A stretch of DNA of 64,000 bases from Bacilli bacterium. GTDB lineage: Bacteria > Bacillota_I > Bacilli_A > RF39 > UBA660. This document shows positions 1 to 64,000 of this stretch, one piece after another (the stretch's first letter is position 1; each line of letters opens with the position of its first letter). The notes under the pieces are model-generated. The model was not told the origin of the DNA. It worked only from the letters and a program-made list of their open reading frames with translations, and made no database searches. The stretch lies in the NCBI GenBank assembly GCA_017484125.1, contig JAFUTV010000006.1, forward strand, positions 1,658 to 65,657. The letters run 5' to 3'. Both the position numbers and the translations under genes were made by a program.

Positions 1-3000
1 CCTTCAACCTCTAAGTTAGAAAGGTATGTATTTCTTGATTTACCTTTAACAACATTTAAATGATATGTCTTAGTTAAAGCGTTTAGTCCATCATATACTT
101 CAATATCAACCATTGTATTTCCAACAGGTAGTTGATAATTATCAACTTCTTCACCATCTACTTTAACCTTAACAGTTTGTTGATCATTTAAAGTAGTATA
201 AGCAACATCTAATGGATTATATTCATATGGAACTTTAATTTCATATGTTGATCTACTTCCAGTAAATGCTGGAGAAAGTACAAACTCTGTTGGTAAGAAT
301 TCTAATTCTTCATCATAGTTTAATCCAAGATCTGCAAGTTCTTTATCAGTCTTAATAGATCTATGAATATTAACTGTATAATAACTTGTATCACCATTTT
401 CAGCTTGTAATACTATTTTGTTTTCTGTATCATCTTCAGTTAATGTTATTTCACCAGTTCCAGAAAGTATTGCTATATCATCATCAGATGTAGTAGCACT
501 AATTGTTACTTTAGTTTCATTTTCATATAGATATAAATCATATGTTTTTGTTACTGGAGTAAATACTGGAGTTAATCTTCCTTTATTTGCACTTAAACTA
601 TCAAGTTGTGTAAAGTTAGATTTTTCTCTTGTAACAACTATTGTATAAACCTTAGTTACAGTTTCATCATAAGATTTAACTGTTACTTTATAATCAGTTG
701 TTTGTTTTGTAGAAAGACTAACCGTTTCTTGTTTAGTTATTTTTGCATTTGGATCACTTGACGTTGCAATAACATCATTTGGTGTTAGAGTTGCCTTTTC
801 ATTTGGTACTGTTACATGATATGTATAAGTATTTTCATCAAAATCATATTCATCAGTGAAATCATAACCTTCAACATATAAGTTGCTTAATAATGCGTTA
901 TCAGTTCTATCCCTAGTAACATTAATTGTATATGTATCAGTTGAATTTCCATCTTCAGATGTTATTGTTATTTCTCTTTGAGAAGTTCCAACAGCAACAT
1001 ATTCTAAACTATTACCAGTTACTGTTGCAAATTTATTAGTTGTATCTACAGTAAATGATAATTGAGTTATGTTAGAAGCTATTCTTAAATTATAAGTCTT
1101 AGTTGCTGCAGCAAATTCTGGATCTAATGTTCCATTTGATGGTGTTATTAAAGTTACGCTTGCATCACTTGATATTTCACGATTAACAATAATCTTATAT
1201 GTCTTAGTAACAGTTCCATCATAAGATTTAACTGTTACTAAATATTCAACTTGTGATTTACCAATTAAACTTGTATCACCTTGTTTAGTTATTTTAGCAT
1301 TTGGATCACTTGATGTTGCAATTATTTCACTTGGTGATATTACTTCTTTAGAATTTGGAACATGAATATTATATACAGGTGTTTGTTCAATGTCATATTC
1401 ACCTTCGTCAAATTCATATCCAATTACTTCAAGATTAGATAAGTCAGCATTATCAGTTCTATCTCTAATAACATTAATTGTATATTGTGCTGTATTTTCA
1501 TTATCTTCAGCAGTTATTGTTATTACTCTTTGAGAAGTTCCAACAGCTAGGTTTAATTCCTCATTACCAGTAACTGTAGCAAATTCATCAGTCTTATTAA
1601 CATTAAATGATAATTTATCAACATTTGATCCAACTCTTAAAGTATATGTTGAATTATTTTCATCAAATACTGGATCTAATGTTCCACTTGATGGAATAAT
1701 GTTTGTAATTGTTGTGTTACTACTTGCTGGTCTATATACATTAACAGTATAAGTTCTTTCCTTTCCAGAAAGTGATTTAACAACAATTTCTAAACGATTA
1801 TTACCAAGAATTATTGTTCTATTGCCAAGGCCTGTAACAGTAGCTCCTTCACTTACTGTTCCAGCAAAGTTAATTACTTTTGTTCCTGGAGCAACATTAA
1901 TTATATAACTATCAGTTTTTGAATCAAATTCAGGAGAAATTGCTTGTGCAACATTGTTTACTTTAGCTGCAAAAGATAATAAGTAATTATCATTTGCTTC
2001 AGCTCTAGTAACAATAACTTTATAATTTCTTCTTATACCTAAATTAACAACACTAACAACAAATTCATTTTTACCTGTTTCAAGATCTTTTTCACCAAGT
2101 CCAGTTACTGTTGATGTTGCTTCTGCTACTTGACCATCAATTGTGATTTTTTCAACATCACTTGCAACAGAAACATTATATGTTAATGTAGTTTGATTAA
2201 ATTCAGGATCTAAACTTCCTTCACTTACTGTTAAGTTACTTAAGAAATTATTAACATAAGCTTGTCTTACAACATTAAGTGTGTAAGTTTCATGTTTTTC
2301 ATCATCTCTTGATGATGTATTAATTAATACAGTATTTGAACCAACATTAAAGTTTTCATTACCAACTATTGTATATGTGCCAAGTCTATCAAGCATTGTT
2401 GGATGAATATTAAGTTCAGTAGTTTCATTATTTACAATAATATTATAGTTAAATGTTGTAGATTCAAATGTAGGTAATATATCATAATCATCTACTTCAA
2501 TATTAGTTAATAATGCAGATATAGCTTCTTCTCTAGTTACATTTAATGTAATAGTCTTAGTTTTACCAGATTCAGATGTTATAACTACTCTAACTGTATT
2601 ATTAGGTCCTACTTGGAAATTAGAATTACCAGATACTGCATAACTTGCAGTTAAATCTTGTAAAACAATATTTAAATTTAGTGAAGTTTCTTCATAAGGA
2701 ACGGAAACATTATAAATTGAATATTGTTCACTATAAACTTTATCCATAGTACCATTTAAAACTTCAAGAACATTAACTGTATTATTATCACTCTTTTGTC
2801 TATAAATATTAATTGTATATGTTTTTGTTGTATTATCTTCAGATGTAACAACAACATTTATAATATTTTCACCTGTATTTAAGTTAACAACTCCAGTTCC
2901 ATCAACCGTTGCGTTCTTATCATCTGCTTCAGCAATAATATTAACTGAAGTAATATTATTTGGAATATCCGTTGTTAAACTATAATTTGTTCTATTTGAA

Positions 3001-5900
3001 TCAAACTCAGGAATTAATTTATATCCTTCAACTTCTAATTTAGATAAGTTAGCATTATCTGATTCTTGTCTTTCAACATTAAAGATATATTCTTTAGTTG
3101 AAGTACCATTTTCAGCAGTTACTTTTATCTTAACTGTATAATTTCCTACATCAGTCCAAGAGTTTCCTGTTACAACATATGTTGCATTTAAATCCATTGG
3201 AGTAATAGTAGTGAAATCTAAACTATTATCTTTAGTTGTTACATTGTATGTATAAGTATCTGTTCCAAAATTAATACTCTTATCTTTAATTACTACATTA
3301 GATAATCTAGCTTCATCATTTTTTAATCTATTAACTAGGATTTGATAATCTCTAATTTTATCATCTTGTCCTGTTACTCTTATAGTAAATAAATTATTTC
3401 CTGTATGTAAATCATGAGTGCCATTTCCTTCAACTGTTGCATTTTCATCTTCAGAAGTACCATTAAATGTCATTTGAGTAGTAGTATATGGTACTTCAAC
3501 TTCATAGAATTGATTTGTCTTATCAAATGTTGGTTCAAGACTTCCATCACTTATTGTTAGTGAAGAAAGATATGTACTAAATTCACTAAATTCTTGTCTT
3601 ATTACTCTAATATTATAAGTTTTTTCACTTTCGTCTTGAGCCGTTACTTTTACAGAAACAATATTTTCACCTACAACAAGATTTGTATTTCCACTTACTT
3701 CAACAGTTGCATCATTATTTTCTGTTTCATATACAGCATGTACTTCCTCTACATCATAAGGTACTCTTACAACATATTCAATAATATTTTTATCAAAATT
3801 AGGACTTAATTTACCTTCTTTAATGAATAAATCACTTAAATTAGCATTTGCAGATTTATCTCTAGTAACTGTAATGTTATAAGTTAGTGTCGTTGTATTA
3901 TCTTCAGCTAATGTTGTTAATACTATGTTATTTTCTCCAGCTACTAAAGTATAATTTCTATTTCCAGTTACTGTTGTTGTTGAAGCTTCTGGTGTTCCAT
4001 TTATATCAATTGAGGTAACATCAGAACCCACATTAATTGAATAATTAAATTCATTTTTATCAAATGATGGTGAAAGTGTTCCAACTGAATTTACTATACT
4101 AGATAAGTATCCATTAGAATTTGGTAATCTAGTAATATCAATTTGATATGTTTTTTCAGCACCACTCTCACTCTTAACTTTAACAAGTATTTCATTTAGG
4201 CCAACACGAAGTGAATATCTCGCATTACCCGTTACTTTTGCTAAATTTGATGCAGGTGTTGCAACAACATTTACCCAGTTTACTTCATTTTCAACTGTTA
4301 GTGTAAAGTGATCGTCATTTGCTTCTGAATCAAATGCAGGTGTTAAAATAAATTCTTGATTATCATTAGAAACTCTTAATCCACTTAAACCATTATTTGT
4401 ATCAGATGGTCTAGTTATTGTTATATTATATGTCTTAGTAGTATTATCTTCAGCTCTAACTAAGATTCTCTTTAAATTTGTGCCAACATTAATTTTATTA
4501 TTATCAAGTAATTGATATGTAGCAAATTCGCTTTCTAATTCTATATTAAACTCTACTTCACTAGTTCCAATTGGTGCTGTTAGTTCATAATTAAGCTCAT
4601 CAGCATCAAATTCTGGAGTATAAGCAGTATTTACATCATCAAGTAATACTTTTAATGATGAAATATTAGCATTATTATCTTTTTCTCTGAAAATATTAAT
4701 TTTATATGTTTCAACATAACCATCAGATTCAGCTACTGTTACAATATCAAAGTAATTATTACCTTTATTTAAAGTTTTAATACCAGCGCCAGAAACGTTA
4801 GTTGTTACGCTTTCAGGATTAGCTATGATATTAACTTCAGATACATCTTTATCAACAGTTACTTTATATGTTCCAAAATTTATTTTATTAAATTCTGGTA
4901 TCAAATCATAATTAATAGTTCCATCCGTAGATTTAACAGCAAGTGATTCTAAATATATATTTGTATTTGGTTCTCTATAAACATTTAATGTATAAGTTTG
5001 AGTTTCACCATTTTGGGCAACAATCATAATTGGAATTGTATTTTGTCCAACATGTAGATTTCCATCACCTAAAAGGTATGCAGTTGCATTAGTATCATCA
5101 GTTTCATAATATAATTGCATTATATTTTCAGCTAATTCAGTATTTTTTTCTTCAGTATTATTTATAACATAACTATCATAATCATTACCTACAGTAAAGT
5201 AATATTCTGTTACTTCTGGATCAAATACAATAGATATATTATCAGGACTTATTACTTTTAATTTAGATAAGTCATTGTCACCTGTCATATCTCTTGTTAC
5301 ACGATAATTATAAACACTACTATTTGTTTTATCTTCACTATTTACTGTTATTGTAAATAAATTAGCATTTGGTCTAACAGATACTGCTCCTTCACCGCTA
5401 ACATCTTGGAAGTAATGCCCTTTTTCTACATTAAAGTAAATTTCTCTAATTTTATAAGGTATAGTTAATTCATAAGTAGTATTATCTGAGCTAAATGTTG
5501 AAGGCTCAACATTACAATATGATTCATCAATAGCACAATATGATGGAACAAGTCCAGATATTGTAATATTATTTGGTAATCCATTAGAATTTGCTTGTCT
5601 TGTGAAATTAATGTAATAAATTCTAACATCACCAGATTGTGCAGTAACAGAAACTGGAACAATTGTTCTTCCTTGTGGATCATTATTAACATCAGCTGGA
5701 ATATAATGTGTTCCAAGTCCATCTATTGTTGCAAGACTACTACTTGGTCTAGCTTGAATTTTTACTTCTTCTTCTGTATCAGTTAATGTAACATTATAAG
5801 TATAAGTTGTAACATCAAATACTTCTTCCCATGTTCCACCATCAACAGCTCCAACATCAGTTGAAAGTGATTCCAAGAAATTATTTTTATTTAAATCAAC
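1..5900 (-). repeat. Tandem coding repeats (about 240-290 bp each, about 21 copies) encoding cadherin-like beta-sandwich modules inside the giant ORF
   Basis: Each unit ends with a recurring motif: IYYINFTR, TYTLNVYR, TYNITITR, TYQIDITR, TYNITVTR, TYTINIYR, TYTVNVYR, QYTINVIR, TYTINVTR and so on. Copies counted by hand. Confidence 0.75.
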
Positions 5901-7508
5901 AAATGTAATTCTAGCATAACCATTACCAGCATTACCAGTCATTGTATCTTCTGTTCCATCATGTTTAGGCATCGTAGATGTTCCATCAATCATTTCTGCT
6001 TCTTCAAAAACTTTGCCTGAATAATGAACTTGACATTCACTATTATCATTTCCAGTAGCACATTGTACATCATCTATTTCTTTAGGAGAAATATTATCTT
6101 CAGAAGTAACAGCAACTACTCCAGGATATCCAGAAATAAATGATGAACCTCCTGCGCCATATCCAGTAGCATTAGCATCACTCTTAACACCAGCACCACC
6201 ACCGAAATATCCAGCTCCACCACCAGTTCCAGTAGTTCCAGCATTACCACCAACACCAAATGATCCATTTCCTGCAGAACCATTATTAGTACTTGCTCCG
6301 CCAATTCCACCTGTTGTTTGAGTTCCGCCTGTACCATGGTATGAACCGCTTGTAGCTAGTCCTCTTAAAGCACCACCAGCACTAGATGAAGATCCAGCAC
6401 CACCAGCACCTGCAACCATAATACGAGATGCTAAAGATGCACTATTATTCCACTCAGTTTTAGATGATCCTGTTTTTAAACGAATGTCAGTAGCACCACC
6501 ACCACCATTACCAGTAGTAGATGTTCCACCACCATTCCAACCGCCAGCAGTTGTTGTTGGTTGATTTCCTACATAAACATAAACTTTTTCATCAGCTTCA
6601 AGTCTTAATAAACCTTTAGTATAAGCACCATTACCACCATTTGATCCACCTTGAGCTCCCCAAAGTTCTACTAAATATTTACCATTTTTTGGTGCAGTAA
6701 ATGTTTGATATTCTCCTGTATAAGAATATCCATCAACAAAACTTTGATTTACTCTAAGATAAGAAATTGTGTAAACTTGGTCTTCAGCAATATGAGGTTC
6801 ATGAACAGTTATAGTAATTGTTCCAGATGGTTCAAGCATTAAATCAGCACCAGTAACAGTTACTTCTGCTTCTGGATCAAATACATCAGTAGTAATATTT
6901 AAATATAACTCACTTTCTAAGATATCTAAGCCATAAGTATCAGTAAGAGGATCATATCTTGGATCAAGTGAACTATCATATCCCTCAATTTTTAAAATAC
7001 TTAATTTATTTGAATGTTCATTTGGATGATCTAATGGAGTTCTAACTGCATTAATTGTATATATTCTAGTTTCCCCTGCAGCATTAGTAACAGGAATATT
7101 AACAACTGTTGTTTTACCATATTCAACATAATATTCTTGATTTAATCCAGCAACTGTAGAAGTTTCTTCAAAAATAGAACCAGTAAGAGTAAAGTATTGT
7201 TCATAAGTTCCTAGAGTAAGAGTATAGTTAGTTATTAAAGGATTAAAGACAGGATCTAAAACACCTTTAGTAGATTCTAAAGTTTCTAAACACTTGTCTT
7301 CAATAGTCATTAAATAAAGTCCATCTAAGGCATCGTTAACATTATCTACATCCCAGTTTTCATCAGCTGGTGTATATCCTACATCATAAGCATATGTATC
7401 ATAAGCTTTAACACTATTTGTAAACACACAAAAAGACATTAGTATAATTACTAACATAATTAAAATATTAAATTTATTTTTTAAATTTATTATTCTGTTT
7501 TTCATCAT
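1..7508 (-). CDS. Giant secreted surface protein, C-terminal part beyond the left window edge. Layout: signal peptide, LH-family handle, 2 cadherin-like repeats, glycine-rich domain, then about 21 more cadherin-like beta-sandwich repeats
   Basis: Manual minus-strand translation from ATG 7505/7508 (RBS GAGGAA) stays open to nt 1 (codon starts = 2 mod 3). It begins MMKNRIINLKNKFNILIMLVIILMSFCVFTNSVKA/YDTYAYDVGYTPADENWDVDNVNDALDGLY. The ~80-95 aa repeats look like L(S/T).L.V..G.L.P.FD....Y...V...TY.INV.R. The track lists no ORF in this phase, as expected for an ORF with no in-window stop. Confidence 0.85.
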   Translation of the reverse strand, partial: MMKNRIINLKNKFNILIMLVIILMSFCVFTNSVKAYDTYAYDVGYTPADENWDVDNVNDALDGLYLMTIEDKCLETLESTKGVLDPVFNPLITNYTLTLGTYEQYFTLTGSIFEETSTVAGLNQEYYVEYGKTTVVNIPVTNAAGETRIYTINAVRTPLDHPNEHSNKLSILKIEGYDSSLDPRYDPLTDTYGLDILESELYLNITTDVFDPEAEVTVTGADLMLEPSGTITITVHEPHIAEDQVYTISYLRVNQSFVDGYSYTGEYQTFTAPKNGKYLVELWGAQGGSNGGNGAYTKGLLRLEADEKVYVYVGNQPTTTAGGWNGGGTSTTGNGGGGATDIRLKTGSSKTEWNNSASLASRIMVAGAGGAGSSSSAGGALRGLATSGSYHGTGGTQTTGGIGGASTNNGSAGNGSFGVGGNAGTTGTGGGAGYFGGGAGVKSDANATGYGAGGSSFISGYPGVVAVTSEDNISPKEIDDVQCATGNDNSECQVHYSGKVFEEAEMIDGTSTMPKHDGTEDTMTGNAGNGYARITFVDLNKNNFLESLSTDVGAVDGGTWEEVFDVTTYTYNVTLTDTEEEVKIQARPSSSLATIDGLGTHYIPADVNNDPQGRTIVPVSVTAQSGDVRIYYINFTRQANSNGLPNNITISGLVPSYCAIDESYCNVEPSTFSSDNTTYELTIPYKIREIYFNVEKGHYFQDVSGEGAVSVRPNANLFTITVNSEDKTNSSVYNYRVTRDMTGDNDLSKLKVISPDNISIVFDPEVTEYYFTVGNDYDSYVINNTEEKNTELAENIMQLYYETDDTNATAYLLGDGNLHVGQNTIPIMIVAQNGETQTYTLNVYREPNTNIYLESLAVKSTDGTINYDLIPEFNKINFGTYKVTVDKDVSEVNIIANPESVTTNVSGAGIKTLNKGNNYFDIVTVAESDGYVETYKINIFREKDNNANISSLKVLLDDVNTAYTPEFDADELNYELTAPIGTSEVEFNIELESEFATYQLLDNNKINVGTNLKRILVRAEDNTTKTYNITITRPSDTNNGLSGLRVSNDNQEFILTPAFDSEANDDHFTLTVENEVNWVNVVATPASNLAKVTGNARYSLRVGLNEILVKVKSESGAEKTYQIDITRLPNSNGYLSSIVNSVGTLSPSFDKNEFNYSINVGSDVTSIDINGTPEASTTTVTGNRNYTLVAGENNIVLTTLAEDNTTTLTYNITVTRDKSANANLSDLFIKEGKLSPNFDKNIIEYVVRVPYDVEEVHAVYETENNDATVEVSGNTNLVVGENIVSVKVTAQDESEKTYNIRVIRQEFSEFSTYLSSLTISDGSLEPTFDKTNQFYEVEVPYTTTQMTFNGTSEDENATVEGNGTHDLHTGNNLFTIRVTGQDDKIRDYQILVNRLKNDEARLSNVVIKDKSINFGTDTYTYNVTTKDNSLDFTTITPMDLNATYVVTGNSWTDVGNYTVKIKVTAENGTSTKEYIFNVERQESDNANLSKLEVEGYKLIPEFDSNRTNYSLTTDIPNNITSVNIIAEADDKNATVDGTGVVNLNTGENIINVVVTSEDNTTKTYTINIYRQKSDNNTVNVLEVLNGTMDKVYSEQYSIYNVSVPYEETSLNLNIVLQDLTASYAVSGNSNFQVGPNNTVRVVITSESGKTKTITLNVTREEAISALLTNIEVDDYDILPTFESTTFNYNIIVNNETTELNIHPTMLDRLGTYTIVGNENFNVGSNTVLINTSSRDDEKHETYTLNVVRQAYVNNFLSNLTVSEGSLDPEFNQTTLTYNVSVASDVEKITIDGQVAEATSTVTGLGEKDLETGKNEFVVSVVNLGIRRNYKVIVTRAEANDNYLLSFAAKVNNVAQAISPEFDSKTDSYIINVAPGTKVINFAGTVSEGATVTGLGNRTIILGNNRLEIVVKSLSGKERTYTVNVYRPASSNTTITNIIPSSGTLDPVFDENNSTYTLRVGSNVDKLSFNVNKTDEFATVTGNEELNLAVGTSQRVITITAEDNENTAQYTINVIRDRTDNADLSNLEVIGYEFDEGEYDIEQTPVYNIHVPNSKEVISPSEIIATSSDPNAKITKQGDTSLIGKSQVEYLVTVKSYDGTVTKTYKIIVNREISSDASVTLITPSNGTLDPEFAAATKTYNLRIASNITQLSFTVDTTNKFATVTGNSLEYVAVGTSQREITITSEDGNSTDTYTINVTRDRTDNALLSNLYVEGYDFTDEYDFDENTYTYHVTVPNEKATLTPNDVIATSSDPNAKITKQETVSLSTKQTTDYKVTVKSYDETVTKVYTIVVTREKSNFTQLDSLSANKGRLTPVFTPVTKTYDLYLYENETKVTISATTSDDDIAILSGTGEITLTEDDTENKIVLQAENGDTSYYTVNIHRSIKTDKELADLGLNYDEELEFLPTEFVLSPAFTGSRSTYEIKVPYEYNPLDVAYTTLNDQQTVKVKVDGEEVDNYQLPVGNTMVDIEVYDGLNALTKTYHLNVVKGKSRNTYLSNLEVE
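627..1730 (-). repeat. Tandem duplication of a two-repeat superunit (about 555 bp, 185 codons, x2) within the giant ORF
   Basis: Unit 1182-1730 (..SSGTLDPVFDENNSTYTLRV..QYTINVIRDRTDNADLSNLEV..ATSSDPNAKITKQ..TYKIIVNR) parallels unit 627-1181 (..SNGTLDPEFAAATKTYNLRI..TYTINVTRDRTDNALLSNLYV..ATSSDPNAKITKQ..VYTIVVTR). Local near-identical DNA runs occur, e.g. gcatttggatcacttga at ~745 and ~1305. Confidence 0.7.
5905..6735 (-). other. Glycine-rich domain (ALK/LTK-type, PF12810-like pattern) within the giant ORF
   Basis: Translation: YQTFTAPKNGKYLVELWGAQGGSNGGNGAYTKG..VYVGNQ..GGWNGGGTS..GGGGATDIR..RIMVAGAGGAGS..GGTQTTGG..GGGAGYFGGGAG..GAGGSSFISG..GNAGNGYARITFV. The motif order matches the four Gly-rich array genes. 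Confidence 0.6.
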
Positions 7509-7534
7509 TTCCTCATACTCCTACTATTGAGATA

Positions 7535-7564
7535 ATTATAACATTAAATCAATGAATAAATCTA
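7535..7564 (-). promoter_or_regulatory. Candidate sigma-A type promoter of the giant gene (extended -10 TGtTATAAT, weak -35 TAGATT)
   Basis: The minus strand reads ..gTAGATTtattcattgatttaaTGtTATAATtatctc.., about 25 nt upstream of the RBS/ATG. It lies downstream of the terminator at 7695-7721. Confidence 0.35.
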
Positions 7565-7694
7565 CTCTTTTTGAAATTTTTTTTAATTTTTTTTTAGTAT
7601 TTTTTATAAGTTCCTTAATTATGAGGAAATTTAGTAGTTTTTTTTAAAAAAATATCGTTTTCTTTCCTTATTATATATAACTATATAAAAGGCA

Positions 7695-7721
7695 TAAAAA
7701 AACAAGTATAAAAATACTTGT
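7695..7721 (-). terminator. Rho-independent terminator ending the 28-gene array
   Basis: Minus strand: ACAAGTAT-tttt-ATACTTGT (8-bp stem, 7702-7709/7714-7721) followed by TTTTTTT. It sits 45 nt after the stop of 7766..8572. Confidence 0.65.
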
Positions 7722-7765
7722 AATTTAATAAATTTATGTCAAAAAAATAATATTATTTTATAAAC

Positions 7766-8572
7766 TTATACACCATAAAATTGAAGGCCACCTATTTCAA
7801 CATAACTTGAAGAATATATATTAACTATAAATACTCTCCAATATTGATATGATTCATCTAATTTAGTATTAAATAAATAAACCGTAGAATTAGTATTAGC
7901 AAGTGTATAATTATCTGATGCATCAACCCATGTGCTATTATCATTACTTGCTTGTAATCTTACTGTTTTAGCTTGATAAGACTGTGGACCACCATTTAAA
8001 AACTTAGTTATTCTAACATTAACATTTGTATTAAATTTATATCCAATATATTGATTAGTTGTTTTACCATTGACATTACACCATGATTCACTTGCTTCAA
8101 TAAAAGCTTTCCATCCAGCCCAATTAGAAGAATATTCAGTACTATATATAACATTTGTATTATTTGATAAAGTTGGAACAAGTGCAGTTTTTAGTGCATT
8201 TAAAAGTGTAACATTAACTTTGTTTCTAAAATAAGTACTATCCATCATTTTTTTAGCTGCCGCTTTATTACTTGATATTTTACTCATAAAATTAGTAGTT
8301 AAGACATCATTTATATCAACTTTATCACCAGTTATATCAAGTATTTTTTTTAACTCTTCATCAGTATAGCCATTATTAATTTTATATAAACTATCTAAGG
8401 CATCACTAACATTTTCTATTGATGAGCCATCTTCTTTTTTCCAAGAATTATCAGTTGGAGTAAATCCAACATCATTTGAAAAAATTGAAAACGCCAAAAC
8501 AGATGTTATAGTAGTTGTTAATATAACACCTAAAATAAAGGTAAAGACTGAATTATTAAATATTTTCTTCAT
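7766..8572 (-). CDS. LH-family member 28 (long handle). Head: linker plus F5/8 type C (discoidin)-like domain
   Basis: N-terminus MKKIFNNSVFTFILGVILTTTITSVLAFSIFSNDVGFTPTDNSWKKEDGSSIENVSDALDSLY. C-terminus ..WKAF..NQYIGYKFNTNVNVRITKF..ASNDNSTWVD..YWRVFI..EIGGLQFYGV. Confidence 0.85.
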   Translation of the reverse strand: MKKIFNNSVFTFILGVILTTTITSVLAFSIFSNDVGFTPTDNSWKKEDGSSIENVSDALDSLYKINNGYTDEELKKILDITGDKVDINDVLTTNFMSKISSNKAAAKKMMDSTYFRNKVNVTLLNALKTALVPTLSNNTNVIYSTEYSSNWAGWKAFIEASESWCNVNGKTTNQYIGYKFNTNVNVRITKFLNGGPQSYQAKTVRLQASNDNSTWVDASDNYTLANTNSTVYLFNTKLDESYQYWRVFIVNIYSSSYVEIGGLQFYGV

Positions 8573-8629
8573 AGTGTTTTTCCTACCCTATATAGTATTA
8601 TACAATTAAATACTACTTTTTTAAATAAA

Positions 8630-9202
8630 TTATTCAAATTTTATATATCTAAGAACATAACTATCAGGATCATATGAATTAGTACCTTTATTATTAGATA
8701 CTAATGTTCCGTCCTCAGCAAATGTACATCTATAAAATACAAAATCTAGTTTTTGATCAAAATATTGGCTAGAATTATATCTACTAGACCCAGAACTTGT
8801 AAATCCTTTTGAATCAATTATTGTACATGTTCCATTTGTTGGTGTTAAATATACTGTACTGTCTCTTGTATTTACATAATTACATGTAGTCATTGCACCT
8901 GAATAAGAATATATTAAAGCTACTAAATATTTACCTTTAGTGGTATTAATACTTACATTATAATTACTTGTTCCATGCGCTTGTCCATAGGTTCCTAAAA
9001 CATTAGTTGAAGATACTTTATATAAAGGATTATCAGATAAAATATGTAAATAATCAATGGCATCACTTACATTATCTACATCCCATGTATTATCACTTGG
9101 AATATACTCTGTATCAGAAGAAAGGAAAGAAAACGCAAAAACAGTACTTATACTTCCAAAAATAAGTGCACCTAAAATAAAGCTAACTATTTTTCTTTTC
9201 AT
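8630..9202 (-). CDS. LH-family member 27. Small beta-rich head (KGKY type), paralog of 9226..9819
   Basis: N-terminus MKRKIVSFILGALIFGSISTVFAFSFLSSDTEYIPSDNTWDVDNVSDAIDYLH. Head ..TKGKYLVALIYSYSG..LTPTNGTCTIID..YDPDSYVLRYIKFE. Confidence 0.85.
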   Translation of the reverse strand: MKRKIVSFILGALIFGSISTVFAFSFLSSDTEYIPSDNTWDVDNVSDAIDYLHILSDNPLYKVSSTNVLGTYGQAHGTSNYNVSINTTKGKYLVALIYSYSGAMTTCNYVNTRDSTVYLTPTNGTCTIIDSKGFTSSGSSRYNSSQYFDQKLDFVFYRCTFAEDGTLVSNNKGTNSYDPDSYVLRYIKFE

Positions 9203-9225
9203 AATTACTTTCCTTTCTATTAAGA

Positions 9226-9819
9226 TTAATCTTTAAGTCTTATATACCTCATTACATATGTATCTGGATCATAGTTATTTGTTGCATAAGTTGTTGATGT
9301 AACAGAGCCATTTTCTTTAAAATCACATAAGAAAAATCCAAAACGTAATGTATTATTAAAACGATAATTACTAGAATACGCAACTGAATTTCCTCCACTG
9401 CCATAAAAATAAGAATCAATTGTTGTACATGTTCCATTTGTTGGAGTTAAACCTATTCCACCTTGAGATATTGAAGAATAATTATTTGCTTGAATTCCAC
9501 CACCATAAGAATAATATAGCATTACAAAGTATTTTCCTCTAGTAAAATTAGCTGATAAACTATTACTACTTGAAGCATGTGCTTGCTTATATGTTCCTTG
9601 AACATCATTACTATCTAAAGCCATAAATTTTTCTATTCCTATTTCATGAATAGATTCAAGAGCATCATAAACATTATCAACTTACCATTTATTATCTTTT
9701 GGAGTAAAGCCAATATTTGAAGCTATAAGTGAGTATGCAAAAACTGGTGTTATAAAGCTAAAAATAATAGCACCTAAGATAAAATAAAAGATATCTGAAT
9801 TTATTATTTTTTTTATCAT
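9226..9819 (-). pseudogene. LH-family member 26 interrupted by a single in-frame TAA at codon 46 (9682-9684). The head ORF 9226..9624 is still intact
   Basis: Manual translation from ATG 9819: MIKKIINSDIFYFILGAIIFSFITPVFAYSLIASNIGFTPKDNKW*VDNVYDALESIHEIGIEKFMALDSNDVQGTYKQAH.. It is in frame with the track ORF 9226..9624 (195 nt = 65 codons apart). Confidence 0.8.
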
Positions 9820-9847
9820 TTACATACTTCCTATCATATTTAAAATA

Positions 9848-10690
9848 CTATCTAAAATTAGTTTTTGAAACAGTTATTACTGGTCTTAGACCATATATTG
9901 AACTATTGTTACAATTATTAACTAAGCCACCTCTTGAAATACACCAATACTCTGAATATCCAAAAATAAAATCATTTGTCCAATAACCATTTTGTTTTGC
10001 TGAGTTTGAATCAAGTTCTGTTGTTGGATCACAACCAAATGGACTACAATCACTCAAATAGTTAAACAACCATCGATATGGCTTAACAGCAGCTTTACCA
10101 GCTTCTGAAGCATAAGTCCAGTTTCCTTGAGCACATGAAGATTGATCTTTTAATCCCATACAAAACCATCCTGTATTTGCTTTATCTTCATATTTCCATG
10201 TTGGATAATCAACAGCATTAACTATTTGTTGTATATCAGGCATTTTTATAACTTGTACATATTTCCAATTTAAAGCAGAACCGGCTCCAGATTCAAAATA
10301 ATGTTTCGCATTTTTCCATGATATATTAGATTCAGTAATATTTCTTTCCATTATCAAATCCACTGAATTATCCCTTACTTCTAAAACATAAAAATTTCTT
10401 TTGATGTTATCTCCTGGATCACATTCATATTTTGTTCCTACACTAAAGTGATCACTTTCATCACCATATTCACTGTCTACATACCTACATATTTTCTTTA
10501 AAGCAATTGAATTTGTTCTATCATATAAATCATCTAGTGCTTCGGATACGTTTTCTACTTCCCAACTCGAATCTTTTGGAGTAAAACCTACATTACTCGA
10601 AACAATAGAGTATGCTAAAACTGACACTGCACTAAATATTACAGTACCTATGATAAATGTAAAAAGTGGATTTTTAAATATCTTTTTCAT
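9848..10690 (-). CDS. LH-family member 25. Cys-containing DUF6273-like head
   Basis: Leader MKKIFKNPLFTFIIGTVIFSAVSVLAYSIVSSNVGFTPKDSSWEVENVSEALDDLY. Head GTKYECDPGDNIKRNFYVLEVRDNSVDLIMERNI..GYWTND..YGLRPVITVSKTNF. Confidence 0.85.
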   Translation of the reverse strand: MKKIFKNPLFTFIIGTVIFSAVSVLAYSIVSSNVGFTPKDSSWEVENVSEALDDLYDRTNSIALKKICRYVDSEYGDESDHFSVGTKYECDPGDNIKRNFYVLEVRDNSVDLIMERNITESNISWKNAKHYFESGAGSALNWKYVQVIKMPDIQQIVNAVDYPTWKYEDKANTGWFCMGLKDQSSCAQGNWTYASEAGKAAVKPYRWLFNYLSDCSPFGCDPTTELDSNSAKQNGYWTNDFIFGYSEYWCISRGGLVNNCNNSSIYGLRPVITVSKTNFR

Positions 10691-10720
10691 TTTGCATACT
10701 CCTTTTTATATTATATATTA

Positions 10721-11161
10721 TTATTTTCCATATGCAATCCAGTTAATAGTATCTGAATGTAAAACACTAAAGAATGAATTATACCCAATATCAAATGAAG
10801 TAGTTGTTATATTTGTTACATAAACAGATCCGCCAGATGTTCCAGCATTATACTCATACCTTATTTTAGGAATTTCCATAAATGGCTTTTCAAAGGTAAT
10901 TGTTATATATTTCCATGAATGAGTAAATGATATATTAATGCTACCAACTTCAACATGATTACCAATCTTATCTTCAATCATTTGATATTCACCTTTTAAA
11001 TAATCAAGAGCATCACTAACATTATCTACATTCCAATTACTAGCTTTTGGAGTAAAACCTACATTACTAGCTATAATTGAGTATGCAAAAACTGACACTG
11101 TACTAAATATTACAGCACCTAAGATAAAGTAAAATATTTTTATTTTTAATATTTTATCCAT
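10721..11161 (-). CDS. LH-family member 24. Small head, possibly H-type-lectin-like
   Basis: Leader MDKILKIKIFYFILGAVIFSTVSVFAYSIIASNVGFTPKASNWNVDNVSDALDYL. Head ..ITITFEKPFMEIPKIRYEY..VYVTNITTTSFDIGY..INWIAYGK. The lectin call is pattern memory only. Confidence 0.8.
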   Translation of the reverse strand: MDKILKIKIFYFILGAVIFSTVSVFAYSIIASNVGFTPKASNWNVDNVSDALDYLKGEYQMIEDKIGNHVEVGSINISFTHSWKYITITFEKPFMEIPKIRYEYNAGTSGGSVYVTNITTTSFDIGYNSFFSVLHSDTINWIAYGK

Positions 11162-11186
11162 TTTGCATACTCCTTTCTATTATTTA

Positions 11187-12134
11187 TTAAGCATCTACTC
11201 CATAAAATTGAACAGTTACTACATTTACATAACCACTTGATGTAGATGATATTATGTATATTCTCCATTGACTTCCTACATATATATCATTTAAAAAAAT
11301 TGTGTTTGTTCCACTATTTGAGGTATTAGATGCAGTTAGTGTTGTTGTTGCATCTTTCCAACTACCATCATAATATTGAATTTTAAATGTTTTAATATTT
11401 TCACTTAATGTTGGATTCATCCAATATACTTTATAAACAGAAATATTTTTATTAAAATTATAACCTATATAATTACCATTTACACTATTAGCAGGTGATG
11501 CAAATCTTGTGGAATTATTTCCATCAAATGCTCTATATCCACTATAAGTTGCATCATATCTACTTCCATAAACTACATTAGTATCACTTGATAGTGTTGG
11601 AACCTTAGTAGACTTTTTATCAAGTAAAGTAAGTGCTTCACTATCATTTATTATAGTATTTCTATTATCTTTATTTAATAAAATTCTTTGTCTTAAACTA
11701 CTTGATTTAAATATTTGATTATTGTAATTATCATCTTTAAATACTTCTAGTAAAGAAGAGTTTTGTATTCTATTATCTAAAGAATTAAAATACACTTTAC
11801 AATAATCATTTATACCAGTTGTATAAATATTCCAAGCATCTATATTAAAACCACTAGTATTTTCTTCACAATTAATATTAGTAAATAAGTTTTCATTACT
11901 AGGTATTTCTCTTACTTTTGCTCCATCTAAATATAAATAGTATTGTAGATTATTTTTCTTACTTCTTAAATCATCAAGTGCATCCTTAACATTATCTACT
12001 TCCCAATGAGTATCAAGTGGAGTAAAACCTACATCATTTGCTATTAAAGAATATGCAAAAACTGATGTAATACCTACTGCACTTACAAAACCTAATATAA
12101 AGATAAATATTTTTGATTTAAATAGTTTTTGCAC
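11187..12134 (-). CDS. LH-family member 23. Head: discoidin (F5/8 type C)-like domain. GTG start
   Basis: Leader (GTG)QKLFKSKIFIFILGFVSAVGITSVFAYSLIANDVGFTPLDTHWEVDNVKDALDDL. C-terminus ..YRAFDGNNSTRFASP..GNYIGYNFNKNISVYKVYW..YYDGSWKD..QWRIYI..VVTVQFYGVDA. Confidence 0.85.
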   Translation of the reverse strand: MQKLFKSKIFIFILGFVSAVGITSVFAYSLIANDVGFTPLDTHWEVDNVKDALDDLRSKKNNLQYYLYLDGAKVREIPSNENLFTNINCEENTSGFNIDAWNIYTTGINDYCKVYFNSLDNRIQNSSLLEVFKDDNYNNQIFKSSSLRQRILLNKDNRNTIINDSEALTLLDKKSTKVPTLSSDTNVVYGSRYDATYSGYRAFDGNNSTRFASPANSVNGNYIGYNFNKNISVYKVYWMNPTLSENIKTFKIQYYDGSWKDATTTLTASNTSNSGTNTIFLNDIYVGSQWRIYIISSTSSGYVNVVTVQFYGVDA

Positions 12135-12160
12135 AACTTTACTTCCTTTCTTTTTTTATT

Positions 12161-13033
12161 TTAATTATCCATTATTACTCCTGTTGGTTGAAATTGAACA
12201 TTACCATATGTTTCATTATCACTAGATTTAGCAGATACATAAAAGTTGGTATATACTTTTTCATTACTACTTACATCAACTGTTGTATTAACTATTGTTG
12301 CTGATCCAACCTTTACTCCACGTCCGGCTGAAAAACTTTTTATTAATTCCCAACTATTATTTGTATATCCATAAACATATACATATACAGTTGAAGCATA
12401 TATTGCACTACTATTACCAAATGCTCCATATATGTAAAACTTCTTTAACTGTAAATTACAATTACCATAAGTTAATAATGTTGTTGTATTATTAGTTCTA
12501 AGAACATATGGATATGATCCATTAGAGGCAGAGTAATTTTTATTTTCTAATGTAGATGTAGTTTTTAAACTTTGTGATTTACTTCTTAAATATTTATTGT
12601 AAATATCATATGCCATTACATAAACATTGTATTTTTTATTAGAGGTTAATCCAGAAATAGTTAGTTCATTACTTGTTGACATATTTAAATAAATATTTTG
12701 TTCATCATCTATAGCAAATGCATGATAGCCAAATATTTTATTATTATCAGTTGCTTCAACTGTTGGTATTACTTTAATACTATCATTTGTTAATACTGAT
12801 GTAAAAGAGACATTAGTTATAATATCACTTCTTGTTTTTGATTTGGCATATAATTCATTTATAGCTGTTTCTACTTCTTGAATATCATCACCTTCATCTG
12901 TTTTCCATGTAGTGTCTACTGGAGTAAAACCAACATCACTAGCTATAAAAGAGAATGCAAATACTGATGTAGCACTTGCTACAATTAAACCTAAAATAAA
13001 TATAAATAATCTTGATTTAATTAATCTTTTCAT
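12161..13033 (-). CDS. LH-family member 22 (long handle). Head: FN3-like domain plus an extra beta domain
   Basis: Leader MKRLIKSRLFIFILGLIVASATSVFAFSFIASDVGFTPVDTTWKTDEGDDIQEVETAINELY. Head ..ELTISGLTSNKKYNVYVMAYD... Confidence 0.85.
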   Translation of the reverse strand: MKRLIKSRLFIFILGLIVASATSVFAFSFIASDVGFTPVDTTWKTDEGDDIQEVETAINELYAKSKTRSDIITNVSFTSVLTNDSIKVIPTVEATDNNKIFGYHAFAIDDEQNIYLNMSTSNELTISGLTSNKKYNVYVMAYDIYNKYLRSKSQSLKTTSTLENKNYSASNGSYPYVLRTNNTTTLLTYGNCNLQLKKFYIYGAFGNSSAIYASTVYVYVYGYTNNSWELIKSFSAGRGVKVGSATIVNTTVDVSSNEKVYTNFYVSAKSSDNETYGNVQFQPTGVIMDN

Positions 13034-13051
13034 TTTGCATACTCCTTTCTT

Positions 13052-13552
13052 TTATTCTGCTTTAATTTTAATACCAGCTCCACCATTATTTAAGTTATTA
13101 TAACAATAAAAGTTAGCCTGTAATAAATGGTTATGATCAATTTGAAATTCATGTTCATTTAAATCTGATATTGTATATATTAATTGTCCATCTAAATATA
13201 TCCTAATGGAAATATATGTTCCCATATTTCCAGTACCTTGTAATGTTAATTTTTTATATTTATCTAATCCATTTATTGTTACAGGTGTAAAATTCCAATA
13301 TCCACTTCTTGAACCCATTTCAAATGGCCCATATTCTAAATCAAGAGGTTCAAGAGCACATGTATCTCTTAAATCATCAAGTGCTTCTTTGACATTTTCC
13401 ATTGGCTCTCCATTACTTTTTTTCCATGTATTATCTGTTGGAGTAAAAGCAACATCACTTGCAATAATAGAGTATGCAAAAACTGATGTAGTACTAGCTA
13501 CAATTAAGCCTAAAATAAACATAAATATTCTTGATTTAATTAATCTTTTCAT
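13052..13552 (-). CDS. LH-family member 21 (long handle). Small head
   Basis: The track ORF starts MKGVCK-MKRLIK. The first 6 codons are the family's conserved RBS/UTR (AAAGGAGTATGCAAAATG) read as protein, so the true start is ATG 13552. Leader MKRLIKSRIFMFILGLIVASTTSVFAYSIIASDVAFTPTDNTWKKSNGEPMENVKEALDDL. Confidence 0.8.
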   Translation of the reverse strand: MKRLIKSRIFMFILGLIVASTTSVFAYSIIASDVAFTPTDNTWKKSNGEPMENVKEALDDLRDTCALEPLDLEYGPFEMGSRSGYWNFTPVTINGLDKYKKLTLQGTGNMGTYISIRIYLDGQLIYTISDLNEHEFQIDHNHLLQANFYCYNNLNNGGAGIKIKAE

Positions 13553-13588
13553 TTTGCATACTCCTTTCATTTTTTATTAATATTTCTA

Positions 13589-14098
13589 TTAATTAATTTG
13601 AATTATTCTTATTAATCCTCTATAAGAAATTCTTCCAGATATTGTACCTGAAGCATTTTCAATATAATATACTCTGGTACGACCATATCCCTGACGTCCA
13701 TTAAATGCTTCTGAATTAGTCATATCATATAATGTTATATAATCATTTGGAATAGTTATAGTTGAATCTGCCTCACCTAAAGTTACATCTCTAATTGATG
13801 AAAGTATTACTAACACACCTTTAGTATTTGTTTCAATTGTATAAGAATAATTTGCTGGAGTTCCAGGACTATATTCATAAAGTGTTTTAAATTCCATTTT
13901 ACTAATTCTCTTATATAAGCTATCTAAGGCAGTTGAAACATCTTCAATAATTTGTCCATTACTATCTTTAAATGTATTATCAAGTGGAGTATATCCAACA
14001 TTTGTTGCAATTATAGAGTATGCAAAAACTGACACTGCACTAAATATTACAGCACCTAAAATAAACGTAAATATTGGATTTTTAAATAGTTTTTGCAT
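13589..14098 (-). CDS. LH-family member 20 (long handle). Small head
   Basis: Leader MQKLFKNPIFTFILGAVIFSAVSVFAYSIIATNVGYTPLDNTFKDSNGQIIEDVSTALDSLY. Head ..TNTKGVLVILSS..YRGLIRIIQIN. Confidence 0.85.
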   Translation of the reverse strand: MQKLFKNPIFTFILGAVIFSAVSVFAYSIIATNVGYTPLDNTFKDSNGQIIEDVSTALDSLYKRISKMEFKTLYEYSPGTPANYSYTIETNTKGVLVILSSIRDVTLGEADSTITIPNDYITLYDMTNSEAFNGRQGYGRTRVYYIENASGTISGRISYRGLIRIIQIN

Positions 14099-14132
14099 AA
14101 CTCTTTTCCTTCCTTTTATTAATACAATTTTT

Positions 14133-14678
14133 TTACTTTATTCCAAGTATTTTTTCTGGAACTATATATTTACCAGTAGTAGTATCAGAAGCATTACCCA
14201 TTGCTGCATTACCAAATTGAATCTTTTTATCTCCTGGACTTCCAAATGCTCTTAAATATACTCCACTTGCTCCATGTGTTGCTCTTCCACCAAGTCCAAG
14301 TGGTTGAGTAGTATAAGCATATAATTGATCAACAGAATATATTGCATATAATCTATCATTTTGAGCATGTGTTGGATTTGTATTATAAATAATTTTAATA
14401 TACCTATATTTTGCAAAAGTGTCTGATAATATAACAGTTTGAGCAGCAAAAGCAGCAGTTGGTGAAGGATTAGTCCAAAGTACAACTTCTCTTTCTACAT
14501 ATCTTTTATATAAATCATCGAGTGCTTCTTTGGTATCACTTACATTCCATGTATTATCTTTTGGTGTATATCCTACTTGATTAGCAGCTAGGTTGTATGC
14601 AAAAACTGCACTAATAGATCCAAATGTAATAACACCTAAAATATAGTAAAATACTTTTGTTTTAATTATATTTTTCAT
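14133..14678 (-). CDS. LH-family member 19. Small head (LWTNPSPTAAFAAQTV.. type)
   Basis: Leader MKNIIKTKVFYYILGVITFGSISAVFAYNLAANQVGYTPKDNTWNVSDTKEALDDLY. Confidence 0.85.
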   Translation of the reverse strand: MKNIIKTKVFYYILGVITFGSISAVFAYNLAANQVGYTPKDNTWNVSDTKEALDDLYKRYVEREVVLWTNPSPTAAFAAQTVILSDTFAKYRYIKIIYNTNPTHAQNDRLYAIYSVDQLYAYTTQPLGLGGRATHGASGVYLRAFGSPGDKKIQFGNAAMGNASDTTTGKYIVPEKILGIK

Positions 14679-14695
14679 TTTTGCATACTTCCTTT

Positions 14696-15226
14696 CTATT
14701 TTATTTTGTAAATATTAATAATTTTTAGTGAATAACCTCTTGCAATACTTTGTGACATTGTAATAGATACTTCTTTATTTCCTTCAACTTTTATTAAAGC
14801 TTGATATAAATTAACATTTGTTTCACCAACAAATTGATGATAATCAACTGGAGTATCAACAATTGTTGCATTTGTAACACTAACAGACATTGTTGAATTA
14901 AATCCTTCAGAATTAGCTTTAGTTACTTCAAGCAAATAGGTACCACTTGTTAAATTAACTGTTTTTGTCATTGTTGAATCATTATATGAATCAGGATAGA
15001 ATGAATATACGAGCTCTGCATTTGGTTTAGTTCTTTCATATAAATCATCTATTGCTTCTTTAACATTTTCTATATCACTTCCATCATCTTGTTTCCAAGC
15101 ATTATCTGTTGGTGTAAATCCTACATCAGGTGCTAGAATTGAATATGCTAAAACTGATGTAATAGAGCATGATATTATTACACCTAAGATAAACGTAAGT
15201 AATGGGTTTTTCATCAGTTTTTTCAT
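14696..15226 (-). CDS. LH-family member 18 (long handle). Small head
   Basis: Leader MKKLMKNPLLTFILGVIISCSITSVLAYSILAPDVGFTPTDNAWKQDDGSDIENVKEAIDDLY. Head ..LTSGTYLLEVTKANSEG..YSLKIINIYKIK. Confidence 0.85.
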   Translation of the reverse strand: MKKLMKNPLLTFILGVIISCSITSVLAYSILAPDVGFTPTDNAWKQDDGSDIENVKEAIDDLYERTKPNAELVYSFYPDSYNDSTMTKTVNLTSGTYLLEVTKANSEGFNSTMSVSVTNATIVDTPVDYHQFVGETNVNLYQALIKVEGNKEVSITMSQSIARGYSLKIINIYKIK

Positions 15227-15245
15227 ATATCTTTTCCTTTCTATT

Positions 15246-15737
15246 TTACTCTAAACCTTGAGCACTAATAATTGCATATTTAAATGTATATGTTCTACTA
15301 TACGCATCTGATCCCGCATAGTTTATAATTGCATTAGAATAAGTATTTCCTACTATGTTACTTCCACTATATCCCCATTGAGGATATATAGGTGATCCAC
15401 CAGGAGTGACATTATATATAAAGAACCTTGCATAATCACTAGCAACATAAGTATTTTTTAAATGAACTGTTGGTGTAACATAATTACCTCTAGGCATATA
15501 TACTGAAAAACTACCTGTTTCATAGACTTTAATATTATATTTTAATAAATCTTTTAATTCATTTAGAGCATCATCAACATTTGTTATGGCTTCACCACCC
15601 CGTTTTTGCCATGTAGTATCGGTTGGTGTATATCCAACATCTTGTGCTAGATAGGAATATGCAAATACTGATACTGATGAAAATATTACAGCACCTAATA
15701 TGAAGAAAAATAATCTTGATTTTAATATTCTTTTCAT
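15246..15737 (-). CDS. LH-family member 17 (long handle). Small head
   Basis: Leader MKRILKSRLFFFILGAVIFSSVSVFAYSYLAQDVGYTPTDTTWQKRGGEAITNVDDALNEL. Confidence 0.85.
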   Translation of the reverse strand: MKRILKSRLFFFILGAVIFSSVSVFAYSYLAQDVGYTPTDTTWQKRGGEAITNVDDALNELKDLLKYNIKVYETGSFSVYMPRGNYVTPTVHLKNTYVASDYARFFIYNVTPGGSPIYPQWGYSGSNIVGNTYSNAIINYAGSDAYSRTYTFKYAIISAQGLE

Positions 15738-15755
15738 TTTGCATACTCCTTTCTT

Positions 15756-16550
15756 TTAATATAAGTTTGATTTAAACACTATTATTACCGGGCGAACTCC
15801 AAAATACTGTGAATATGATGGATTAGTTTGATTAAATGTTCCTGTATATTCAATACGATATGCTTGCGATGATGATGTACTAACATCTCTTAACCAATAA
15901 CCATTTGCTGAAGCATCACTTGCATCTGTACAGCCTCTAGTATTGCAGCTATTTAAATGATTAAATAACCAAGCATATTTACTAGAATTACATGAACTTA
16001 CACTTCCTCCCGTAGCTAAACACCATGAATTATCCCCTTCAACTATATAACCATCACTTCTTACTGCATCTACTACTGATTGGGCTCTAGGTAAATCAAT
16101 ATATTGAACATTTGTCCACGTCCTTCCATAATTTTCACCATCTTGTCCAGTTTTGAAATATTTCATAGCGGTAAACCATGACGTTGTACCAACATTTATA
16201 TTTCTATCAAGGATCATTTCTACTTGATCACTTTTTATATTTAATATGTAAAAATATCTTTTTTCTCCATCTCCTGGATCACATAAGTATTTAGTTCCAA
16301 TACTATAAAGATCATCGAGATTAGAAAACTCACTATCAACATATGTACAAAACTTTAAGAATGCTTTGGAATTATATTTATCATGTAAATCATCTAGAGC
16401 TTCTTTAACATCATTAACTTGCCATGTATTATCTCTTGGAGTAAATCCTACATTACTAGATATAATAGAGTATGCTAAAGTTGATACTGATGAAAATATT
16501 ACAGCACCTAATATGAAATATAATAATCTTGATTTAAATATTCTTTTCAT
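15756..16550 (-). CDS. LH-family member 16. Cys-containing DUF6273-like head
   Basis: Leader MKRIFKSRLLYFILGAVIFSSVSTLAYSIISSNVGFTPRDNTWQVNDVKEALDDLH. Head GTKYLCDPGDGEKRYFYILNIKSDQVEMILDRNI..GYWLRD..FGVRPVIIVFKSNL. Confidence 0.85.
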   Translation of the reverse strand: MKRIFKSRLLYFILGAVIFSSVSTLAYSIISSNVGFTPRDNTWQVNDVKEALDDLHDKYNSKAFLKFCTYVDSEFSNLDDLYSIGTKYLCDPGDGEKRYFYILNIKSDQVEMILDRNINVGTTSWFTAMKYFKTGQDGENYGRTWTNVQYIDLPRAQSVVDAVRSDGYIVEGDNSWCLATGGSVSSCNSSKYAWLFNHLNSCNTRGCTDASDASANGYWLRDVSTSSSQAYRIEYTGTFNQTNPSYSQYFGVRPVIIVFKSNLY

Positions 16551-16583
16551 ACATCTATTTCCTTTCTTTTTTATTTTATTTTT

Positions 16584-17057
16584 TTATTTAACTGCTACAT
16601 AATTCATTGTATAAGTTAAACCTGTATTATTACCCCACCAAACATTTCTAAAAGTAAATCCTGTATCAGTAAGATTTAATGTTACATAACTTTCTCCTCT
16701 ATTGCCAGCTGAATCATAAGCTAATAATTTATTATTAAATCTTGACACCCAAGTTGTAACACCATAATTTCTTTCTATGTAAAGATATACAAAGCTAGGT
16801 TTAAATCCAACATCGATTGTATATGTAGGATGATAAGTATCAGTATCTACAAATTCAAATGTTCCCTTTTTCATATCGTGAACTTCATTGTACAAATTAT
16901 TTAGTGCATCTGATACATTATCAACATTCCATGTACTTTCAGTTGGTGTAAAACCAACATTTGTTGCAAGTATAGAGTATGCAAAGACTGATACTGTACT
17001 AAATATTACAGCACCTAATATAAAGAATAATAATCTTGATTTTAATATTCTTTTCAT
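16584..17057 (-). CDS. LH-family member 15. Small head (possibly lectin-like, related to member 24)
   Basis: Leader MKRILKSRLLFFILGAVIFSTVSVFAYSILATNVGFTPTESTWNVDNVSDALNNLY. Head ..YTIDVGFKPSFVYLY..LNLTDTGFTFRNV..YTMNYVAVK. Confidence 0.85.
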   Translation of the reverse strand: MKRILKSRLLFFILGAVIFSTVSVFAYSILATNVGFTPTESTWNVDNVSDALNNLYNEVHDMKKGTFEFVDTDTYHPTYTIDVGFKPSFVYLYIERNYGVTTWVSRFNNKLLAYDSAGNRGESYVTLNLTDTGFTFRNVWWGNNTGLTYTMNYVAVK

Positions 17058-17084
17058 ATTTACATACTCCTTTCTTTTATTTTT

Positions 17085-17912
17085 TTATTCCATTCCGTAG
17101 AACTCCAATTCTACCATTCCACCATTTGTTCCATATCCAGTTCCTTGTATTTTCCAATAACGATGTTTACCTACTGATTTATTAGCTAAGAACTTTTGTT
17201 CAGTTCCACCAACTCTTTGCGTTGTATATGTATCACTTGCAAGTGTGTAATTACTATTATCATCTGAATAATATAGTGATACATTATCTACTCCTTCAAC
17301 TGAACTTCTTTGAATTAGCGAAAACTCAAATACATATACAGGATTATCAAATCTAAATCCTAAATAGAAACTTCCATTACCTCGATAAGCATAATCTGAT
17401 GATGTACCATCAAATGCTTTCCATAAGTTCCATGTTCCAGAACCATCATATTGAGCTGTACCAAATATACGATCATTATTTGTTTGAACTGGTGTAGTAA
17501 CTACTGTATAATCTCTTTCAATTATTCCTTTGATTTTTCTTGTATAATCTGAATTATTTTTTATATTTGGTGAACTAATTAATGCATTTAATGTTTCATA
17601 ATCAAAAGTATCAAATCCATTTATAACAGTGTCATATATATCAGCATCTGATATGATATCTTTTAAACCTAAGGTATACTTTTTGTTATGACTAATTAAT
17701 ATTGATTTAATATATCTAGGTACTTCAATAATTGCTCTTTCTTGTAAATCATCTAACGCTTCTTTAACATCACTTACATCCCATTCTTCATCTTTTGGTG
17801 TATATCCTACATTTGGTGCCAATAATGAATATGCAAAAACTGATGTAATACCTATTGATATAACTACACCTAACATAAACATAAATATTGGATTTTTAAT
17901 TAGTTTTTGCAT
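17085..17912 (-). CDS. LH-family member 14. Head: linker plus discoidin (F5/8 type C)-like domain
   Basis: The track start MNYM.. abuts the RBS (AAAGGA-ATGaattatATG), so the second ATG (17912) is the likely start. Leader MQKLIKNPIFMFMLGVVISIGITSVFAYSLLAPNVGYTPKDEEWDVSDVKEALDDL. C-terminus ..WKAFDGTSSDYAY..FYLGFRFDNPVYVFEF..YYSDDNSNY..YWKIQG..MVELEFYGME. Confidence 0.85.
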   Translation of the reverse strand: MQKLIKNPIFMFMLGVVISIGITSVFAYSLLAPNVGYTPKDEEWDVSDVKEALDDLQERAIIEVPRYIKSILISHNKKYTLGLKDIISDADIYDTVINGFDTFDYETLNALISSPNIKNNSDYTRKIKGIIERDYTVVTTPVQTNNDRIFGTAQYDGSGTWNLWKAFDGTSSDYAYRGNGSFYLGFRFDNPVYVFEFSLIQRSSVEGVDNVSLYYSDDNSNYTLASDTYTTQRVGGTEQKFLANKSVGKHRYWKIQGTGYGTNGGMVELEFYGME

Positions 17913-17932
17913 ATAATTCATTCCTTTCTTTT

Positions 17933-18988
17933 TTAATTAATACCTAGTAATGTTATTCTTGCAAATCCATTTCCTTTCTTTGCTTGATTACTATTAGCAC
18001 TCTCATTAAATTCTTGTGTTATTTCTGTTTTAGTATTTTCTTCATTTGATTCATATTTTGTATTTGTTGAATACATAACCATCTTTTTATTTGTTAGAGT
18101 TGGATTTAAATATCCAGAACCTCCACCTGAACCAGCGTGTGCAGCAGAACCACCACCGTAGTAGCCACCACCACCACCAGATGATCCATTTTGTCCAGTT
18201 CCACCTTTTCCAAGTAGACCGTTACCTCCACGGTAACCTCCCGTTCCACCTGAACTTTGTGTTCCACCTTTAGCAGGATCAACACCATAGCCAACAGTGA
18301 ATCCATCGGCACCTTGTTTACCTCCACCGGCACCTCCGTTTACTGAATAATCAGCACCATTTGTGTGGTAATATGCTCCAGCTCCTCCACCAGCAACAAT
18401 AAGTAAATTTTCTCTCATTGTTGATGAAGTAAGAAGTCCAGTTGAAAGTGAAATTGATGTGGCACCTCCACCACCGGCAATATAGTTTTTATTGTCTGGA
18501 TATTGAACTCCTGTTCCACCACCGTTATATCCTCCAGCACAATTTGCATTTAAACATCCACTTTCTCCTTTTGTTCCAACATTGATGTATAAGTTAGTAT
18601 CTTTTTCTAAATTAATAACTCCTGTTGAATAAGCACCATATCCACCAATATAATTATTTATTGCATCTCCTCCTTGTGCTCCCCATACTTCAAGCTTATA
18701 TGTTCCGCTTGTTGGTACTTTAAATACTTCTTCTCTAGATAAGTATTCAAAGTTCCATGTTAGTCCCATTACACTTACTTTGCAATAAGTACAAGTAGTA
18801 TGTAAATCATCAAGTGCTTCACCAGTGTTTTCAATATCACTTCCATCTTTATTCTTCCAAGTATCATCTGCTGGTGTAAATCCAACATTTGGTGCAAATA
18901 AATCATATGCAAAAACTGATGTAATGCTAGCAGCTATTGTTACACCTAATATGAACATAAATATTGGATTTTTAATTAGTTTTTGCAT
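17933..18988 (-). CDS. LH-family member 13 (long handle). Head: C.YC motif plus glycine-rich (ALK/LTK-type, PF12810-like) domain
   Basis: Same MNYM-MQK start structure as its neighbour. Sequence ..FAYDLFAPNVGFTPADDTWKNKDGSDIENTGEALDDLHTTCTYCK..SGTYKLEVWGAQGG..GGGGATSIS..LIVAGGGAGAYY..GGGGGYYGGGSA..KKGNGFARITLL. Confidence 0.85.
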   Translation of the reverse strand: MQKLIKNPIFMFILGVTIAASITSVFAYDLFAPNVGFTPADDTWKNKDGSDIENTGEALDDLHTTCTYCKVSVMGLTWNFEYLSREEVFKVPTSGTYKLEVWGAQGGDAINNYIGGYGAYSTGVINLEKDTNLYINVGTKGESGCLNANCAGGYNGGGTGVQYPDNKNYIAGGGGATSISLSTGLLTSSTMRENLLIVAGGGAGAYYHTNGADYSVNGGAGGGKQGADGFTVGYGVDPAKGGTQSSGGTGGYRGGNGLLGKGGTGQNGSSGGGGGYYGGGSAAHAGSGGGSGYLNPTLTNKKMVMYSTNTKYESNEENTKTEITQEFNESANSNQAKKGNGFARITLLGIN

Positions 18989-19026
18989 ATAATTCATTCC
19001 TTTCTATTATTTTTTTTGTTTATTAA

Positions 19027-19587
19027 TTACAATTTATAAACATATACTGAAGCTCTCTTTGAGTAATTTGCTCCATCTCCATATAAACCTAAGTAGAATC
19101 GATCATTGACATTAAAATCTGCAATGTATGGATATATTGAATAACCACAGTGATGTTGAAATGCAATAGTTTGAACATTATTTATAAATAGTCTCATATA
19201 TCCAGTGTAAGAACATCCTCCATTTGGTGAAGCATTACTTCCTACTACGGATACAATTAAATATTTACCAGGCTTTTTAACAGTAAGTACATTGCCACTA
19301 TTTGATAAGTAATCCGTATTTAATACTGTAATATTCATTTTAAATAGTGACGTACTTCCTGATGAGAAAGTTTGATCACCAGTTGCTATAGCATCAGTTG
19401 GACGATTTATTCTCCAGTATAAATCATCAATTGCCTCTTGAGCATCATCTACTCTCCACTCATTATCTGTTGGTGTAAATCCTACACTACTTGCAATTAA
19501 ATCAAATGCAAAAACTGATGTTATACCTACTGATACTACAACACCCAATATGAAATATATTATTTTTGTTTTAACTAGTTTTTGCAT
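19027..19587 (-). CDS. LH-family member 12. Small head (PGKY type)
   Basis: Leader MQKLVKTKIIYFILGVVVSVGITSVFAFDLIASSVGFTPTDNEWRVDDAQEAIDDLY. Head ..VKKPGKYLIVSVVGSNAS..ASVYVYKL. Confidence 0.85.
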   Translation of the reverse strand: MQKLVKTKIIYFILGVVVSVGITSVFAFDLIASSVGFTPTDNEWRVDDAQEAIDDLYWRINRPTDAIATGDQTFSSGSTSLFKMNITVLNTDYLSNSGNVLTVKKPGKYLIVSVVGSNASPNGGCSYTGYMRLFINNVQTIAFQHHCGYSIYPYIADFNVNDRFYLGLYGDGANYSKRASVYVYKL

Positions 19588-19603
19588 ACTTCTTATTTCC
19601 TTT

Positions 19604-20110
19604 CTATTTTTTAAATAACATTGCTAAATTAGAAGTCATACCTTGATTAGACCATATGGAAAATGTTAATGTTTGACTTGCCTTTAAATCTATTTCATAA
19701 GCATAAATATAAGTGTGTGAAGTTGAAGCACTTGTTAATTTCAGGTTTTCAACTAACACTTTATATGTGCCATTTGTTGTAACACTACTATAGGATGTTC
19801 CACTTCCATAATAAGTAGATAATCCCGCTCCAAATGCTATTAATTTACAATTTTCGGTGGCAGTATAATTTATTGTTGCTTTATTCCGATCATGATAATA
19901 AGCACTATTTATAAATGTAATATCACTTGCTATTTCATCATATAAACTGTTAATAGCATTACTAGCATTTTCAACTTTCCAAGTATTATCTACTGGAGTA
20001 AAAGCTATATTTTCGGCTGCTAAAGAGTATGCAAAAGCTGTACCAACTTTACTAAAGATTATGGCACCTAATATGAAATATAATAATCTAGATTTTAATA
20101 CTTTTTTCAT
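19604..20110 (-). CDS. LH-family member 11. Small head, tandem paralog of member 10
   Basis: Leader MKKVLKSRLLYFILGAIIFSKVGTAFAYSLAAENIAFTPVDNTWKVENASNAINSLY. Head AYYHDRNKATINYTATENCKLIAFGAG..FSIWSNQGMTSN... Confidence 0.85.
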   Translation of the reverse strand: MKKVLKSRLLYFILGAIIFSKVGTAFAYSLAAENIAFTPVDNTWKVENASNAINSLYDEIASDITFINSAYYHDRNKATINYTATENCKLIAFGAGLSTYYGSGTSYSSVTTNGTYKVLVENLKLTSASTSHTYIYAYEIDLKASQTLTFSIWSNQGMTSNLAMLFKK

Positions 20111-20141
20111 ACTCTTTATTTCCTTTCTATTTAATTTGAAT

Positions 20142-20648
20142 TTATACTTTTATTAATATTGCTATATTTGATGTGTTTCCTTGATTAGACCAAATGGAAA
20201 ACTCTACAGTATCACCAGGCTTTAATGAAACAGCATATGCATATATCCTAGAATAAGATGTTGAAGCACTGGATTCTTTTTTATTTTCAACTAAAGGTAT
20301 GTATGTTCCAGTTGTTGTTATGCTACTATAAGTTGTTCCATCACCATAATGAATTGATGTTCCACCACCTGCTGCTATTAATTTACAGTTTTTTGTAGCT
20401 GTATAGCTAACCGTTGCTTTATTTTTGTCATGATAATATGCTCTTGCTACTACTTCACCACTTTTAGTTAACATAGCTCTTAATTCATCCAGTGCTAAGT
20501 TTGCATTATCTACATTCCAGTTGGAATCAGTTGGAGTAAATGAAACATCCGTTGTTAGAAACGAGTATGCTAGAACTGTACTTATTCCACCAAAAATAAG
20601 TGCGCCAATTATAAAATAAAATATTCTTGATATAATTAATTTTTTCAT
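20142..20648 (-). CDS. LH-family member 10. Small head, tandem paralog of member 11
   Basis: Leader MKKLIISRIFYFIIGALIFGGISTVLAYSFLTTDVSFTPTDSNWNVDNANLALDEL. Head AYYHDKNKATVSYTATKNCKLIAAGGG..FSIWSNQGNTSN... Confidence 0.85.
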   Translation of the reverse strand: MKKLIISRIFYFIIGALIFGGISTVLAYSFLTTDVSFTPTDSNWNVDNANLALDELRAMLTKSGEVVARAYYHDKNKATVSYTATKNCKLIAAGGGTSIHYGDGTTYSSITTTGTYIPLVENKKESSASTSYSRIYAYAVSLKPGDTVEFSIWSNQGNTSNIAILIKV

Positions 20649-20671
20649 TTTACATACTCCTTTCTTTTTTA

Positions 20672-21760
20672 TTAACTTACTGTTAGAAGTGTAACTTTGG
20701 CATAGCCATTTCCACTTTTAGCATAATCACTTATTGGATTACTTGAAACATTTGTTGTAGATATAGTTTTAGTACTTTTTTCATCTGAAGTTGTGCAATT
20801 ATAACATGTCATATGTTTAGTAATTGTATTTAGTGATTTTAGATTAGATGAAGCAATATAACTTGAACCACCTCCAGCTCCAGCTACGGTAGAACCTCCA
20901 CCGCCATAGTATCCGCCTCCACCGCCGGAGCCTCCACCATTGTTACTTGCTGTACTGGAGTTACCACCTTTTCCAAAACTACCAGATGAAGGTGCTCCGC
21001 GCGAACCAGATGCAAAGCTTCCACCAGCACTTTGAGTTGCACCATATCCTTCTCTACCATTTGTTGAAGAACTTTTACCACCATTTATTCCTTTTATTCC
21101 TCCAGCAGATCCTCCATTAGCATTTTCGTTAGAAGCATAGTAATATGCTCCGCCTCCGCCACCGGAAGCAATTAATAACATTTCATTAGTTACAGCTTGA
21201 GTATAACCTAAAGATGCTAATGTTCCACTTTTCATAGCAATATGAGTTGCTCCACCGCCAGAGGCATTATATGTATTATTATTTAGCCAATGATAAGAAT
21301 TTCCTCCACCATTATATCCTCCAGTATAATCTCCCGTTGTTGAAGTACCATTCGTTCCAGCACCACCAACATTTATAAATAGTTTTTGTCCTTTTGTTAG
21401 TGAAACAACTCCTATAGAATATGCACCATATCCACCTACTTTATTTCCAGGAGTTGATCCCCCCTGCGCTCCCCATGTTTCTAAAATATATATTCCATTT
21501 AACGGAACAGTAAATTGTTCTTCTTTTCCTTCATAAGCAAAGCCCCATTCAAGTCCATCAAATCTTGTTTTGCAATAATCACATGTTTCATGTAAATCAT
21601 CTATTGCACTACCAGTATTATCAACTTCCCAATCTTCATCTTTTGGATTATAACCAACATCATTAGCAAATATTGAATATGCAAAAACTGATGTTATACC
21701 TATTGTTGATAAAACACCTAATATATAAGTAAATATTGGATTTTTTAATAGTTTTTGCAT
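20672..21760 (-). CDS. LH-family member 9. Head: C.YC motif plus glycine-rich (PF12810-like) domain
   Basis: Sequence MQKLLKNPIFTYILGVLSTIGITSVFAYSIFANDVGYNPKDEDWEVDNTGSAIDDLHETCDYCK..NGIYILETWGAQGG..SGGGATHIA..LIASGGGGGAYY..GGGGGYYGGGGS..KSGNGYAKVTLL. Confidence 0.85.
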   Translation of the reverse strand: MQKLLKNPIFTYILGVLSTIGITSVFAYSIFANDVGYNPKDEDWEVDNTGSAIDDLHETCDYCKTRFDGLEWGFAYEGKEEQFTVPLNGIYILETWGAQGGSTPGNKVGGYGAYSIGVVSLTKGQKLFINVGGAGTNGTSTTGDYTGGYNGGGNSYHWLNNNTYNASGGGATHIAMKSGTLASLGYTQAVTNEMLLIASGGGGGAYYYASNENANGGSAGGIKGINGGKSSSTNGREGYGATQSAGGSFASGSRGAPSSGSFGKGGNSSTASNNGGGSGGGGGYYGGGGSTVAGAGGGSSYIASSNLKSLNTITKHMTCYNCTTSDEKSTKTISTTNVSSNPISDYAKSGNGYAKVTLLTVS

Positions 21761-21802
21761 ATTTTATTTTCCTTTCTATTTTTTTAGTTTTATAAATTAT
21801 TA

Positions 21803-22369
21803 TTAATGATATATAAATATTCCTATGTTTTGTGGCAATGTGTTATATGGCGGATAATCTGGTCCAACATAAGTTAATGTATCACTTTCACTATTTATTT
21901 TTATTTCATATAGTGAGTAGTAAAAATAATTAGATTGATATCCTGATGAAGAAGAGGTAGCACTTACATCAAAGTATTTAGCAGTCTTTCTTTTAATTGA
22001 ACAGCTATTACATGTTAAACTTGTATCACTATCATAATCTTTTATTACTGTAGTGTGTCTAGAAGATGGCATTGCAGAAACTGCATCTATTGTAATTACA
22101 ACGTACCTTCCTTTAGATAATTCTTTAGTCAATGTTCTATTTCTACCTCTATTACCTTGGAAAGATACAATTTCTAAATTATCAAATCTAGCAATATCAT
22201 CTCTTAATTCATCTAATGCATTACTAACATTATCAACATCCCAATCATCGTCTTTTGGATTATAGCCAACATCTTGAGCTAGTAATGAGTATGCAAAAAC
22301 TGATACTGTTGAAAATATTACAGCACCTAATATAAAAGTAAATATTGGATTTTTTACTAGTTTTTTCAT
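21803..22369 (-). CDS. LH-family member 8. Small head (KGRY type)
   Basis: Leader MKKLVKNPIFTFILGAVIFSTVSVFAYSLLAQDVGYNPKDDDWDVDNVSNALDEL. Head ..LSKGRYVVITIDAVSA..IGIFIYH. Confidence 0.85.
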   Translation of the reverse strand: MKKLVKNPIFTFILGAVIFSTVSVFAYSLLAQDVGYNPKDDDWDVDNVSNALDELRDDIARFDNLEIVSFQGNRGRNRTLTKELSKGRYVVITIDAVSAMPSSRHTTVIKDYDSDTSLTCNSCSIKRKTAKYFDVSATSSSSGYQSNYFYYSLYEIKINSESDTLTYVGPDYPPYNTLPQNIGIFIYH

Positions 22370-22404
22370 TTTGCATACTCCTTTCTTTTTTATTTTTTAA
22401 TTAT

Positions 22405-23478
22405 TTATGGAGCAACTATTGAATAATTAGTTTCATTGTCATAAATAATACTGTTTGGTTTTATACTTACAATTGGGTTAAAGTTTACATTTCCATCTTT
22501 GTCAGCATAACACCATGTTTTATTACCATTTAAAATCATTACCCAACCATTTCCATAACTACCAGGACTTGAAAACCAGAATTTTGTATTAGATAAACCA
22601 AATGTATTATCAATTCCAGTCCATGCATTATATGTATAACCAGTAGAATTAAATTGACTATAATTAATGCTTGATCCAGTTTTTAAGTTATATCCAGAGA
22701 AGAACAAATCGATTGTTGGACCTGCTGCTGCAAAGTCACATATATCACTTTTACAATAACTTGAGTAATTTGATGGAGTTAACATACTCCAAGTTTTGGA
22801 TGCACCATTAGCATTTCCATTTGAACTACTATATTGTTTAGCCCAAGCTAACAAATTGTTTCCAGAAGACTTATTTAAAACACTATTTGCATACGTGCCA
22901 TTAGCTGTTGGCTTGCCACTCCATCTAGCAGTTTTACTAATCAAATACATATGAACACCATCAGTTGCAAATTTATTGCCAATAAATAGTATTATCCAAT
23001 TACTATCGCCATTATAATTTACCGTTTTTCCAAGGAAACTCTTATAATCAGATGAAGCAATTTTAGATATTTGTTGTCCATATATCCATTTAGCAAATAA
23101 TACTTTATCATCAGTGGTATCTAAATTATCAACCGTTACTTTAGTGGTATAAGTATCATCGGTATACCAACCAGCAAATACATAATCTTCTTTAGTAGCA
23201 GTTGGTAAACTCCATAGTTTTTCACCCTTAGCCACTTTTATTAAAGATGTTCCTGATGTTCCACCGTTTGTAATAAAACGTATTGTTGAAAATGATGCAT
23301 TTAAGTCGTACAAGTTATCCAATGCTTCTTTTGTATTTTCTACTTCCCAAGAATCATCTTTTGGAGTGTATCCTACATTTTGTGCAATTATAGAGTATGC
23401 AAAAGCAGATGTCATACCCACAAATATAATGGCACCAAGTATAAAGAATAATAATTTTGATTTAAATATCTTTTTCAT
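22405..23478 (-). CDS. LH-family member 7. Head: Listeria-Bacteroides (Flg_new) repeat plus DUF6273-like domain
   Basis: Leader MKKIFKSKLLFFILGAIIFVGMTSAFAYSIIAQNVGYTPKDDSWEVENTKEALDNLY. Then TIRFITNGGTSGTSLIKVAKGEKLWSLPTATKEDYVFAGWYTDDTY..VLFAKW. C-terminus ..FWFSSPGSYGNGWVMILNGN..NPIVSIKPN. Confidence 0.85.
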   Translation of the reverse strand: MKKIFKSKLLFFILGAIIFVGMTSAFAYSIIAQNVGYTPKDDSWEVENTKEALDNLYDLNASFSTIRFITNGGTSGTSLIKVAKGEKLWSLPTATKEDYVFAGWYTDDTYTTKVTVDNLDTTDDKVLFAKWIYGQQISKIASSDYKSFLGKTVNYNGDSNWIILFIGNKFATDGVHMYLISKTARWSGKPTANGTYANSVLNKSSGNNLLAWAKQYSSSNGNANGASKTWSMLTPSNYSSYCKSDICDFAAAGPTIDLFFSGYNLKTGSSINYSQFNSTGYTYNAWTGIDNTFGLSNTKFWFSSPGSYGNGWVMILNGNKTWCYADKDGNVNFNPIVSIKPNSIIYDNETNYSIVAP

Positions 23479-23506
23479 ATTTGTATACTCCTTTCTTTTT
23501 TTATTT

Positions 23507-24091
23507 TTAATCTTGTTTTAGTTTAATTGCATTCAATGTAATTCCTAAGGCAATATTATTATCAGTACCGCCTGTATATTTAAGTGTTATTGCTACATTG
23601 TCTTCATTTACTTCAGCATAGTAAATAAAATTTTGAAATCTAGTTATTGAATACATATTGTTAAATTTATTTGATGCTCGCGCTCTGTAGTGTTTTTTTG
23701 ATATATCTTTTATATCACATTTACTGGTATCATAGTTTAAAACAAGTGAACTATCAATTGTATATACTCCAGAACTTTCAGTTGTAGTATTATATCCATA
23801 ATTTGAAGTAGCTAATATAATGTATTTACCTTTATTTAAAGTAATCGATGTATTTTTAGCAGTTAGTTGCCCTAAATTTTGATTTGATATAGGCTCATCA
23901 AACGTTCCCATTTCCCATATACTATTATGTAAATTATCAAGTGCACTAGAAACATTATCAACATTCCAGTTTGTATCACTCGGAATATAGCCAACATCAT
24001 TTGCAAACAAGTCGTATGCAAATGCACTGCTACTAGCAATAGTTATACCTAAAATAAATGTAAATATTGGATTTTTAAATATTTTCTTCAT
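23507..24091 (-). CDS. LH-family member 6. Small head (KGKY type)
   Basis: The track start MQM.. is the conserved UTR ATGCAA. The likely start is ATG 24091. Leader MKKIFKNPIFTFILGITIASSSAFAYDLFANDVGYIPSDTNWNVDNVSSALDNLH. Head ..LNKGKYIILATSNYGY... Confidence 0.85.
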   Translation of the reverse strand: MKKIFKNPIFTFILGITIASSSAFAYDLFANDVGYIPSDTNWNVDNVSSALDNLHNSIWEMGTFDEPISNQNLGQLTAKNTSITLNKGKYIILATSNYGYNTTTESSGVYTIDSSLVLNYDTSKCDIKDISKKHYRARASNKFNNMYSITRFQNFIYYAEVNEDNVAITLKYTGGTDNNIALGITLNAIKLKQD

Positions 24092-24110
24092 TTGCATACT
24101 CCTTTCTTTT

Positions 24111-24938
24111 TTATTCTGGTGTCACATACACCTCAGTAATATAGTCATATGTATCCCAGTTTGCTATATGTATTTGACCAGTATAGTTATTAAGTGTAAA
24201 TTTATCTAAATATGCTCCCGTTGTTCTATTAGAACTTGCAATATTATTTACACTAATATATGGTACATTTGTTCCACTAATTGATGTTTTATAGTATTTA
24301 ACATAAATACTTTTATATTTTGATACATCAATACTATTTACGGTTATCATTCTTGATTTTGAACATCCAGCAGCTGAATTATATAAAAGTATATTTGTTG
24401 AATTTTTTTGAAATAATCCTCTTCTAGGGGTACATCCTTCATCTACTATTTCTACATTCCATCCTCCTGTTATTATCTCATATTCATTCCCATCATTATA
24501 TAACCATATTCTATTTAAAGTTGTTAAATCTGTTTCTGAAGTTTTGACTAATTTATCATTCGAATCATAAGCATTTACTTTAATTTTATATGTCGTATTT
24601 AGATTTAAATTAGTAAACGTATATGTATCACTTGTTGAATTTTCTTTGAATACATTATCTATGTAATAAGTATACTTTGAAGATATTTGTTTTACATAAT
24701 CTGGTATTTTTACTTTTATATATGTTCCATTTAATTCAAGAGCTTCAACATTAAATGAATTAATTCTATTATGCAAATCATCTATAGCATCTTTTGTATT
24801 ATCTACTTTCCAATTACTATCTCTTGGTGTAAATCCTACATCATCAGCTATAAGTGAGTATGCAAAAACTGATGTAGTGCTTACTACAATTAAACCTAAA
24901 ATAAATACAAATATTCTTGATTTAATTAGTTTTTGCAT
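24111..24938 (-). CDS. LH-family member 5. Head: FN3-like domain plus 'TGGW' beta domain (related to member 1)
   Basis: Leader MQKLIKSRIFVFILGLIVVSTTSVFAYSLIADDVGFTPRDSNWKVDNTKDAIDDLH. Then ..TFTNLNLNTTYKIKVNAYD.., then IWLYNDGNEYEIITGGW... Confidence 0.85.
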   Translation of the reverse strand: MQKLIKSRIFVFILGLIVVSTTSVFAYSLIADDVGFTPRDSNWKVDNTKDAIDDLHNRINSFNVEALELNGTYIKVKIPDYVKQISSKYTYYIDNVFKENSTSDTYTFTNLNLNTTYKIKVNAYDSNDKLVKTSETDLTTLNRIWLYNDGNEYEIITGGWNVEIVDEGCTPRRGLFQKNSTNILLYNSAAGCSKSRMITVNSIDVSKYKSIYVKYYKTSISGTNVPYISVNNIASSNRTTGAYLDKFTLNNYTGQIHIANWDTYDYITEVYVTPE

Positions 24939-24958
24939 ATTTTATTTTCCTTTCTTTT

Positions 24959-26038
24959 TTACTTGACTACTTCTAAAGTTATTCTTGCGTAACCATTTCC
25001 TATTTTAGCTTTATCTGATTGTGGTTTATTTTCTACATCATCAGTTGTAATTGTTTTTGTTGAATCATCATCAGATGTTGTACATTTATAACATGTTGTA
25101 TGTTTAGTCAATAAATTTGTCGAAATCAATCTTGAACTTGCAATATAACTTGAACCACCGCCAGCACCAGAGTGTCTTGATGATCCACCACCGTAGTAGC
25201 CTCCACCGCCACCTGGTTCATTATTTCCATAGCAAGCTCCACCGGCTGCACCTTGGCCAAATGATCCTGAATTACAAGAACCAGTTTGACCAGCACCACC
25301 AGAGTCCTGAGTACCACCATGACCTACACTTGTTGTCCAGTTATTATGAAATCCATCATGTCCTATATAACCACCACCATGGCCACCAGAACCACTCGGA
25401 GTTGTGCCATTAGAACCATCAGAATAGTGAATACTACCACCACCTCCACCGGCAACGATTAAAATATCACCTTTTCTATCAACTAATGATGATAAAACGC
25501 CAGATGAGAAAGCAATGTGAGTGGCACCACCTCCACCGGCACCCCATCCGCCATATCCTTGTGAAGTATATCCAGTACCTTTACCACCACCATTGTAACC
25601 AGCATTACCTGAAGAATCACCTTGGCCACCAACGTTGATAAATAATATATCGCCTTCATTTAATTTAACATAACCAGTAGCAAAACCACCATAACCACCA
25701 CTAAAACTTGAAGAAGCGTTTCCTCCTTGTGCTCCCCATACTTCTAATTTATATATTCCAGATAATGGAACTGGGAAATTTTGTTCTTCTCCTTCATATG
25801 GATAATTCCAAACAAGTCCTTCAAATCTTGTTTTACAATAAGTACAAGTTTCGTGTAATTCATCTAGTGCTTCACCAGTATCATTAATATCAGTTCCATC
25901 AGATTTTTTCCAAGAACTATCTGATGGTGTAAAGCCTACATCACTAGCAATTAAGGAGTATGCAAAAGCTGATGTAGTACTAGCTACAATTAAACCTAAG
26001 ATAAATACAAATATTCTTGATTTAAATAGTTTTTGCAT
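24959..26038 (-). CDS. LH-family member 4 (long handle). Head: C.YC motif plus glycine-rich (PF12810-like) domain
   Basis: Sequence MQKLFKSRIFVFILGLIVASTTSAFAYSLIASDVGFTPSDSSWKKSDGTDINDTGEALDELHETCTYCK..SGIYKLEVWGAQGG..GGGGATHIA..LIVAGGGGGS..GGGGGYYGGGSS..KIGNGYARITL. Confidence 0.85.
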   Translation of the reverse strand: MQKLFKSRIFVFILGLIVASTTSAFAYSLIASDVGFTPSDSSWKKSDGTDINDTGEALDELHETCTYCKTRFEGLVWNYPYEGEEQNFPVPLSGIYKLEVWGAQGGNASSSFSGGYGGFATGYVKLNEGDILFINVGGQGDSSGNAGYNGGGKGTGYTSQGYGGWGAGGGGATHIAFSSGVLSSLVDRKGDILIVAGGGGGSIHYSDGSNGTTPSGSGGHGGGYIGHDGFHNNWTTSVGHGGTQDSGGAGQTGSCNSGSFGQGAAGGACYGNNEPGGGGGYYGGGSSRHSGAGGGSSYIASSRLISTNLLTKHTTCYKCTTSDDDSTKTITTDDVENKPQSDKAKIGNGYARITLEVVK

Positions 26039-26063
26039 ATTTTTACTTCCTTTCTATTTTTTA

Positions 26064-26906
26064 TTAATATAGATTTGTTTTAAATACTGTAATAGTAGGT
26101 CTAACTCCCATATATTTGTTTGTTGTTATTTCCAAATTAGACAATGAACCACTTGAATGAATTCGCCATGCATATTGTGAAGATGTACTAGTATTAATAT
26201 AATCTGAAGTCCAATATCCGTATGCTTCATCAGATGTTAACTCATTTGGACAATGATATTCTTGATCAAAATACAAATAATCATGAAGCCAACAATAATC
26301 AGTATCTTTTTTACATCTTGCACCTGATACATTATCATAGACTTTACTTTTTAAACAAAATATATCATTAACAGTCGCAGTTGTTGCTTTCCAATTAGTT
26401 TTTCCAACAGCTAAAGCAATATCATTTGCTTTTGGTAAGTCTACATCTATTACATTATTCCATAATACTTTTATATTATTGTCATCTATATATGATTTAG
26501 CATCCATCCAAGTCATTACCTTTTTTGATGTTTTTTCAGTTAAATTATGTTGCATTATTAATTTAATAACTTCACCATTAACATTTAATATGTAAAAATT
26601 TCTTAATATTCCATCACCTGGGTCACATTCATATTGTGTTCCAACAGCATATAAATCAGATTTATCTTGAGAATAATCATTATTAGCATAAGTACAAACT
26701 CTTCTAAATGCCATTGAATTAATTTTATTATGTAAATCATCTAGTGCTTCTTTAGTATTTTCTACTTCCCAAGAATTATCTTTTGGAGTAAATCCAACAT
26801 CATTTGCAATTATTGAATATGAGATAGCAAAAACTGATGTAATTCCAATTACACTTGTAACACCTAATATAAATACAAATAATTTTGATTTAAACAGTTT
26901 TTGCAT
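26064..26906 (-). CDS. LH-family member 3. Cys-containing DUF6273-like head
   Basis: Leader MQKLFKSKLFVFILGVTSVIGITSVFAISYSIIANDVGFTPKDNSWEVENTKEALDDLH. Head GTQYECDPGDGILRNFYILNVNGEVIKLIMQHNL..GYWTSD..MGVRPTITVFKTNL. Confidence 0.85.
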   Translation of the reverse strand: MQKLFKSKLFVFILGVTSVIGITSVFAISYSIIANDVGFTPKDNSWEVENTKEALDDLHNKINSMAFRRVCTYANNDYSQDKSDLYAVGTQYECDPGDGILRNFYILNVNGEVIKLIMQHNLTEKTSKKVMTWMDAKSYIDDNNIKVLWNNVIDVDLPKANDIALAVGKTNWKATTATVNDIFCLKSKVYDNVSGARCKKDTDYCWLHDYLYFDQEYHCPNELTSDEAYGYWTSDYINTSTSSQYAWRIHSSGSLSNLEITTNKYMGVRPTITVFKTNLY

Positions 26907-26929
26907 ATCTTTATTTTCCTTTCTATTTT

Positions 26930-28015
26930 TTAATTTGCAATTAATAGTGTTATTTTGGCATATCCATGACCACTTTTTGCATAGTCACTTATTGGATCAT
27001 CCGAAACATTTGTTGTTGATATTGTTTTGGTGCCTTCTTCATCTGAAGTTGTACAATTATAACATGCCATATGTTTAGTAACTGATAATGCTGATTCTAA
27101 GTTTTCTGAAGCTATATAGCCTGATCCTCCAGCTCCACCATGTCGTCCACCGCTTGCTCCACCAAAGTATCCACCGCCACCACCTGGCATTCTAACGTTA
27201 ATTGCTCCACCGCCTTTGCCAAATGATCCACTTTGTGAGTTGTAGCACTGACTACCACCACATGTAGTCATGTAATTTCCTCCAGCTTCTTGAGTACCAC
27301 CAGTTGCTGATCCAATTGGATAAGTATAATTAGACACATTTTTAACTGTGGCTTTTTCTCCTTGTTTTCCTCCACCAGCACCACCAACTCCATAGTAGTC
27401 TGACGAAAATTTAACTGCACCTCCGCCACCACCGGCAACAATTAAAATACTATTCTTGTCATTTTCAAGTGAAGAAAGTAATCCAGATGATGTTGCAATA
27501 TGTGTTGCACCTCCACCAGCGCCAACATATACATCAGCATCATTAATTGACCTTGCAGAACCTCCGCCATTATATCCTCCAGCAATTACAGTATCACTGT
27601 GATATATACTTGTTCCTTGTCCGCCGACATTGATATAAAGAGTATCGTTATTACTTAATCTAACTATTCCAGTTGAATATCCACCATAACCACCAGCATA
27701 AGAATTAGTTGCGTCCCCTCCTTGTGCTCCCCAGGCTTCTAATTTGTAGATTCCTGAAATTGGAACAGGAAATTCTTGTTCTTTTCCTTCATATGGAATT
27801 TTCCAAACCAATCCTTCAAAACGACTCTTGCAATAATCACATGTTTCATGTAAATCATCTAAACCACTCTTAACATTATCCACATTCCAATCCTCATCTT
27901 TTGGAGTAAATCCTACATCTTGAGCTAGTAATGAGTATGCAAAAACTGATACTGTTGAAAACATTACAGCACCTAATACGAAGAAAAATATTCTTGATTT
28001 AAATAGTTTTTTCAT
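26930..28015 (-). CDS. LH-family member 2. Head: C.YC motif plus glycine-rich (PF12810-like) domain
   Basis: Sequence MKKLFKSRIFFFVLGAVMFSTVSVFAYSLLAQDVGFTPKDEDWNVDNVKSGLDDLHETCDYCK..SGIYKLEAWGAQGG..AGGGATHIA..LIVAGGGGGA..GGGGGYFGGASG..KSGHGYAKITLL. Confidence 0.85.
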   Translation of the reverse strand: MKKLFKSRIFFFVLGAVMFSTVSVFAYSLLAQDVGFTPKDEDWNVDNVKSGLDDLHETCDYCKSRFEGLVWKIPYEGKEQEFPVPISGIYKLEAWGAQGGDATNSYAGGYGGYSTGIVRLSNNDTLYINVGGQGTSIYHSDTVIAGGYNGGGSARSINDADVYVGAGGGATHIATSSGLLSSLENDKNSILIVAGGGGGAVKFSSDYYGVGGAGGGKQGEKATVKNVSNYTYPIGSATGGTQEAGGNYMTTCGGSQCYNSQSGSFGKGGGAINVRMPGGGGGYFGGASGGRHGGAGGSGYIASENLESALSVTKHMACYNCTTSDEEGTKTISTTNVSDDPISDYAKSGHGYAKITLLIAN

Positions 28016-28052
28016 ATTTGCATACTCACCTCCTTATTTGTGAATTATTTAT

Positions 28053-28736
28053 TTAATTTGCAGGTCCTTTATTTTTTGATAAATAAACACCATATATTCT
28101 TAAAGTAGTTACCGAATCACTTGATATACCTCTCATTGTTGTAAATGAAATATACCCTGGATCACTACATGTAAGCGGATAAGATACAATAAGCATGTTG
28201 CTACCTACTAAATTGTAGCCGTATATTCTTTCACTTCCATTAATTACATATGTTGGATTTGTTTTACTTTCAACTGCTACCTGAGCCCAGTAAATGTTTG
28301 ATGCATAGTAGAGTATATTTATATATTCATAATTTGTACAATCTATTTTGTTATTGGTATTAGCTACAACATACTGGTAGGTACTATTTATTGAAACATC
28401 CATATGATCAGAATTAAATACTGCACTCTTTTTATTTATTCCTGTGTTATTGCCTCCACCCCAAATTCCATAATTCATTGATGAAGACCAGCCACCTGTT
28501 ACAGCATCAAATGTATTTCCTTTCCAATACAGGAATAATTTTTTTTCTTGTGCATTAAATTCATCTCGCAAATCATCTAGTGCTTCTTTTGTATTATCTA
28601 CTTCCCAAGTAGTGTCTTTTGGAGTAAAACCTACATCTTGTGCTAAAAGTGAGTATGCAAATACTGAAGAAATACCACTAACTATAACTATGCCTAGTAT
28701 CAAAAATAAAAATCTTGATTTAAATAATTTTTTCAT
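28053..28736 (-). CDS. LH-family member 1 (first cistron). Head: 'TGGW' beta-rich domain
   Basis: Leader MKKLFKSRFLFLILGIVIVSGISSVFAYSLLAQDVGFTPKDTTWEVDNTKEALDDL. Head LFLYWKGNTFDAVTGGWSSS.. parallels IWLYNDGNEYEIITGGW of 24111..24938. RBS AAGGAAGGTG. Confidence 0.85.
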   Translation of the reverse strand: MKKLFKSRFLFLILGIVIVSGISSVFAYSLLAQDVGFTPKDTTWEVDNTKEALDDLRDEFNAQEKKLFLYWKGNTFDAVTGGWSSSMNYGIWGGGNNTGINKKSAVFNSDHMDVSINSTYQYVVANTNNKIDCTNYEYINILYYASNIYWAQVAVESKTNPTYVINGSERIYGYNLVGSNMLIVSYPLTCSDPGYISFTTMRGISSDSVTTLRIYGVYLSKNKGPAN

Positions 28737-28761
28737 AGCAATACACCTTCCTTTTTAAAAT

Positions 28762-28792
28762 CACAAAAAGAAATTAGTATTGCTACTAACTT
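28762..28792 (-). promoter_or_regulatory. Hairpin plus U-rich tail in the 5' leader of the array (possible attenuator, weak stem)
   Basis: Minus strand: AAGTTAGTA-gcaa-TACTAATTT (9 bp including one G-U) followed by CTTTTTGTGATTTT. It ends about 25 nt before the RBS of member 1. Confidence 0.25.
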
Positions 28793-28897
28793 AATTAGAA
28801 AAACCAAATTGTATCTATTTAAGTTTACTATCTTCATAACTACTAACCTTTAACTTTTTTATATGGACCTTCTCCATCCTTATTATCCATTATATAG

Positions 28898-28906
28898 ATT
28901 ATAGCA
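28898..28906 (-). promoter_or_regulatory. Candidate promoter of the 28-gene array (extended -10 TGcTATAAT)
   Basis: Minus strand ..ggtgtcaattaTGcTATAATctatat.., about 160 nt upstream of ATG 28736. There is no convincing -35. An AT-rich/(TA)n tract at 28957-28975 lies just upstream. Confidence 0.3.
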
Positions 28907-29264
28907 TAATTGACACCAAAATCATACAAAAAACGCGCTATTTTTTTAACTTTTTAATATATATATAATATATATTAAACTTGGTAAAAAATTGTATAAA
29001 AATACTTATGTAAATTTATCATAAATGCAATGTCAACGGTATTTCAGAAAGTGTAAACAAAAATAAGTAACGTAAACTTAATTTTCAATTTAAAATATCG
29101 GATATTTTTTAGATGATATTTTTGTATAATGTAAAGTATTTTTGCTTTTATTTAGCAAAAATGTATAGTAAAAACGTAAAATAATTAATTAAATGTAAAT
29201 TTACGTTATAAAGAAAATTAAAAGTATATATTTTATATTATAATTATGAGTTTAAAAGACTACA

Positions 29265-29290
29265 TTATTATGTAGTCTTTATAAATTAAA
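29265..29290. other. Perfect 10-bp inverted repeat (AAAGACTACA-ttatta-TGTAGTCTTT) in the long AT-rich intergenic region
   Basis: Seen directly in the sequence. It has no strong T-tract on either side, so it may be a secondary terminator or a protein-binding palindrome. Confidence 0.3.
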
Positions 29291-29371
29291 TATAAATTAA
29301 ACACGTTTTAAAGGCATTTTTAGACACTTTATTTCGTTTTGCAAATAAGTAATCATTCAAGACATTTTCCA

Positions 29372-29399
29372 TAAAAAAACATGGATTTTTATATCCATG
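29372..29399 (-). terminator. Rho-independent terminator of 29401..30420
   Basis: Minus strand: CATGGAT-ataaaa-ATCCATG followed by TTTTTTT, immediately after the stop codon. Confidence 0.7.
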
Positions 29400-29400
29400 A

Positions 29401-30420
29401 TTATTTATTAATATTATATTCTTCAGCATTAATATTATTAATATCAATGTTGTTTTGACTACTTGAATCAATTATCGTACTTGAATTAACAACTCTAACT
29501 GGTTGTGGTGTTGGAATATCATTTAGTGATGGCATATTTTCAGGCACTGGTGCTTCATTTGGTGTAGGATTTGGTAATGTGTCTGGTGTTACAAATACAG
29601 ATGAAAATTGATCATTTTGTGGTGAAGTCAAAGGAACTTCTTCAGCTGCTTGATTAAAGCTTATAGGTTCTTGTTGTGCTTCAGTTTCTTGTTTTACACC
29701 TTCTTTTTGATATTCTGCAAGAAGAGTTGCTGCTATTTCATCTAAATCACTTTCTGCTTTAGTAATATCATCAGTTGTTGTTTCTTTTGGCTCAGTAGCA
29801 TCAATACTTGGTGCTAAAACAGGCTCAGAAACAACTGGATTTTCAACGTTAATTTGTATTGGTTGATTTTCAATTGGTTGTAATACTGGTTCTTCCTTGG
29901 TTTCCACTTGAGGAATAACTGACTCTGTTGGTGCTACAACTGTTTCTGAAGGTACTGATGTTAATTCAATTGGTGCATTTAAATCTATATTAGTTGGTGA
30001 TACTTCACTTTCTACAGCACTTGGCGCTGGTTCAACAACATTTTGTTCAACTATTTGTGTAGGTGGTTCAACAGCTACATTTTCAAAAGTATCACTTACT
30101 GGGGTTACATTATTAACAATATCATCACCAACAGTTACAGTAGGAACTACTTCTGGTTGAATTTCTTGAATTGCTGGAGTAACTTCAACTGGTTGATTAG
30201 CATCTGGTGTTGAAGTTAATTCAACTGGAGTTGGATTTTGCTCAACTTGATTAAAAGCATCAACACTTTGTGGATTTTCTTCTGCTTTCTTTTTATTCTT
30301 CTTACCATCTTTTATAGCCAATATCAAAACAACAACAAAAAGTATTGCTAAAAAAATTATTATTCCAAATAACACTGGTGCAAAATATTCTTTACTATAT
30401 AAATCTTCTAAAAAACTCAT
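29401..30420 (-). CDS. Membrane-anchored low-complexity (P/E/V/T/Q-rich) protein, function unknown
   Basis: N-terminal TM segment FAPVLFGIIIFLAILFVVVLILAI followed by KKNKKK. The remainder is a proline/glutamate/valine-rich, extended-looking sequence. Confidence 0.6.
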   Translation of the reverse strand: MSFLEDLYSKEYFAPVLFGIIIFLAILFVVVLILAIKDGKKNKKKAEENPQSVDAFNQVEQNPTPVELTSTPDANQPVEVTPAIQEIQPEVVPTVTVGDDIVNNVTPVSDTFENVAVEPPTQIVEQNVVEPAPSAVESEVSPTNIDLNAPIELTSVPSETVVAPTESVIPQVETKEEPVLQPIENQPIQINVENPVVSEPVLAPSIDATEPKETTTDDITKAESDLDEIAATLLAEYQKEGVKQETEAQQEPISFNQAAEEVPLTSPQNDQFSSVFVTPDTLPNPTPNEAPVPENMPSLNDIPTPQPVRVVNSSTIIDSSSQNNIDINNINAEEYNINK

Positions 30421-30533
30421 AACATAACCACCTTTTTATTATCTATCTATTTTAAATGATATCATAATCTTTTTGCAAAAGCAATATTTTTATATACTTA
30501 AGGGTATTCTTTAATGTAAATATTTATGAATAC

Positions 30534-31352
30534 TTATTTTTGACATGTTGGACAAAAATAAGTACTTCTTCCATTTACTTTTATTCTTTTTATTGTATCT
30601 AAACATATATTGCATTTTTCATTTTCTCTTTTATGTACCATTAAATAATCTTGATAACGTCCTATAACACCAAGTGATGATGTATAACTACGAATTGTTG
30701 TTCCACCACATTCTATTGCTTTTTTTATAATTTCTTTAGATGAATTGCATATTTTATTAGCTTCATCTAATGTTATTTTATTTGCCTCTTTTAATGGATT
30801 AATATTACTTTTAAATAATACTTCATCTACATAAATATTACCCAATCCTGATATAATACTTTGATCAAGTAATACTGTTTTTATCGGTAATTTTTTATTT
30901 CTAAAATGTTCTAATAAATACTTACCTGTTAAATTATTATCACCTGGCTCTAATCCTAATTTATTTATTTCTTCACATTTAGAAATATCTTCTTTTTTTA
31001 AAAGACGCATACGACCAAATTTTCTAGTATCATGATATCTTAAAGAAGTATTATCATTTAAATAAAAGATAACATGTTCATGTTTTTCTATTTTTTCATC
31101 AATTGGTTTAATAAAATACTTTCCTTCCATTCTTAAATGTGATATTAAATAATAATTTTCTAAATCAAATATTAACCATTTACCTTTTCTTAATATATCA
31201 ATAAATGTTTTACCTATTAATATTTTAGAAAATTCTTTTACATCACTTTCAATCATATTAGGATATAATATTTTTATATTATCTATTCTTTTTTTTAATA
31301 TTTGTTTTTTTAATGTATTTCTAACTGTTTCTACTTCTGCTAATTCAGGCAT
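30534..31352 (-). CDS. fpg: Formamidopyrimidine-DNA glycosylase (Fpg/MutM)
   Basis: True start is the internal MPELAEVETV (RBS AGGAGGaattATG), giving the catalytic N-terminal Pro. C-terminal zinc finger C.IC..17..CPTC. Sits downstream of polA, as in Bacillus. Confidence 0.9.
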   Translation of the reverse strand: MPELAEVETVRNTLKKQILKKRIDNIKILYPNMIESDVKEFSKILIGKTFIDILRKGKWLIFDLENYYLISHLRMEGKYFIKPIDEKIEKHEHVIFYLNDNTSLRYHDTRKFGRMRLLKKEDISKCEEINKLGLEPGDNNLTGKYLLEHFRNKKLPIKTVLLDQSIISGLGNIYVDEVLFKSNINPLKEANKITLDEANKICNSSKEIIKKAIECGGTTIRSYTSSLGVIGRYQDYLMVHKRENEKCNICLDTIKRIKVNGRSTYFCPTCQK

Positions 31353-31360
31353 AATTCCTC

Positions 31361-33928
31361 CTATTTTGTTGTATACCAATTATCACCAAAATCAGAAGAT
31401 ACAATAATTGGAACATCTAGTTTTATTATATTTTCCATTGATTCTTTAACTATTTTTTGAACAATATCTTTTTCCTCATTTACTATATCAAAAATTAATT
31501 CATCATGAACTTGTAAGATCATTTTACTCTTAATATTATTTTTCTTAAATTCATTATATACTTTAATCATAGCCATTTTCATAATATCAGCTTCAGTTCC
31601 TTGGATTGGAGTATTAAGAGCAATTCTTTCTCCAGATTGCCTTATCATAAAATTTTTACTTTGAAGTTCTGATATGGTTCTTTTTCTATTAAGTAATGTT
31701 CTTACTACACCTGTAGAATATGCTTCTTTTACAATATTATCCATATATGTTTTTACTCCAGGATAAATTTCATAATATTTTTCAATAAATTCTTTAGCTT
31801 GTTTAGAAGATATTCCTAAATCTTCACCTAAACCAAAACCTGTTATACCATAAACTATTCCAAATATTACAGCTTTAGCAGCCTTTCTTTCTAATTTTGT
31901 TACATCTTCAATGTTTTTGCCATAGATATCTGCAGCAACTCTAGAGTGAATATCTTCCCCTTTAATAAATGCTTGTTGTAATTCTTTTGATTTAGAAACA
32001 TGAGCAAGTATTCTTAGTTCTATTTGAGAATAATCAGATGACATAAGTAAATCATTACTAGGTAAAAATGCTAATCTTACTTTTCTACCATCTTCATCTC
32101 TTGCAGGTATATTTTGTAAATTAGGATCAACTGAAGATAATCTTCCTGTTCTTGTTAAATTTTGTTTATAAATAGTATGTATTTTATTATCATCTAAAAT
32201 ATATTCTTGTAAACCAATTAAGTAAGTACTATATAATTTAGTAATATTTCTATATTCTAGTATATCTTTAATAATTGGATGAATATCAATTAATTTTTGA
32301 AGTATTTTAGCATCAGTTGAATAACCATTCTTATTCTTTTTACCATATGGTAGATTAAGCTTTTCAAATAAAATATCACCTAATTGTTTTGGAGAAGATA
32401 TATTAAATTCAACTCCAGTACTTTCCCATATTTTTTTAGTTAGTTCATCTATTTTTATTTTTGCATCATTTGCTTGTTCTTCTAAAACATTTTTATCACA
32501 TTTAATTCCTTCAATTTCCATACTTGCTAAAACATTTATTAATGGCATTTCAATATTTAAAAATAAATCATACATTTGTTCTATTTTTAATTTATTTATT
32601 AAATCATCTCTGCTATCATAAATATATCTAACTTTATTTACAATATATTCTTTTATTTTATCTGATTTAACTAATTCATTATGTTTTAAACAATCAATAC
32701 CTTCTTGATTTAATAAATAATACATATCATCACTATCAGAAAGCTCAACAAGATATGAAGATATCATTAAATCATAAATAGTATTAGGACACTTAATATT
32801 ATTTTTATTTAATAAAACTATATTTTTCTTTAAATCAAATGTATATAATACTTTATCTTTTATTTTATTAATAACATCAGTTATTAAACTATTATCTATA
32901 TAATAACTTTTATCTTTTGTAGCAACTGCCATACCTAAAATATTAGCTACATGATAATTTAAATTATCAGTTTCAATATAATAAGCATATGTACTAGATT
33001 CTTCAATTTCATCAATATTATTAACATAAATAATATCAATATTTTTTACTTCTTTTTTTGTTTCTTTTAATTCATGTTTTTTAATTAAAGATTTAAATTC
33101 TAAATCTTCATATAGTCTTATTAATTCTTCTTCATTTGCACCAAGATATTTCATTTTATTAAAATCTTTATCTATTGGAACTTCTTTATATATTGTAGCA
33201 ATTTCTTTTGATATAAAAGCATTTTCTTTATCTTCTTGTAATTTATCCTTTAATTTACCATTTATTTCATCAATATGTTCATAAATATCTTCGATAGTAT
33301 CATATTTAGTAAGTAATGAAATGGCTGTTTTTTCACCTATTCCCTTTACTCCTAAAATATTATCTGATGGATCACCTGCTAAAGCTTTAAAATCAATCAT
33401 TCTAATTGGTTCAAATCCCCAATCTTCAACAAATTTATCATGATCATATCGTATATAATCTTTTTGCTTTAAAAGTTTAACATCTACTTGATTAGATATT
33501 AATTGTAATAAGTCTTTGTCTGAAGAAATAATAGTAGCATCAAAATCTTTATCGCATTCTGCTTCTTTAGCAAGTGTACCAATGATATCATCTGCTTCAT
33601 ATGGTTCTATTTCAAAATATTTTATTCCCATAGCATCAAGTATAGTTCTTGCTATTGGCATTTGTAATTTTAATTCATCTGGTGTTTGAGCACGACCTGC
33701 TTTATATGTTTCATATTTTTGTTTTCTAAAGTTTTTACCAATATCAAAAGCTACAGCAATATATTCTGGTTTTTCCTCTTCAATAATTTTATTCATCATT
33801 AAAATAAAACCATATAAGGCATTAGTTGGAAATCCTTTAGAATTTTTCATAACATTACCCGTATAAGCAGTTGCATAGTAACTTCTAAAAAGTAAATTAT
33901 TACCATCTACTAATATTACTTTCTTCAT
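31361..33928 (-). CDS. polA: DNA polymerase I
   Basis: 855 aa with a 5'-3' exonuclease N-terminus (VILVDGNNLLFRSYYA). Polymerase motifs DYSQIELRILAH, RKAAKAVIFGIVYG and QVHDELIF. Confidence 0.95.
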   Translation of the reverse strand: MKKVILVDGNNLLFRSYYATAYTGNVMKNSKGFPTNALYGFILMMNKIIEEEKPEYIAVAFDIGKNFRKQKYETYKAGRAQTPDELKLQMPIARTILDAMGIKYFEIEPYEADDIIGTLAKEAECDKDFDATIISSDKDLLQLISNQVDVKLLKQKDYIRYDHDKFVEDWGFEPIRMIDFKALAGDPSDNILGVKGIGEKTAISLLTKYDTIEDIYEHIDEINGKLKDKLQEDKENAFISKEIATIYKEVPIDKDFNKMKYLGANEEELIRLYEDLEFKSLIKKHELKETKKEVKNIDIIYVNNIDEIEESSTYAYYIETDNLNYHVANILGMAVATKDKSYYIDNSLITDVINKIKDKVLYTFDLKKNIVLLNKNNIKCPNTIYDLMISSYLVELSDSDDMYYLLNQEGIDCLKHNELVKSDKIKEYIVNKVRYIYDSRDDLINKLKIEQMYDLFLNIEMPLINVLASMEIEGIKCDKNVLEEQANDAKIKIDELTKKIWESTGVEFNISSPKQLGDILFEKLNLPYGKKNKNGYSTDAKILQKLIDIHPIIKDILEYRNITKLYSTYLIGLQEYILDDNKIHTIYKQNLTRTGRLSSVDPNLQNIPARDEDGRKVRLAFLPSNDLLMSSDYSQIELRILAHVSKSKELQQAFIKGEDIHSRVAADIYGKNIEDVTKLERKAAKAVIFGIVYGITGFGLGEDLGISSKQAKEFIEKYYEIYPGVKTYMDNIVKEAYSTGVVRTLLNRKRTISELQSKNFMIRQSGERIALNTPIQGTEADIMKMAMIKVYNEFKKNNIKSKMILQVHDELIFDIVNEEKDIVQKIVKESMENIIKLDVPIIVSSDFGDNWYTTK

Positions 33929-33968
33929 ATAATATCACATCCTTAAATTTATTTTACCATAAAAAAAG

Positions 33969-34166
33969 TTAGTCTACTATCTTAACTAACCCTTTTTCAA
34001 TTTCTTCTAAAGCTCTACCTATTTCTTTTTTGTTTTTGTATTCTCCCTCATTCATTTGAGTATGTTTAGTTTCCATTATTTGTTTACTTCTTTTAGAAAC
34101 TATATTAACTAAACGATATTTAGAATCAACAATATTTAATATTTTGTCTATAGAAGGATATAACAT
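33969..34166 (-). CDS. rpoZ: DNA-directed RNA polymerase omega subunit
   Basis: 65 aa. MLYPSIDKILNIVDSKYRLVNIVSKRSKQI matches the Firmicute RpoZ N-terminus. Confidence 0.8.
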   Translation of the reverse strand: MLYPSIDKILNIVDSKYRLVNIVSKRSKQIMETKHTQMNEGEYKNKKEIGRALEEIEKGLVKIVD

Positions 34167-34252
34167 ATTCGATCAGCTCCTTACAATAACATTTTACTAT
34201 ATTATTGACATTTAATATACTATTTAGTTAAAAATTTTACATTTATTTAACA

Positions 34253-34621
34253 CTAACTTAATTCAGCAATAACTTTATCTTCATCTTCATTATATATTAA
34301 CTTAATTTTAATATTATTCATTTTAGTATAATTATCCCTAATATCTATTATTTCTTCAGTAGAAGATACAATATAACCCTCTTTTATTAAATCATCAATA
34401 GATACTACTGTATTACTTTCTTCTTTGATTTTTTCTTTATTATCATTACCATACATTTCAGCAAGTTTTAAATAATCAGCCATTATTTCATTATATACTT
34501 CATCTTTATTATCGTATTCTTTTAAAGCATTAGAAACGCGTGGAATAACAATTAATGCCGAAATTCCAAGTATAACTATAATAATTAATATATCATATAC
34601 TGTATAACCATTTCTTTTCAT
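34253..34621 (-). CDS. Prepilin-type N-terminal domain protein (type IV pilin/pseudopilin-like)
   Basis: MKRNG/YTVYDILIIIVILGISALIVIP: short basic leader, Gly, then a hydrophobic helix with Asp at +5 instead of the usual Glu. Confidence 0.5.
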   Translation of the reverse strand: MKRNGYTVYDILIIIVILGISALIVIPRVSNALKEYDNKDEVYNEIMADYLKLAEMYGNDNKEKIKEESNTVVSIDDLIKEGYIVSSTEEIIDIRDNYTKMNNIKIKLIYNEDEDKVIAELS

Positions 34622-34670
34622 TTTTACACCTCATAAATATTATATAATAAATGATTTTAAATATAAAGTA

Positions 34671-36257
34671 TCATTGTAATGATAATTCAAATGGATTATC
34701 TATTGTTCCTGCATCAGCTTCATTACAATTATCACACTTAACATTTGATTTTAGATAGACTGCTGGGCGCACACCATGGTTGTATTTAGTTTTTTCACCA
34801 CTGCCAAGATACTGTCCAGTTCTAAGATAGAAAACGCTATTAGTAGTACCGCTAGTTGCAGTTAAAGTCCACCAATCAATACTACTTGAATACATCCAAC
34901 TTGATGTTAAACATACATCTCTATATCCAGTTCCATTCCAGTTATACATATCTTTGTTTAAACAAAAGTTTCTTTTTTCTCCATTTTCTATAGAATATCC
35001 AAAATCAGATAGATATGGTAATGCAACTTTTCCTGGCCATGCATCATATACTATGTTATATCTTTCACATTCATACCAAGTATTTATTAATACTGCATAT
35101 GCAGTTCGATTTCCTCCTAATTTCCATGATGCATCATCTATTAGTTCACTTCCAACATATTTATAAGCATCTCCATTCAAAATTTCCTTTAAACTTGCAT
35201 TGTTCCAATTATTTGAGTTACTACTATCATATGCCATATTGCCCAATGTTTCATCTCTCATTATTTTTACTTTATCACTTGATGAACCATGAGAATTAGA
35301 ATTAAATACTCCAATTACTCTCCATGTTTCATATGTTCCATCACTTAATTTAAAATTAACATAATTTGCTGGATTAGTTCCTGTATATCGCATGTTGTGA
35401 TCAGATGTTCCATCATCAGGTAATACTGTAGTTGATTCTTCTAAACATCTTAAATATCCTGCAAAATTATTATATGAACATGCCCATTTAGCATATAGAT
35501 TAGCTAATTCTTCTGTTACTATTGTATCTGAAGTTACGGCATTAGTTAATTCACTATCACTATACCATCCTAAGAAATCACTATCATCTTTTGTAGGTGT
35601 TGGAAGTACTCCAAGTTTATCTCCAATATTTAAAAATATTCTATTTTGTGATAAGTTCCCACCATTAGTATTTAATGTTATATATTTATCATTTTTATTA
35701 ACAGTTGCAATAACAACAACTTTTGCTTCATAATTTTTGTTTGTAGATTCTTCTCTTGTTGAATCATAATCAATCCATAATCTTAAGTTATATGTTTTTT
35801 CTTCATTACTTATTAATGTTCCTCTTGCTATAGTTTTTGATGATAAAGCAGAATCTATTGTTTTTGTTTCATTAGATGAAATTGATCCTAATATATTTGA
35901 AGGTTCATTATCTAATTTTACTCTTAAGTTATTAGTATTTAATGTTGAAGTTGAAAGAGTTTCAATTGTTACATCATAATTAGAATTATATGAACATATA
36001 TTTTTTATTGTAAAAGTATATGGTCTTGTTTGAGCACCTTCATCTTCTGGCATTGGAAAAGTTCTTGTTAAGTTAATATCAGAACCAGCAACATCACTAA
36101 AGGTAAGTTCAAAACAATCACTATTTACTACATTTATACCACTTTGAGTCGCAGTAAACATAACATATGCATATGATATACCTACACATATTGATATTAT
36201 AAGTAAAGTACCTATGATTAATAAAAATTTTTTCTTATTTCTTTCCAAAACAATCAT
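34671..36257 (-). CDS. Secreted or anchored multidomain protein: TasA/camelysin-like N-terminal region (tentative), Flg_new repeat and DUF6273-like domain
   Basis: N-terminus KKKFLLIIGTLLIISICVGISYAYVMFTATQ. Then ITLNTNGGNLSQNR..LPTPTKDDSDFLGWYSD..LYAKW. Then ..MRYTGTNPANYVNF..ETWRVIGVF..WWTLTA..HGVRPAVYLKSNV. Confidence 0.7.
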   Translation of the reverse strand: MIVLERNKKKFLLIIGTLLIISICVGISYAYVMFTATQSGINVVNSDCFELTFSDVAGSDINLTRTFPMPEDEGAQTRPYTFTIKNICSYNSNYDVTIETLSTSTLNTNNLRVKLDNEPSNILGSISSNETKTIDSALSSKTIARGTLISNEEKTYNLRLWIDYDSTREESTNKNYEAKVVVIATVNKNDKYITLNTNGGNLSQNRIFLNIGDKLGVLPTPTKDDSDFLGWYSDSELTNAVTSDTIVTEELANLYAKWACSYNNFAGYLRCLEESTTVLPDDGTSDHNMRYTGTNPANYVNFKLSDGTYETWRVIGVFNSNSHGSSSDKVKIMRDETLGNMAYDSSNSNNWNNASLKEILNGDAYKYVGSELIDDASWKLGGNRTAYAVLINTWYECERYNIVYDAWPGKVALPYLSDFGYSIENGEKRNFCLNKDMYNWNGTGYRDVCLTSSWMYSSSIDWWTLTATSGTTNSVFYLRTGQYLGSGEKTKYNHGVRPAVYLKSNVKCDNCNEADAGTIDNPFELSLQ

Positions 36258-36300
36258 CTACTCTCTATAAAAATATTATATCAAAAAATAGTATAAATGC

Positions 36301-36329
36301 AAAAGAAAACCTAACATTTTTTTGTTAGG
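36301..36329 (-). terminator. Rho-independent terminator after the cotD-like gene
   Basis: Minus strand: CCTAAC-aaaaaaat-GTTAGG followed by TTTTCTTTT. Confidence 0.5.
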
Positions 36330-36335
36330 CTTTAC

Positions 36336-36647
36336 TTACATACAACAATTACTATCAGTTGAACATATATTTTCTTCAGTGCATGTATATACAGGTTTAT
36401 ATACATGATGATAGATATGATGATTAATTATTCTAGTATTTATTGGAACAATATGTTCTATACAATGATGAATGTCTCTTTGACAACATCTTTCTTGTGG
36501 TGCTTCACAAACTGGTGGGCACATTACCCCTTGTAAAGAACAATTTTGGTTATCCATGTTCATAGACATATTCATATCCATTTTTGATTCACTTGCACTA
36601 GGCATATTATTAAAATCATCAAAATTAAAATCGTTATTAATAAACAT
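36336..36647 (-). CDS. Spore coat protein CotD-like (His/Cys-rich)
   Basis: C-terminal CCQRDIHHCIEHIVPINTRIINHHIYHHVYKPVYTCTEE resembles the CotD pattern of repeated H..VHP/H.H motifs. Confidence 0.5.
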   Translation of the reverse strand: MFINNDFNFDDFNNMPSASESKMDMNMSMNMDNQNCSLQGVMCPPVCEAPQERCCQRDIHHCIEHIVPINTRIINHHIYHHVYKPVYTCTEENICSTDSNCCM

Positions 36648-36723
36648 AAAATTACATCCTTTCTCTAATCATATTCTATGTTTTAATAACGATTTAGGTT
36701 AGTTATTTGTCCTATATTATTAA

Positions 36724-37638
36724 TTATTTATAATAAGATCTTATATCATTTAATATATTTTTATTAAATACTTTATTCTTAATCATTTCTATTTCAAATT
36801 TATATGGTGGATAAATACGATTTTTATCATTTTCATCTTCACCAATATATGGTGTTTCTAAAATTTTAGGAATACCATCTAGTCTTTTGTTATAAATAAT
36901 ATTAACTATATTATCAAAACCTATTGTACCCACTCCAATTACTTCATGTCTATCTTTATGAGAAGCAATATTATTTTTGCTATCATTAATATGAATACAA
37001 CCTATTTTATCAATTCCAATAAGATTATCAAATTCATCTAAATATTCATCAAACTTACTCATATCATATCCTGCATCATTTAAATGACAAGTATCAAGAC
37101 ATACTCCTATTCTGGATTTTACTTTTACTTTATCTATAATTTCTTTTAATTCTTGGGTAGTTATTCCCATTTCATTTCCTTTTCCTGCCATAGTTTCAAG
37201 TAATATTGTAACATTAATATCTTCATTTAATATTTCATTTAATCTATCAGATATATTTGATAGTCCTTCACTTCTTGATATATTAACTGCAGAACCTGGA
37301 TGTAAAACAATTTTTTTAACTTTTAGTTCTTCACATCTTTTTAATTCGTTAATTAAAAAATTAACTGCAAATTCTTGTTTAGAAACATCAGAAGTTGCCG
37401 GATTAACAATATACGGAGCATGACATATAACATTATTAATATCAAATCCATTTTCTTGCATCAATTTTATAGCTTGACTTGTTAAATTACTATCTATTTT
37501 ATTTCTTAAAGTATTTTGAGGAGCTCCAGTATAAAACATAAAAGTATTTGCATTATAAGACAATGCTTCTTTAATTGAACCTAATAATTGTTCTTTATTA
37601 AAACTAACATGTGATCCAATTACTAACATAGTTATCAC
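36724..37638 (-). CDS. nfo: Endonuclease IV (AP endonuclease)
   Basis: Motifs HAPYIVN, LHPGS, LETMAGKGNE, CLDTCH, HINDSK and HKDRHE. Confidence 0.9.
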   Translation of the reverse strand: MITMLVIGSHVSFNKEQLLGSIKEALSYNANTFMFYTGAPQNTLRNKIDSNLTSQAIKLMQENGFDINNVICHAPYIVNPATSDVSKQEFAVNFLINELKRCEELKVKKIVLHPGSAVNISRSEGLSNISDRLNEILNEDINVTILLETMAGKGNEMGITTQELKEIIDKVKVKSRIGVCLDTCHLNDAGYDMSKFDEYLDEFDNLIGIDKIGCIHINDSKNNIASHKDRHEVIGVGTIGFDNIVNIIYNKRLDGIPKILETPYIGEDENDKNRIYPPYKFEIEMIKNKVFNKNILNDIRSYYK

Positions 37639-37698
37639 CTAACATCAATTATACCATTAAATTAAAAAAGATACTATTTTTTGAAGTGATTATTATAT

Positions 37699-37748
37699 AA
37701 AAAAAGACACTTCACTAAATTTTCCACTGGGTTTTATTAGTGAGTGTC
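37699..37748 (-). terminator. Rho-independent terminator after the cysteine desulfurase gene
   Basis: 12-bp stem (37706-37718/37737-37748, one bulge), 18-nt loop, then T7 on the minus strand. Confidence 0.55.
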
Positions 37749-37831
37749 AAACACCATTTGGCACAACATTTCAAATAACTCTAAAAAGTATCCTTATATA
37801 ATTTATAACATTTTTTTATAAATATTAAATG

Positions 37832-38959
37832 TTAATTTAATTTACTTAAATTTTCATATTCTTCTTTAAAATATTTTAAAAAATTATTAACTTCTTCATT
37901 TGTTGTAATACTTGCTAAACTAACTCTAATTGTAGATGTTGCACGTTTTGTATCATTATATAATGCCATGACTGCAGTTGATAAATTACCTGATGAACAT
38001 GCCGTATTGGTACTAATATATATTTCATGTTCTTCCATTGCATGTACAAAAGTTTCACCCTTAATATTTCCTAAACTAATATTTAAAATATGTGGTATAG
38101 AATATTTTGTTCTATTAAATTTTAAATCTTCAATAGTAGATAATTCCTCAACTATTTTATCATTTAATCTTTTAACATACATTTCCTTTTTATCTAAATC
38201 AGTTAGAGATACTCTTAACGCTTTAGAAAAAGCCACAATTAAAGGAAGAGCTGGTGTACCTGGTCTAATATTATCAAATTTTGATGAACCATGAATAACT
38301 GGTTCAAGTTCTATCTTATCACTTTTATATAACATTCCTATACCCTTTGGTCCAAATATCTTATGAGCTGATAAAGATGCTAAATCTACATCATGTAAAT
38401 TAATACTTACCTTACCTATTGCTTGGGTTAAATCACTATGAAAAAAGGTTAATAAATTTTCTTTCTTTATAATTTGTCTTAAAGTTTTTAATGGTTGTCT
38501 TACTCCCGTTTCAGAATTAACACCACAAATGCTGACTAAAATAGTTTCATTAGTTATTTTTTTTCTTAAATCATCAAAATCAATTAATCCATCCTCATTA
38601 TTATTAACATAGCTAATTTTAAATCCCTGTTTTTCTAAATATTGTACTATTGCATAAATAGATGGATGTTCTAATTTAGAAACAATTATATGATTACCCC
38701 TAGATTTATATTTTAATGCTATTCCTATTAGAGCTAAATTATTACTTTCAGTAGCTCCACTAGTGTATATAATTTCTGAATCTAAAATATTAAATGATTG
38801 AGCTATTTGATTTGTTGCACTATTTAAAAGAGCACGAGATTTCATGCCCAAAGAATGAATAGAATTAGCATTACCTATATAATCTCTTGTAGCCTTATTA
38901 TATGATTCTAAAACATCATATGAAACTGGTGTTGTTGCACTATAATCTAAATATATCAT
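37832..38959 (-). CDS. Cysteine desulfurase (class V aminotransferase, NifS/IscS-like)
   Basis: PLP-lysine context SAHKIFGPKGIG. Has ..TSGATESNNLA.. and active-site Cys region NTACSSG. Overlaps the ezrA stop by 4 nt. Confidence 0.85.
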   Translation of the reverse strand: MIYLDYSATTPVSYDVLESYNKATRDYIGNANSIHSLGMKSRALLNSATNQIAQSFNILDSEIIYTSGATESNNLALIGIALKYKSRGNHIIVSKLEHPSIYAIVQYLEKQGFKISYVNNNEDGLIDFDDLRKKITNETILVSICGVNSETGVRQPLKTLRQIIKKENLLTFFHSDLTQAIGKVSINLHDVDLASLSAHKIFGPKGIGMLYKSDKIELEPVIHGSSKFDNIRPGTPALPLIVAFSKALRVSLTDLDKKEMYVKRLNDKIVEELSTIEDLKFNRTKYSIPHILNISLGNIKGETFVHAMEEHEIYISTNTACSSGNLSTAVMALYNDTKRATSTIRVSLASITTNEEVNNFLKYFKEEYENLSKLN

Positions 38960-40680
38960 TTACTTTCCTCCATTATGTTCATTAATGTTTTATAAAAATC
39001 TGGTTCAACTTTATTTATTGCATTAATGGAATTTTCTAAACTTTTCTTAAATTCACCTTTAAAGAAATAGTTTTCAGAAATAGATAAAGAATCATTAATA
39101 CTTTCATTTATTATTCTAAATCTATTACCATATACAACAGCCATTTCAGCCATATATGCTGTTTTAACTAGTTCATTAGATGTACTATATAGTTTTAATA
39201 CTAAATCTCTTGCTGTATCAACTCTAATATTTAATGTTTTTATAGAAATCGGTTGTTTATTTAATTCTTTTACCATTTCTTTTATACTTTCTGTAGCCTC
39301 AGCAAGTTCAACATAATATTTTTTAGGAACAACTGGTAGTTTATAGGTACTAATTTTTATTTGAGATTTTCTTAATATTTCTTTTATTTCAACTAATTGA
39401 TCACGAGCTCTAGCTTCATCTTCTTTTAAACTTCCTAAGCTTTTTAAAGCAGCATCTAATTTTTCTTTTATTTTAATTAATTTAGTATTTAATATATCCA
39501 TTTCTTTGTCTAATTTTGTATATGAAAACGTTCTTGATCTATATGAATTTATTATTCTTTCATAGTCTTTTTTTACGCTTTGAATTTCTTGATTGATAAT
39601 ACTTAAAATTTTAAAATCATCATCAGTTAAATCATAAGAATATTTATATTCAGCAGACTTTTTTCTTAAATCATTATTAATTTTACTATATCTGGCTGCA
39701 CGAGCAATAATTGTTGTCATATACTCTTCAAACGACTTTTGAGCTTCTTTTTCTTTATCAAATGCAACATAAATACTATCAAAATAATCCATAATTGTTT
39801 TTAAATCAAATGTAGAATCTTCTATATTTAAAACTTTTAATCTTTCCAAAATATCAGTTATTTTTTTATTGGATTCTTCTATATTATAAGGAATATTTAA
39901 GTAATCTAAATTAAATCCTTCCTCTTCCATTTTTTTAGATATATTTTCAATATCATTGATTTTAGTTGGTATTAGTTTAGTTCCCATCATAACTATAGAA
40001 GGAGCTTCTTCAATAACTAATTCTAAATTGCCAAGTAAATCTTCTAAACCTTTTACTATTTTATTAACTTCAGAATAATTATTATTATCCATTGCAATTT
40101 CAAAGGCACTAAATAATTTATCAATTCTTTCAAATTGAAGATCTATACCACTAGAAATACTTTCATATTCTTCTTTGCTATTATTATATTTAGAAACAAT
40201 TTCTCTATATTTAGCTTTTAGTTTAGTTACACTATTTCTGTTTCTATCATTACTTAAAGTTATTTCTCTTATTTCATTTAATAAATAATTACTCTTTGTT
40301 TTTACAAAGTATATTTCATATTCTACTTTAGCAAGCTTTTCTTTTAATTCTTTATATTTTTTAGAAGAATATAATTCCTCTAATTCAATTAATTCATCAC
40401 TAATTTTAGGAATATCTTTTTCTTTAATATCTTTAAATCTTGAAGACCAATCATCAAATTTTTTTCTTAAAGTATCATTATTAATTAGAGATTCTACCTT
40501 ATTTAATTCAGTTAATATATTAGCTGATATTATTAAGTTTTTTTCTCTTTCTAAATCATTTATCTTTGTTTGATAAGTTCCTTTAGTTTTCTTACTTATT
40601 ATATGAAGAACAATAACTATTATAATAAGTGCTAATATATAATATGTTACTCCTAGTAAAATAAATGTTCTACTACTCAT
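38956..40680 (-). CDS. ezrA: Septation ring formation regulator EzrA
   Basis: 574 aa with an N-terminal TM and a long coiled coil. The C-terminus ..STYKLPVVPKKYY..AEMAVVYGNRFR.. parallels B. subtilis EzrA (..NIPGIP..IIQFGNRYR). Confidence 0.85.
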   Translation of the reverse strand: MSSRTFILLGVTYYILALIIIVIVLHIISKKTKGTYQTKINDLEREKNLIISANILTELNKVESLINNDTLRKKFDDWSSRFKDIKEKDIPKISDELIELEELYSSKKYKELKEKLAKVEYEIYFVKTKSNYLLNEIREITLSNDRNRNSVTKLKAKYREIVSKYNNSKEEYESISSGIDLQFERIDKLFSAFEIAMDNNNYSEVNKIVKGLEDLLGNLELVIEEAPSIVMMGTKLIPTKINDIENISKKMEEEGFNLDYLNIPYNIEESNKKITDILERLKVLNIEDSTFDLKTIMDYFDSIYVAFDKEKEAQKSFEEYMTTIIARAARYSKINNDLRKKSAEYKYSYDLTDDDFKILSIINQEIQSVKKDYERIINSYRSRTFSYTKLDKEMDILNTKLIKIKEKLDAALKSLGSLKEDEARARDQLVEIKEILRKSQIKISTYKLPVVPKKYYVELAEATESIKEMVKELNKQPISIKTLNIRVDTARDLVLKLYSTSNELVKTAYMAEMAVVYGNRFRIINESINDSLSISENYFFKGEFKKSLENSINAINKVEPDFYKTLMNIMEESK

Positions 40681-40776
40681 AAGTTCACTCCCTAGTCTAA
40701 TAGTATTTTATCACATTTATTTTAGTTTTTACATATAAATTATAAAAAAATTAAAAAACAACTATTATTTCATAAA

Positions 40777-41103
40777 TTAAGTAAAAAGTTTTCCTAATAA
40801 TTCAAAAAAATCAGATAATCCCCCTTGCATAAAACTATCTATAGAAGATGCTAATTTATTCCCTATTTTAGACATAGAAGAAGAATAGTCAACAAAATCA
40901 TTTTCAACATAATCTTTAATATCTATTTCTTTTCCATCTTTAACATCTTGTTCAAATTCTTCCATTTTTTCTTCAGTTATTTTTGATTTTCTACTAATAT
41001 TTGCTTCATAATATCCACTTTCATAAGCAATAGTATAAGCTAAAAATATTAAAAATAAAGCGCTAATAATCCACCAAAAATAATTAACTTTTTTCTTTTC
41101 CAT
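40777..41103 (-). CDS. Small membrane protein (YqxA-like, downstream of spoIIP)
   Basis: One N-terminal TM. Abuts the spoIIP stop, the position yqxA occupies in B. subtilis. Sequence similarity is judged only loosely. Confidence 0.4.
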   Translation of the reverse strand: MEKKKVNYFWWIISALFLIFLAYTIAYESGYYEANISRKSKITEEKMEEFEQDVKDGKEIDIKDYVENDFVDYSSSMSKIGNKLASSIDSFMQGGLSDFFELLGKLFT

Positions 41104-42042
41104 TTATAATTCCTCCTTAATATAAGAATATAAGGCTTCTCCTAAAATATTAATCGTATTAGATACTTCAATAATATTATTATCCTGACCACCAATTTCA
41201 ATTAATACTAAATTGGGAGAAAAATCTTGATTATAAATACCATTTACTCCTGGTCCCTCTTTTTTTAATATTCCTTTTGATAGATTAGGAATTTTTTCAT
41301 TAACTATATTGCTTAACTTTGTGGCTATACTTAAATTTTGTTCGTAATTATCATGTTCTAATCCAACAATAAATAATACTTTAGCATATTTTTGATTATT
41401 ATATTCTAATATTGTCTTTTCATATCTAGAAGAATCACGATGAATATCTATATAATATTTTATAGAATTAATTTCTTTTGTTTGCTCTAAAAGAATTCTA
41501 CTAGCTCGATAAGAATCTCGATATAGCCAATTATTTTGATTTAAAATATTTTTAATATCTTTTGTTTCCACAATAGAAGGAATTTTTAAATTTTCTAATT
41601 TTTCTTGTAATATATAGGATGCTAACTTAACATTAGGGACTATAGAATATTCATATTTATATTCTATTTTATATTCTTCTTTATCATGACTATTATAAAT
41701 ATAGATAAGGGGTTCATCCATTTCTTTGTTAACACTTTCTATATATTTTGTTGTTTCTTTTTCTATATTATCGGTATTTTTCGATGCTTTAAATGATAAA
41801 TTATTTTCTATTAATGTTATGGGATTAGAAAAAATAAAGGAATTATTATACTGTTTTTTATTTAATTGATTATTAAAGCCTGTATTAATTAGTGATTTAA
41901 TATATTTTTCTGGGTCAATTTTTGTATCTTTTTTTAAGAAATTAAATGTAAATATAAAAGAAATATAAGTTATAGATATATAAAAAAATATTTTAAAAAT
42001 CTTTCTTTTCCTTTTTGTTTTAAATTTTTTCATAATAATCAC
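41104..42042 (-). CDS. spoIIP: Stage II sporulation protein P
   Basis: IYIYNSHDKEEY, YIDIHRDS and LFIVG motifs typical of SpoIIP. Divergent from rpsT, as in Bacillus. Confidence 0.75.
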   Translation of the reverse strand: MIIMKKFKTKRKRKIFKIFFYISITYISFIFTFNFLKKDTKIDPEKYIKSLINTGFNNQLNKKQYNNSFIFSNPITLIENNLSFKASKNTDNIEKETTKYIESVNKEMDEPLIYIYNSHDKEEYKIEYKYEYSIVPNVKLASYILQEKLENLKIPSIVETKDIKNILNQNNWLYRDSYRASRILLEQTKEINSIKYYIDIHRDSSRYEKTILEYNNQKYAKVLFIVGLEHDNYEQNLSIATKLSNIVNEKIPNLSKGILKKEGPGVNGIYNQDFSPNLVLIEIGGQDNNIIEVSNTINILGEALYSYIKEEL

Positions 42043-42096
42043 TATAGCAATATTATCATTTTTTTTATAAAAAATATGTCAAAACCTAGTATTTGC

Positions 42097-42125
42097 TTGC
42101 AAAAAACAAATATTTTTGATAAAAT
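42097..42125 (+). promoter_or_regulatory. Candidate sigma-A promoter of rpsT
   Basis: TTGCAA, 17 nt, TAAAAT with upstream TG (TGaTAAAAT). Followed by RBS AAGGAGGGAG and ATG 42153. Confidence 0.5.
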
Positions 42126-42152
42126 CTTTATGTATCAAGGAGGGAGCAGATT

Positions 42153-42419
42153 ATGGCTAATATCAAAAGTGCAAAAAAAGCAATTAAAGTAACTAAAAAA
42201 GTAACTGCTAATAACCATGAATTAAAAGCAAGAGTAAAAAATAGCATTAAGGCAGTTGAAAAGGCAGTTTCTTCTGGTGATAAAGAACTAGCAAATAAAA
42301 CTTTAAAAACTATGCAAAAAAATGTTGATAAAGCTCAAGCTAAAGGATTAGTTAAGAAAAATACTGCAGCTAGAGAAAAGTCAAGATTAAATAATAAAGT
42401 TAAAGAAATGAATAAATAA
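42153..42419 (+). CDS. rpsT: 30S ribosomal protein S20
   Basis: MANIKSAKKAIKVTKK.., 88 aa, basic. Confidence 0.95.
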   Translation: MANIKSAKKAIKVTKKVTANNHELKARVKNSIKAVEKAVSSGDKELANKTLKTMQKNVDKAQAKGLVKKNTAAREKSRLNNKVKEMNK

Positions 42420-42465
42420 TTGTATCGTTTCTTTTTTTTTGCTATAATCATAATGGTGATGGATA

Positions 42466-43380
42466 ATGAAAAAGTTTATTATACCTATTATTCTTGCAAT
42501 ATTAATAGTTTTAGAACTTGTGTTTATGAATCCAATTAAAAACTTTGCTACAGATGTAATTAATAATCGTCCTGAATTAATAATATTGCCTAAAAATGAA
42601 TATTATAAAGATTACGATTTTTTATATGTGGAAAGATCAAAAGACTATATCCCATATAGTATTAAAGATATAAGAAACATATTTTTTAGTGTAATTAATA
42701 ATGGTTGGGATGAATTTACATTTTATTGTCCAAATGAATATGAAGATTGTATAAAAGATGTTCAAACTATAAGTGGTAATGACACACTTTTAACAAATAT
42801 CAATAATTATACCAGTCCATTTAATGCTTTTACTTCAATTGAAACAACTTATGATGATTCTGGAGAAGTAAATATTAAACTAAATAAACTATATAGTAAA
42901 GAACAAATAAATATAATTAATAAAGAAGTCGATAGAATAATAAAAGAATTAATTACAGATAACATGAATAATGAAACTAAGATAAGAACTATTCATGATT
43001 ATATAATTAATAATACTTATTATGATAAAGTAAGAAATGATACAGGTAATTCTACTTATGCATCAAATACAGCATATGGTGCATTAATTGAACATCAAGC
43101 AATTTGTTCAGGATATGCTGATGCAATGGAATTATTTTTAAATAAATTTAATATTAAAAATTATAAAATTGCATCCAAAACTCATGTTTGGAATGCTCTT
43201 TATTTAGATAATAATTGGTATCATTTAGATTTAACTTGGGATGATCCAGTAAGTGAAAGAGGTCCAATATTAGATCATAAATATTTTTTAGTAAATAATG
43301 ATGAGTTAACTAAAGCAGATGATAATAATATTGATACTCATATATTTGATAAAACTATTTATTTAGAATTTAATAATTAA
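42466..43380 (+). CDS. Membrane-anchored transglutaminase-like (Cys-His-Asp core) protein
   Basis: N-terminal TM. Core is AICSGYADAMELF..KTHVWNALYLDNNWYHLDLTWDD. Confidence 0.7.
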   Translation: MKKFIIPIILAILIVLELVFMNPIKNFATDVINNRPELIILPKNEYYKDYDFLYVERSKDYIPYSIKDIRNIFFSVINNGWDEFTFYCPNEYEDCIKDVQTISGNDTLLTNINNYTSPFNAFTSIETTYDDSGEVNIKLNKLYSKEQINIINKEVDRIIKELITDNMNNETKIRTIHDYIINNTYYDKVRNDTGNSTYASNTAYGALIEHQAICSGYADAMELFLNKFNIKNYKIASKTHVWNALYLDNNWYHLDLTWDDPVSERGPILDHKYFLVNNDELTKADDNNIDTHIFDKTIYLEFNN

Positions 43381-43408
43381 AAGTCAAACTATATTTGTTT
43401 GACTTTTT
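43381..43408 (+). terminator. Rho-independent terminator (overlaps the 3' end of convergent miaA)
   Basis: AAGTCAAAC-tatattt-GTTTGACTT followed by TTTT. Confidence 0.55.
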
Positions 43409-44259
43409 ATATAATCTAATACTTCATAAATAGTTTTATTAAAATCATTATAATTTGTATTAAACCATTTAATATTCATTTGATTATTAAACCATGTATA
43501 TTGTCTTTTTGCATAATGTCTTGAATTCTTTTTGATTAATTCTATTGCTTCATCCAATGATATTTCTTTATTAAAATATTTATATAATTCTTTATATCCT
43601 ATTGCAGTATTTATTGCTTTACTATTTATTTTATTATCATATAATTGTTTTACTTCATCTATTAATCCATTTTTAATCATAGAATCTACTCTATCATTAA
43701 TTCTCTTATATAAATTATTTCTATCGGTAGTAAGTCCAATAAATATAGTTGGATATAATAGTTTTGGTTCAACTACTACACTATTCTCCTTATTTAAAAA
43801 TCTTATTAATCTTTGTCTATTATTTTTATGTATCAACATTTTTTTATCTTTTTGTAATGCTAAATTATAAAGTTCTTCATTTGACAAATCTTCATAATTA
43901 TTATTTGTTGTTTCCTCTTCAAATCGATAATCAAATAAAGCAGCTTTTAAATAAAGCCCTGTTCCTCCAACAAATATTATATTTTTATCTTTATTATCAT
44001 TAATTATTTTTCTAACATCTTTTTGATAATCATAAACTGTATAATTAATAGTAGGATCTACAAAATCAAGTAAATAATGTTTTATTCCTTCTTTTTCTTC
44101 TAATGTTGGTTTTGCAGTGCCAATATTTAGATATTTATATACTTGCATTGCATCATTATTAATGATAATTGCATTAAATCTTTTTGCAAGTTCAATACTT
44201 AATTTAGTTTTACCAACACCAGTTGGACCAACTATTGATAAAATCATAAAAATCACCAC
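43384..44259 (-). CDS. miaA: tRNA dimethylallyltransferase
   Basis: P-loop IVGPTGVGKTKLSIELAK. Also ..GGTGLYLKA.. and ..RQYTWF.. motifs. Confidence 0.9.
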   Translation of the reverse strand: MVIFMILSIVGPTGVGKTKLSIELAKRFNAIIINNDAMQVYKYLNIGTAKPTLEEKEGIKHYLLDFVDPTINYTVYDYQKDVRKIINDNKDKNIIFVGGTGLYLKAALFDYRFEEETTNNNYEDLSNEELYNLALQKDKKMLIHKNNRQRLIRFLNKENSVVVEPKLLYPTIFIGLTTDRNNLYKRINDRVDSMIKNGLIDEVKQLYDNKINSKAINTAIGYKELYKYFNKEISLDEAIELIKKNSRHYAKRQYTWFNNQMNIKWFNTNYNDFNKTIYEVLDYIKSQTNIV

Positions 44260-44274
44260 AAAGATATTATATCA

Positions 44275-45069
44275 TTATCTTCTTGCTAATGCATAATTTT
44301 CATCAATATATGGTAAATTAATATCTAAATAAGATTTCATTTCTTCATCTGTTGTACCATCTTTATATAGTTTAGTAACATCAGCAATAACTAAATCTTT
44401 TATTCCTATAAACCTTGATTGTTGACTACTATTTAATCCATTAATTTCAATTTTAAACTCTTGTTTTACATTATTAATGAAAACAGTAATTAGTTTTGAT
44501 TTTAAAACCCAGTTTTCAAAATCACCACATAAATCAGTTTTATCAAATACATCTATATCACTTGTACCAATACTTAATGAAAATTTTGCATCACTACATT
44601 CAATTAAACCATTCTTAAATATTTTATATGAAATATATATTTTATGATCTTGTCTATTATTAACAAATCTTTTTCCATCTAAAGACTTTGATAATTTAGC
44701 ACTTCCACTGCCATTATATTGAAATTTAAGATAAGATATTTGATTATCATTATCATGATATGGCACAACATTATTTTTAACTCCAGTCCAAATACCATTA
44801 AAAGTTGGGTATGTTGAAGTTAATCCTGATTTAAAGTCTTTATCAATACTTTCTAAGTTACCATCTTTAATTGCATTACTTACAAAAGAATATTTATGAG
44901 CTATAATATTCTCGTTTAAATCATCAAGTATTGACATATTTAAATTATTAATCAAAACTTTATAATGAGCATATGCTGCTAATACGATTACAATTAATGC
45001 AGTAAATACTAAAAAGAAAGAAAACATAACTGAAGTAGCAATAAATCCATTCTTTTTCATATTACTCAC
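44275..45069 (-). CDS. Membrane-anchored hypothetical protein with a pilin-like N-terminus
   Basis: MSNMKKNG/FIATSVMFSFFLVFTALIVIVLAAY. No Glu at +5. The rest is unrecognised. Confidence 0.55.
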   Translation of the reverse strand: MSNMKKNGFIATSVMFSFFLVFTALIVIVLAAYAHYKVLINNLNMSILDDLNENIIAHKYSFVSNAIKDGNLESIDKDFKSGLTSTYPTFNGIWTGVKNNVVPYHDNDNQISYLKFQYNGSGSAKLSKSLDGKRFVNNRQDHKIYISYKIFKNGLIECSDAKFSLSIGTSDIDVFDKTDLCGDFENWVLKSKLITVFINNVKQEFKIEINGLNSSQQSRFIGIKDLVIADVTKLYKDGTTDEEMKSYLDINLPYIDENYALARR

Positions 45070-45133
45070 CTACTATTATATATTTTAGCATAATTACTAC
45101 TAAAAAAAAAGACTAAGTATTTTCATTATTTAC

Positions 45134-45160
45134 AAAAAAATAAGAGAATTTATTCTCTTA
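45134..45160 (-). terminator. Rho-independent terminator of the bacteriocin operon
   Basis: Minus strand: TAAGAGAA-taaa-TTCTCTTA followed by TTTTTTT, directly after the stop at 45163. Confidence 0.65.
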
Positions 45161-45162
45161 TT

Positions 45163-45312
45163 TTATAATATACAACTTAGATAGTTTCCTAATATTCTTC
45201 CCAAATGATTAATTAATTCTAATCCAAAAGATATACCAATATAAAATATAGGAACAAATATTAAGATAATAAATAATCTAAAATATCTATTATTTATTAA
45301 TTTATTTAACAT
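45163..45312 (-). CDS. Small hydrophobic protein (49 aa), candidate bacteriocin immunity protein. Not in the ORF track
   Basis: Manual translation: MLNKLINNRYFRLFIILIFVPIFYIGISFGLELINHLGRILGNYLSCIL. Its ATG overlaps the stop of peptide B (ATGTTAA). Confidence 0.45.
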   Translation of the reverse strand: MLNKLINNRYFRLFIILIFVPIFYIGISFGLELINHLGRILGNYLSCIL

Positions 45313-45461
45313 CTTTTACCACTAACAAGCATTCTAATTGAAGTTCCTATTGTTCTTCCAAAGTCCATAATGGTATTAATTGTTCTAGACATAGCATTTA
45401 AAAATGCTGCACTAAAAGAAAATCCTCCACCAACTACTTCATATAGTTCTAAATCACTCAT
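45306..45461 (-). CDS. Class II bacteriocin precursor B (51 aa, double-glycine leader). Not in the ORF track
   Basis: Manual translation: MSDLELYEVVGG/GFSFSAAFLNAMSRTINTIMDFGRTIGTSIRMLVSGKRC. RBS TAGGAGG lies 6 nt upstream. Confidence 0.75.
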   Translation of the reverse strand: MSDLELYEVVGGGFSFSAAFLNAMSRTINTIMDFGRTIGTSIRMLVSGKRC

Positions 45462-45471
45462 TAATAACCTC

Positions 45472-45603
45472 CTATCTACATTTATATGGTCTTAAATAAC
45501 CATCTATTATGCCAGCGACAAATGCACCAATTGCCATTATTCCACCAATAATAGTCCATTTAAATGCTCCACCTTTTATATTACTTAATTCTTCATTACT
45601 CAT
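45472..45603 (-). CDS. Class II bacteriocin precursor A (43 aa, double-glycine leader). Not in the ORF track
   Basis: Manual translation: MSNEELSNIKGG/AFKWTIIGGIMAIGAFVAGIIDGYLRPYKCR. RBS AAGGAGG upstream. The mature part is Gly-rich and hydrophobic. Confidence 0.75.
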   Translation of the reverse strand: MSNEELSNIKGGAFKWTIIGGIMAIGAFVAGIIDGYLRPYKCR

Positions 45604-45610
45604 ATAATTA

Positions 45611-46057
45611 TTACCTCCTTATTAAATTAAGTATTTTTCTAATTAATAATTCATAATTAGAATATATTTTAACATCTTGAATTGTATTTAATATATCAGT
45701 ATCTAAATTATCAACTTGATAACTAACAATCTGATAATTATTTTGATTATCCTCTGATATTTGTATTTCACCTATATTAATACTATTTGGATAAATAACA
45801 CTTTTATTTAATCTTATATGATCTATTTTATTTATTTTGTTTGAAAAAGTTGAATCTATATTAAATAGAATTTGACATTTTTCTTCGCATGTAATATATC
45901 CTTTGAGACTATATACATCATATGTTTTAAAACAAAATAAAGATATTACAATGATAACAATTGAGATAATTAAAACAGAAATAACAATATTAAATCTTGG
46001 TTTAATAGATAGTAAGTATTCTTTATTATAATATCTATAATTAATCATTAAAATCAC
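45611..46057 (-). CDS. Putative bacteriocin export accessory protein (short, single TM)
   Basis: 148 aa with TM FNIVISVLIISIVIIVISLFCF. Overlaps the ABC gene by 17 nt and precedes the peptides. Much shorter than LcnD/HlyD-type accessories. Confidence 0.4.
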   Translation of the reverse strand: MILMINYRYYNKEYLLSIKPRFNIVISVLIISIVIIVISLFCFKTYDVYSLKGYITCEEKCQILFNIDSTFSNKINKIDHIRLNKSVIYPNSINIGEIQISEDNQNNYQIVSYQVDNLDTDILNTIQDVKIYSNYELLIRKILNLIRR

Positions 46058-48092
46058 CTACTATTTCTTGATCAAATTTATATTTAGGTTTAAAATGAGA
46101 AATTAATATAATGGTTTTATCTTTATACTCTGTAAAAATATCATTTATTATTTTATTGGCATCTTTTTCTGAAATTGCCGAAAATGTTTCATCAAATATT
46201 AAAATAGATGAATCTTTCAATAAATTTCTGGCAAGTATTATTCTTGCTTTTTCACCTCCTGATAAATTTGATGCATCTTCCATAATAAATGTATTTAATC
46301 TTAATTTTTTCTTATCTAATATTTCGTTTACTTGACATATTTCTAATACTTTGTTTAATTTATCTAAAAAAACGTCATTTCCTAATACAATATTATTATA
46401 AATAGTATCATTATATATTGATTCATCTTGAGAGACATAGGCAATATTTTTTCTTATTGTTTCTAAATTATAATCTAAAATATTTATATTATTAATACTT
46501 ATAGTTCCACTTATTGGTTCATATAATCTAAATAATAATTTAAATAAAGTAGATTTACCTGTTCCAGATGGCCCCATAACTAAAACCTTATTACCTTTAA
46601 TAATATTTAAAGAATAATTTTTAATAGGAAAGTCATACATATTATAAGAAAAATTTATATTATTAAAGAATATATTTCCATTACTAAAAGACTCTTTATT
46701 ACTTTCTTTTTCTTCTTCCTCCAACATTAAGAAATCATTTATTTTAATAAAGCTTCTTTTTATATATACATACTTTGGTATTAAATTTATTATTTCTTTA
46801 ATTGGGTCAATAAAATATAAATATAAAGAATTATAAGTTATTAAATCAATTAATTCTAACAAATTATTCATAATAAGTATAAATCCTAAAGTATTTAAAA
46901 CAAACAACCCTATTTCAACAATAAAATTATTAATAAAATTATATATATTTATTTTATTTTGAAATTTAAAACTATTTTCTAAATATGAAATAAGATTTTC
47001 TTCCAACTTATTATTTAAATAATTACCGTTATTTTTAATAGAAATTATATGTGCCAAATTATTAGTTAATGTAGAATTAAAATTTGTCTCTAAACTTATA
47101 TTATCTTCGACTAAATTATTAATTGGTTTTATCCATAAAATATTATTAATTAAATAAATACAAATAAGAACTAATAATACAATTGTTAATTTTTGGCTAA
47201 TAGCCATTAAGACAAAACAAGACGTTAGTGCTAAAAGTAAATTAAGAACTAATGTTATAAACATATTAGAAAATATTTCTTTGATATTATTTATTTCATT
47301 TACTCTGGTAGTTATTTCTCCAGTAGTTCTATTACTTATAGCATTTAAAGGAAGATTAAAGATATGACTAATAAAAGATGGCAATAGTTTAATATCAATA
47401 TTTTTATTTAAATATGTTTCATAATGCCCCTTTATATATGAAAGAAATATTTTAAGTAAAGTAATAATAGTAAATGTTAAAATAATAAATAGAGTTAAAG
47501 ATTTAATATTATTATCAATACTATTTAAAATACTTTTCATATAAAAAGAACTTAAAATAGATAATATAGTAAATATTATACTTGTTAATAACAAACTAAT
47601 TATTAACTTTTTATCTTCTTTTAAAAAATTAAGAAAAATATTAATAAGTTTATTATCTTGACTATAATTAACTATTTTAGAGATTGGACATAGTTCAATT
47701 ATTACATTTTTAAAATTATTTTTAAAAATATCTAATTTAACTTTTTTTAATCCCTTGGCTGGATCCATTATTAAAATATAATTTTTACATATCTTATATA
47801 TTACAACATAATGTCTTAAACCATTAGATAATTCCAAATATGCAATACATGGTAAAACAATTCTATTACTTAGCAACTCATCAAATGTGATTTTAATTCC
47901 ATGGCTATCAAAACCATATTTTTTTGAAGCTAATATTAAATTGTAAGCACTTATGCCTTTTTTATCAATGCATGTATCTATTTTTATTTTTTCTAATGAT
48001 ATATTACCATTATAATACTTAATAATAGATAATAAGCAAGCTGCCCCACAATCTCTAATGTCATGTTGTTTAATTGACACTTTATTTAGCAT
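46041..48092 (-). CDS. Bacteriocin-processing ABC transporter with an N-terminal C39 peptidase domain
   Basis: C39 Cys QHDIRDCGAACLLSI and His RHYVVIY. Six-TM region. Walker A GPSGTGKST, signature LSGGEKARI, Walker B ILIFDE. Confidence 0.9.
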   Translation of the reverse strand: MLNKVSIKQHDIRDCGAACLLSIIKYYNGNISLEKIKIDTCIDKKGISAYNLILASKKYGFDSHGIKITFDELLSNRIVLPCIAYLELSNGLRHYVVIYKICKNYILIMDPAKGLKKVKLDIFKNNFKNVIIELCPISKIVNYSQDNKLINIFLNFLKEDKKLIISLLLTSIIFTILSILSSFYMKSILNSIDNNIKSLTLFIILTFTIITLLKIFLSYIKGHYETYLNKNIDIKLLPSFISHIFNLPLNAISNRTTGEITTRVNEINNIKEIFSNMFITLVLNLLLALTSCFVLMAISQKLTIVLLVLICIYLINNILWIKPINNLVEDNISLETNFNSTLTNNLAHIISIKNNGNYLNNKLEENLISYLENSFKFQNKINIYNFINNFIVEIGLFVLNTLGFILIMNNLLELIDLITYNSLYLYFIDPIKEIINLIPKYVYIKRSFIKINDFLMLEEEEKESNKESFSNGNIFFNNINFSYNMYDFPIKNYSLNIIKGNKVLVMGPSGTGKSTLFKLLFRLYEPISGTISINNINILDYNLETIRKNIAYVSQDESIYNDTIYNNIVLGNDVFLDKLNKVLEICQVNEILDKKKLRLNTFIMEDASNLSGGEKARIILARNLLKDSSILIFDETFSAISEKDANKIINDIFTEYKDKTIILISHFKPKYKFDQEIVGDFND

Positions 48093-48186
48093 ACCTTATT
48101 TCTCCCTTCATAAGATATATTATAGATAAACTGTCAATTTCCTTTTTTTTCATAAAAAAAGTGAAAAATATATAATTTTACACTTT

Positions 48187-48903
48187 TTATTTTTTCTTAG
48201 CATCAATAACCATTTTTCTAACAGTATTAAGTTCTTTACGCAAATCCTTAGCCAAATTTGGATAGTTTTTAATTAAACGGTTACTCTTAAATTTAATTCT
48301 AGCCAATTGATCGTGATACCTTTTTTCAAATAATTTAGGTATTAATTTAATTTTTGCTTCCTTTAATTCTTCAGCAACTATTAATCTTGATTTTAAGTTA
48401 TAAGCAATTATTATTGACCAAATTAAATCAATAATAAATATAAACATAATAACACTAGATATTACTAAAGCTAAAATATCGTTTAAAGAGCCTAAAATAT
48501 TTGTTATTACTGGATTAATAAAATACATAACAATTAATGTTCCAATACCAAAATATATTGAATTACTTAAACATATTCTACCATTAATATTATCTGGTTT
48601 ATTTGAATAATCCCACCATTTATTATGAAATATTTTTTCAAAAATATAACTTGTATAATATTCTATTGCTGATGTTATAATCATTCCTAAAATTAAAATC
48701 ATTATTAGATTATCCAAAAAGTTTTTTAAACAATATACTATGGCAATAGAGCCAACTCCATATATTGGACAAATAGGTCCAAAAAGAAATCCCCTATTTA
48801 CAACCTTTTTTTGTTTATAACTACAATATATAACTTCAGCAAAATATCCAATAAAACTATATATAATAAATTGTAAAAAAATATCGGCTATTTTAAATAT
48901 CAT
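48187..48903 (-). CDS. Polytopic membrane protein, PF06541-like (putative ABC-transporter type IV / DUF1113)
   Basis: FIIYSFIGYFAEVIYCS..NRGFLFGPICPIYGVG matches my memory of that family's N-terminal motif. Confidence 0.6.
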   Translation of the reverse strand: MIFKIADIFLQFIIYSFIGYFAEVIYCSYKQKKVVNRGFLFGPICPIYGVGSIAIVYCLKNFLDNLIMILILGMIITSAIEYYTSYIFEKIFHNKWWDYSNKPDNINGRICLSNSIYFGIGTLIVMYFINPVITNILGSLNDILALVISSVIMFIFIIDLIWSIIIAYNLKSRLIVAEELKEAKIKLIPKLFEKRYHDQLARIKFKSNRLIKNYPNLAKDLRKELNTVRKMVIDAKKK

Positions 48904-50117
48904 TAATTTCCTCCAGTAAAGTTAACATTTGGACATTGGCCAGGATCAGTTAAACATACAATACATGTTTCATATTTACTTTCAACATCATCAAATCCAT
49001 CAATAACTTTAAATAATCCTAAAATAATAGATGGAGCAAAAAATACTAAAATACCTGCAACACTTCTTTGGGCAAATGTGATAAAACTTTTCTTTAGTGC
49101 ACCATCTTTGTTGTCAGCAACCGCTTTTGATATATCAAGCATACCCATCACAATCAAAATAATTGGTACAATTATTTTAGCAATAGTAATTAATATTCCA
49201 CCTAACTTAAACGCTGCAACAATTCTTGGATTTTCTTGTGGATTGCATATTTGTAAAAAGCCAATATCATTATTACTACTATTATTAGAATTACTTAAAT
49301 AGCTCTGATAATAAGGATTATCTTTAAGTTCTTCGTCACTTATACTAGATTTTATATCAGTTCCCATTTCGTCATTATATTCGTTAGTTGATATTTTATC
49401 TAAAGCCTTTTCAAAATTTTCTAAATTTCCTTTTGCTTTTTCGCAATTTTTTATTACTTGATCATATTCTTTATCGCTATTTGTTATAAGATATTGACTA
49501 ACATATCTTTTTGCAGTAGTAATATATGAATTTGCTAAACTAATTTTAGATGCAGTATCACTTTTACACTCTGAAAATCTAGTAGTTATTTTTTCACTAT
49601 TTCTACAATCATCAATACTAAATGTTGTTGATGCCCAACTGTTACAAGAATTAGCATACGATCCTAGTTCTTTTTTAGCACTATCTATTTGAGAATAATC
49701 TTTTGTATCTTCTGCTAATGTAGTACTTTGTAATATAGTGGATTTTTGTGAAGTTGCAGCACTTGATGAAGCATTTTGATCATAGTATGCCCAAACACTG
49801 GCTCCACCAATTCCGCCATAAGTCATATTAACATAATATGGACAATGACCAGTAGATTGATAAGAACTAACTACGCTACTCCAATTTGAAACACCTTCAG
49901 AATTATTTACTACCTTACCATCTGCTAGTGTAATTGTTGCATCGGCACTATTATCAGTATATATTCTAATAGTTACAGCACCTTGTCCTGCCATAGTATT
50001 ACCTGCATTATTATAACTACAAACCTTACTTGCAGTTTTAGCTTCGACATTACTAATTAACATAAATATTGCAAAAATAAATAATACTAAATAATTAATT
50101 TTTTTCATAACTATCAA
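48903..50117 (-). CDS. Secreted Cys-containing protein with two C-terminal TM helices, function unknown
   Basis: Signal peptide ..MLISNVEA/KT. C-terminal helices are GGILITIAKIIVPIILIVMGML and VAGILVFFAPSIILGLF. Its stop overlaps the next ATG (TAATG). Confidence 0.6.
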   Translation of the reverse strand: MIVMKKINYLVLFIFAIFMLISNVEAKTASKVCSYNNAGNTMAGQGAVTIRIYTDNSADATITLADGKVVNNSEGVSNWSSVVSSYQSTGHCPYYVNMTYGGIGGASVWAYYDQNASSSAATSQKSTILQSTTLAEDTKDYSQIDSAKKELGSYANSCNSWASTTFSIDDCRNSEKITTRFSECKSDTASKISLANSYITTAKRYVSQYLITNSDKEYDQVIKNCEKAKGNLENFEKALDKISTNEYNDEMGTDIKSSISDEELKDNPYYQSYLSNSNNSSNNDIGFLQICNPQENPRIVAAFKLGGILITIAKIIVPIILIVMGMLDISKAVADNKDGALKKSFITFAQRSVAGILVFFAPSIILGLFKVIDGFDDVESKYETCIVCLTDPGQCPNVNFTGGN

Positions 50118-50204
50118 CTCTTCATTATAATTATACCATAAAAATATGTATTTTCTATCATAAATATATCTTACTATACATAAATATTATTAGGTGATTA
50201 AAAA

Positions 50205-50690
50205 GTGAATAAACAAAAATTGTGGTATATATCCTTATTTAGCATTATTTTAATTCTTTGTATTTATTATATTTCTATTCCAAGTAATATATTTGAAAGT
50301 GTTGAACCTACTATTTCAGAAAGTGTTGAAACTATTGAAGTAAATGAATCAAGTGACTTAGTCGGACTTAGAGTGGAAAATGATGAAACAGTTTTAGCAG
50401 AAATAGAAAATTTACAAGGTATTATTGTAGATAATACTAAAAGTGTTGAAGAAAAAAATTTAGCTTATGAACAATTAAAAACAATTAATCAAAATAAAGG
50501 AAGACAAGAAGAAATAGAAAATTTAATAAAAAAAGAATTTAATTACGATTCATTTGTAAAGATAGATAATGATCAAATTAGTATTATTATTAAAGAAAAA
50601 AATCATAATAAAGAACTTGCAAATAACATTATTAAAAGGGTTCAAAGTTTATTTAATGATAAAAAATATATAACTGTCAAATTTAATTAA
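50205..50690 (+). CDS. SpoIIIAH-like sporulation protein
   Basis: GTG start and N-terminal TM. C-terminus ..KNLAYEQLKTINQNKGRQEEIENLIKKEFNYDSFVKIDNDQISIIIK..ANNIIKRVQ.. follows the SpoIIIAH pattern. Confidence 0.55.
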   Translation: MNKQKLWYISLFSIILILCIYYISIPSNIFESVEPTISESVETIEVNESSDLVGLRVENDETVLAEIENLQGIIVDNTKSVEEKNLAYEQLKTINQNKGRQEEIENLIKKEFNYDSFVKIDNDQISIIIKEKNHNKELANNIIKRVQSLFNDKKYITVKFN

Positions 50691-50739
50691 TTAACATGTA
50701 AAAGAAATAATTCATACAATAAATTAGAGAGTGATTTGT

Positions 50740-50946
50740 ATGAAAAGTAAAGTATTAACCAATCGTGAAAAACAAGTATTTGATTTACTAATAACTAATG
50801 CTACAACTAAAGATATATCAAATATATTAAAAATTAGTGAAAAAACAGTTCGTAATCATATATCAAATGTTATACAAAAATTAGGAGTTAAAGGTCGTGC
50901 TCAAGCCATTATAGAATTAATTAGACTTGACGAACTAAATTTATAG
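50740..50946 (+). CDS. gerE: LuxR-type HTH sporulation regulator GerE
   Basis: Likely start MKSKVLTNREKQVFDLL..TKDISNILKISEKTVRNHISNVIQKLGVKGRAQAIIELIRLDELNL. This is near-collinear with B. subtilis GerE. Confidence 0.75.
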   Translation: MKSKVLTNREKQVFDLLITNATTKDISNILKISEKTVRNHISNVIQKLGVKGRAQAIIELIRLDELNL

Positions 50947-50966
50947 GTCTTATTAAGACCTTTTTT
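50945..50966 (+). terminator. Rho-independent terminator after gerE
   Basis: AGGTCTT-att-AAGACCT followed by TTTTTT. Confidence 0.65.
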
Positions 50967-50995
50967 AATATAATTTATAAAGAGGATTTGAAAGT

Positions 50996-51913
50996 ATGTT
51001 AAAAAAAGCTATTAAAAAAAGAATTATAATAACATTTATGACTTTATTTATTATATTGATAATTTATTTAATTCCAGTTAATAAAAACTACGAAAAAACT
51101 ATTACTTTAAATAAAAATGTAAATTATGTGTATTTATTAAATAATAAAAATATGCTAATTAGAGCAAACGTTATTGGTAGTAATTCTAATCAAGATATAT
51201 TAAATAAAGTGAAAGAAATAGTTGATTCTCTAACAGTAAATAGTAAAACAAGTAATTATATAAATGATAAATTAAAACCTATAATACCAGAAAATACTAA
51301 AGTATTAGATTTATCGTTAAATGATAATATTTTAAAAATAAATTTTAGTAAAGAACTTTTAAATATAAATGAAAAGTTAGAAGAAAAGTTAATAGAATCT
51401 TTAGTTTATTCTATAACAGAAATAGATAGAATAAAAAATTTAATGATATTTGTAGATGGTAATTCTTTAACAAAACTTCCTCACTCTAATAAGAGTTTAC
51501 CTATACTATTAAATAGAGACTATGGAATAAATAAAGTATATGATATTACTACTATATCAAATACAAGTAAATATACTATTTATTACTATACTAATATTGA
51601 AGAAAATTATAATGCAGTACCAGTAACAATATTTACAAATAATAGTGATGATAAAATTGAAGTTATTATTAAAAATTTAAAATCATCTAATATATATCAA
51701 AGTGATTTGGTGTCATTTTTATCTACTAATACAAAACTATTGGACTATGAAATAAAAGAAAATAAGATTAAATTAAATTTTAATCAATACTTATTAGACA
51801 CTTTTTATGATGACTCATTAATTGAAGAAGTAAAATATGCAATATCTAATTCTATTAAAGATTCTTTAGGGATTAACGAAATAGATATGTTAGTTAATGG
51901 TAAAAAAATATAA
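50996..51913 (+). CDS. GerM-like (GerMN-domain) germination/sporulation protein
   Basis: N-terminal TM and two repeated halves (..LDLSLNDNILKINFSKELL.. and ..YEIKENKIKLNFNQYLL..) of the GerMN type. Adjacent to gerE. Confidence 0.45.
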   Translation: MLKKAIKKRIIITFMTLFIILIIYLIPVNKNYEKTITLNKNVNYVYLLNNKNMLIRANVIGSNSNQDILNKVKEIVDSLTVNSKTSNYINDKLKPIIPENTKVLDLSLNDNILKINFSKELLNINEKLEEKLIESLVYSITEIDRIKNLMIFVDGNSLTKLPHSNKSLPILLNRDYGINKVYDITTISNTSKYTIYYYTNIEENYNAVPVTIFTNNSDDKIEVIIKNLKSSNIYQSDLVSFLSTNTKLLDYEIKENKIKLNFNQYLLDTFYDDSLIEEVKYAISNSIKDSLGINEIDMLVNGKKI

Positions 51914-51940
51914 CTTACATTTTATGTAAGTTATTTTTTT
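51912..51940. terminator. Bidirectional terminator between convergent genes
   Basis: AACTTACAT-ttt-ATGTAAGTT followed by ATTTTTTT. The stem overlaps both stop codons. Confidence 0.55.
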
Positions 51941-52800
51941 AATACTCTTTTAATTAATTCTTGATTATTATCAAATTTAATTGCATTTGGAATTACTTCA
52001 ATATTAAATATATTAGAAATATATGATTCTCCATCTATATTACATTCCATATAATAATTTGAATTTATAGTAATCTTATTTGTAGAAATTTTTCTTACAA
52101 ATTTGCTTTTTTCATGGGAAGCATCTTTCATGCTTAAAATTGTTTTAGCCATTTCTAATTTCTTCATTTCCTCAACTAAATAAACATCTAACAATCCATC
52201 ATTTAATAAAGCACTTGGTGCAATTTTATAGCCACCACCATAATATTTGCCATTACAAACAGCAATAGTAGTAAAATTACCTTTAATAAGTTCATCATTA
52301 ACAAATACATCAAAATATTTAGGATTATATTTTAGAAAGTGATATAAAACGCTAGCATTATATCTTTGCGATGATGGAATTAAATTATTATGAATAAAAG
52401 AATCATCATTAGCAATTTCAGCATCAATTCCAAAACAAGCAACATTAATATAATATTTATCATTAATTTTAACAATATCTAAATTTTGAATACCAGCTTT
52501 TAAGCTTTCTTTAACACTTCTATCTAAGTCATTTCCTGTACCATATGGAATATATCCTAACATATTATTAGTACCTACTATTTCATTTAAAACTCTATTT
52601 ATCATGCCATCTCCACCAACAGCATAAATAATATGATTACCATATTTATATTTATTTAATATATCATGAGTTGTATTTGCATTACTATTATTTTCAATAA
52701 TAAAATCATAATTATTATAAATACAAGCATATGCAATGTCATGTTCAATTTTACTAGTATCTTTTTGACCAAACTTATTTAATATAAATACATATTTCAT
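51931..52800 (-). CDS. Diacylglycerol/lipid kinase family protein (DagK/YegS-like)
   Basis: GGDGMINRVLNE motif plus ..YIPYGTGNDLDR... 289 aa. Confidence 0.8.
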   Translation of the reverse strand: MKYVFILNKFGQKDTSKIEHDIAYACIYNNYDFIIENNSNANTTHDILNKYKYGNHIIYAVGGDGMINRVLNEIVGTNNMLGYIPYGTGNDLDRSVKESLKAGIQNLDIVKINDKYYINVACFGIDAEIANDDSFIHNNLIPSSQRYNASVLYHFLKYNPKYFDVFVNDELIKGNFTTIAVCNGKYYGGGYKIAPSALLNDGLLDVYLVEEMKKLEMAKTILSMKDASHEKSKFVRKISTNKITINSNYYMECNIDGESYISNIFNIEVIPNAIKFDNNQELIKRVLKK

Positions 52801-52908
52801 TAAAACCCTCCATTATATTATAAAATAAGAATCTAATTAAGATTGTCTTCTTTAAAAAATATATTATCAACAATATTTAATATTTCATTTAACTTAATAA
52901 TAATATTA

Positions 52909-53838
52909 TTATTTAATTCTTTTTAATTTACTTATAAATCTACTTATGCCTTTAGAATTTTTTTGCTCATTTTCTTTTATTTCCTTTTCAGCTATAATTC
53001 TATCATATATTTTTTTGTCTGCACCAGCTGCAATTAAAATATCAATAGTCTCTTGACTACAATCATTTTTAGCAGCCCATTTAATTGCAAAATTATCTTC
53101 ATCTGTCACATTAGCACCTGCTTTAATTAATATTTTTATTATTTTAGGATAGTCATACCATGCAGCGTATCTTACAGCATTATTATGATCGGCAGTTACA
53201 TCAGCACCTGCCTTGATTAAAGAAGTTACACAATTTTCAAACCCATTACATGCAGCCCATTTAATAGCATGATTGTCATCAATAGTAACATCAACACCAT
53301 CTTCAATTAGTATATCTATCATTTTTGTATAAATAATTTCATTTAATTGATGCATTCTATCTTCTTTTTGTGATTTTTTTAACTCCACTTCACTTATAAT
53401 CTCTATATTTTTTTCTTTTTCTATAGTCAAAATTAGTTCAAATAATGTTGGTGAGTGTAATGAATAATTATCCAAAATTAATCTTAATCTTCTCTCGGAT
53501 TCCCCATATTTCTCGTTGTACCATTTTTCAATTATTTTATTATTAATAAAATTACTTTTCGAAAATGCTTGATTATTTGATGTTTGATTTTCTTTATGTT
53601 GATTAATTTTATATGACAATTGCGAATATCTTAATTCTGTCAAAAACAGCATAAGTATGCTATTATCATTTAAATTATTATCATTAATATATTCTTGATA
53701 AGTATCAGCAAAACACTTTATATTTTCATAATTTGATAAATCTTTTTCCCTTAAAAATTCAATATTATCATCAAAAAAAGTGGCTAATACTTTTTTATCT
53801 TCTTTCGAAAGAACTACTTCTTCATCATTAATAGTCAT
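52909..53838 (-). CDS. Ankyrin-repeat protein (cytoplasmic)
   Basis: Three consecutive repeats: DNHAIKWAACNGFENCVTSLIKAGADVT / HNNAVRYAAWYDYPKIIKILIKAGANVT / DNFAIKWAAKNDCSQETIDILIAAGAD. Confidence 0.8.
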   Translation of the reverse strand: MTINDEEVVLSKEDKKVLATFFDDNIEFLREKDLSNYENIKCFADTYQEYINDNNLNDNSILMLFLTELRYSQLSYKINQHKENQTSNNQAFSKSNFINNKIIEKWYNEKYGESERRLRLILDNYSLHSPTLFELILTIEKEKNIEIISEVELKKSQKEDRMHQLNEIIYTKMIDILIEDGVDVTIDDNHAIKWAACNGFENCVTSLIKAGADVTADHNNAVRYAAWYDYPKIIKILIKAGANVTDEDNFAIKWAAKNDCSQETIDILIAAGADKKIYDRIIAEKEIKENEQKNSKGISRFISKLKRIK

Positions 53839-53936
53839 TTAAAACCCTCCAATATCAGTTATAACATCGAAACTTATTATACCAAATAATTATTCAATTT
53901 AAAACTACATTATAATAATATTAATATAATCTTTAA

Positions 53937-54626
53937 TTAGTTATAAAATTTTGAACTACTAAATTTGCTCTTTTTCTTTTGAAATGCTTCATCTAATTCG
54001 TTATATACCTCTTCTTCATCATATTGAATTAACATCATAAAATCGTTTAGTTCATCGATAAATTTTTGATTGTTAGAATTTTGTGCTATTGACATTATTA
54101 ATGGTATTGTCATAGATAATTCAATTCTTTTTTTACCATATGGTTTAAAATCGTCAATAGTTGTATTTTTAATATCATTATAAAGTTTTTGACATTCACT
54201 TGTAGAACAATATTCTTCTTTAGTGCATTTAGAAATATTTGTTGGCTTATATATTTCATAATATAAATCTTTATCAAATCTCATCATTAACGATGGATCA
54301 TATACATAATTATCCATTTCTATCCAACCATGACCTGCATCATCTTTTCCATATCTTAATTCTAAATCTTTATTATCAGCTCGAACCAAGAGTGCATCAT
54401 CAAAACAAAAAAACATATATAAACTTCTATCATAACATTTACTTGGACCAACTATTGGCTTTAAATACTTAATATGAATAGATACTGGTAATCCACTAAT
54501 ATAAGTATGATTTAATTTTTCATAGAATTCATCATCAAACGGAATAATTTTTTTATCAGCAATACCTTTATTTAAAAGTAATTGCATTTTGCTAAAATAT
54601 AAACTCTTTTTAATATTATCAAACAT
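53937..54626 (-). CDS. Transglutaminase/papain-like (Cys-His-Asp) family protein, tandem paralog 2
   Basis: SKCYDRSLYM .. DDAGHGWIEMDNYVYDPS. Aligns with its neighbour at all three putative catalytic residues. No signal peptide. Confidence 0.6.
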   Translation of the reverse strand: MFDNIKKSLYFSKMQLLLNKGIADKKIIPFDDEFYEKLNHTYISGLPVSIHIKYLKPIVGPSKCYDRSLYMFFCFDDALLVRADNKDLELRYGKDDAGHGWIEMDNYVYDPSLMMRFDKDLYYEIYKPTNISKCTKEEYCSTSECQKLYNDIKNTTIDDFKPYGKKRIELSMTIPLIMSIAQNSNNQKFIDELNDFMMLIQYDEEEVYNELDEAFQKKKSKFSSSKFYN

Positions 54627-54627
54627 A

Positions 54628-55332
54628 TTATCTTTTCAACCCTAATCTTTTCATATCATCATCTATTTCTTTATATACATCGTCATAATTAATTACTTTT
54701 TTAAAATGTTCTACTTCTCTTTGTAATAATTCTATTCCTATATGAGAATACATTTCTGTTGGTCTTCCATAAGTCATTTCAATCATTGGTAATATTAATG
54801 GAGTAGCATATTTATCTCTTTTGATATCTTCAGGATGATAGTATTCATCAGATTTAACAAATTCAATTATAGAACTTTTTTTGTTTATTTTTCTTATTTT
54901 TGGGTGTTCCATTAGCCAATATAATCTCTTATCATAAACAAATCCAGATGAAGTATCATAAATAAGATGCTCTCCATCTTTCGTAATTCTTTCTACAATA
55001 CAATGATCTGCAAATAAAGGATCATCTTTACCAGCAAACTGTGGATTTAATTTTAAACTATCAATAGTTGCATAAACTAATTGCACATCATCTTCATCAT
55101 CTAAAAATGCTTTTGACATAAGTAATGCTCTATCATAACAATAACCATTTGACATACCATCAGATAATAATAATATTGACGCAGGAATACCACCATAATA
55201 AATGTTTCTTAATTTATCTATTAAATTATCATCATATAGTTTAATAAAACCATTTTTTAATCCCCATACTAACAAATGTTTATATTTATACTTATACAAT
55301 TTCCATTTTAATTCTTGTAATTTTGTATTCAC
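54628..55332 (-). CDS. Transglutaminase/papain-like (Cys-His-Asp) family protein, tandem paralog 1
   Basis: NGYCYDRALLM .. FADHCIVERITKDGEHLIYDTS. Only 1 nt separates it from paralog 2. Confidence 0.6.
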   Translation of the reverse strand: MNTKLQELKWKLYKYKYKHLLVWGLKNGFIKLYDDNLIDKLRNIYYGGIPASILLLSDGMSNGYCYDRALLMSKAFLDDEDDVQLVYATIDSLKLNPQFAGKDDPLFADHCIVERITKDGEHLIYDTSSGFVYDKRLYWLMEHPKIRKINKKSSIIEFVKSDEYYHPEDIKRDKYATPLILPMIEMTYGRPTEMYSHIGIELLQREVEHFKKVINYDDVYKEIDDDMKRLGLKR

Positions 55333-55425
55333 AGAAAACCCACCTTTTTAAAATAATCTATATAATACTATAAAAAGGATATTTTTGCAAATAGTATCCT
55401 TTTTATCATAATTCAGACTTTAAAT

Positions 55426-55453
55426 GAAAAAACAATCAATTATTTTGATTGTT
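55426..55453 (-). terminator. Rho-independent terminator after the tRNA pair
   Basis: Minus strand: AACAATCAA-aataa-TTGATTGTT followed by TTTTT. Confidence 0.6.
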
Positions 55454-55493
55454 TATATATTTAATGTTCGAATAACTCGAACAGATTTCCCTA

Positions 55494-55569
55494 TGGTGCC
55501 GGAGAAAGGAATCAAACCTCTAACCTACTGATTACGATTCAGTTGCTCTATCAATTGAGCTACTCCGGC
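55494..55569 (-). tRNA. tRNA-Thr (anticodon CGT), CCA encoded
   Basis: GCCGGAGTAGCTCAATTGATAGAGCAACTGAATCGTAATCAGTAGGTTAGAGGTTTGATTCCTTTCTCCGGCACCA. Cloverleaf folded by hand: anticodon stem ACTGA/TCAGT, loop ATCGTAA. Confidence 0.9.
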
Positions 55570-55571
55570 AA

Positions 55572-55647
55572 TGGTGGACCCTTAGGGATTCGAACCCTAG
55601 ACCCACTGATTAAGAGTCAGTTGCTCTACCAACTGAGCTAAGGGTCC
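55572..55647 (-). tRNA. tRNA-Lys (anticodon CTT), CCA encoded
   Basis: GGACCCTTAGCTCAGTTGGTAGAGCAACTGACTCTTAATCAGTGGGTCTAGGGTTCGAATCCCTAAGGGTCCACCA. Anticodon loop CTCTTAA. Confidence 0.9.
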
Positions 55648-55664
55648 ATTTGCATTACTTAATT

Positions 55665-55673
55665 ATTATATCA
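55665..55673 (-). promoter_or_regulatory. Candidate promoter of the tRNA pair (extended -10 TGaTATAAT)
   Basis: Minus strand ..TTGTATacttttttaaaaaataTGaTATAATaattaag.., about 17 nt before tRNA-Lys. Confidence 0.35.
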
Positions 55674-55713
55674 TATTTTTTAAAAAAGTATACAAAAAAA
55701 TAATTATCTTAAA

Positions 55714-55742
55714 TAAAAAAGAAGATAACAATAATTATCTTC
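55714..55742 (-). terminator. Rho-independent terminator of thrS
   Basis: Minus strand: GAAGATAA-ttattg-TTATCTTC followed by TTTTTT. Confidence 0.65.
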
Positions 55743-55760
55743 AATTTCATTTATTTAATA

Positions 55761-57515
55761 TTATACCCTTTTATTTTTTATTTCTTCTAATAATAGTTTA
55801 ACAAATTCTTCTTTTTTTAATGTCTTAGTTTCTTGTGAAGAATACATACGATATGATACTTCATTATTATCTTTTTCTTTATCACCTATAACAAGATTAT
55901 ATGGTATCTTTCTAATTTGTGACTCTCTTAAACGATAACCTAGTTTTTCATCTCTATTATCCAGTTCTACTCTGATATCATTTTCTTTTAGTAATTCATA
56001 TATTTCTTTGGCATATTCGTCATGATATTCATTATTTACTGGTAAAATATTAACTTGAACTGGTGATAACCAAAGTGGTAATGCTCCTTTTGTCATTTCT
56101 AAATAAAGTGCAATAAATCTATCAAGTGTTCCAAGTATTGCTCTATGAATTACTACTGGTGTTTTTTTAGAACCATCAGAATCAATATATTTTAAATCAA
56201 ATTTAGCAGGTAAGCAAAAGTCTAATTGACATGTTGAAAGAGTAACTTCATTTCCTACTGCTGGTTTAATTTGGACATCAAGTTTTGGACCATAGAAGGC
56301 TGCTTCACCTATTTTTTCAACATAATCTATTTTTAAATCATTTAATACTTCTCTTAATTTATTTTCTGCTAAATCCCACATTTTATCATCTTGATGATAT
56401 TTGACTTTATCTTCTTTATCTCTTAGAGATAATTCAAATCTATAATCAGTAATATTTAACTCTTTATATACTTCTAAGATTAAATCAACTACACCTTTAA
56501 ATTCAGCTTCAATTTGTTCTGGAGTACAAAATATATGACAATCATTTTGGCAGAATGTTCTAACACGTTCAATTCCTTTTAATGAACCAGATGCTTCATA
56601 TCTACAATCTCTTGCAATTTCAGCAATTCTTATTGGAAGTTCTTTATAAGAATGTAAATCATTAGAATACATAACCATATGATGCGGACAATTCATAGGA
56701 CGAAGAACATATTCTTCATCTTCAACTTGCATGATTGGAAACATTGAATCCTTATAATGTTCTAAATGTCCTGACGTTTTATAAAGTTCAACATTACCTA
56801 AAGGTGGAGTTTGAACATGAACATATCCTCTTTTTATTTCTTTATCTCTTATATAATTTTCTAAAATATTCCATAACGTAAATCCATTTGGTAAATACAT
56901 AGGAAGTCCTCTTCCTACTAAATCAGACATCATATATATTTTTAAATCTTTACCAATTTTCCTATGATCTCTTTCTTTAGCATCTTCTAATTCTTGTAAG
57001 TGATTATTTAAATCCTCTTCGCTTCTAAAGCATACTCCATATATTCTTTGAAGCATTTTATTATTACTATCACCTTTCCAATATGCACCAGAAAATTTAG
57101 TTAATTTAAAATATTTACATTCCTTAACACTTTCAACATGTGGTCCACGACAAAGATCAGTATAATCTCCTTGTGTGTAACACGAAATATTTGTATCATC
57201 TGCCATATTATTTATTAAATCTATCTTGTATGGATCATCTTTAAATAAATCTAGTGCTTCTTTTCTTGTTATTTCATGTCTAACAATTCTTTTACCATCT
57301 TTTATTATTTTTTTCATTTCTTTAGAGATGTTTTCTATATCTTCTTCAGATATTACTTTATCTCCTAAATCTATATCATAATAAAAGCCTTCTTCAACTA
57401 CTGGTCCAACCCAAAACTTAGCATTTGGAAATAAATGTTTAACTGCTTGAGCCATAACATGTGCACATGAGTGATTTAGTGGCATTAAATCCTTATCTTC
57501 TTTAAAATTAATCAT
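55761..57515 (-). CDS. thrS: Threonine--tRNA ligase lacking the N-terminal TGS domain
   Basis: 584 aa. It starts at the editing-domain motif (LNHSCAHVMAQAV, compare B. subtilis HSTAHLLAQAI at about residue 75). Class II core ..RPMNCPHHM.. and ..FYGPKLDVQ... Confidence 0.95.
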   Translation of the reverse strand: MINFKEDKDLMPLNHSCAHVMAQAVKHLFPNAKFWVGPVVEEGFYYDIDLGDKVISEEDIENISKEMKKIIKDGKRIVRHEITRKEALDLFKDDPYKIDLINNMADDTNISCYTQGDYTDLCRGPHVESVKECKYFKLTKFSGAYWKGDSNNKMLQRIYGVCFRSEEDLNNHLQELEDAKERDHRKIGKDLKIYMMSDLVGRGLPMYLPNGFTLWNILENYIRDKEIKRGYVHVQTPPLGNVELYKTSGHLEHYKDSMFPIMQVEDEEYVLRPMNCPHHMVMYSNDLHSYKELPIRIAEIARDCRYEASGSLKGIERVRTFCQNDCHIFCTPEQIEAEFKGVVDLILEVYKELNITDYRFELSLRDKEDKVKYHQDDKMWDLAENKLREVLNDLKIDYVEKIGEAAFYGPKLDVQIKPAVGNEVTLSTCQLDFCLPAKFDLKYIDSDGSKKTPVVIHRAILGTLDRFIALYLEMTKGALPLWLSPVQVNILPVNNEYHDEYAKEIYELLKENDIRVELDNRDEKLGYRLRESQIRKIPYNLVIGDKEKDNNEVSYRMYSSQETKTLKKEEFVKLLLEEIKNKRV

Positions 57516-57517
57516 AA

Positions 57518-57694
57518 TTATCTTCCTTTCCTTACTTGTTCTAATGCTTCTTTTTTTAATTTATCTCTTACTTCTTCAATCTCAGTTTTTAATATCTTTA
57601 TTTTTTCTTCATCAAGAGCCATTTTAGCATATTCTAAAGCTAATCTTAATTGATATAGTTTTTCTTTGGTTTCATTTCTTGTGCTTTTACTCAT
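57518..57694 (-). CDS. Small helical, charged protein (58 aa) between the T-box terminator and thrS. Not in the ORF track
   Basis: Manual translation: MSKSTRNETKEKLYQLRLALEYAKMALDEEKIKILKTEIEEVRDKLKKEALEQVRKGR. Strong RBS AGGAGGaattaaATG. Stop TAA lies 2 nt before the thrS ATG. Confidence 0.55.
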   Translation of the reverse strand: MSKSTRNETKEKLYQLRLALEYAKMALDEEKIKILKTEIEEVRDKLKKEALEQVRKGR

Positions 57695-57712
57695 TTAATT
57701 CCTCCTAAAAAT

Positions 57713-57905
57713 AAAAAAGATGATACTTTTAAGGAGTCAATATATGACGGTACCATCCTTTATTTAACTTAATTATGTTAACGACTACTAAAGCCGGGAT
57801 TCTCTTTCGAGTCCAATTCATAGGTAGTAATTTAATAATACTTTAATTAATCTTTCAGCTAAATGATTAACTCTCTTTGTAAAGCAATATATTAAACCAT
57901 GTCCT
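57713..57905 (-). promoter_or_regulatory. T-box riboswitch leader (Thr specifier candidate ACC/ACU) with terminator
   Basis: The minus strand contains AGAGAG (GA motif), an AGTA box, ..ttACTACCtatg.., and the T-box AAAGGATGGTACCGTC. Its GGATGGTAC pairs with GTATCATCT and is followed by TTTTTT (terminator 57713-57758). Confidence 0.75.
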
Positions 57906-57921
57906 AATCAACATCTTTACA

Positions 57922-57955
57922 ATTATAAATTATCATAATTATGAATAAAATTCAA
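57922..57955 (-). promoter_or_regulatory. Candidate promoter of the T-box/thrS transcript
   Basis: TTGAAT, 17 nt, TAATTT (TG-extended). A perfect TATAAT follows immediately. Confidence 0.3.
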
Positions 57956-57964
57956 GTACTAACA

Positions 57965-59356
57965 TCAAATAAGTGTATAGATAGTGCCTTCTCTAGTATC
58001 TTTAATTTCAATACCTTTTTCTAATAATTCATTTCTAATTTGATCAGCAAGTTCAAAATTTTTATCCTGTTTTGCTTGTTTTCTTTCTTCAATCTTTGAA
58101 TTAATATATTCCTCTAAATCATTATCTATTTCTTTACTTTGGATTAAATTAATGCTTAGTACTTTATCAAAATCATTAATCAATTTTAATTTAGTATTAC
58201 CATTTACTTCATTATCTTTTAATAATTCATATAGCACTGATAATGCATTAGATGTATTTAAATCATTAGAAATTTCATTTTTAAATTTATCGTTATATAA
58301 ATTATATTTATCGTCTAAAATATCACCTTCACTTGTTATATTTGATATTTTATTTCTTAACTTAATTAATGTTTCTTGTGCTTGTTTTAATGCATCATAA
58401 GAAAATATTAATTGTTTTTTATAATGAGAGTTTAAACACATAAATCTAAATGCAAGAGGATCATATCCTTCTTCTTCTAGGGCACTTACAGTAAGTATAG
58501 CACCATTTGATTTAGACATTTTACCGCTTTCATCAAGTAAATGTTCATTATGGAACCAATAATTACACCATTTATGTCCAAGATAAGATTCACTTTGAGC
58601 AATTTCATTAGTATGATGAGGGAAAATATTATCTACTCCACCACCATGAATATCTAAATGTTCTCCTAAATACTTAATTGAAATACCAGAACATTCAATA
58701 TGCCATCCAGGATACCCTTTTCCAAAAGGAGAATCCCAAAGTAATTCATGATTTTCAAATTTTGATGTTGTAAACCACAATGCAAAATCAGCTTGGTTTC
58801 TTTTTCTTTCATCTTCTTCAACACCATCACGTACTCCAACAACCATCTCATCTTCTTGGTTATTAGTTAAAACATAATAATTTTTTAGTTTTGAAATATC
58901 AAAATATACATTACCACCAGATACATATGCATATTCATCATTAATTAATTTTTCTATCATTTTGATATACATATCAATATTTTGTGTTGCGGGTGATACA
59001 ATTTCAGGCATTTTACAATTAACCTTTTTAAAATCATTAAAGAACGCATCAGTATAAAACTTTGCTATTTCCATTGCTGATTTATGCTCTCTTTTTTTGG
59101 CAACTTCCATTTTATCAATGCCCGAATCAGAATCACTTGTTAAATGTCCAACATCAGTAATATTCATTGCTCTAACTACGTTATATCCTAGATATCTTAA
59201 TGTTTTTTCTAAAATATCATGTCCTATATAATTTCTTATATTTCCTATATGTGCATAGTGATATACTGTAGGTCCACATGTATACATTGTAACTTTATCT
59301 TTATTATAAGGAACAAATTCTTCTTTTTTTCTTGTTAATGTATTATATATAATCAT
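57965..59356 (-). CDS. cysS: Cysteine--tRNA ligase
   Basis: HIGH motif (HYAHIGNIR), KMSKS (GKMSKSNG), and Zn ligand context CGPTVY.. / ..HIECS... Confidence 0.95.
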   Translation of the reverse strand: MIIYNTLTRKKEEFVPYNKDKVTMYTCGPTVYHYAHIGNIRNYIGHDILEKTLRYLGYNVVRAMNITDVGHLTSDSDSGIDKMEVAKKREHKSAMEIAKFYTDAFFNDFKKVNCKMPEIVSPATQNIDMYIKMIEKLINDEYAYVSGGNVYFDISKLKNYYVLTNNQEDEMVVGVRDGVEEDERKRNQADFALWFTTSKFENHELLWDSPFGKGYPGWHIECSGISIKYLGEHLDIHGGGVDNIFPHHTNEIAQSESYLGHKWCNYWFHNEHLLDESGKMSKSNGAILTVSALEEEGYDPLAFRFMCLNSHYKKQLIFSYDALKQAQETLIKLRNKISNITSEGDILDDKYNLYNDKFKNEISNDLNTSNALSVLYELLKDNEVNGNTKLKLINDFDKVLSINLIQSKEIDNDLEEYINSKIEERKQAKQDKNFELADQIRNELLEKGIEIKDTREGTIYTLI

Positions 59357-59421
59357 TTTTAATCACCTTCCTAATTATACATCACTTATTCAAATATATG
59401 TCAAAATAATTATAACACAAA

Positions 59422-60675
59422 TTATTTATTATAAATATTTTTAACAATACTATAGTTTGATTTATCTATCTTATTTAATAAAGTTTTACATTCTTTAATA
59501 TTTAAATTTTTGATAAAATTAACATCATCAACTTGATATAAATTATATAGTAAAACATTATTTATAAAGTTATCAGTTATCCAATTTATTTTTTCAAAAT
59601 TATTAATATTGCCAATAATAGATTGATTTTTCCATGTAGTAAATGTTTTATCTTCTATTTCTAAATTATTAAATTTATCATTAATTAGTTTAATAACTTT
59701 ATCAAATTCATTTGTATAACAAACAAAAGATATTAATAAATAATCTCCCACTGTTTTTGGATTAAAGTTATAATCAATAGCATACAGTGATAATTTATTT
59801 TGAATCAAATAGTTAAATAATTTTGATTCTTCTCCAAAGTTAGTTTGAAGTAAATATCCAAAATAATAATCTAATTTATTTTTTTCAAGAGGTGTTAACT
59901 TAGAAAGATTTATTTTATATGTTATATTAAAAAAACTTTCTTTTAATTCACCAGAATATATACTTCTTTTTTTAATAACTTTATCATTTTCAATAATTGG
60001 CACTCTTTTTACTTTTATTTTTTTATAATTAAAATTTGCATACTCTTTTTTTATTAAACTAACAATATTTTTAGGAAAATTACCAGTTAAAATAATCATT
60101 TGATTTTCTGGACGATAAAAAGCATCATAAAAATCTTTTAATGTATTAATATTCATATTTAAAATATCATCGGGATTTCCAAGTCCAATATTAAAATACT
60201 TTGTTTTAAAAACACTTTTAAAAACACAATCCATAAAAGCTATATTTTTATTATCATTTTTTCTATTTATTTCTGCAACAATAGGCTTTTTTGTTAACTC
60301 TACACTTTCTTCATCAAATTTAGGATTATTTACTAAATTTAAAAGCTTTATAAAATTCTCTTTAAAATCATGAACTGTGTCTATAAAATATACAGTTCTA
60401 TCATTTGATGTATATCCATTACTATTAACATAATCTTTAGAAAAAATATTACTAAGATTTCCATATATACTTCTTTCAATTAAATAATGTTCAAGAAAAT
60501 GAGCTACTCCATATGGTTGAATAACTTTTTTATTATTAACATAAAATTCATTATTATTTGCTCCAGCATTAACAATAATTGTTGCATGAACATGATGTTT
60601 TTTATTATCTCTATTTAAAACAATTTTTAAACCATTATCTAAATTTATTTGTTTAATATTACTCATGCATATCAC
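59422..60675 (-). CDS. M16 (insulinase/pitrilysin) family zinc peptidase, active-type subunit
   Basis: HxxEH zinc motif present (GVAHFLEHYLIE). Confidence 0.7.
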   Translation of the reverse strand: MICMSNIKQINLDNGLKIVLNRDNKKHHVHATIIVNAGANNNEFYVNNKKVIQPYGVAHFLEHYLIERSIYGNLSNIFSKDYVNSNGYTSNDRTVYFIDTVHDFKENFIKLLNLVNNPKFDEESVELTKKPIVAEINRKNDNKNIAFMDCVFKSVFKTKYFNIGLGNPDDILNMNINTLKDFYDAFYRPENQMIILTGNFPKNIVSLIKKEYANFNYKKIKVKRVPIIENDKVIKKRSIYSGELKESFFNITYKINLSKLTPLEKNKLDYYFGYLLQTNFGEESKLFNYLIQNKLSLYAIDYNFNPKTVGDYLLISFVCYTNEFDKVIKLINDKFNNLEIEDKTFTTWKNQSIIGNINNFEKINWITDNFINNVLLYNLYQVDDVNFIKNLNIKECKTLLNKIDKSNYSIVKNIYNK

Positions 60676-61912
60676 CTGCTACCATAATCATTTTTCTAGT
60701 TAATTTTATTCTATCTAAGAATTTAACCATGTCATTTAAACTTAACTTTTTAACAAACTTTAATTTATCACTTAAAGAATCATAATTAGTAATATACTTA
60801 GATATCTTATCATTAGGAGCATTAAATAAATCATCTTTTTGACTAAGTATGTCGTATTCTAAAGCTTTAATTAATCTATTTTTATATAAATTAAAGTTAT
60901 CTTCTTTTTTAATCATTTCAAAAGTGTCATTAATTAAATCTATAATAGTTTTTAAATCCTCTATAGAAAAGAATACTCTTATAATTAATGAAGCATATAT
61001 GTTACTATGAGTAACATAAGAATTATAAATTAAATTATGTTTATTTCTTAACACCTCATATATTAAGTCATTTTCTCTAGAAGCTAAAAAATAATATAGT
61101 GTTGTTAATAATAAAACATCATCTTCTTTCATATTATCTACCTGATAATATAAATTAACAACGGATTGATTATACTTAGTCTTAATCTTTTTTTCTTTAT
61201 ATTCAATTAATTTTTGAAATTTATAAAAATTACAATCAAAACTAAATAATTTTTTATCTTGTTTAAAATATTTATTAAATATAGAAGCAATATTTTTTTT
61301 ATCATCTAAATTTCCATATATATAGCAAATAAAATTATTATTTATAATACTTTTTTTATAAAATTTATATACGTCTTTGTTAGTAATTGTTTTTAAATTA
61401 TTTATATATTCATCATAATGAATATCTTGATTTCTTTTTTCATCATAAAAATCTTCAAAAGTATCTGCAGCAAATTGATTAATTGAATTAGGATAGTCTT
61501 TTTCTCTTTCTAAGAGAAAATCTTTTTCCCATTTAAAATGTTCTTCATCAAAACTATTATTATTGGTAAACGGCTTATATATAGATTCATAAAAGAATTT
61601 AATTGAATTTTCTAAAGAAAAATCATCAATTAATGAAGACTTAGGAATAACAAGTCTAAAAACAATAACGCATACATTACCAATTGTTTGTGAAGAAACA
61701 TCATAATCCATTATTAATAAATCTTTTATATTTCTTTTAAAATCAGTTGTGTTAGTATAAATACTATTACATGATGATAAAATTCTCTTCATTATTATTT
61801 TAGATACTACATCACTATTTTTATGAGGTAATAAATAAAATAATCTAATGATAGTTTTATTTACATCCTTTACTTTTATGAATCTTGGCTTGGTACTAAA
61901 TTTTTGAATCAT
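60659..61912 (-). CDS. M16-like peptidase partner subunit (no HxxEH motif seen)
   Basis: Same length (417 aa). Overlaps the downstream M16 gene by 17 nt. I found no zinc motif. The typical arrangement is an inactive/active pair. Confidence 0.5.
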   Translation of the reverse strand: MIQKFSTKPRFIKVKDVNKTIIRLFYLLPHKNSDVVSKIIMKRILSSCNSIYTNTTDFKRNIKDLLIMDYDVSSQTIGNVCVIVFRLVIPKSSLIDDFSLENSIKFFYESIYKPFTNNNSFDEEHFKWEKDFLLEREKDYPNSINQFAADTFEDFYDEKRNQDIHYDEYINNLKTITNKDVYKFYKKSIINNNFICYIYGNLDDKKNIASIFNKYFKQDKKLFSFDCNFYKFQKLIEYKEKKIKTKYNQSVVNLYYQVDNMKEDDVLLLTTLYYFLASRENDLIYEVLRNKHNLIYNSYVTHSNIYASLIIRVFFSIEDLKTIIDLINDTFEMIKKEDNFNLYKNRLIKALEYDILSQKDDLFNAPNDKISKYITNYDSLSDKLKFVKKLSLNDMVKFLDRIKLTRKMIMVAGDMHE

Positions 61913-62663
61913 GTATAACCTCCCTTATTTTAACCACTTCTTCATTTGATAATTCATCAAATAATTTATTTAAAAAAGTATCATCAATATTATAAGATTT
62001 CACTATTTGCCTTGCATTATTTTGAGTAATATTATCTAATCTTATTAATATTTCTTTTAATGCATTTTTAACTTTCATATATCTATATTTATAAAGTAAT
62101 CTTATTATTTGTTCACTTTTATTTAAACTATTTATATCTTTAGGAGAAAAAGTTATTAAGGATGACATTGTTTTAGGTGCTGGATTAAACGACTCTGGTT
62201 TTATATCAATTACGTGTTCAATATTAAAATATAAATTAACAAGTATTGAAAGTTTAGTATTATTTTTTAAAATACTATCATATAATTTTTTCCCACATAT
62301 CATGATTAATTTATCAAAATCTACATCAATTAACTTATATATGAATGGATCAGTAATAGAATATGGTAAACTAGTTACTATTTTATTTACTCTTGGAATA
62401 TTATAATTTAGTATATCTTCATATATAATTAAAGCATTAATATCTTTAAGATAACTACTTAATCTTTTATCTTTTTCAACAACAATTAATTTTTTACAAT
62501 TATTTTCAAGTTTATTTGTAATTACACCCTTACCAGGTCCAATTTCTAAAATAATATCATTTTCTTTTTCATCTATAGTTTTATAAAACAAATCAATTAT
62601 TTTTTGATCTATTAAAAAATGCTGATCTAAATAATTTGTGTCATTTATAAACATAAATATCAC
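61896..62663 (-). CDS. rRNA adenine N6-dimethyltransferase family protein (KsgA/Erm-like)
   Basis: LDQHFLIDQKII.., SAM motif ILEIGPGKGVIT, VVEKD, and SLPYSIT in place of N(L/I)PYNI(S/T). 255 aa. Confidence 0.6.
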   Translation of the reverse strand: MIFMFINDTNYLDQHFLIDQKIIDLFYKTIDEKENDIILEIGPGKGVITNKLENNCKKLIVVEKDKRLSSYLKDINALIIYEDILNYNIPRVNKIVTSLPYSITDPFIYKLIDVDFDKLIMICGKKLYDSILKNNTKLSILVNLYFNIEHVIDIKPESFNPAPKTMSSLITFSPKDINSLNKSEQIIRLLYKYRYMKVKNALKEILIRLDNITQNNARQIVKSYNIDDTFLNKLFDELSNEEVVKIREVIHDSKI

Positions 62664-62713
62664 CTTTATATATTATATCATGCCAAAAGAAAATAATCTT
62701 CATTAATTGAAGA

Positions 62714-64000
62714 TTATTCATCATAATATAATTTATAAGGATTATCTTTAGAACCATCACCGGATAATATTCTTATTGTTGGTTTTAAATATATAGTTGG
62801 CAAAATATCGTTTTCAGATGAAGCCACTTGATTATATAATCCTCCACCAAGCAATCTAATCATCATATTTTTGTGAACACTATCTGCCTTTGGCATTAAA
62901 AACCACATATAATTAGCAATAGATATAATCCAATTATTACTAGCACATCCTTTTGTTGATTTCCAAGCAAAATTTTCACTACTACTACTATAAACAGCTG
63001 AATTTAAACATTCATCTCTACTTATATCTTCTCCACCGGATGTAGCATAATAATAATCACTTGGATAAAGTAAAGCTACTTTTCCAATCCATGTTGTTTT
63101 TCTTTCTACATTATCTGTACAATTCTGAACATAAAATTCATCATAACCAGGTGATGTACAATATTGAGTGTTATTTGCCCTTTCAGCATTATAAAAATTA
63201 GATGCATTATATGTATATATGTTTTCTTCACCATTACTTGAAGTATGCCAAACTACTGTATCAATATATTTTTTAGAATCATCTTTCAATCCTGATGAAG
63301 TGAAATCACAAGATTTTGTATGATTTTGGTTAGAATTGTAACATATTCCTGATGATTTATTCCAATATAAACTATTATTTACTAATTGCTTTTCATTATT
63401 ATTACATACCAAAGCATGTGATGAACCTGTATATTCTTCATTACAATTGCTATTAATGTAATCTTTATTTTCTTCATATTTATCATTAAGTAATTTCATT
63501 ATATCCGATTGTGACCATTCATTAATTCCTCTACCCCAGTTTTCATTATTTGAACTATCAAAAGAATATTTACCAATAGAATTTGCTCTAGATAGTTTGA
63601 CTCTGGAAGCTTTATTACCATTAGCATCTTCAATATTATTCATTAAGCCAACAACTCGCCACTCTTCACCATTGAAAGTTACATAATTATTTGGATCTGC
63701 ACCAATATATCTTAAATTATTATCAATTGTATTATCATATGCTAATTCAGTACTAGTTTTAGCTAAATTAGTTAAAGTATCTACAAATGTGCTATATATT
63801 AGATCAGACCATTTAGGACTAATGGTTGAATTACTTGCTCCAATTTTATAAATATTATTTTCTATAGTACCCGATGATGCTTGCCAGCCAAGAAAACTAT
63901 ATCCATCTCTTTTAGGAGTACATAGTTCAAATGTTTCACCATAATTCATTTCATAATCACCATCACACACATTTGTTCCACTAATTGTTAATTTATATGT
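62714..64000 (-). CDS. Flg_new repeat plus DUF6273-like protein, N-terminus beyond the right window edge
   Basis: The reading frame stays open upstream of the track start to nt 64000 (..TYKLTISGTNV-CDGDYEMNYGETFELCTPKRDGYSFLGWQ..). Later ..LRYIGADPNNYVTFNGEEWRVVGLMNN.. and ..ILPTIYLKPT... Related to 34671..36257. Confidence 0.8.
   Translation of the reverse strand, partial: TYKLTISGTNVCDGDYEMNYGETFELCTPKRDGYSFLGWQASSGTIENNIYKIGASNSTISPKWSDLIYSTFVDTLTNLAKTSTELAYDNTIDNNLRYIGADPNNYVTFNGEEWRVVGLMNNIEDANGNKASRVKLSRANSIGKYSFDSSNNENWGRGINEWSQSDIMKLLNDKYEENKDYINSNCNEEYTGSSHALVCNNNEKQLVNNSLYWNKSSGICYNSNQNHTKSCDFTSSGLKDDSKKYIDTVVWHTSSNGEENIYTYNASNFYNAERANNTQYCTSPGYDEFYVQNCTDNVERKTTWIGKVALLYPSDYYYATSGGEDISRDECLNSAVYSSSSENFAWKSTKGCASNNWIISIANYMWFLMPKADSVHKNMMIRLLGGGLYNQVASSENDILPTIYLKPTIRILSGDGSKDNPYKLYYDE

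What the first reader, a model, noticed from the sequence alone, without database searches (positions are those of the whole stretch)
12161..26038. Leaders resemble their neighbours, not genes of the same head class, indicating leader/head mosaicism
Adjacent genes with unrelated heads share near-identical leaders:
- 17933 (Gly-rich) and 17085 (discoidin) both start MNYMQKLIKNPIFMF[IM]LGV.
- 13052 and 12161 share MKRLIKSR[IL]F[MI]FILGLIVAS.TSVFA.
- 24959 (Gly-rich) and 24111 (FN3) share MQKL[FI]KSRIFVFILGLIV.STTS.FAYSLIA.DVGFTP.
- 16584, 15756 and 15246 share MKRI[LF]KSRL.[FY]FILGAVIFS.

The four Gly-rich genes, by contrast, have four different leader variants.

At the DNA level the RBS/UTR plus the first ~70 nt are almost identical between some neighbours. 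For example, ..ttgatttaattaatcttttcattttgcatactcctttc occurs at both 13011-13049 and 13531-13569. The conserved ATGCAAAA serves as UTR in MK.. genes (GGAGTATGCAAAATGAAA) and as the start codon in MQK.. genes.

Inference: this points to gene conversion or recombination at the leader/handle boundary, which would shuffle heads onto leaders.
Basis: seen in the sequence. Interest (0 to 1): 0.7.

Follow-up and report, generated by a model that had tools for sequence, protein, structure and literature searches.

The report
Recombining leaders on swappable protein heads
An uncultured gut or rumen bacterium has a row of 27 secreted-protein genes with one short common front end and unrelated, mostly lectin-like back ends; the two parts have been recombined within the row and between species, a familiar way to diversify surface proteins seen here in an undescribed family.

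Summary
Window 7766-28736 (minus strand) holds 27 intact tandem genes. Each has a ribosome-binding site, a Sec-type leader, a roughly 25-aa conserved "handle", and then an unrelated head.

Leaders resemble their neighbours more than chance allows:
- Adjacent leader nt identity is 0.716 against 0.683 overall (p=0.005).
- For 7 of 27 genes the best leader match is a neighbour, against 2 expected (p=0.014).
- The effect holds at synonymous codons (p=0.0003) and recurs in a second array, L009 (p=0.016).

- In L009, the head orthologous to gene 24959 is 90% nt identical, but its leader and handle are only 68% identical. The breakpoint lies at the ALDDL motif (p<0.0005), and each N-terminus matches neighbours in its own genome.
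- That head has dS 0.31 against a locus baseline of 0.8-0.9, which points to recent lateral transfer.

Corrections:
- Breakpoints fall at several conserved islands, not only the leader/handle boundary.
- Shared tracts are 85-92% identical, so the events are old.
- Two of the four examples are a single event copied by a two-gene duplication.
- "MNYMQK" is probably untranslated leader sequence.

Verdict: short-tract gene conversion and cassette exchange in an undescribed modular family. The mechanism is known and the family is new. Interest is moderate.

The parts
7766..28736 (-). Tandem array of 27 intact co-oriented genes plus one pseudogene. Each has its own ribosome-binding site, a Sec-type leader, a conserved handle and a variable head. 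Intergenic gaps are mostly about 15-45 nt (up to about 225 nt around the pseudogene).
   Evidence: The identical arrangement occurs in 4 long contigs from independent assemblies.
3..7508 (-). Giant gene at the downstream end of the array (3055 aa in the full contig). It has an ordinary signal peptide, then the same handle (YDVGYTPADENWDVDNVNDALDGLY), then an ALK_LTK_GRD domain and 16 cadherin-like domains.
7766..8572 (-). Family gene. Head is F5/8-type-C-like; long handle (6-aa insertion).
8630..9202 (-). Family gene. Head has no Pfam match and is paralogous to the pseudogene head.
9226..9818 (-). Pseudogene. The N-terminal module is intact except for an in-frame TAA directly after the conserved Trp.
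9848..10690 (-). Family gene. Cys-rich DUF6273-like head class (with 15756 and 26064).
10721..11161 (-). Family gene. H-type lectin head.
   Evidence: 29.3 bits, cut-off 24
11187..12134 (-). Family gene. F5/8 type C head; GTG start.
   Evidence: 31.4 bits, cut-off 28.2
12161..13033 (-). Family gene. fn3-like head homologous to 24111; long handle. Its leader is 92% identical to that of neighbour 13052.
13052..13552 (-). Family gene. Short head that still resembles the first ~45 residues of the Gly-rich head of 24959; long handle.
13010..13049 (-). 40-nt stretch identical to 13529-13568. Covers the ribosome-binding site, UTR and first 8 codons of 12161 and 13052.
13589..15226 (-). Three family genes (13589-14098, 14133-14678, 14696-15226). 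Heads have no Pfam match; 13589 and 14696 have the long handle.
15246..17057 (-). Three neighbouring genes: 15246-15737 (unknown head, long handle), 15756-16550 (DUF6273-like) and 16584-17057 (unknown). Their leaders are 85-91% identical.
17085..17912 (-). Family gene. F5/8-type-C-like head. The true start is probably MQK at 17912.
17933..18988 (-). Family gene. ALK_LTK_GRD Gly-rich head; long handle. The true start is probably MQK at 18988.
17878..17929 (-). 52-nt stretch identical to 18954-19005 (ribosome-binding site to codon ~12 of 17085 and 17933). This is the longest exact repeat between any two 5' regions.
19027..19587 (-). Family gene with an unknown head. Its orthologue P0020 (64% head identity) carries a different leader type.
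19604..20648 (-). Two tandem whole-gene duplicates (19604-20110 and 20142-20648). Heads are 64% aa identical.
20672..21760 (-). Family gene. GRD head. Its orthologue in L009 (12173-13261) is uniformly ~78% nt identical, leader included; this is the congruent control.
21803..22369 (-). Family gene with an unknown head. Its orthologue in L004 has an unrelated N-terminus (breakpoint at nt 141). It is one parent of the chimeric contig L003.
22269..22315 (-). 47-nt stretch identical to 27915-27961 (codons ~19-34 of 21803 and 26930). The L003 crossover lies in this zone.
22405..24091 (-). Two family genes: 22405-23478 (Flg_new plus an unknown region) and 23507-24091 (unknown head; true start MKK).
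24111..24938 (-). Family gene. fn3-like head. Its leader is 92% identical to that of neighbour 24959.
24959..26038 (-). Family gene. GRD head; long handle. The head is 90% nt identical to L009:10001-11065, but the N-terminal module is only 68% identical.
25867..25867 (-). Best-supported cross-genome breakpoint: nt 172 of the 24959 coding sequence, at the ALDEL motif (handle/head boundary).
   Evidence: chi-square 67, permutation p<0.0005
26064..26906 (-). Family gene. DUF6273-like Cys-rich head class.
26930..28015 (-). Family gene. GRD head. Its leader is the other parent of L003 and is 90% identical to that of the distant gene 15246.
28053..28736 (-). First gene of the array; unknown head.
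28737..29399 (-). AT-rich upstream region. It follows the terminator-like hairpin of the preceding gene (29380-29399) and holds the only long non-coding gap, so it is the likely promoter region for the array.
   Evidence: consensus matches only; inference

Best explanation
The locus is a tandem family of exported, probably surface-displayed proteins built from three modules:
1. A ribosome-binding site plus a Sec-type leader.
2. A handle of about 25 aa: an extended segment followed by a helix ending in ALDDL.
3. A head drawn from unrelated, mostly carbohydrate-binding-type folds.

The 5' module (about -20 to +170) is the only sequence shared by all genes. It therefore acts as portable homology for homologous recombination, and two processes follow.

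(a) Short-tract gene conversion copies all or part of the 5' module between paralogues, most often between neighbours. Leaders then track position in the array rather than head type (concerted evolution).

(b) Recombination with end points in the conserved islands moves whole heads between genes, and between related species. The islands are the start region, SVFAYS, VGFTP, W and ALDDL.

What is shown:
- The neighbour effect, including at synonymous sites.
- Decoupling of leader, handle and head.
- Sharp cross-genome breakpoints.
- A head with about three-fold lower dS than the locus baseline.

What is inferred:
- The molecular mechanism (RecA-type conversion or crossover).
- Leader cleavage at FA|YS.
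- The handle as a common docking or anchoring adaptor.
- The adaptive value (a diversified lectin/adhesin repertoire).
For: **Within the window**
- Adjacent leaders: 0.716 against 0.683, p=0.005.
- 7 of 27 genes have their best leader match in an adjacent gene, against 2 expected, p=0.014.
- Synonymous-codon identity: adjacent 0.742 against 0.685, p=0.0003.
- Shared tracts run from -20 to +120, then drop to about 50%.
- Leader and handle identity matrices correlate at r=0.20, against 0.39+-0.065 for random codon partitions, p=0.007.
- The homologous 6-aa handle insertion occurs in 8 genes spread over at least 4 head classes, each of which also has short-handle members.
- Neighbour heads fall in different Pfam families.

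**Between genomes**
- 24959 against L009:10001: head 90% nt, N-terminus 68%, breakpoint at nt 172, p<0.0005. Each N-terminus is closest to paralogues of its own genome.
- dS of that head is 0.31. The control pair gives 0.84 and the flanking giant gene 0.81-0.91.
- 21803 against L004: 54% then 77%, breakpoint at nt 141.
- P0162, P0020, P0046, P0041 and P0018 carry discordant leaders or handles.
- The nearest N-terminus comes from the same genome for 33 of 40 genes, and the adjacency effect is replicated in L009 (p=0.016).

**Possible direct recombinant**
- L003 consists of the 26930 upstream region and leader joined to the 21803 handle and head. The join lies inside their 47-nt identical stretch.
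Against: - Shared tracts are only 85-92% identical and no exact repeat exceeds 52 nt. There is no sign of very recent or frequent conversion.
- A four-gamete/PHI-type test on the N-terminal alignment was not significant (29 usable sites, 68% of site pairs incompatible).
- The genome-wide concerted-evolution signal is small (0.677/0.685 within genomes against 0.667 between, p=0.04).
- Same-head-class leaders show a trend as large as the adjacency effect (0.714, p=0.086).
- Two of the showcase pairs derive from one two-gene duplication.
- L003 is a single 668-nt contig whose join lies in a 47-nt repeat. It could be a de Bruijn assembly chimera, and the parental order is what all four long contigs show.
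- Orthology of heads across genomes is inferred from similarity only.
- The function of the proteins is untested.
Confidence: 0.75

Rival explanations
1. Plain tandem whole-gene duplication. Neighbours share leaders because they are recent duplicates, and their heads have since diverged beyond recognition. No recombination is needed.
For: True whole-gene tandem duplicates exist:
- 19604/20142, with heads 64% aa identical.
- 8630 and the pseudogene at 9226.
- L009 6316/6815.

The pairs 13052-12161 and 24959-24111 are copies of one two-gene unit.
Against: - Neighbour pairs with shared leaders carry heads from different Pfam families: PF12810 against F5/8 type C (weak), fn3 (weak) or DUF6273-like.
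- Similarity stops abruptly at about +120.
- Orthologous heads in other genomes carry different N-termini with sharp breakpoints.
- The real tandem duplicates 19604/20142 have among the least similar N-termini (62% nt).
Confidence: 0.08
2. Convergent or purifying selection on the signal peptide. For example, neighbours may be co-expressed and need the same targeting sequence. This would produce similar leaders without DNA exchange.
For: The N-terminal module is the most constrained part of the family. It has four invariant residues (G, A, P and L) and eight more in at least 90% of genes.
Against: - The neighbour effect is stronger at synonymous codon choice (p=0.0003).
- It extends into the untranslated ribosome-binding-site/UTR region.
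- Exact 40-52-nt repeats are not expected from selection on a peptide.
Confidence: 0.03
3. An actively rearranging cassette system. Frequent, possibly programmed, recombination among array members would generate population heterogeneity, as in phase or antigenic variation.
For: L003 has exactly the structure of a deletion by crossover between the 26930 and 21803 leaders, at their 47-nt identical stretch. It comes from a different sample and carries one private SNP. The exchange points sit in conserved islands.
Against: - No recombinase gene, inverted repeats or opposite-strand cassettes lie in or next to the array.
- Every gene is complete, with its own ribosome-binding site and start codon; there is no single expression site.
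- Paralogue tracts are 85-92% identical, not about 100%.
- Four long contigs from independent assemblies have the same order.
- L003 may be an assembly chimera.
Confidence: 0.12
4. Assembly artefact. Repeated 5' modules caused the metagenome assembler to join leaders and heads wrongly in the window itself.
For: The locus is repeat-rich and comes from a MAG.
Against: - Identical sequence over 20-21 kb was recovered in another assembly: ENA k141_426255, matching 21,080/21,080 nt (L001) and 20,509/20,510 nt (L005). Separate Logan assemblies of two other runs also match.
- Exact repeats are at most 52 nt, far below k=141.
- The mosaic pattern is built from diverged tracts, not identical ones.
Confidence: 0.02

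Closest known systems
Concerted evolution by gene conversion in bacterial surface-protein paralogues (for example Helicobacter pylori babA/babB/hop, Neisseria opa). Comparison from my own knowledge.
   Same: Paralogues share conserved 5' segments that are homogenised or exchanged by homologous recombination. Chimeric genes combine one gene's 5' end with another's variable region. The result is a diversified adhesin repertoire.
   Different: - There are 27 or more tandem, co-oriented genes.
- The shared segment is only about 190 nt (ribosome-binding site, leader and handle).
- The variable parts are unrelated folds, not alleles of one fold.
- The host is an uncultured low-GC Bacilli lineage, not a proteobacterium.
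Mycoplasma variable surface lipoprotein families (vlp, vsp, vsa). Comparison from my own knowledge.
   Same: Tandem families in low-GC, Mollicute-related bacteria with a highly conserved 5' UTR and signal peptide and a variable mature region. Chimeras arise by recombination between members.
   Different: - There is no lipobox as a family feature.
- There are no in-frame tandem repeats.
- There are no homopolymer or invertase switches.
- Heads are globular lectin-type domains.
- A conserved mature 'handle' is present.
Polymorphic toxin / CDI / Rhs cassette systems (PMC3482391).
   Same: A conserved N-terminal part is joined to highly diverse C-terminal modules at a short conserved demarcation motif, with arrays of alternative cassettes. 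Recombination at the conserved junction swaps C-termini, including between strains.
   Different: - Heads are binding-type domains, not toxins.
- There are no immunity genes (most gaps are only about 15-45 nt).
- Every cassette is a complete gene.
- The conserved part is about 55 aa rather than a large delivery apparatus.
Phage receptor-binding protein / tail-fibre modular exchange. Comparison from my own knowledge.
   Same: A conserved N-terminal attachment module carries interchangeable C-terminal receptor-binding heads. The same Gly-rich domain occurs in phage protein families (phrog_1589, 5811, 7388). Exchange happens at conserved linker sequences.
   Different: - The N-terminus is a hydrophobic Sec-type leader.
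- The setting is chromosomal, between housekeeping genes (fpg-polA upstream).
- There are no phage structural genes.
- No relative was found in viral contigs.

Membership tests
Gene-conversion-driven (concerted) evolution of a tandem multigene family | The shared tract is more alike between paralogues of one genome than between orthologues of two genomes. | tested here: met
   - 24959 against its head orthologue n10001: N-terminus 68% identical.
- Same-genome partners are 77% (window) and 85% (L009) identical.
- The nearest N-terminus comes from the same genome for 33 of 40 genes.
Gene-conversion-driven (concerted) evolution of a tandem multigene family | Similarity depends on physical proximity and holds at silent sites. 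| tested here: met
   Adjacency p=0.005 and 0.014. Synonymous codons p=0.0003. Replicated in L009 at p=0.016.
Gene-conversion-driven (concerted) evolution of a tandem multigene family | Statistically supported breakpoints or phylogenetic incongruence along the gene. | tested here: met
   - Max-chi-square breakpoints at nt 172 (p<0.0005) and nt 141 (p<=0.001).
- Leader and handle identity matrices are decoupled (p=0.007).
- A PHI-type test had no power.
Mycoplasma-type variable surface lipoproteins (Vsp/Vlp/Vsa) | Lipoprotein signal peptide with a lipobox Cys. | tested here: not met
   The alignment of 27 leaders ends in S-V-F-A|Y-S. Only 14696 has a Cys in the hydrophobic region. No lipoprotein model hit among the 9 family proteins scanned.
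Mycoplasma-type variable surface lipoproteins (Vsp/Vlp/Vsa) | A mature region made of in-frame tandem repeats, with a switch by homopolymer tract or site-specific inversion. | tested here: not met
   Tandem Repeats Finder reports one 2-copy 21-nt repeat in the whole array. All genes are co-oriented, and there is no recombinase gene or flanking inverted repeat.
Polymorphic toxin / CDI / Rhs cassette systems | C-terminal toxin domains followed by cognate immunity genes. | tested here: not met
   Head Pfam hits are F5/8 type C, H_lectin, fn3, Flg_new, DUF6273 and ALK_LTK_GRD. Intergenic gaps of about 15-45 nt between intact genes leave no room for immunity ORFs.
Phage tail-fibre / receptor-binding protein cassettes | Located in a phage or tailocin structural module, with an N-terminus that docks to a baseplate. 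| tested here: not met
   Of the 10 family proteins scanned against PHROGs, the only hit with E<=0.001 was to the Gly-rich domain ('unknown function'); one weak hit (phrog_37354, E=0.0029) touched residues 7-99 of 9848. The viral contig scan found no relative. Flanking genes are housekeeping.
Type IV pilin-like proteins (PF07963 N_methyl) | Short basic leader, G|F-T-L-x-E processing site and hydrophobic alpha-1 helix. | tested here: not met
   No PF07963 or pilin NCBIfam hit for any array protein. The invariant Gly sits in mid-helix with no Glu at +5. Some Gly-rich homologues elsewhere do carry PF07963.
Pfam PF12810 ALK_LTK_GRD (heads of 17933, 20672, 24959, 26930 and the giant gene) | Score above the Pfam gathering threshold across the whole domain. 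| tested here: met
   119-139 bits against a cut-off of 24.5, covering profile positions 6-7 to 242-243 of 243.
Sec-type cleavable signal peptide (leader) | Basic n-region, hydrophobic h-region, and small residues at -3 and -1 before the cleavage site. | tested here: inconclusive
   The sequence fits: MKKLFKSR, then about 18 hydrophobic residues, then V-F-A|Y-S. AlphaFold models residues 2-30 as one helix. No signal-peptide predictor was available, and an uncleaved membrane anchor is equally possible.

The most novel reading that the evidence does not exclude
The array may be a living cassette library. The roughly 190-nt leader-handle module would serve both as a universal export/anchoring adaptor and as portable recombination homology. 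Lectin-like heads would then be continually deleted, duplicated and imported within populations and between species of uncultured gut Bacilli.

Two observations would be snapshots of this ongoing process: L003 as a real deletion junction, and the 24959-type head as a recent lateral import. This would give these reduced-genome bacteria a rapidly re-assortable glycan-binding surface.
Probability: 0.25. Interest if true: 0.65.

Novelty: new variant of a known kind. Interest (0 to 1): 0.5.

Why it matters
**The family is undescribed.** The N-terminal leader-handle module has no significant match in Pfam, NCBIfam, PHROGs or the PDB, yet it defines about 1,470 protein clusters in metagenomes. It carries many unrelated heads, among them lectin-like domains (F5/8 type C, H-type lectin), fn3-like, Flg_new, DUF6273-like and the ALK-type Gly-rich domain.

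**The modules recombine.** Showing that they do, with end points at defined conserved islands and with at least one head moving between species, explains how uncultured rumen and gut Bacilli build large, varied repertoires of exported binding proteins.

**It points to an experiment.** The handle is the obvious target: what does it dock to?

**The mechanism is not new.** This is conversion and cassette exchange in a multigene family, so the result extends a familiar principle to a new family and does not overturn anything.

Tried and rejected
- **PHI/four-gamete test** on the 27-gene N-terminal alignment: not significant and without power (29 biallelic sites, 68% of site pairs incompatible).
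- **19604/20142 tandem duplicates** as an internal mosaic example: identity is roughly uniform, with no breakpoint inside the gene.
- **N-terminal profile search with the word-indexed protein search:** returned only 15 short fragments. The index-free search was needed.
- **Search for independent copies of the 26930 leader in JGI metagenomes,** to test L003: no match.
- **GTDB scan:**
  - It found the Gly-rich head in many uncultured Bacilli, 'Tenericutes' and Erysipelotrichaceae MAGs.
  - This N-terminal module appeared in only one of those genomes, Tb.RUG.233, so no further diversified arrays were obtained.
- **Weak recurring resemblance of the N-terminus to the SagB membrane anchor** (PDB 6u0o_B, E=0.022; NF052642, E=0.006-0.16): rests on the hydrophobic helix and is not accepted as homology.
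- **SipW/TasA-type or pilin-type signal:** no model hit.
- **AlphaFold model of 10721:** low confidence (pLDDT 62). It was used only for the helix-coil-helix layout of the N-terminus.
- **Promoter and terminator scans inside the array:** promoter-like sites are no more frequent than in shuffles; terminator-like sites exceed shuffles (12 against 4.3+-2.6) but none is convincing or sits in an intergenic gap within the array.
- **Other scans:** Rfam finds only two tRNAs elsewhere in the window, and the literature searches found no description of the family.

Full report
**What is there**

The window is a low-GC (about 27%) bacterial chromosome segment. Its housekeeping genes (polA, fpg, thrS, cysS, miaA) lie almost all on the minus strand. 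It is identical to a contig of an NCBI MAG named only 'Bacilli bacterium' (locus tags IJ572_...). It also matches an ENA assembly and Logan assemblies of other runs.

Downstream of fpg and a 339-aa gene, window 28736 to 7766 carries 27 intact co-oriented genes separated by short gaps, mostly about 15-45 nt. Each gene has its own GAAAGGA ribosome-binding site. The row also contains:
- One pseudogene (9226-9818) with an in-frame TAA after the conserved Trp.
- A giant gene (3-7508; 3055 aa in the full contig) at the downstream end.

All of these proteins begin with the same module. A Sec-type leader (consensus MKKLFKSRIF.FILG......SVFA) is followed by a handle, YS..A.DVGFTP.D..W.V.NV..ALDDL. Eight genes carry a homologous 6-aa insertion in the handle (WKK.DG..IENV).

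Heads differ widely:
- ALK_LTK_GRD Gly-rich: 17933, 20672, 24959, 26930.
- F5/8 type C: 11187; weaker matches for 7766 and 17085.
- H-type lectin: 10721.
- fn3-like (weak): 12161, 24111.
- A Cys-rich DUF6273-like class: 9848, 15756, 26064.
- Flg_new: 22405.
- The remaining genes have no Pfam match.

The N-terminal module has no significant match in Pfam, NCBIfam, PHROGs or the PDB. An index-free HMM search of 1.84 billion representative proteins finds it in 1,472 clusters (482 at E<=1e-10). In all 150 listed hits it lies at the N-terminus. A low-confidence AlphaFold model gives helix 2-30, coil 31-47 and helix 48-66.

**Checking the observation**

Over the first 90 coding nucleotides, the neighbour pairs are this similar:
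- 12161/13052: 92%.
- 24111/24959: 92%.
- 17085/17933: 87%.
- 15246/15756/16584: 85-91%.

Pairwise alignments show the shared tract running from about -20 to about +120 and then collapsing to about 50%. The longest exact repeats are 52 nt (17085/17933) and 40 nt (12161/13052).

The pattern exceeds chance:
- Adjacent leader identity is 0.716 against 0.683 (gene-order permutation p=0.005), with no such effect for the handle (p=0.35).
- Seven of 27 genes have their best leader match next door, against 2.0 expected (p=0.014).
- At positions where two genes encode the same amino acid, adjacent pairs use the identical codon more often (0.742 against 0.685, p=0.0003). This argues for shared DNA ancestry, not selection on the peptide.

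- Leader groups also link distant genes: {12161, 13052, 24111, 24959}, {15246, 15756, 16584, 26930} and {9848, 13589, 21803}.
- Non-adjacent genes of one head class trend as high as neighbours (0.714, p=0.086).
- 'MNYMQK' is probably not translated. The Shine-Dalgarno sequence abuts that ATG, and an independent gene caller starts both genes at MQK and starts 23507 at MKK.
- 13052 resembles 24959 well into the start of the Gly-rich head, and 12161 resembles 24111 through the fn3 region. These two 'examples' are therefore copies of one two-gene unit.

**Testing the interpretation**

*Within the window.* Leader and handle have partly independent histories. Their pairwise-identity matrices correlate at r=0.20, against 0.39+-0.065 for random codon partitions of the same alignment (p=0.007). 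The homologous 6-aa handle insertion is scattered over at least four head classes, each of which also has short-handle members. A single origin therefore requires exchange.

*Between genomes.* A related array (L009) lies on a 42.6-kb contig of another rumen-type metagenome, downstream of spoIIGA-sigE. It has 13 family genes and an orthologous giant gene.
- **The mosaic pair.** The L009 gene at 10001-11065 has a head 91% aa / 90% nt identical to that of 24959.
  - Its leader and handle are only 68% identical and lack the insertion.
  - The max-chi-square breakpoint is at nt 172, on the ALDEL codons (p<0.0005).
  - Each N-terminus is closest to paralogues of its own genome: 85% to the adjacent n11087, and 77% to 24111 and 13052.
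- **The control pair.** 20672 against n12173 is uniformly about 78% identical, and their leaders are each other's best match.
- **Divergence.** Synonymous divergence of the 24959-type head is 0.31.
  - The control head gives 0.84 and the flanking giant gene gives 0.81-0.91.
  - That head therefore shares a much more recent ancestor than the rest of the locus, which suggests lateral import by recombination in the conserved flanks.
- **A second pair.** 21803 against L004 breaks at nt 141, with 54% then 77% identity (p<=0.001).
- **Protein-level orthologues.** Head orthologues P0162, P0020, P0046, P0041 and P0018 (57-73% head identity) carry leaders or handles that are no closer to their window counterpart than random paralogues are.
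- **Replication.** The adjacency effect recurs in L009 (0.715 against 0.685, p=0.016), and 33 of 40 genes have their nearest N-terminus in their own genome.

*A possible direct recombinant.* L003 is a 668-nt contig from a different sample.
- Its nt 1-185 match the 26930 upstream region and leader with one mismatch.
- Its nt 139-668 match 21803 at 100%.
- The join lies in the 47-nt stretch the two genes share (22269-22315 = 27915-27961), which is the second-longest exact repeat among all 5' regions.
- This is the structure expected of a 5.6-kb deletion by unequal crossover. It is equally what a short-k assembly chimera would look like.
- All four long contigs show the parental order, and a JGI scan found nothing further.
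- I count it only as a hint.

**Mechanism**

The best reading is that the 5' module, about 190 nt long, is the only homology shared by all genes and so channels homologous recombination.
- Short-tract gene conversion is most efficient between neighbours. It explains why leaders track position while both heads are kept.
- Crossovers or conversions ending in the conserved islands explain head replacement, including between species. The islands are visible in the per-column conservation and coincide with all observed end points: +55..+101, about +120, +141 and +172.
- Whole-gene and two-gene duplications also occur.

Nothing suggests a programmed switch:
- There is no recombinase gene.
- There are no inverted cassettes or inverted repeats.
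- There are no tandem repeats.
- No tracts are close to 100% identical.

Function is inferred. The proteins are probably exported (the leader may be cleaved at FA|YS or retained as an anchor). They would present diverse, often lectin-like heads on a common handle. The giant protein keeps the handle behind a different, ordinary signal peptide, which suggests the handle acts in the mature protein.

**Comparison with known systems**

The locus behaves like:
- Gene-conversion-shaped surface-protein families, such as H. pylori bab/hop and Neisseria opa.
- Mycoplasma vsp/vlp families, which have a conserved 5' UTR and signal peptide.
- Cassette systems that swap C-termini at a conserved junction motif, such as polymorphic toxins (PMC3482391) and phage receptor-binding proteins.

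It is not a member of any of them:
- It has no lipobox, repeats or invertase.
- It has no toxin or immunity genes.
- It has no phage context.
- It has no pilin signature.

In other gut Bacilli MAGs the same Gly-rich head sits on different N-termini, including type IV pilin-like ones. Head mobility is therefore a broader theme.

**Verdict**

The mechanism is familiar. The family and its three-module layout are undescribed. Interest is moderate (0.5).

Noticed in passing
window 3-7508 (-) against L009:14452-18723: The giant handle-bearing protein of the window carries an ALK_LTK_GRD domain (about aa 259-538). This domain is absent from the otherwise collinear orthologue in L009 (58% aa identity on both sides). 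It is a domain-sized insertion or deletion of the same head type that occurs as separate genes in the array.
   Followed up: partly
window 9226-9818 (-): A family member has been inactivated by a single in-frame TAA directly after the conserved Trp of the handle. The rest of the frame is intact and the head is paralogous to that of 8630-9202.
   Followed up: partly
window 9848-28015, 5' UTRs: There are two UTR types. In the first, GGAGTATGCAAA precedes ATGAAA (MK genes). The ATG inside it lies 1 nt after the Shine-Dalgarno sequence and out of frame, opening a 7-codon uORF-like frame. In the second, GGAAAATAAAAT precedes ATGCAAAAA (MQK genes). UTR type does not follow leader group: 12161/13052 and 24111/24959 share a leader type but differ in UTR type. 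This is another small mosaic block.
   Followed up: partly
window 34253-36257 (-): A 528-aa protein (Flg_new plus DUF6273) has a leader of similar style (…GISYAYV…). It lies next to a ComGC/GspG-like pseudopilin gene (34253-34621). Another pilin-like ORF is at 44275-45069. A link between these and export of the array proteins was not examined.
   Followed up: no
window 45611-48092 (-): A peptidase-C39-type ABC transporter (the N-terminus has the Cys-protease motif) is followed by a small membrane protein, in the style of a bacteriocin or double-glycine export system. The identification rests on reading the sequence only.
   Followed up: no
loci L012-L090, for example L036, L040, L019: The Gly-rich ALK_LTK_GRD head is common in uncultured gut and rumen Bacilli, 'Tenericutes' and Erysipelotrichaceae MAGs. 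There it is fused to other N-termini: type IV pilin-like (KKGFTLVELM…), …SSYALFSFEE…, and …GYAAYNAT…. The window's own species was not among the best hits in the GTDB representative set.
   Followed up: partly
window 62714-63970 (-) and 34671-36257 (-): Further large secreted proteins end in the same C-terminal motif (…RP.IYLK…) as the DUF6273-like heads of the array. This head type therefore also exists outside the array, on other N-termini.
   Followed up: no
window 41104-42042 (-), 50996-51913 (+); L009 2881-4829: Sporulation-type genes are present: SpoIIP-like and GerM-like by eye in the window; CotZ, SpoIIGA and a sigma factor (by position probably sigma-E) by Pfam in L009. These 'Bacilli' lineages are therefore probably spore-formers with a cell wall, not wall-less Mollicutes.
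   Followed up: no
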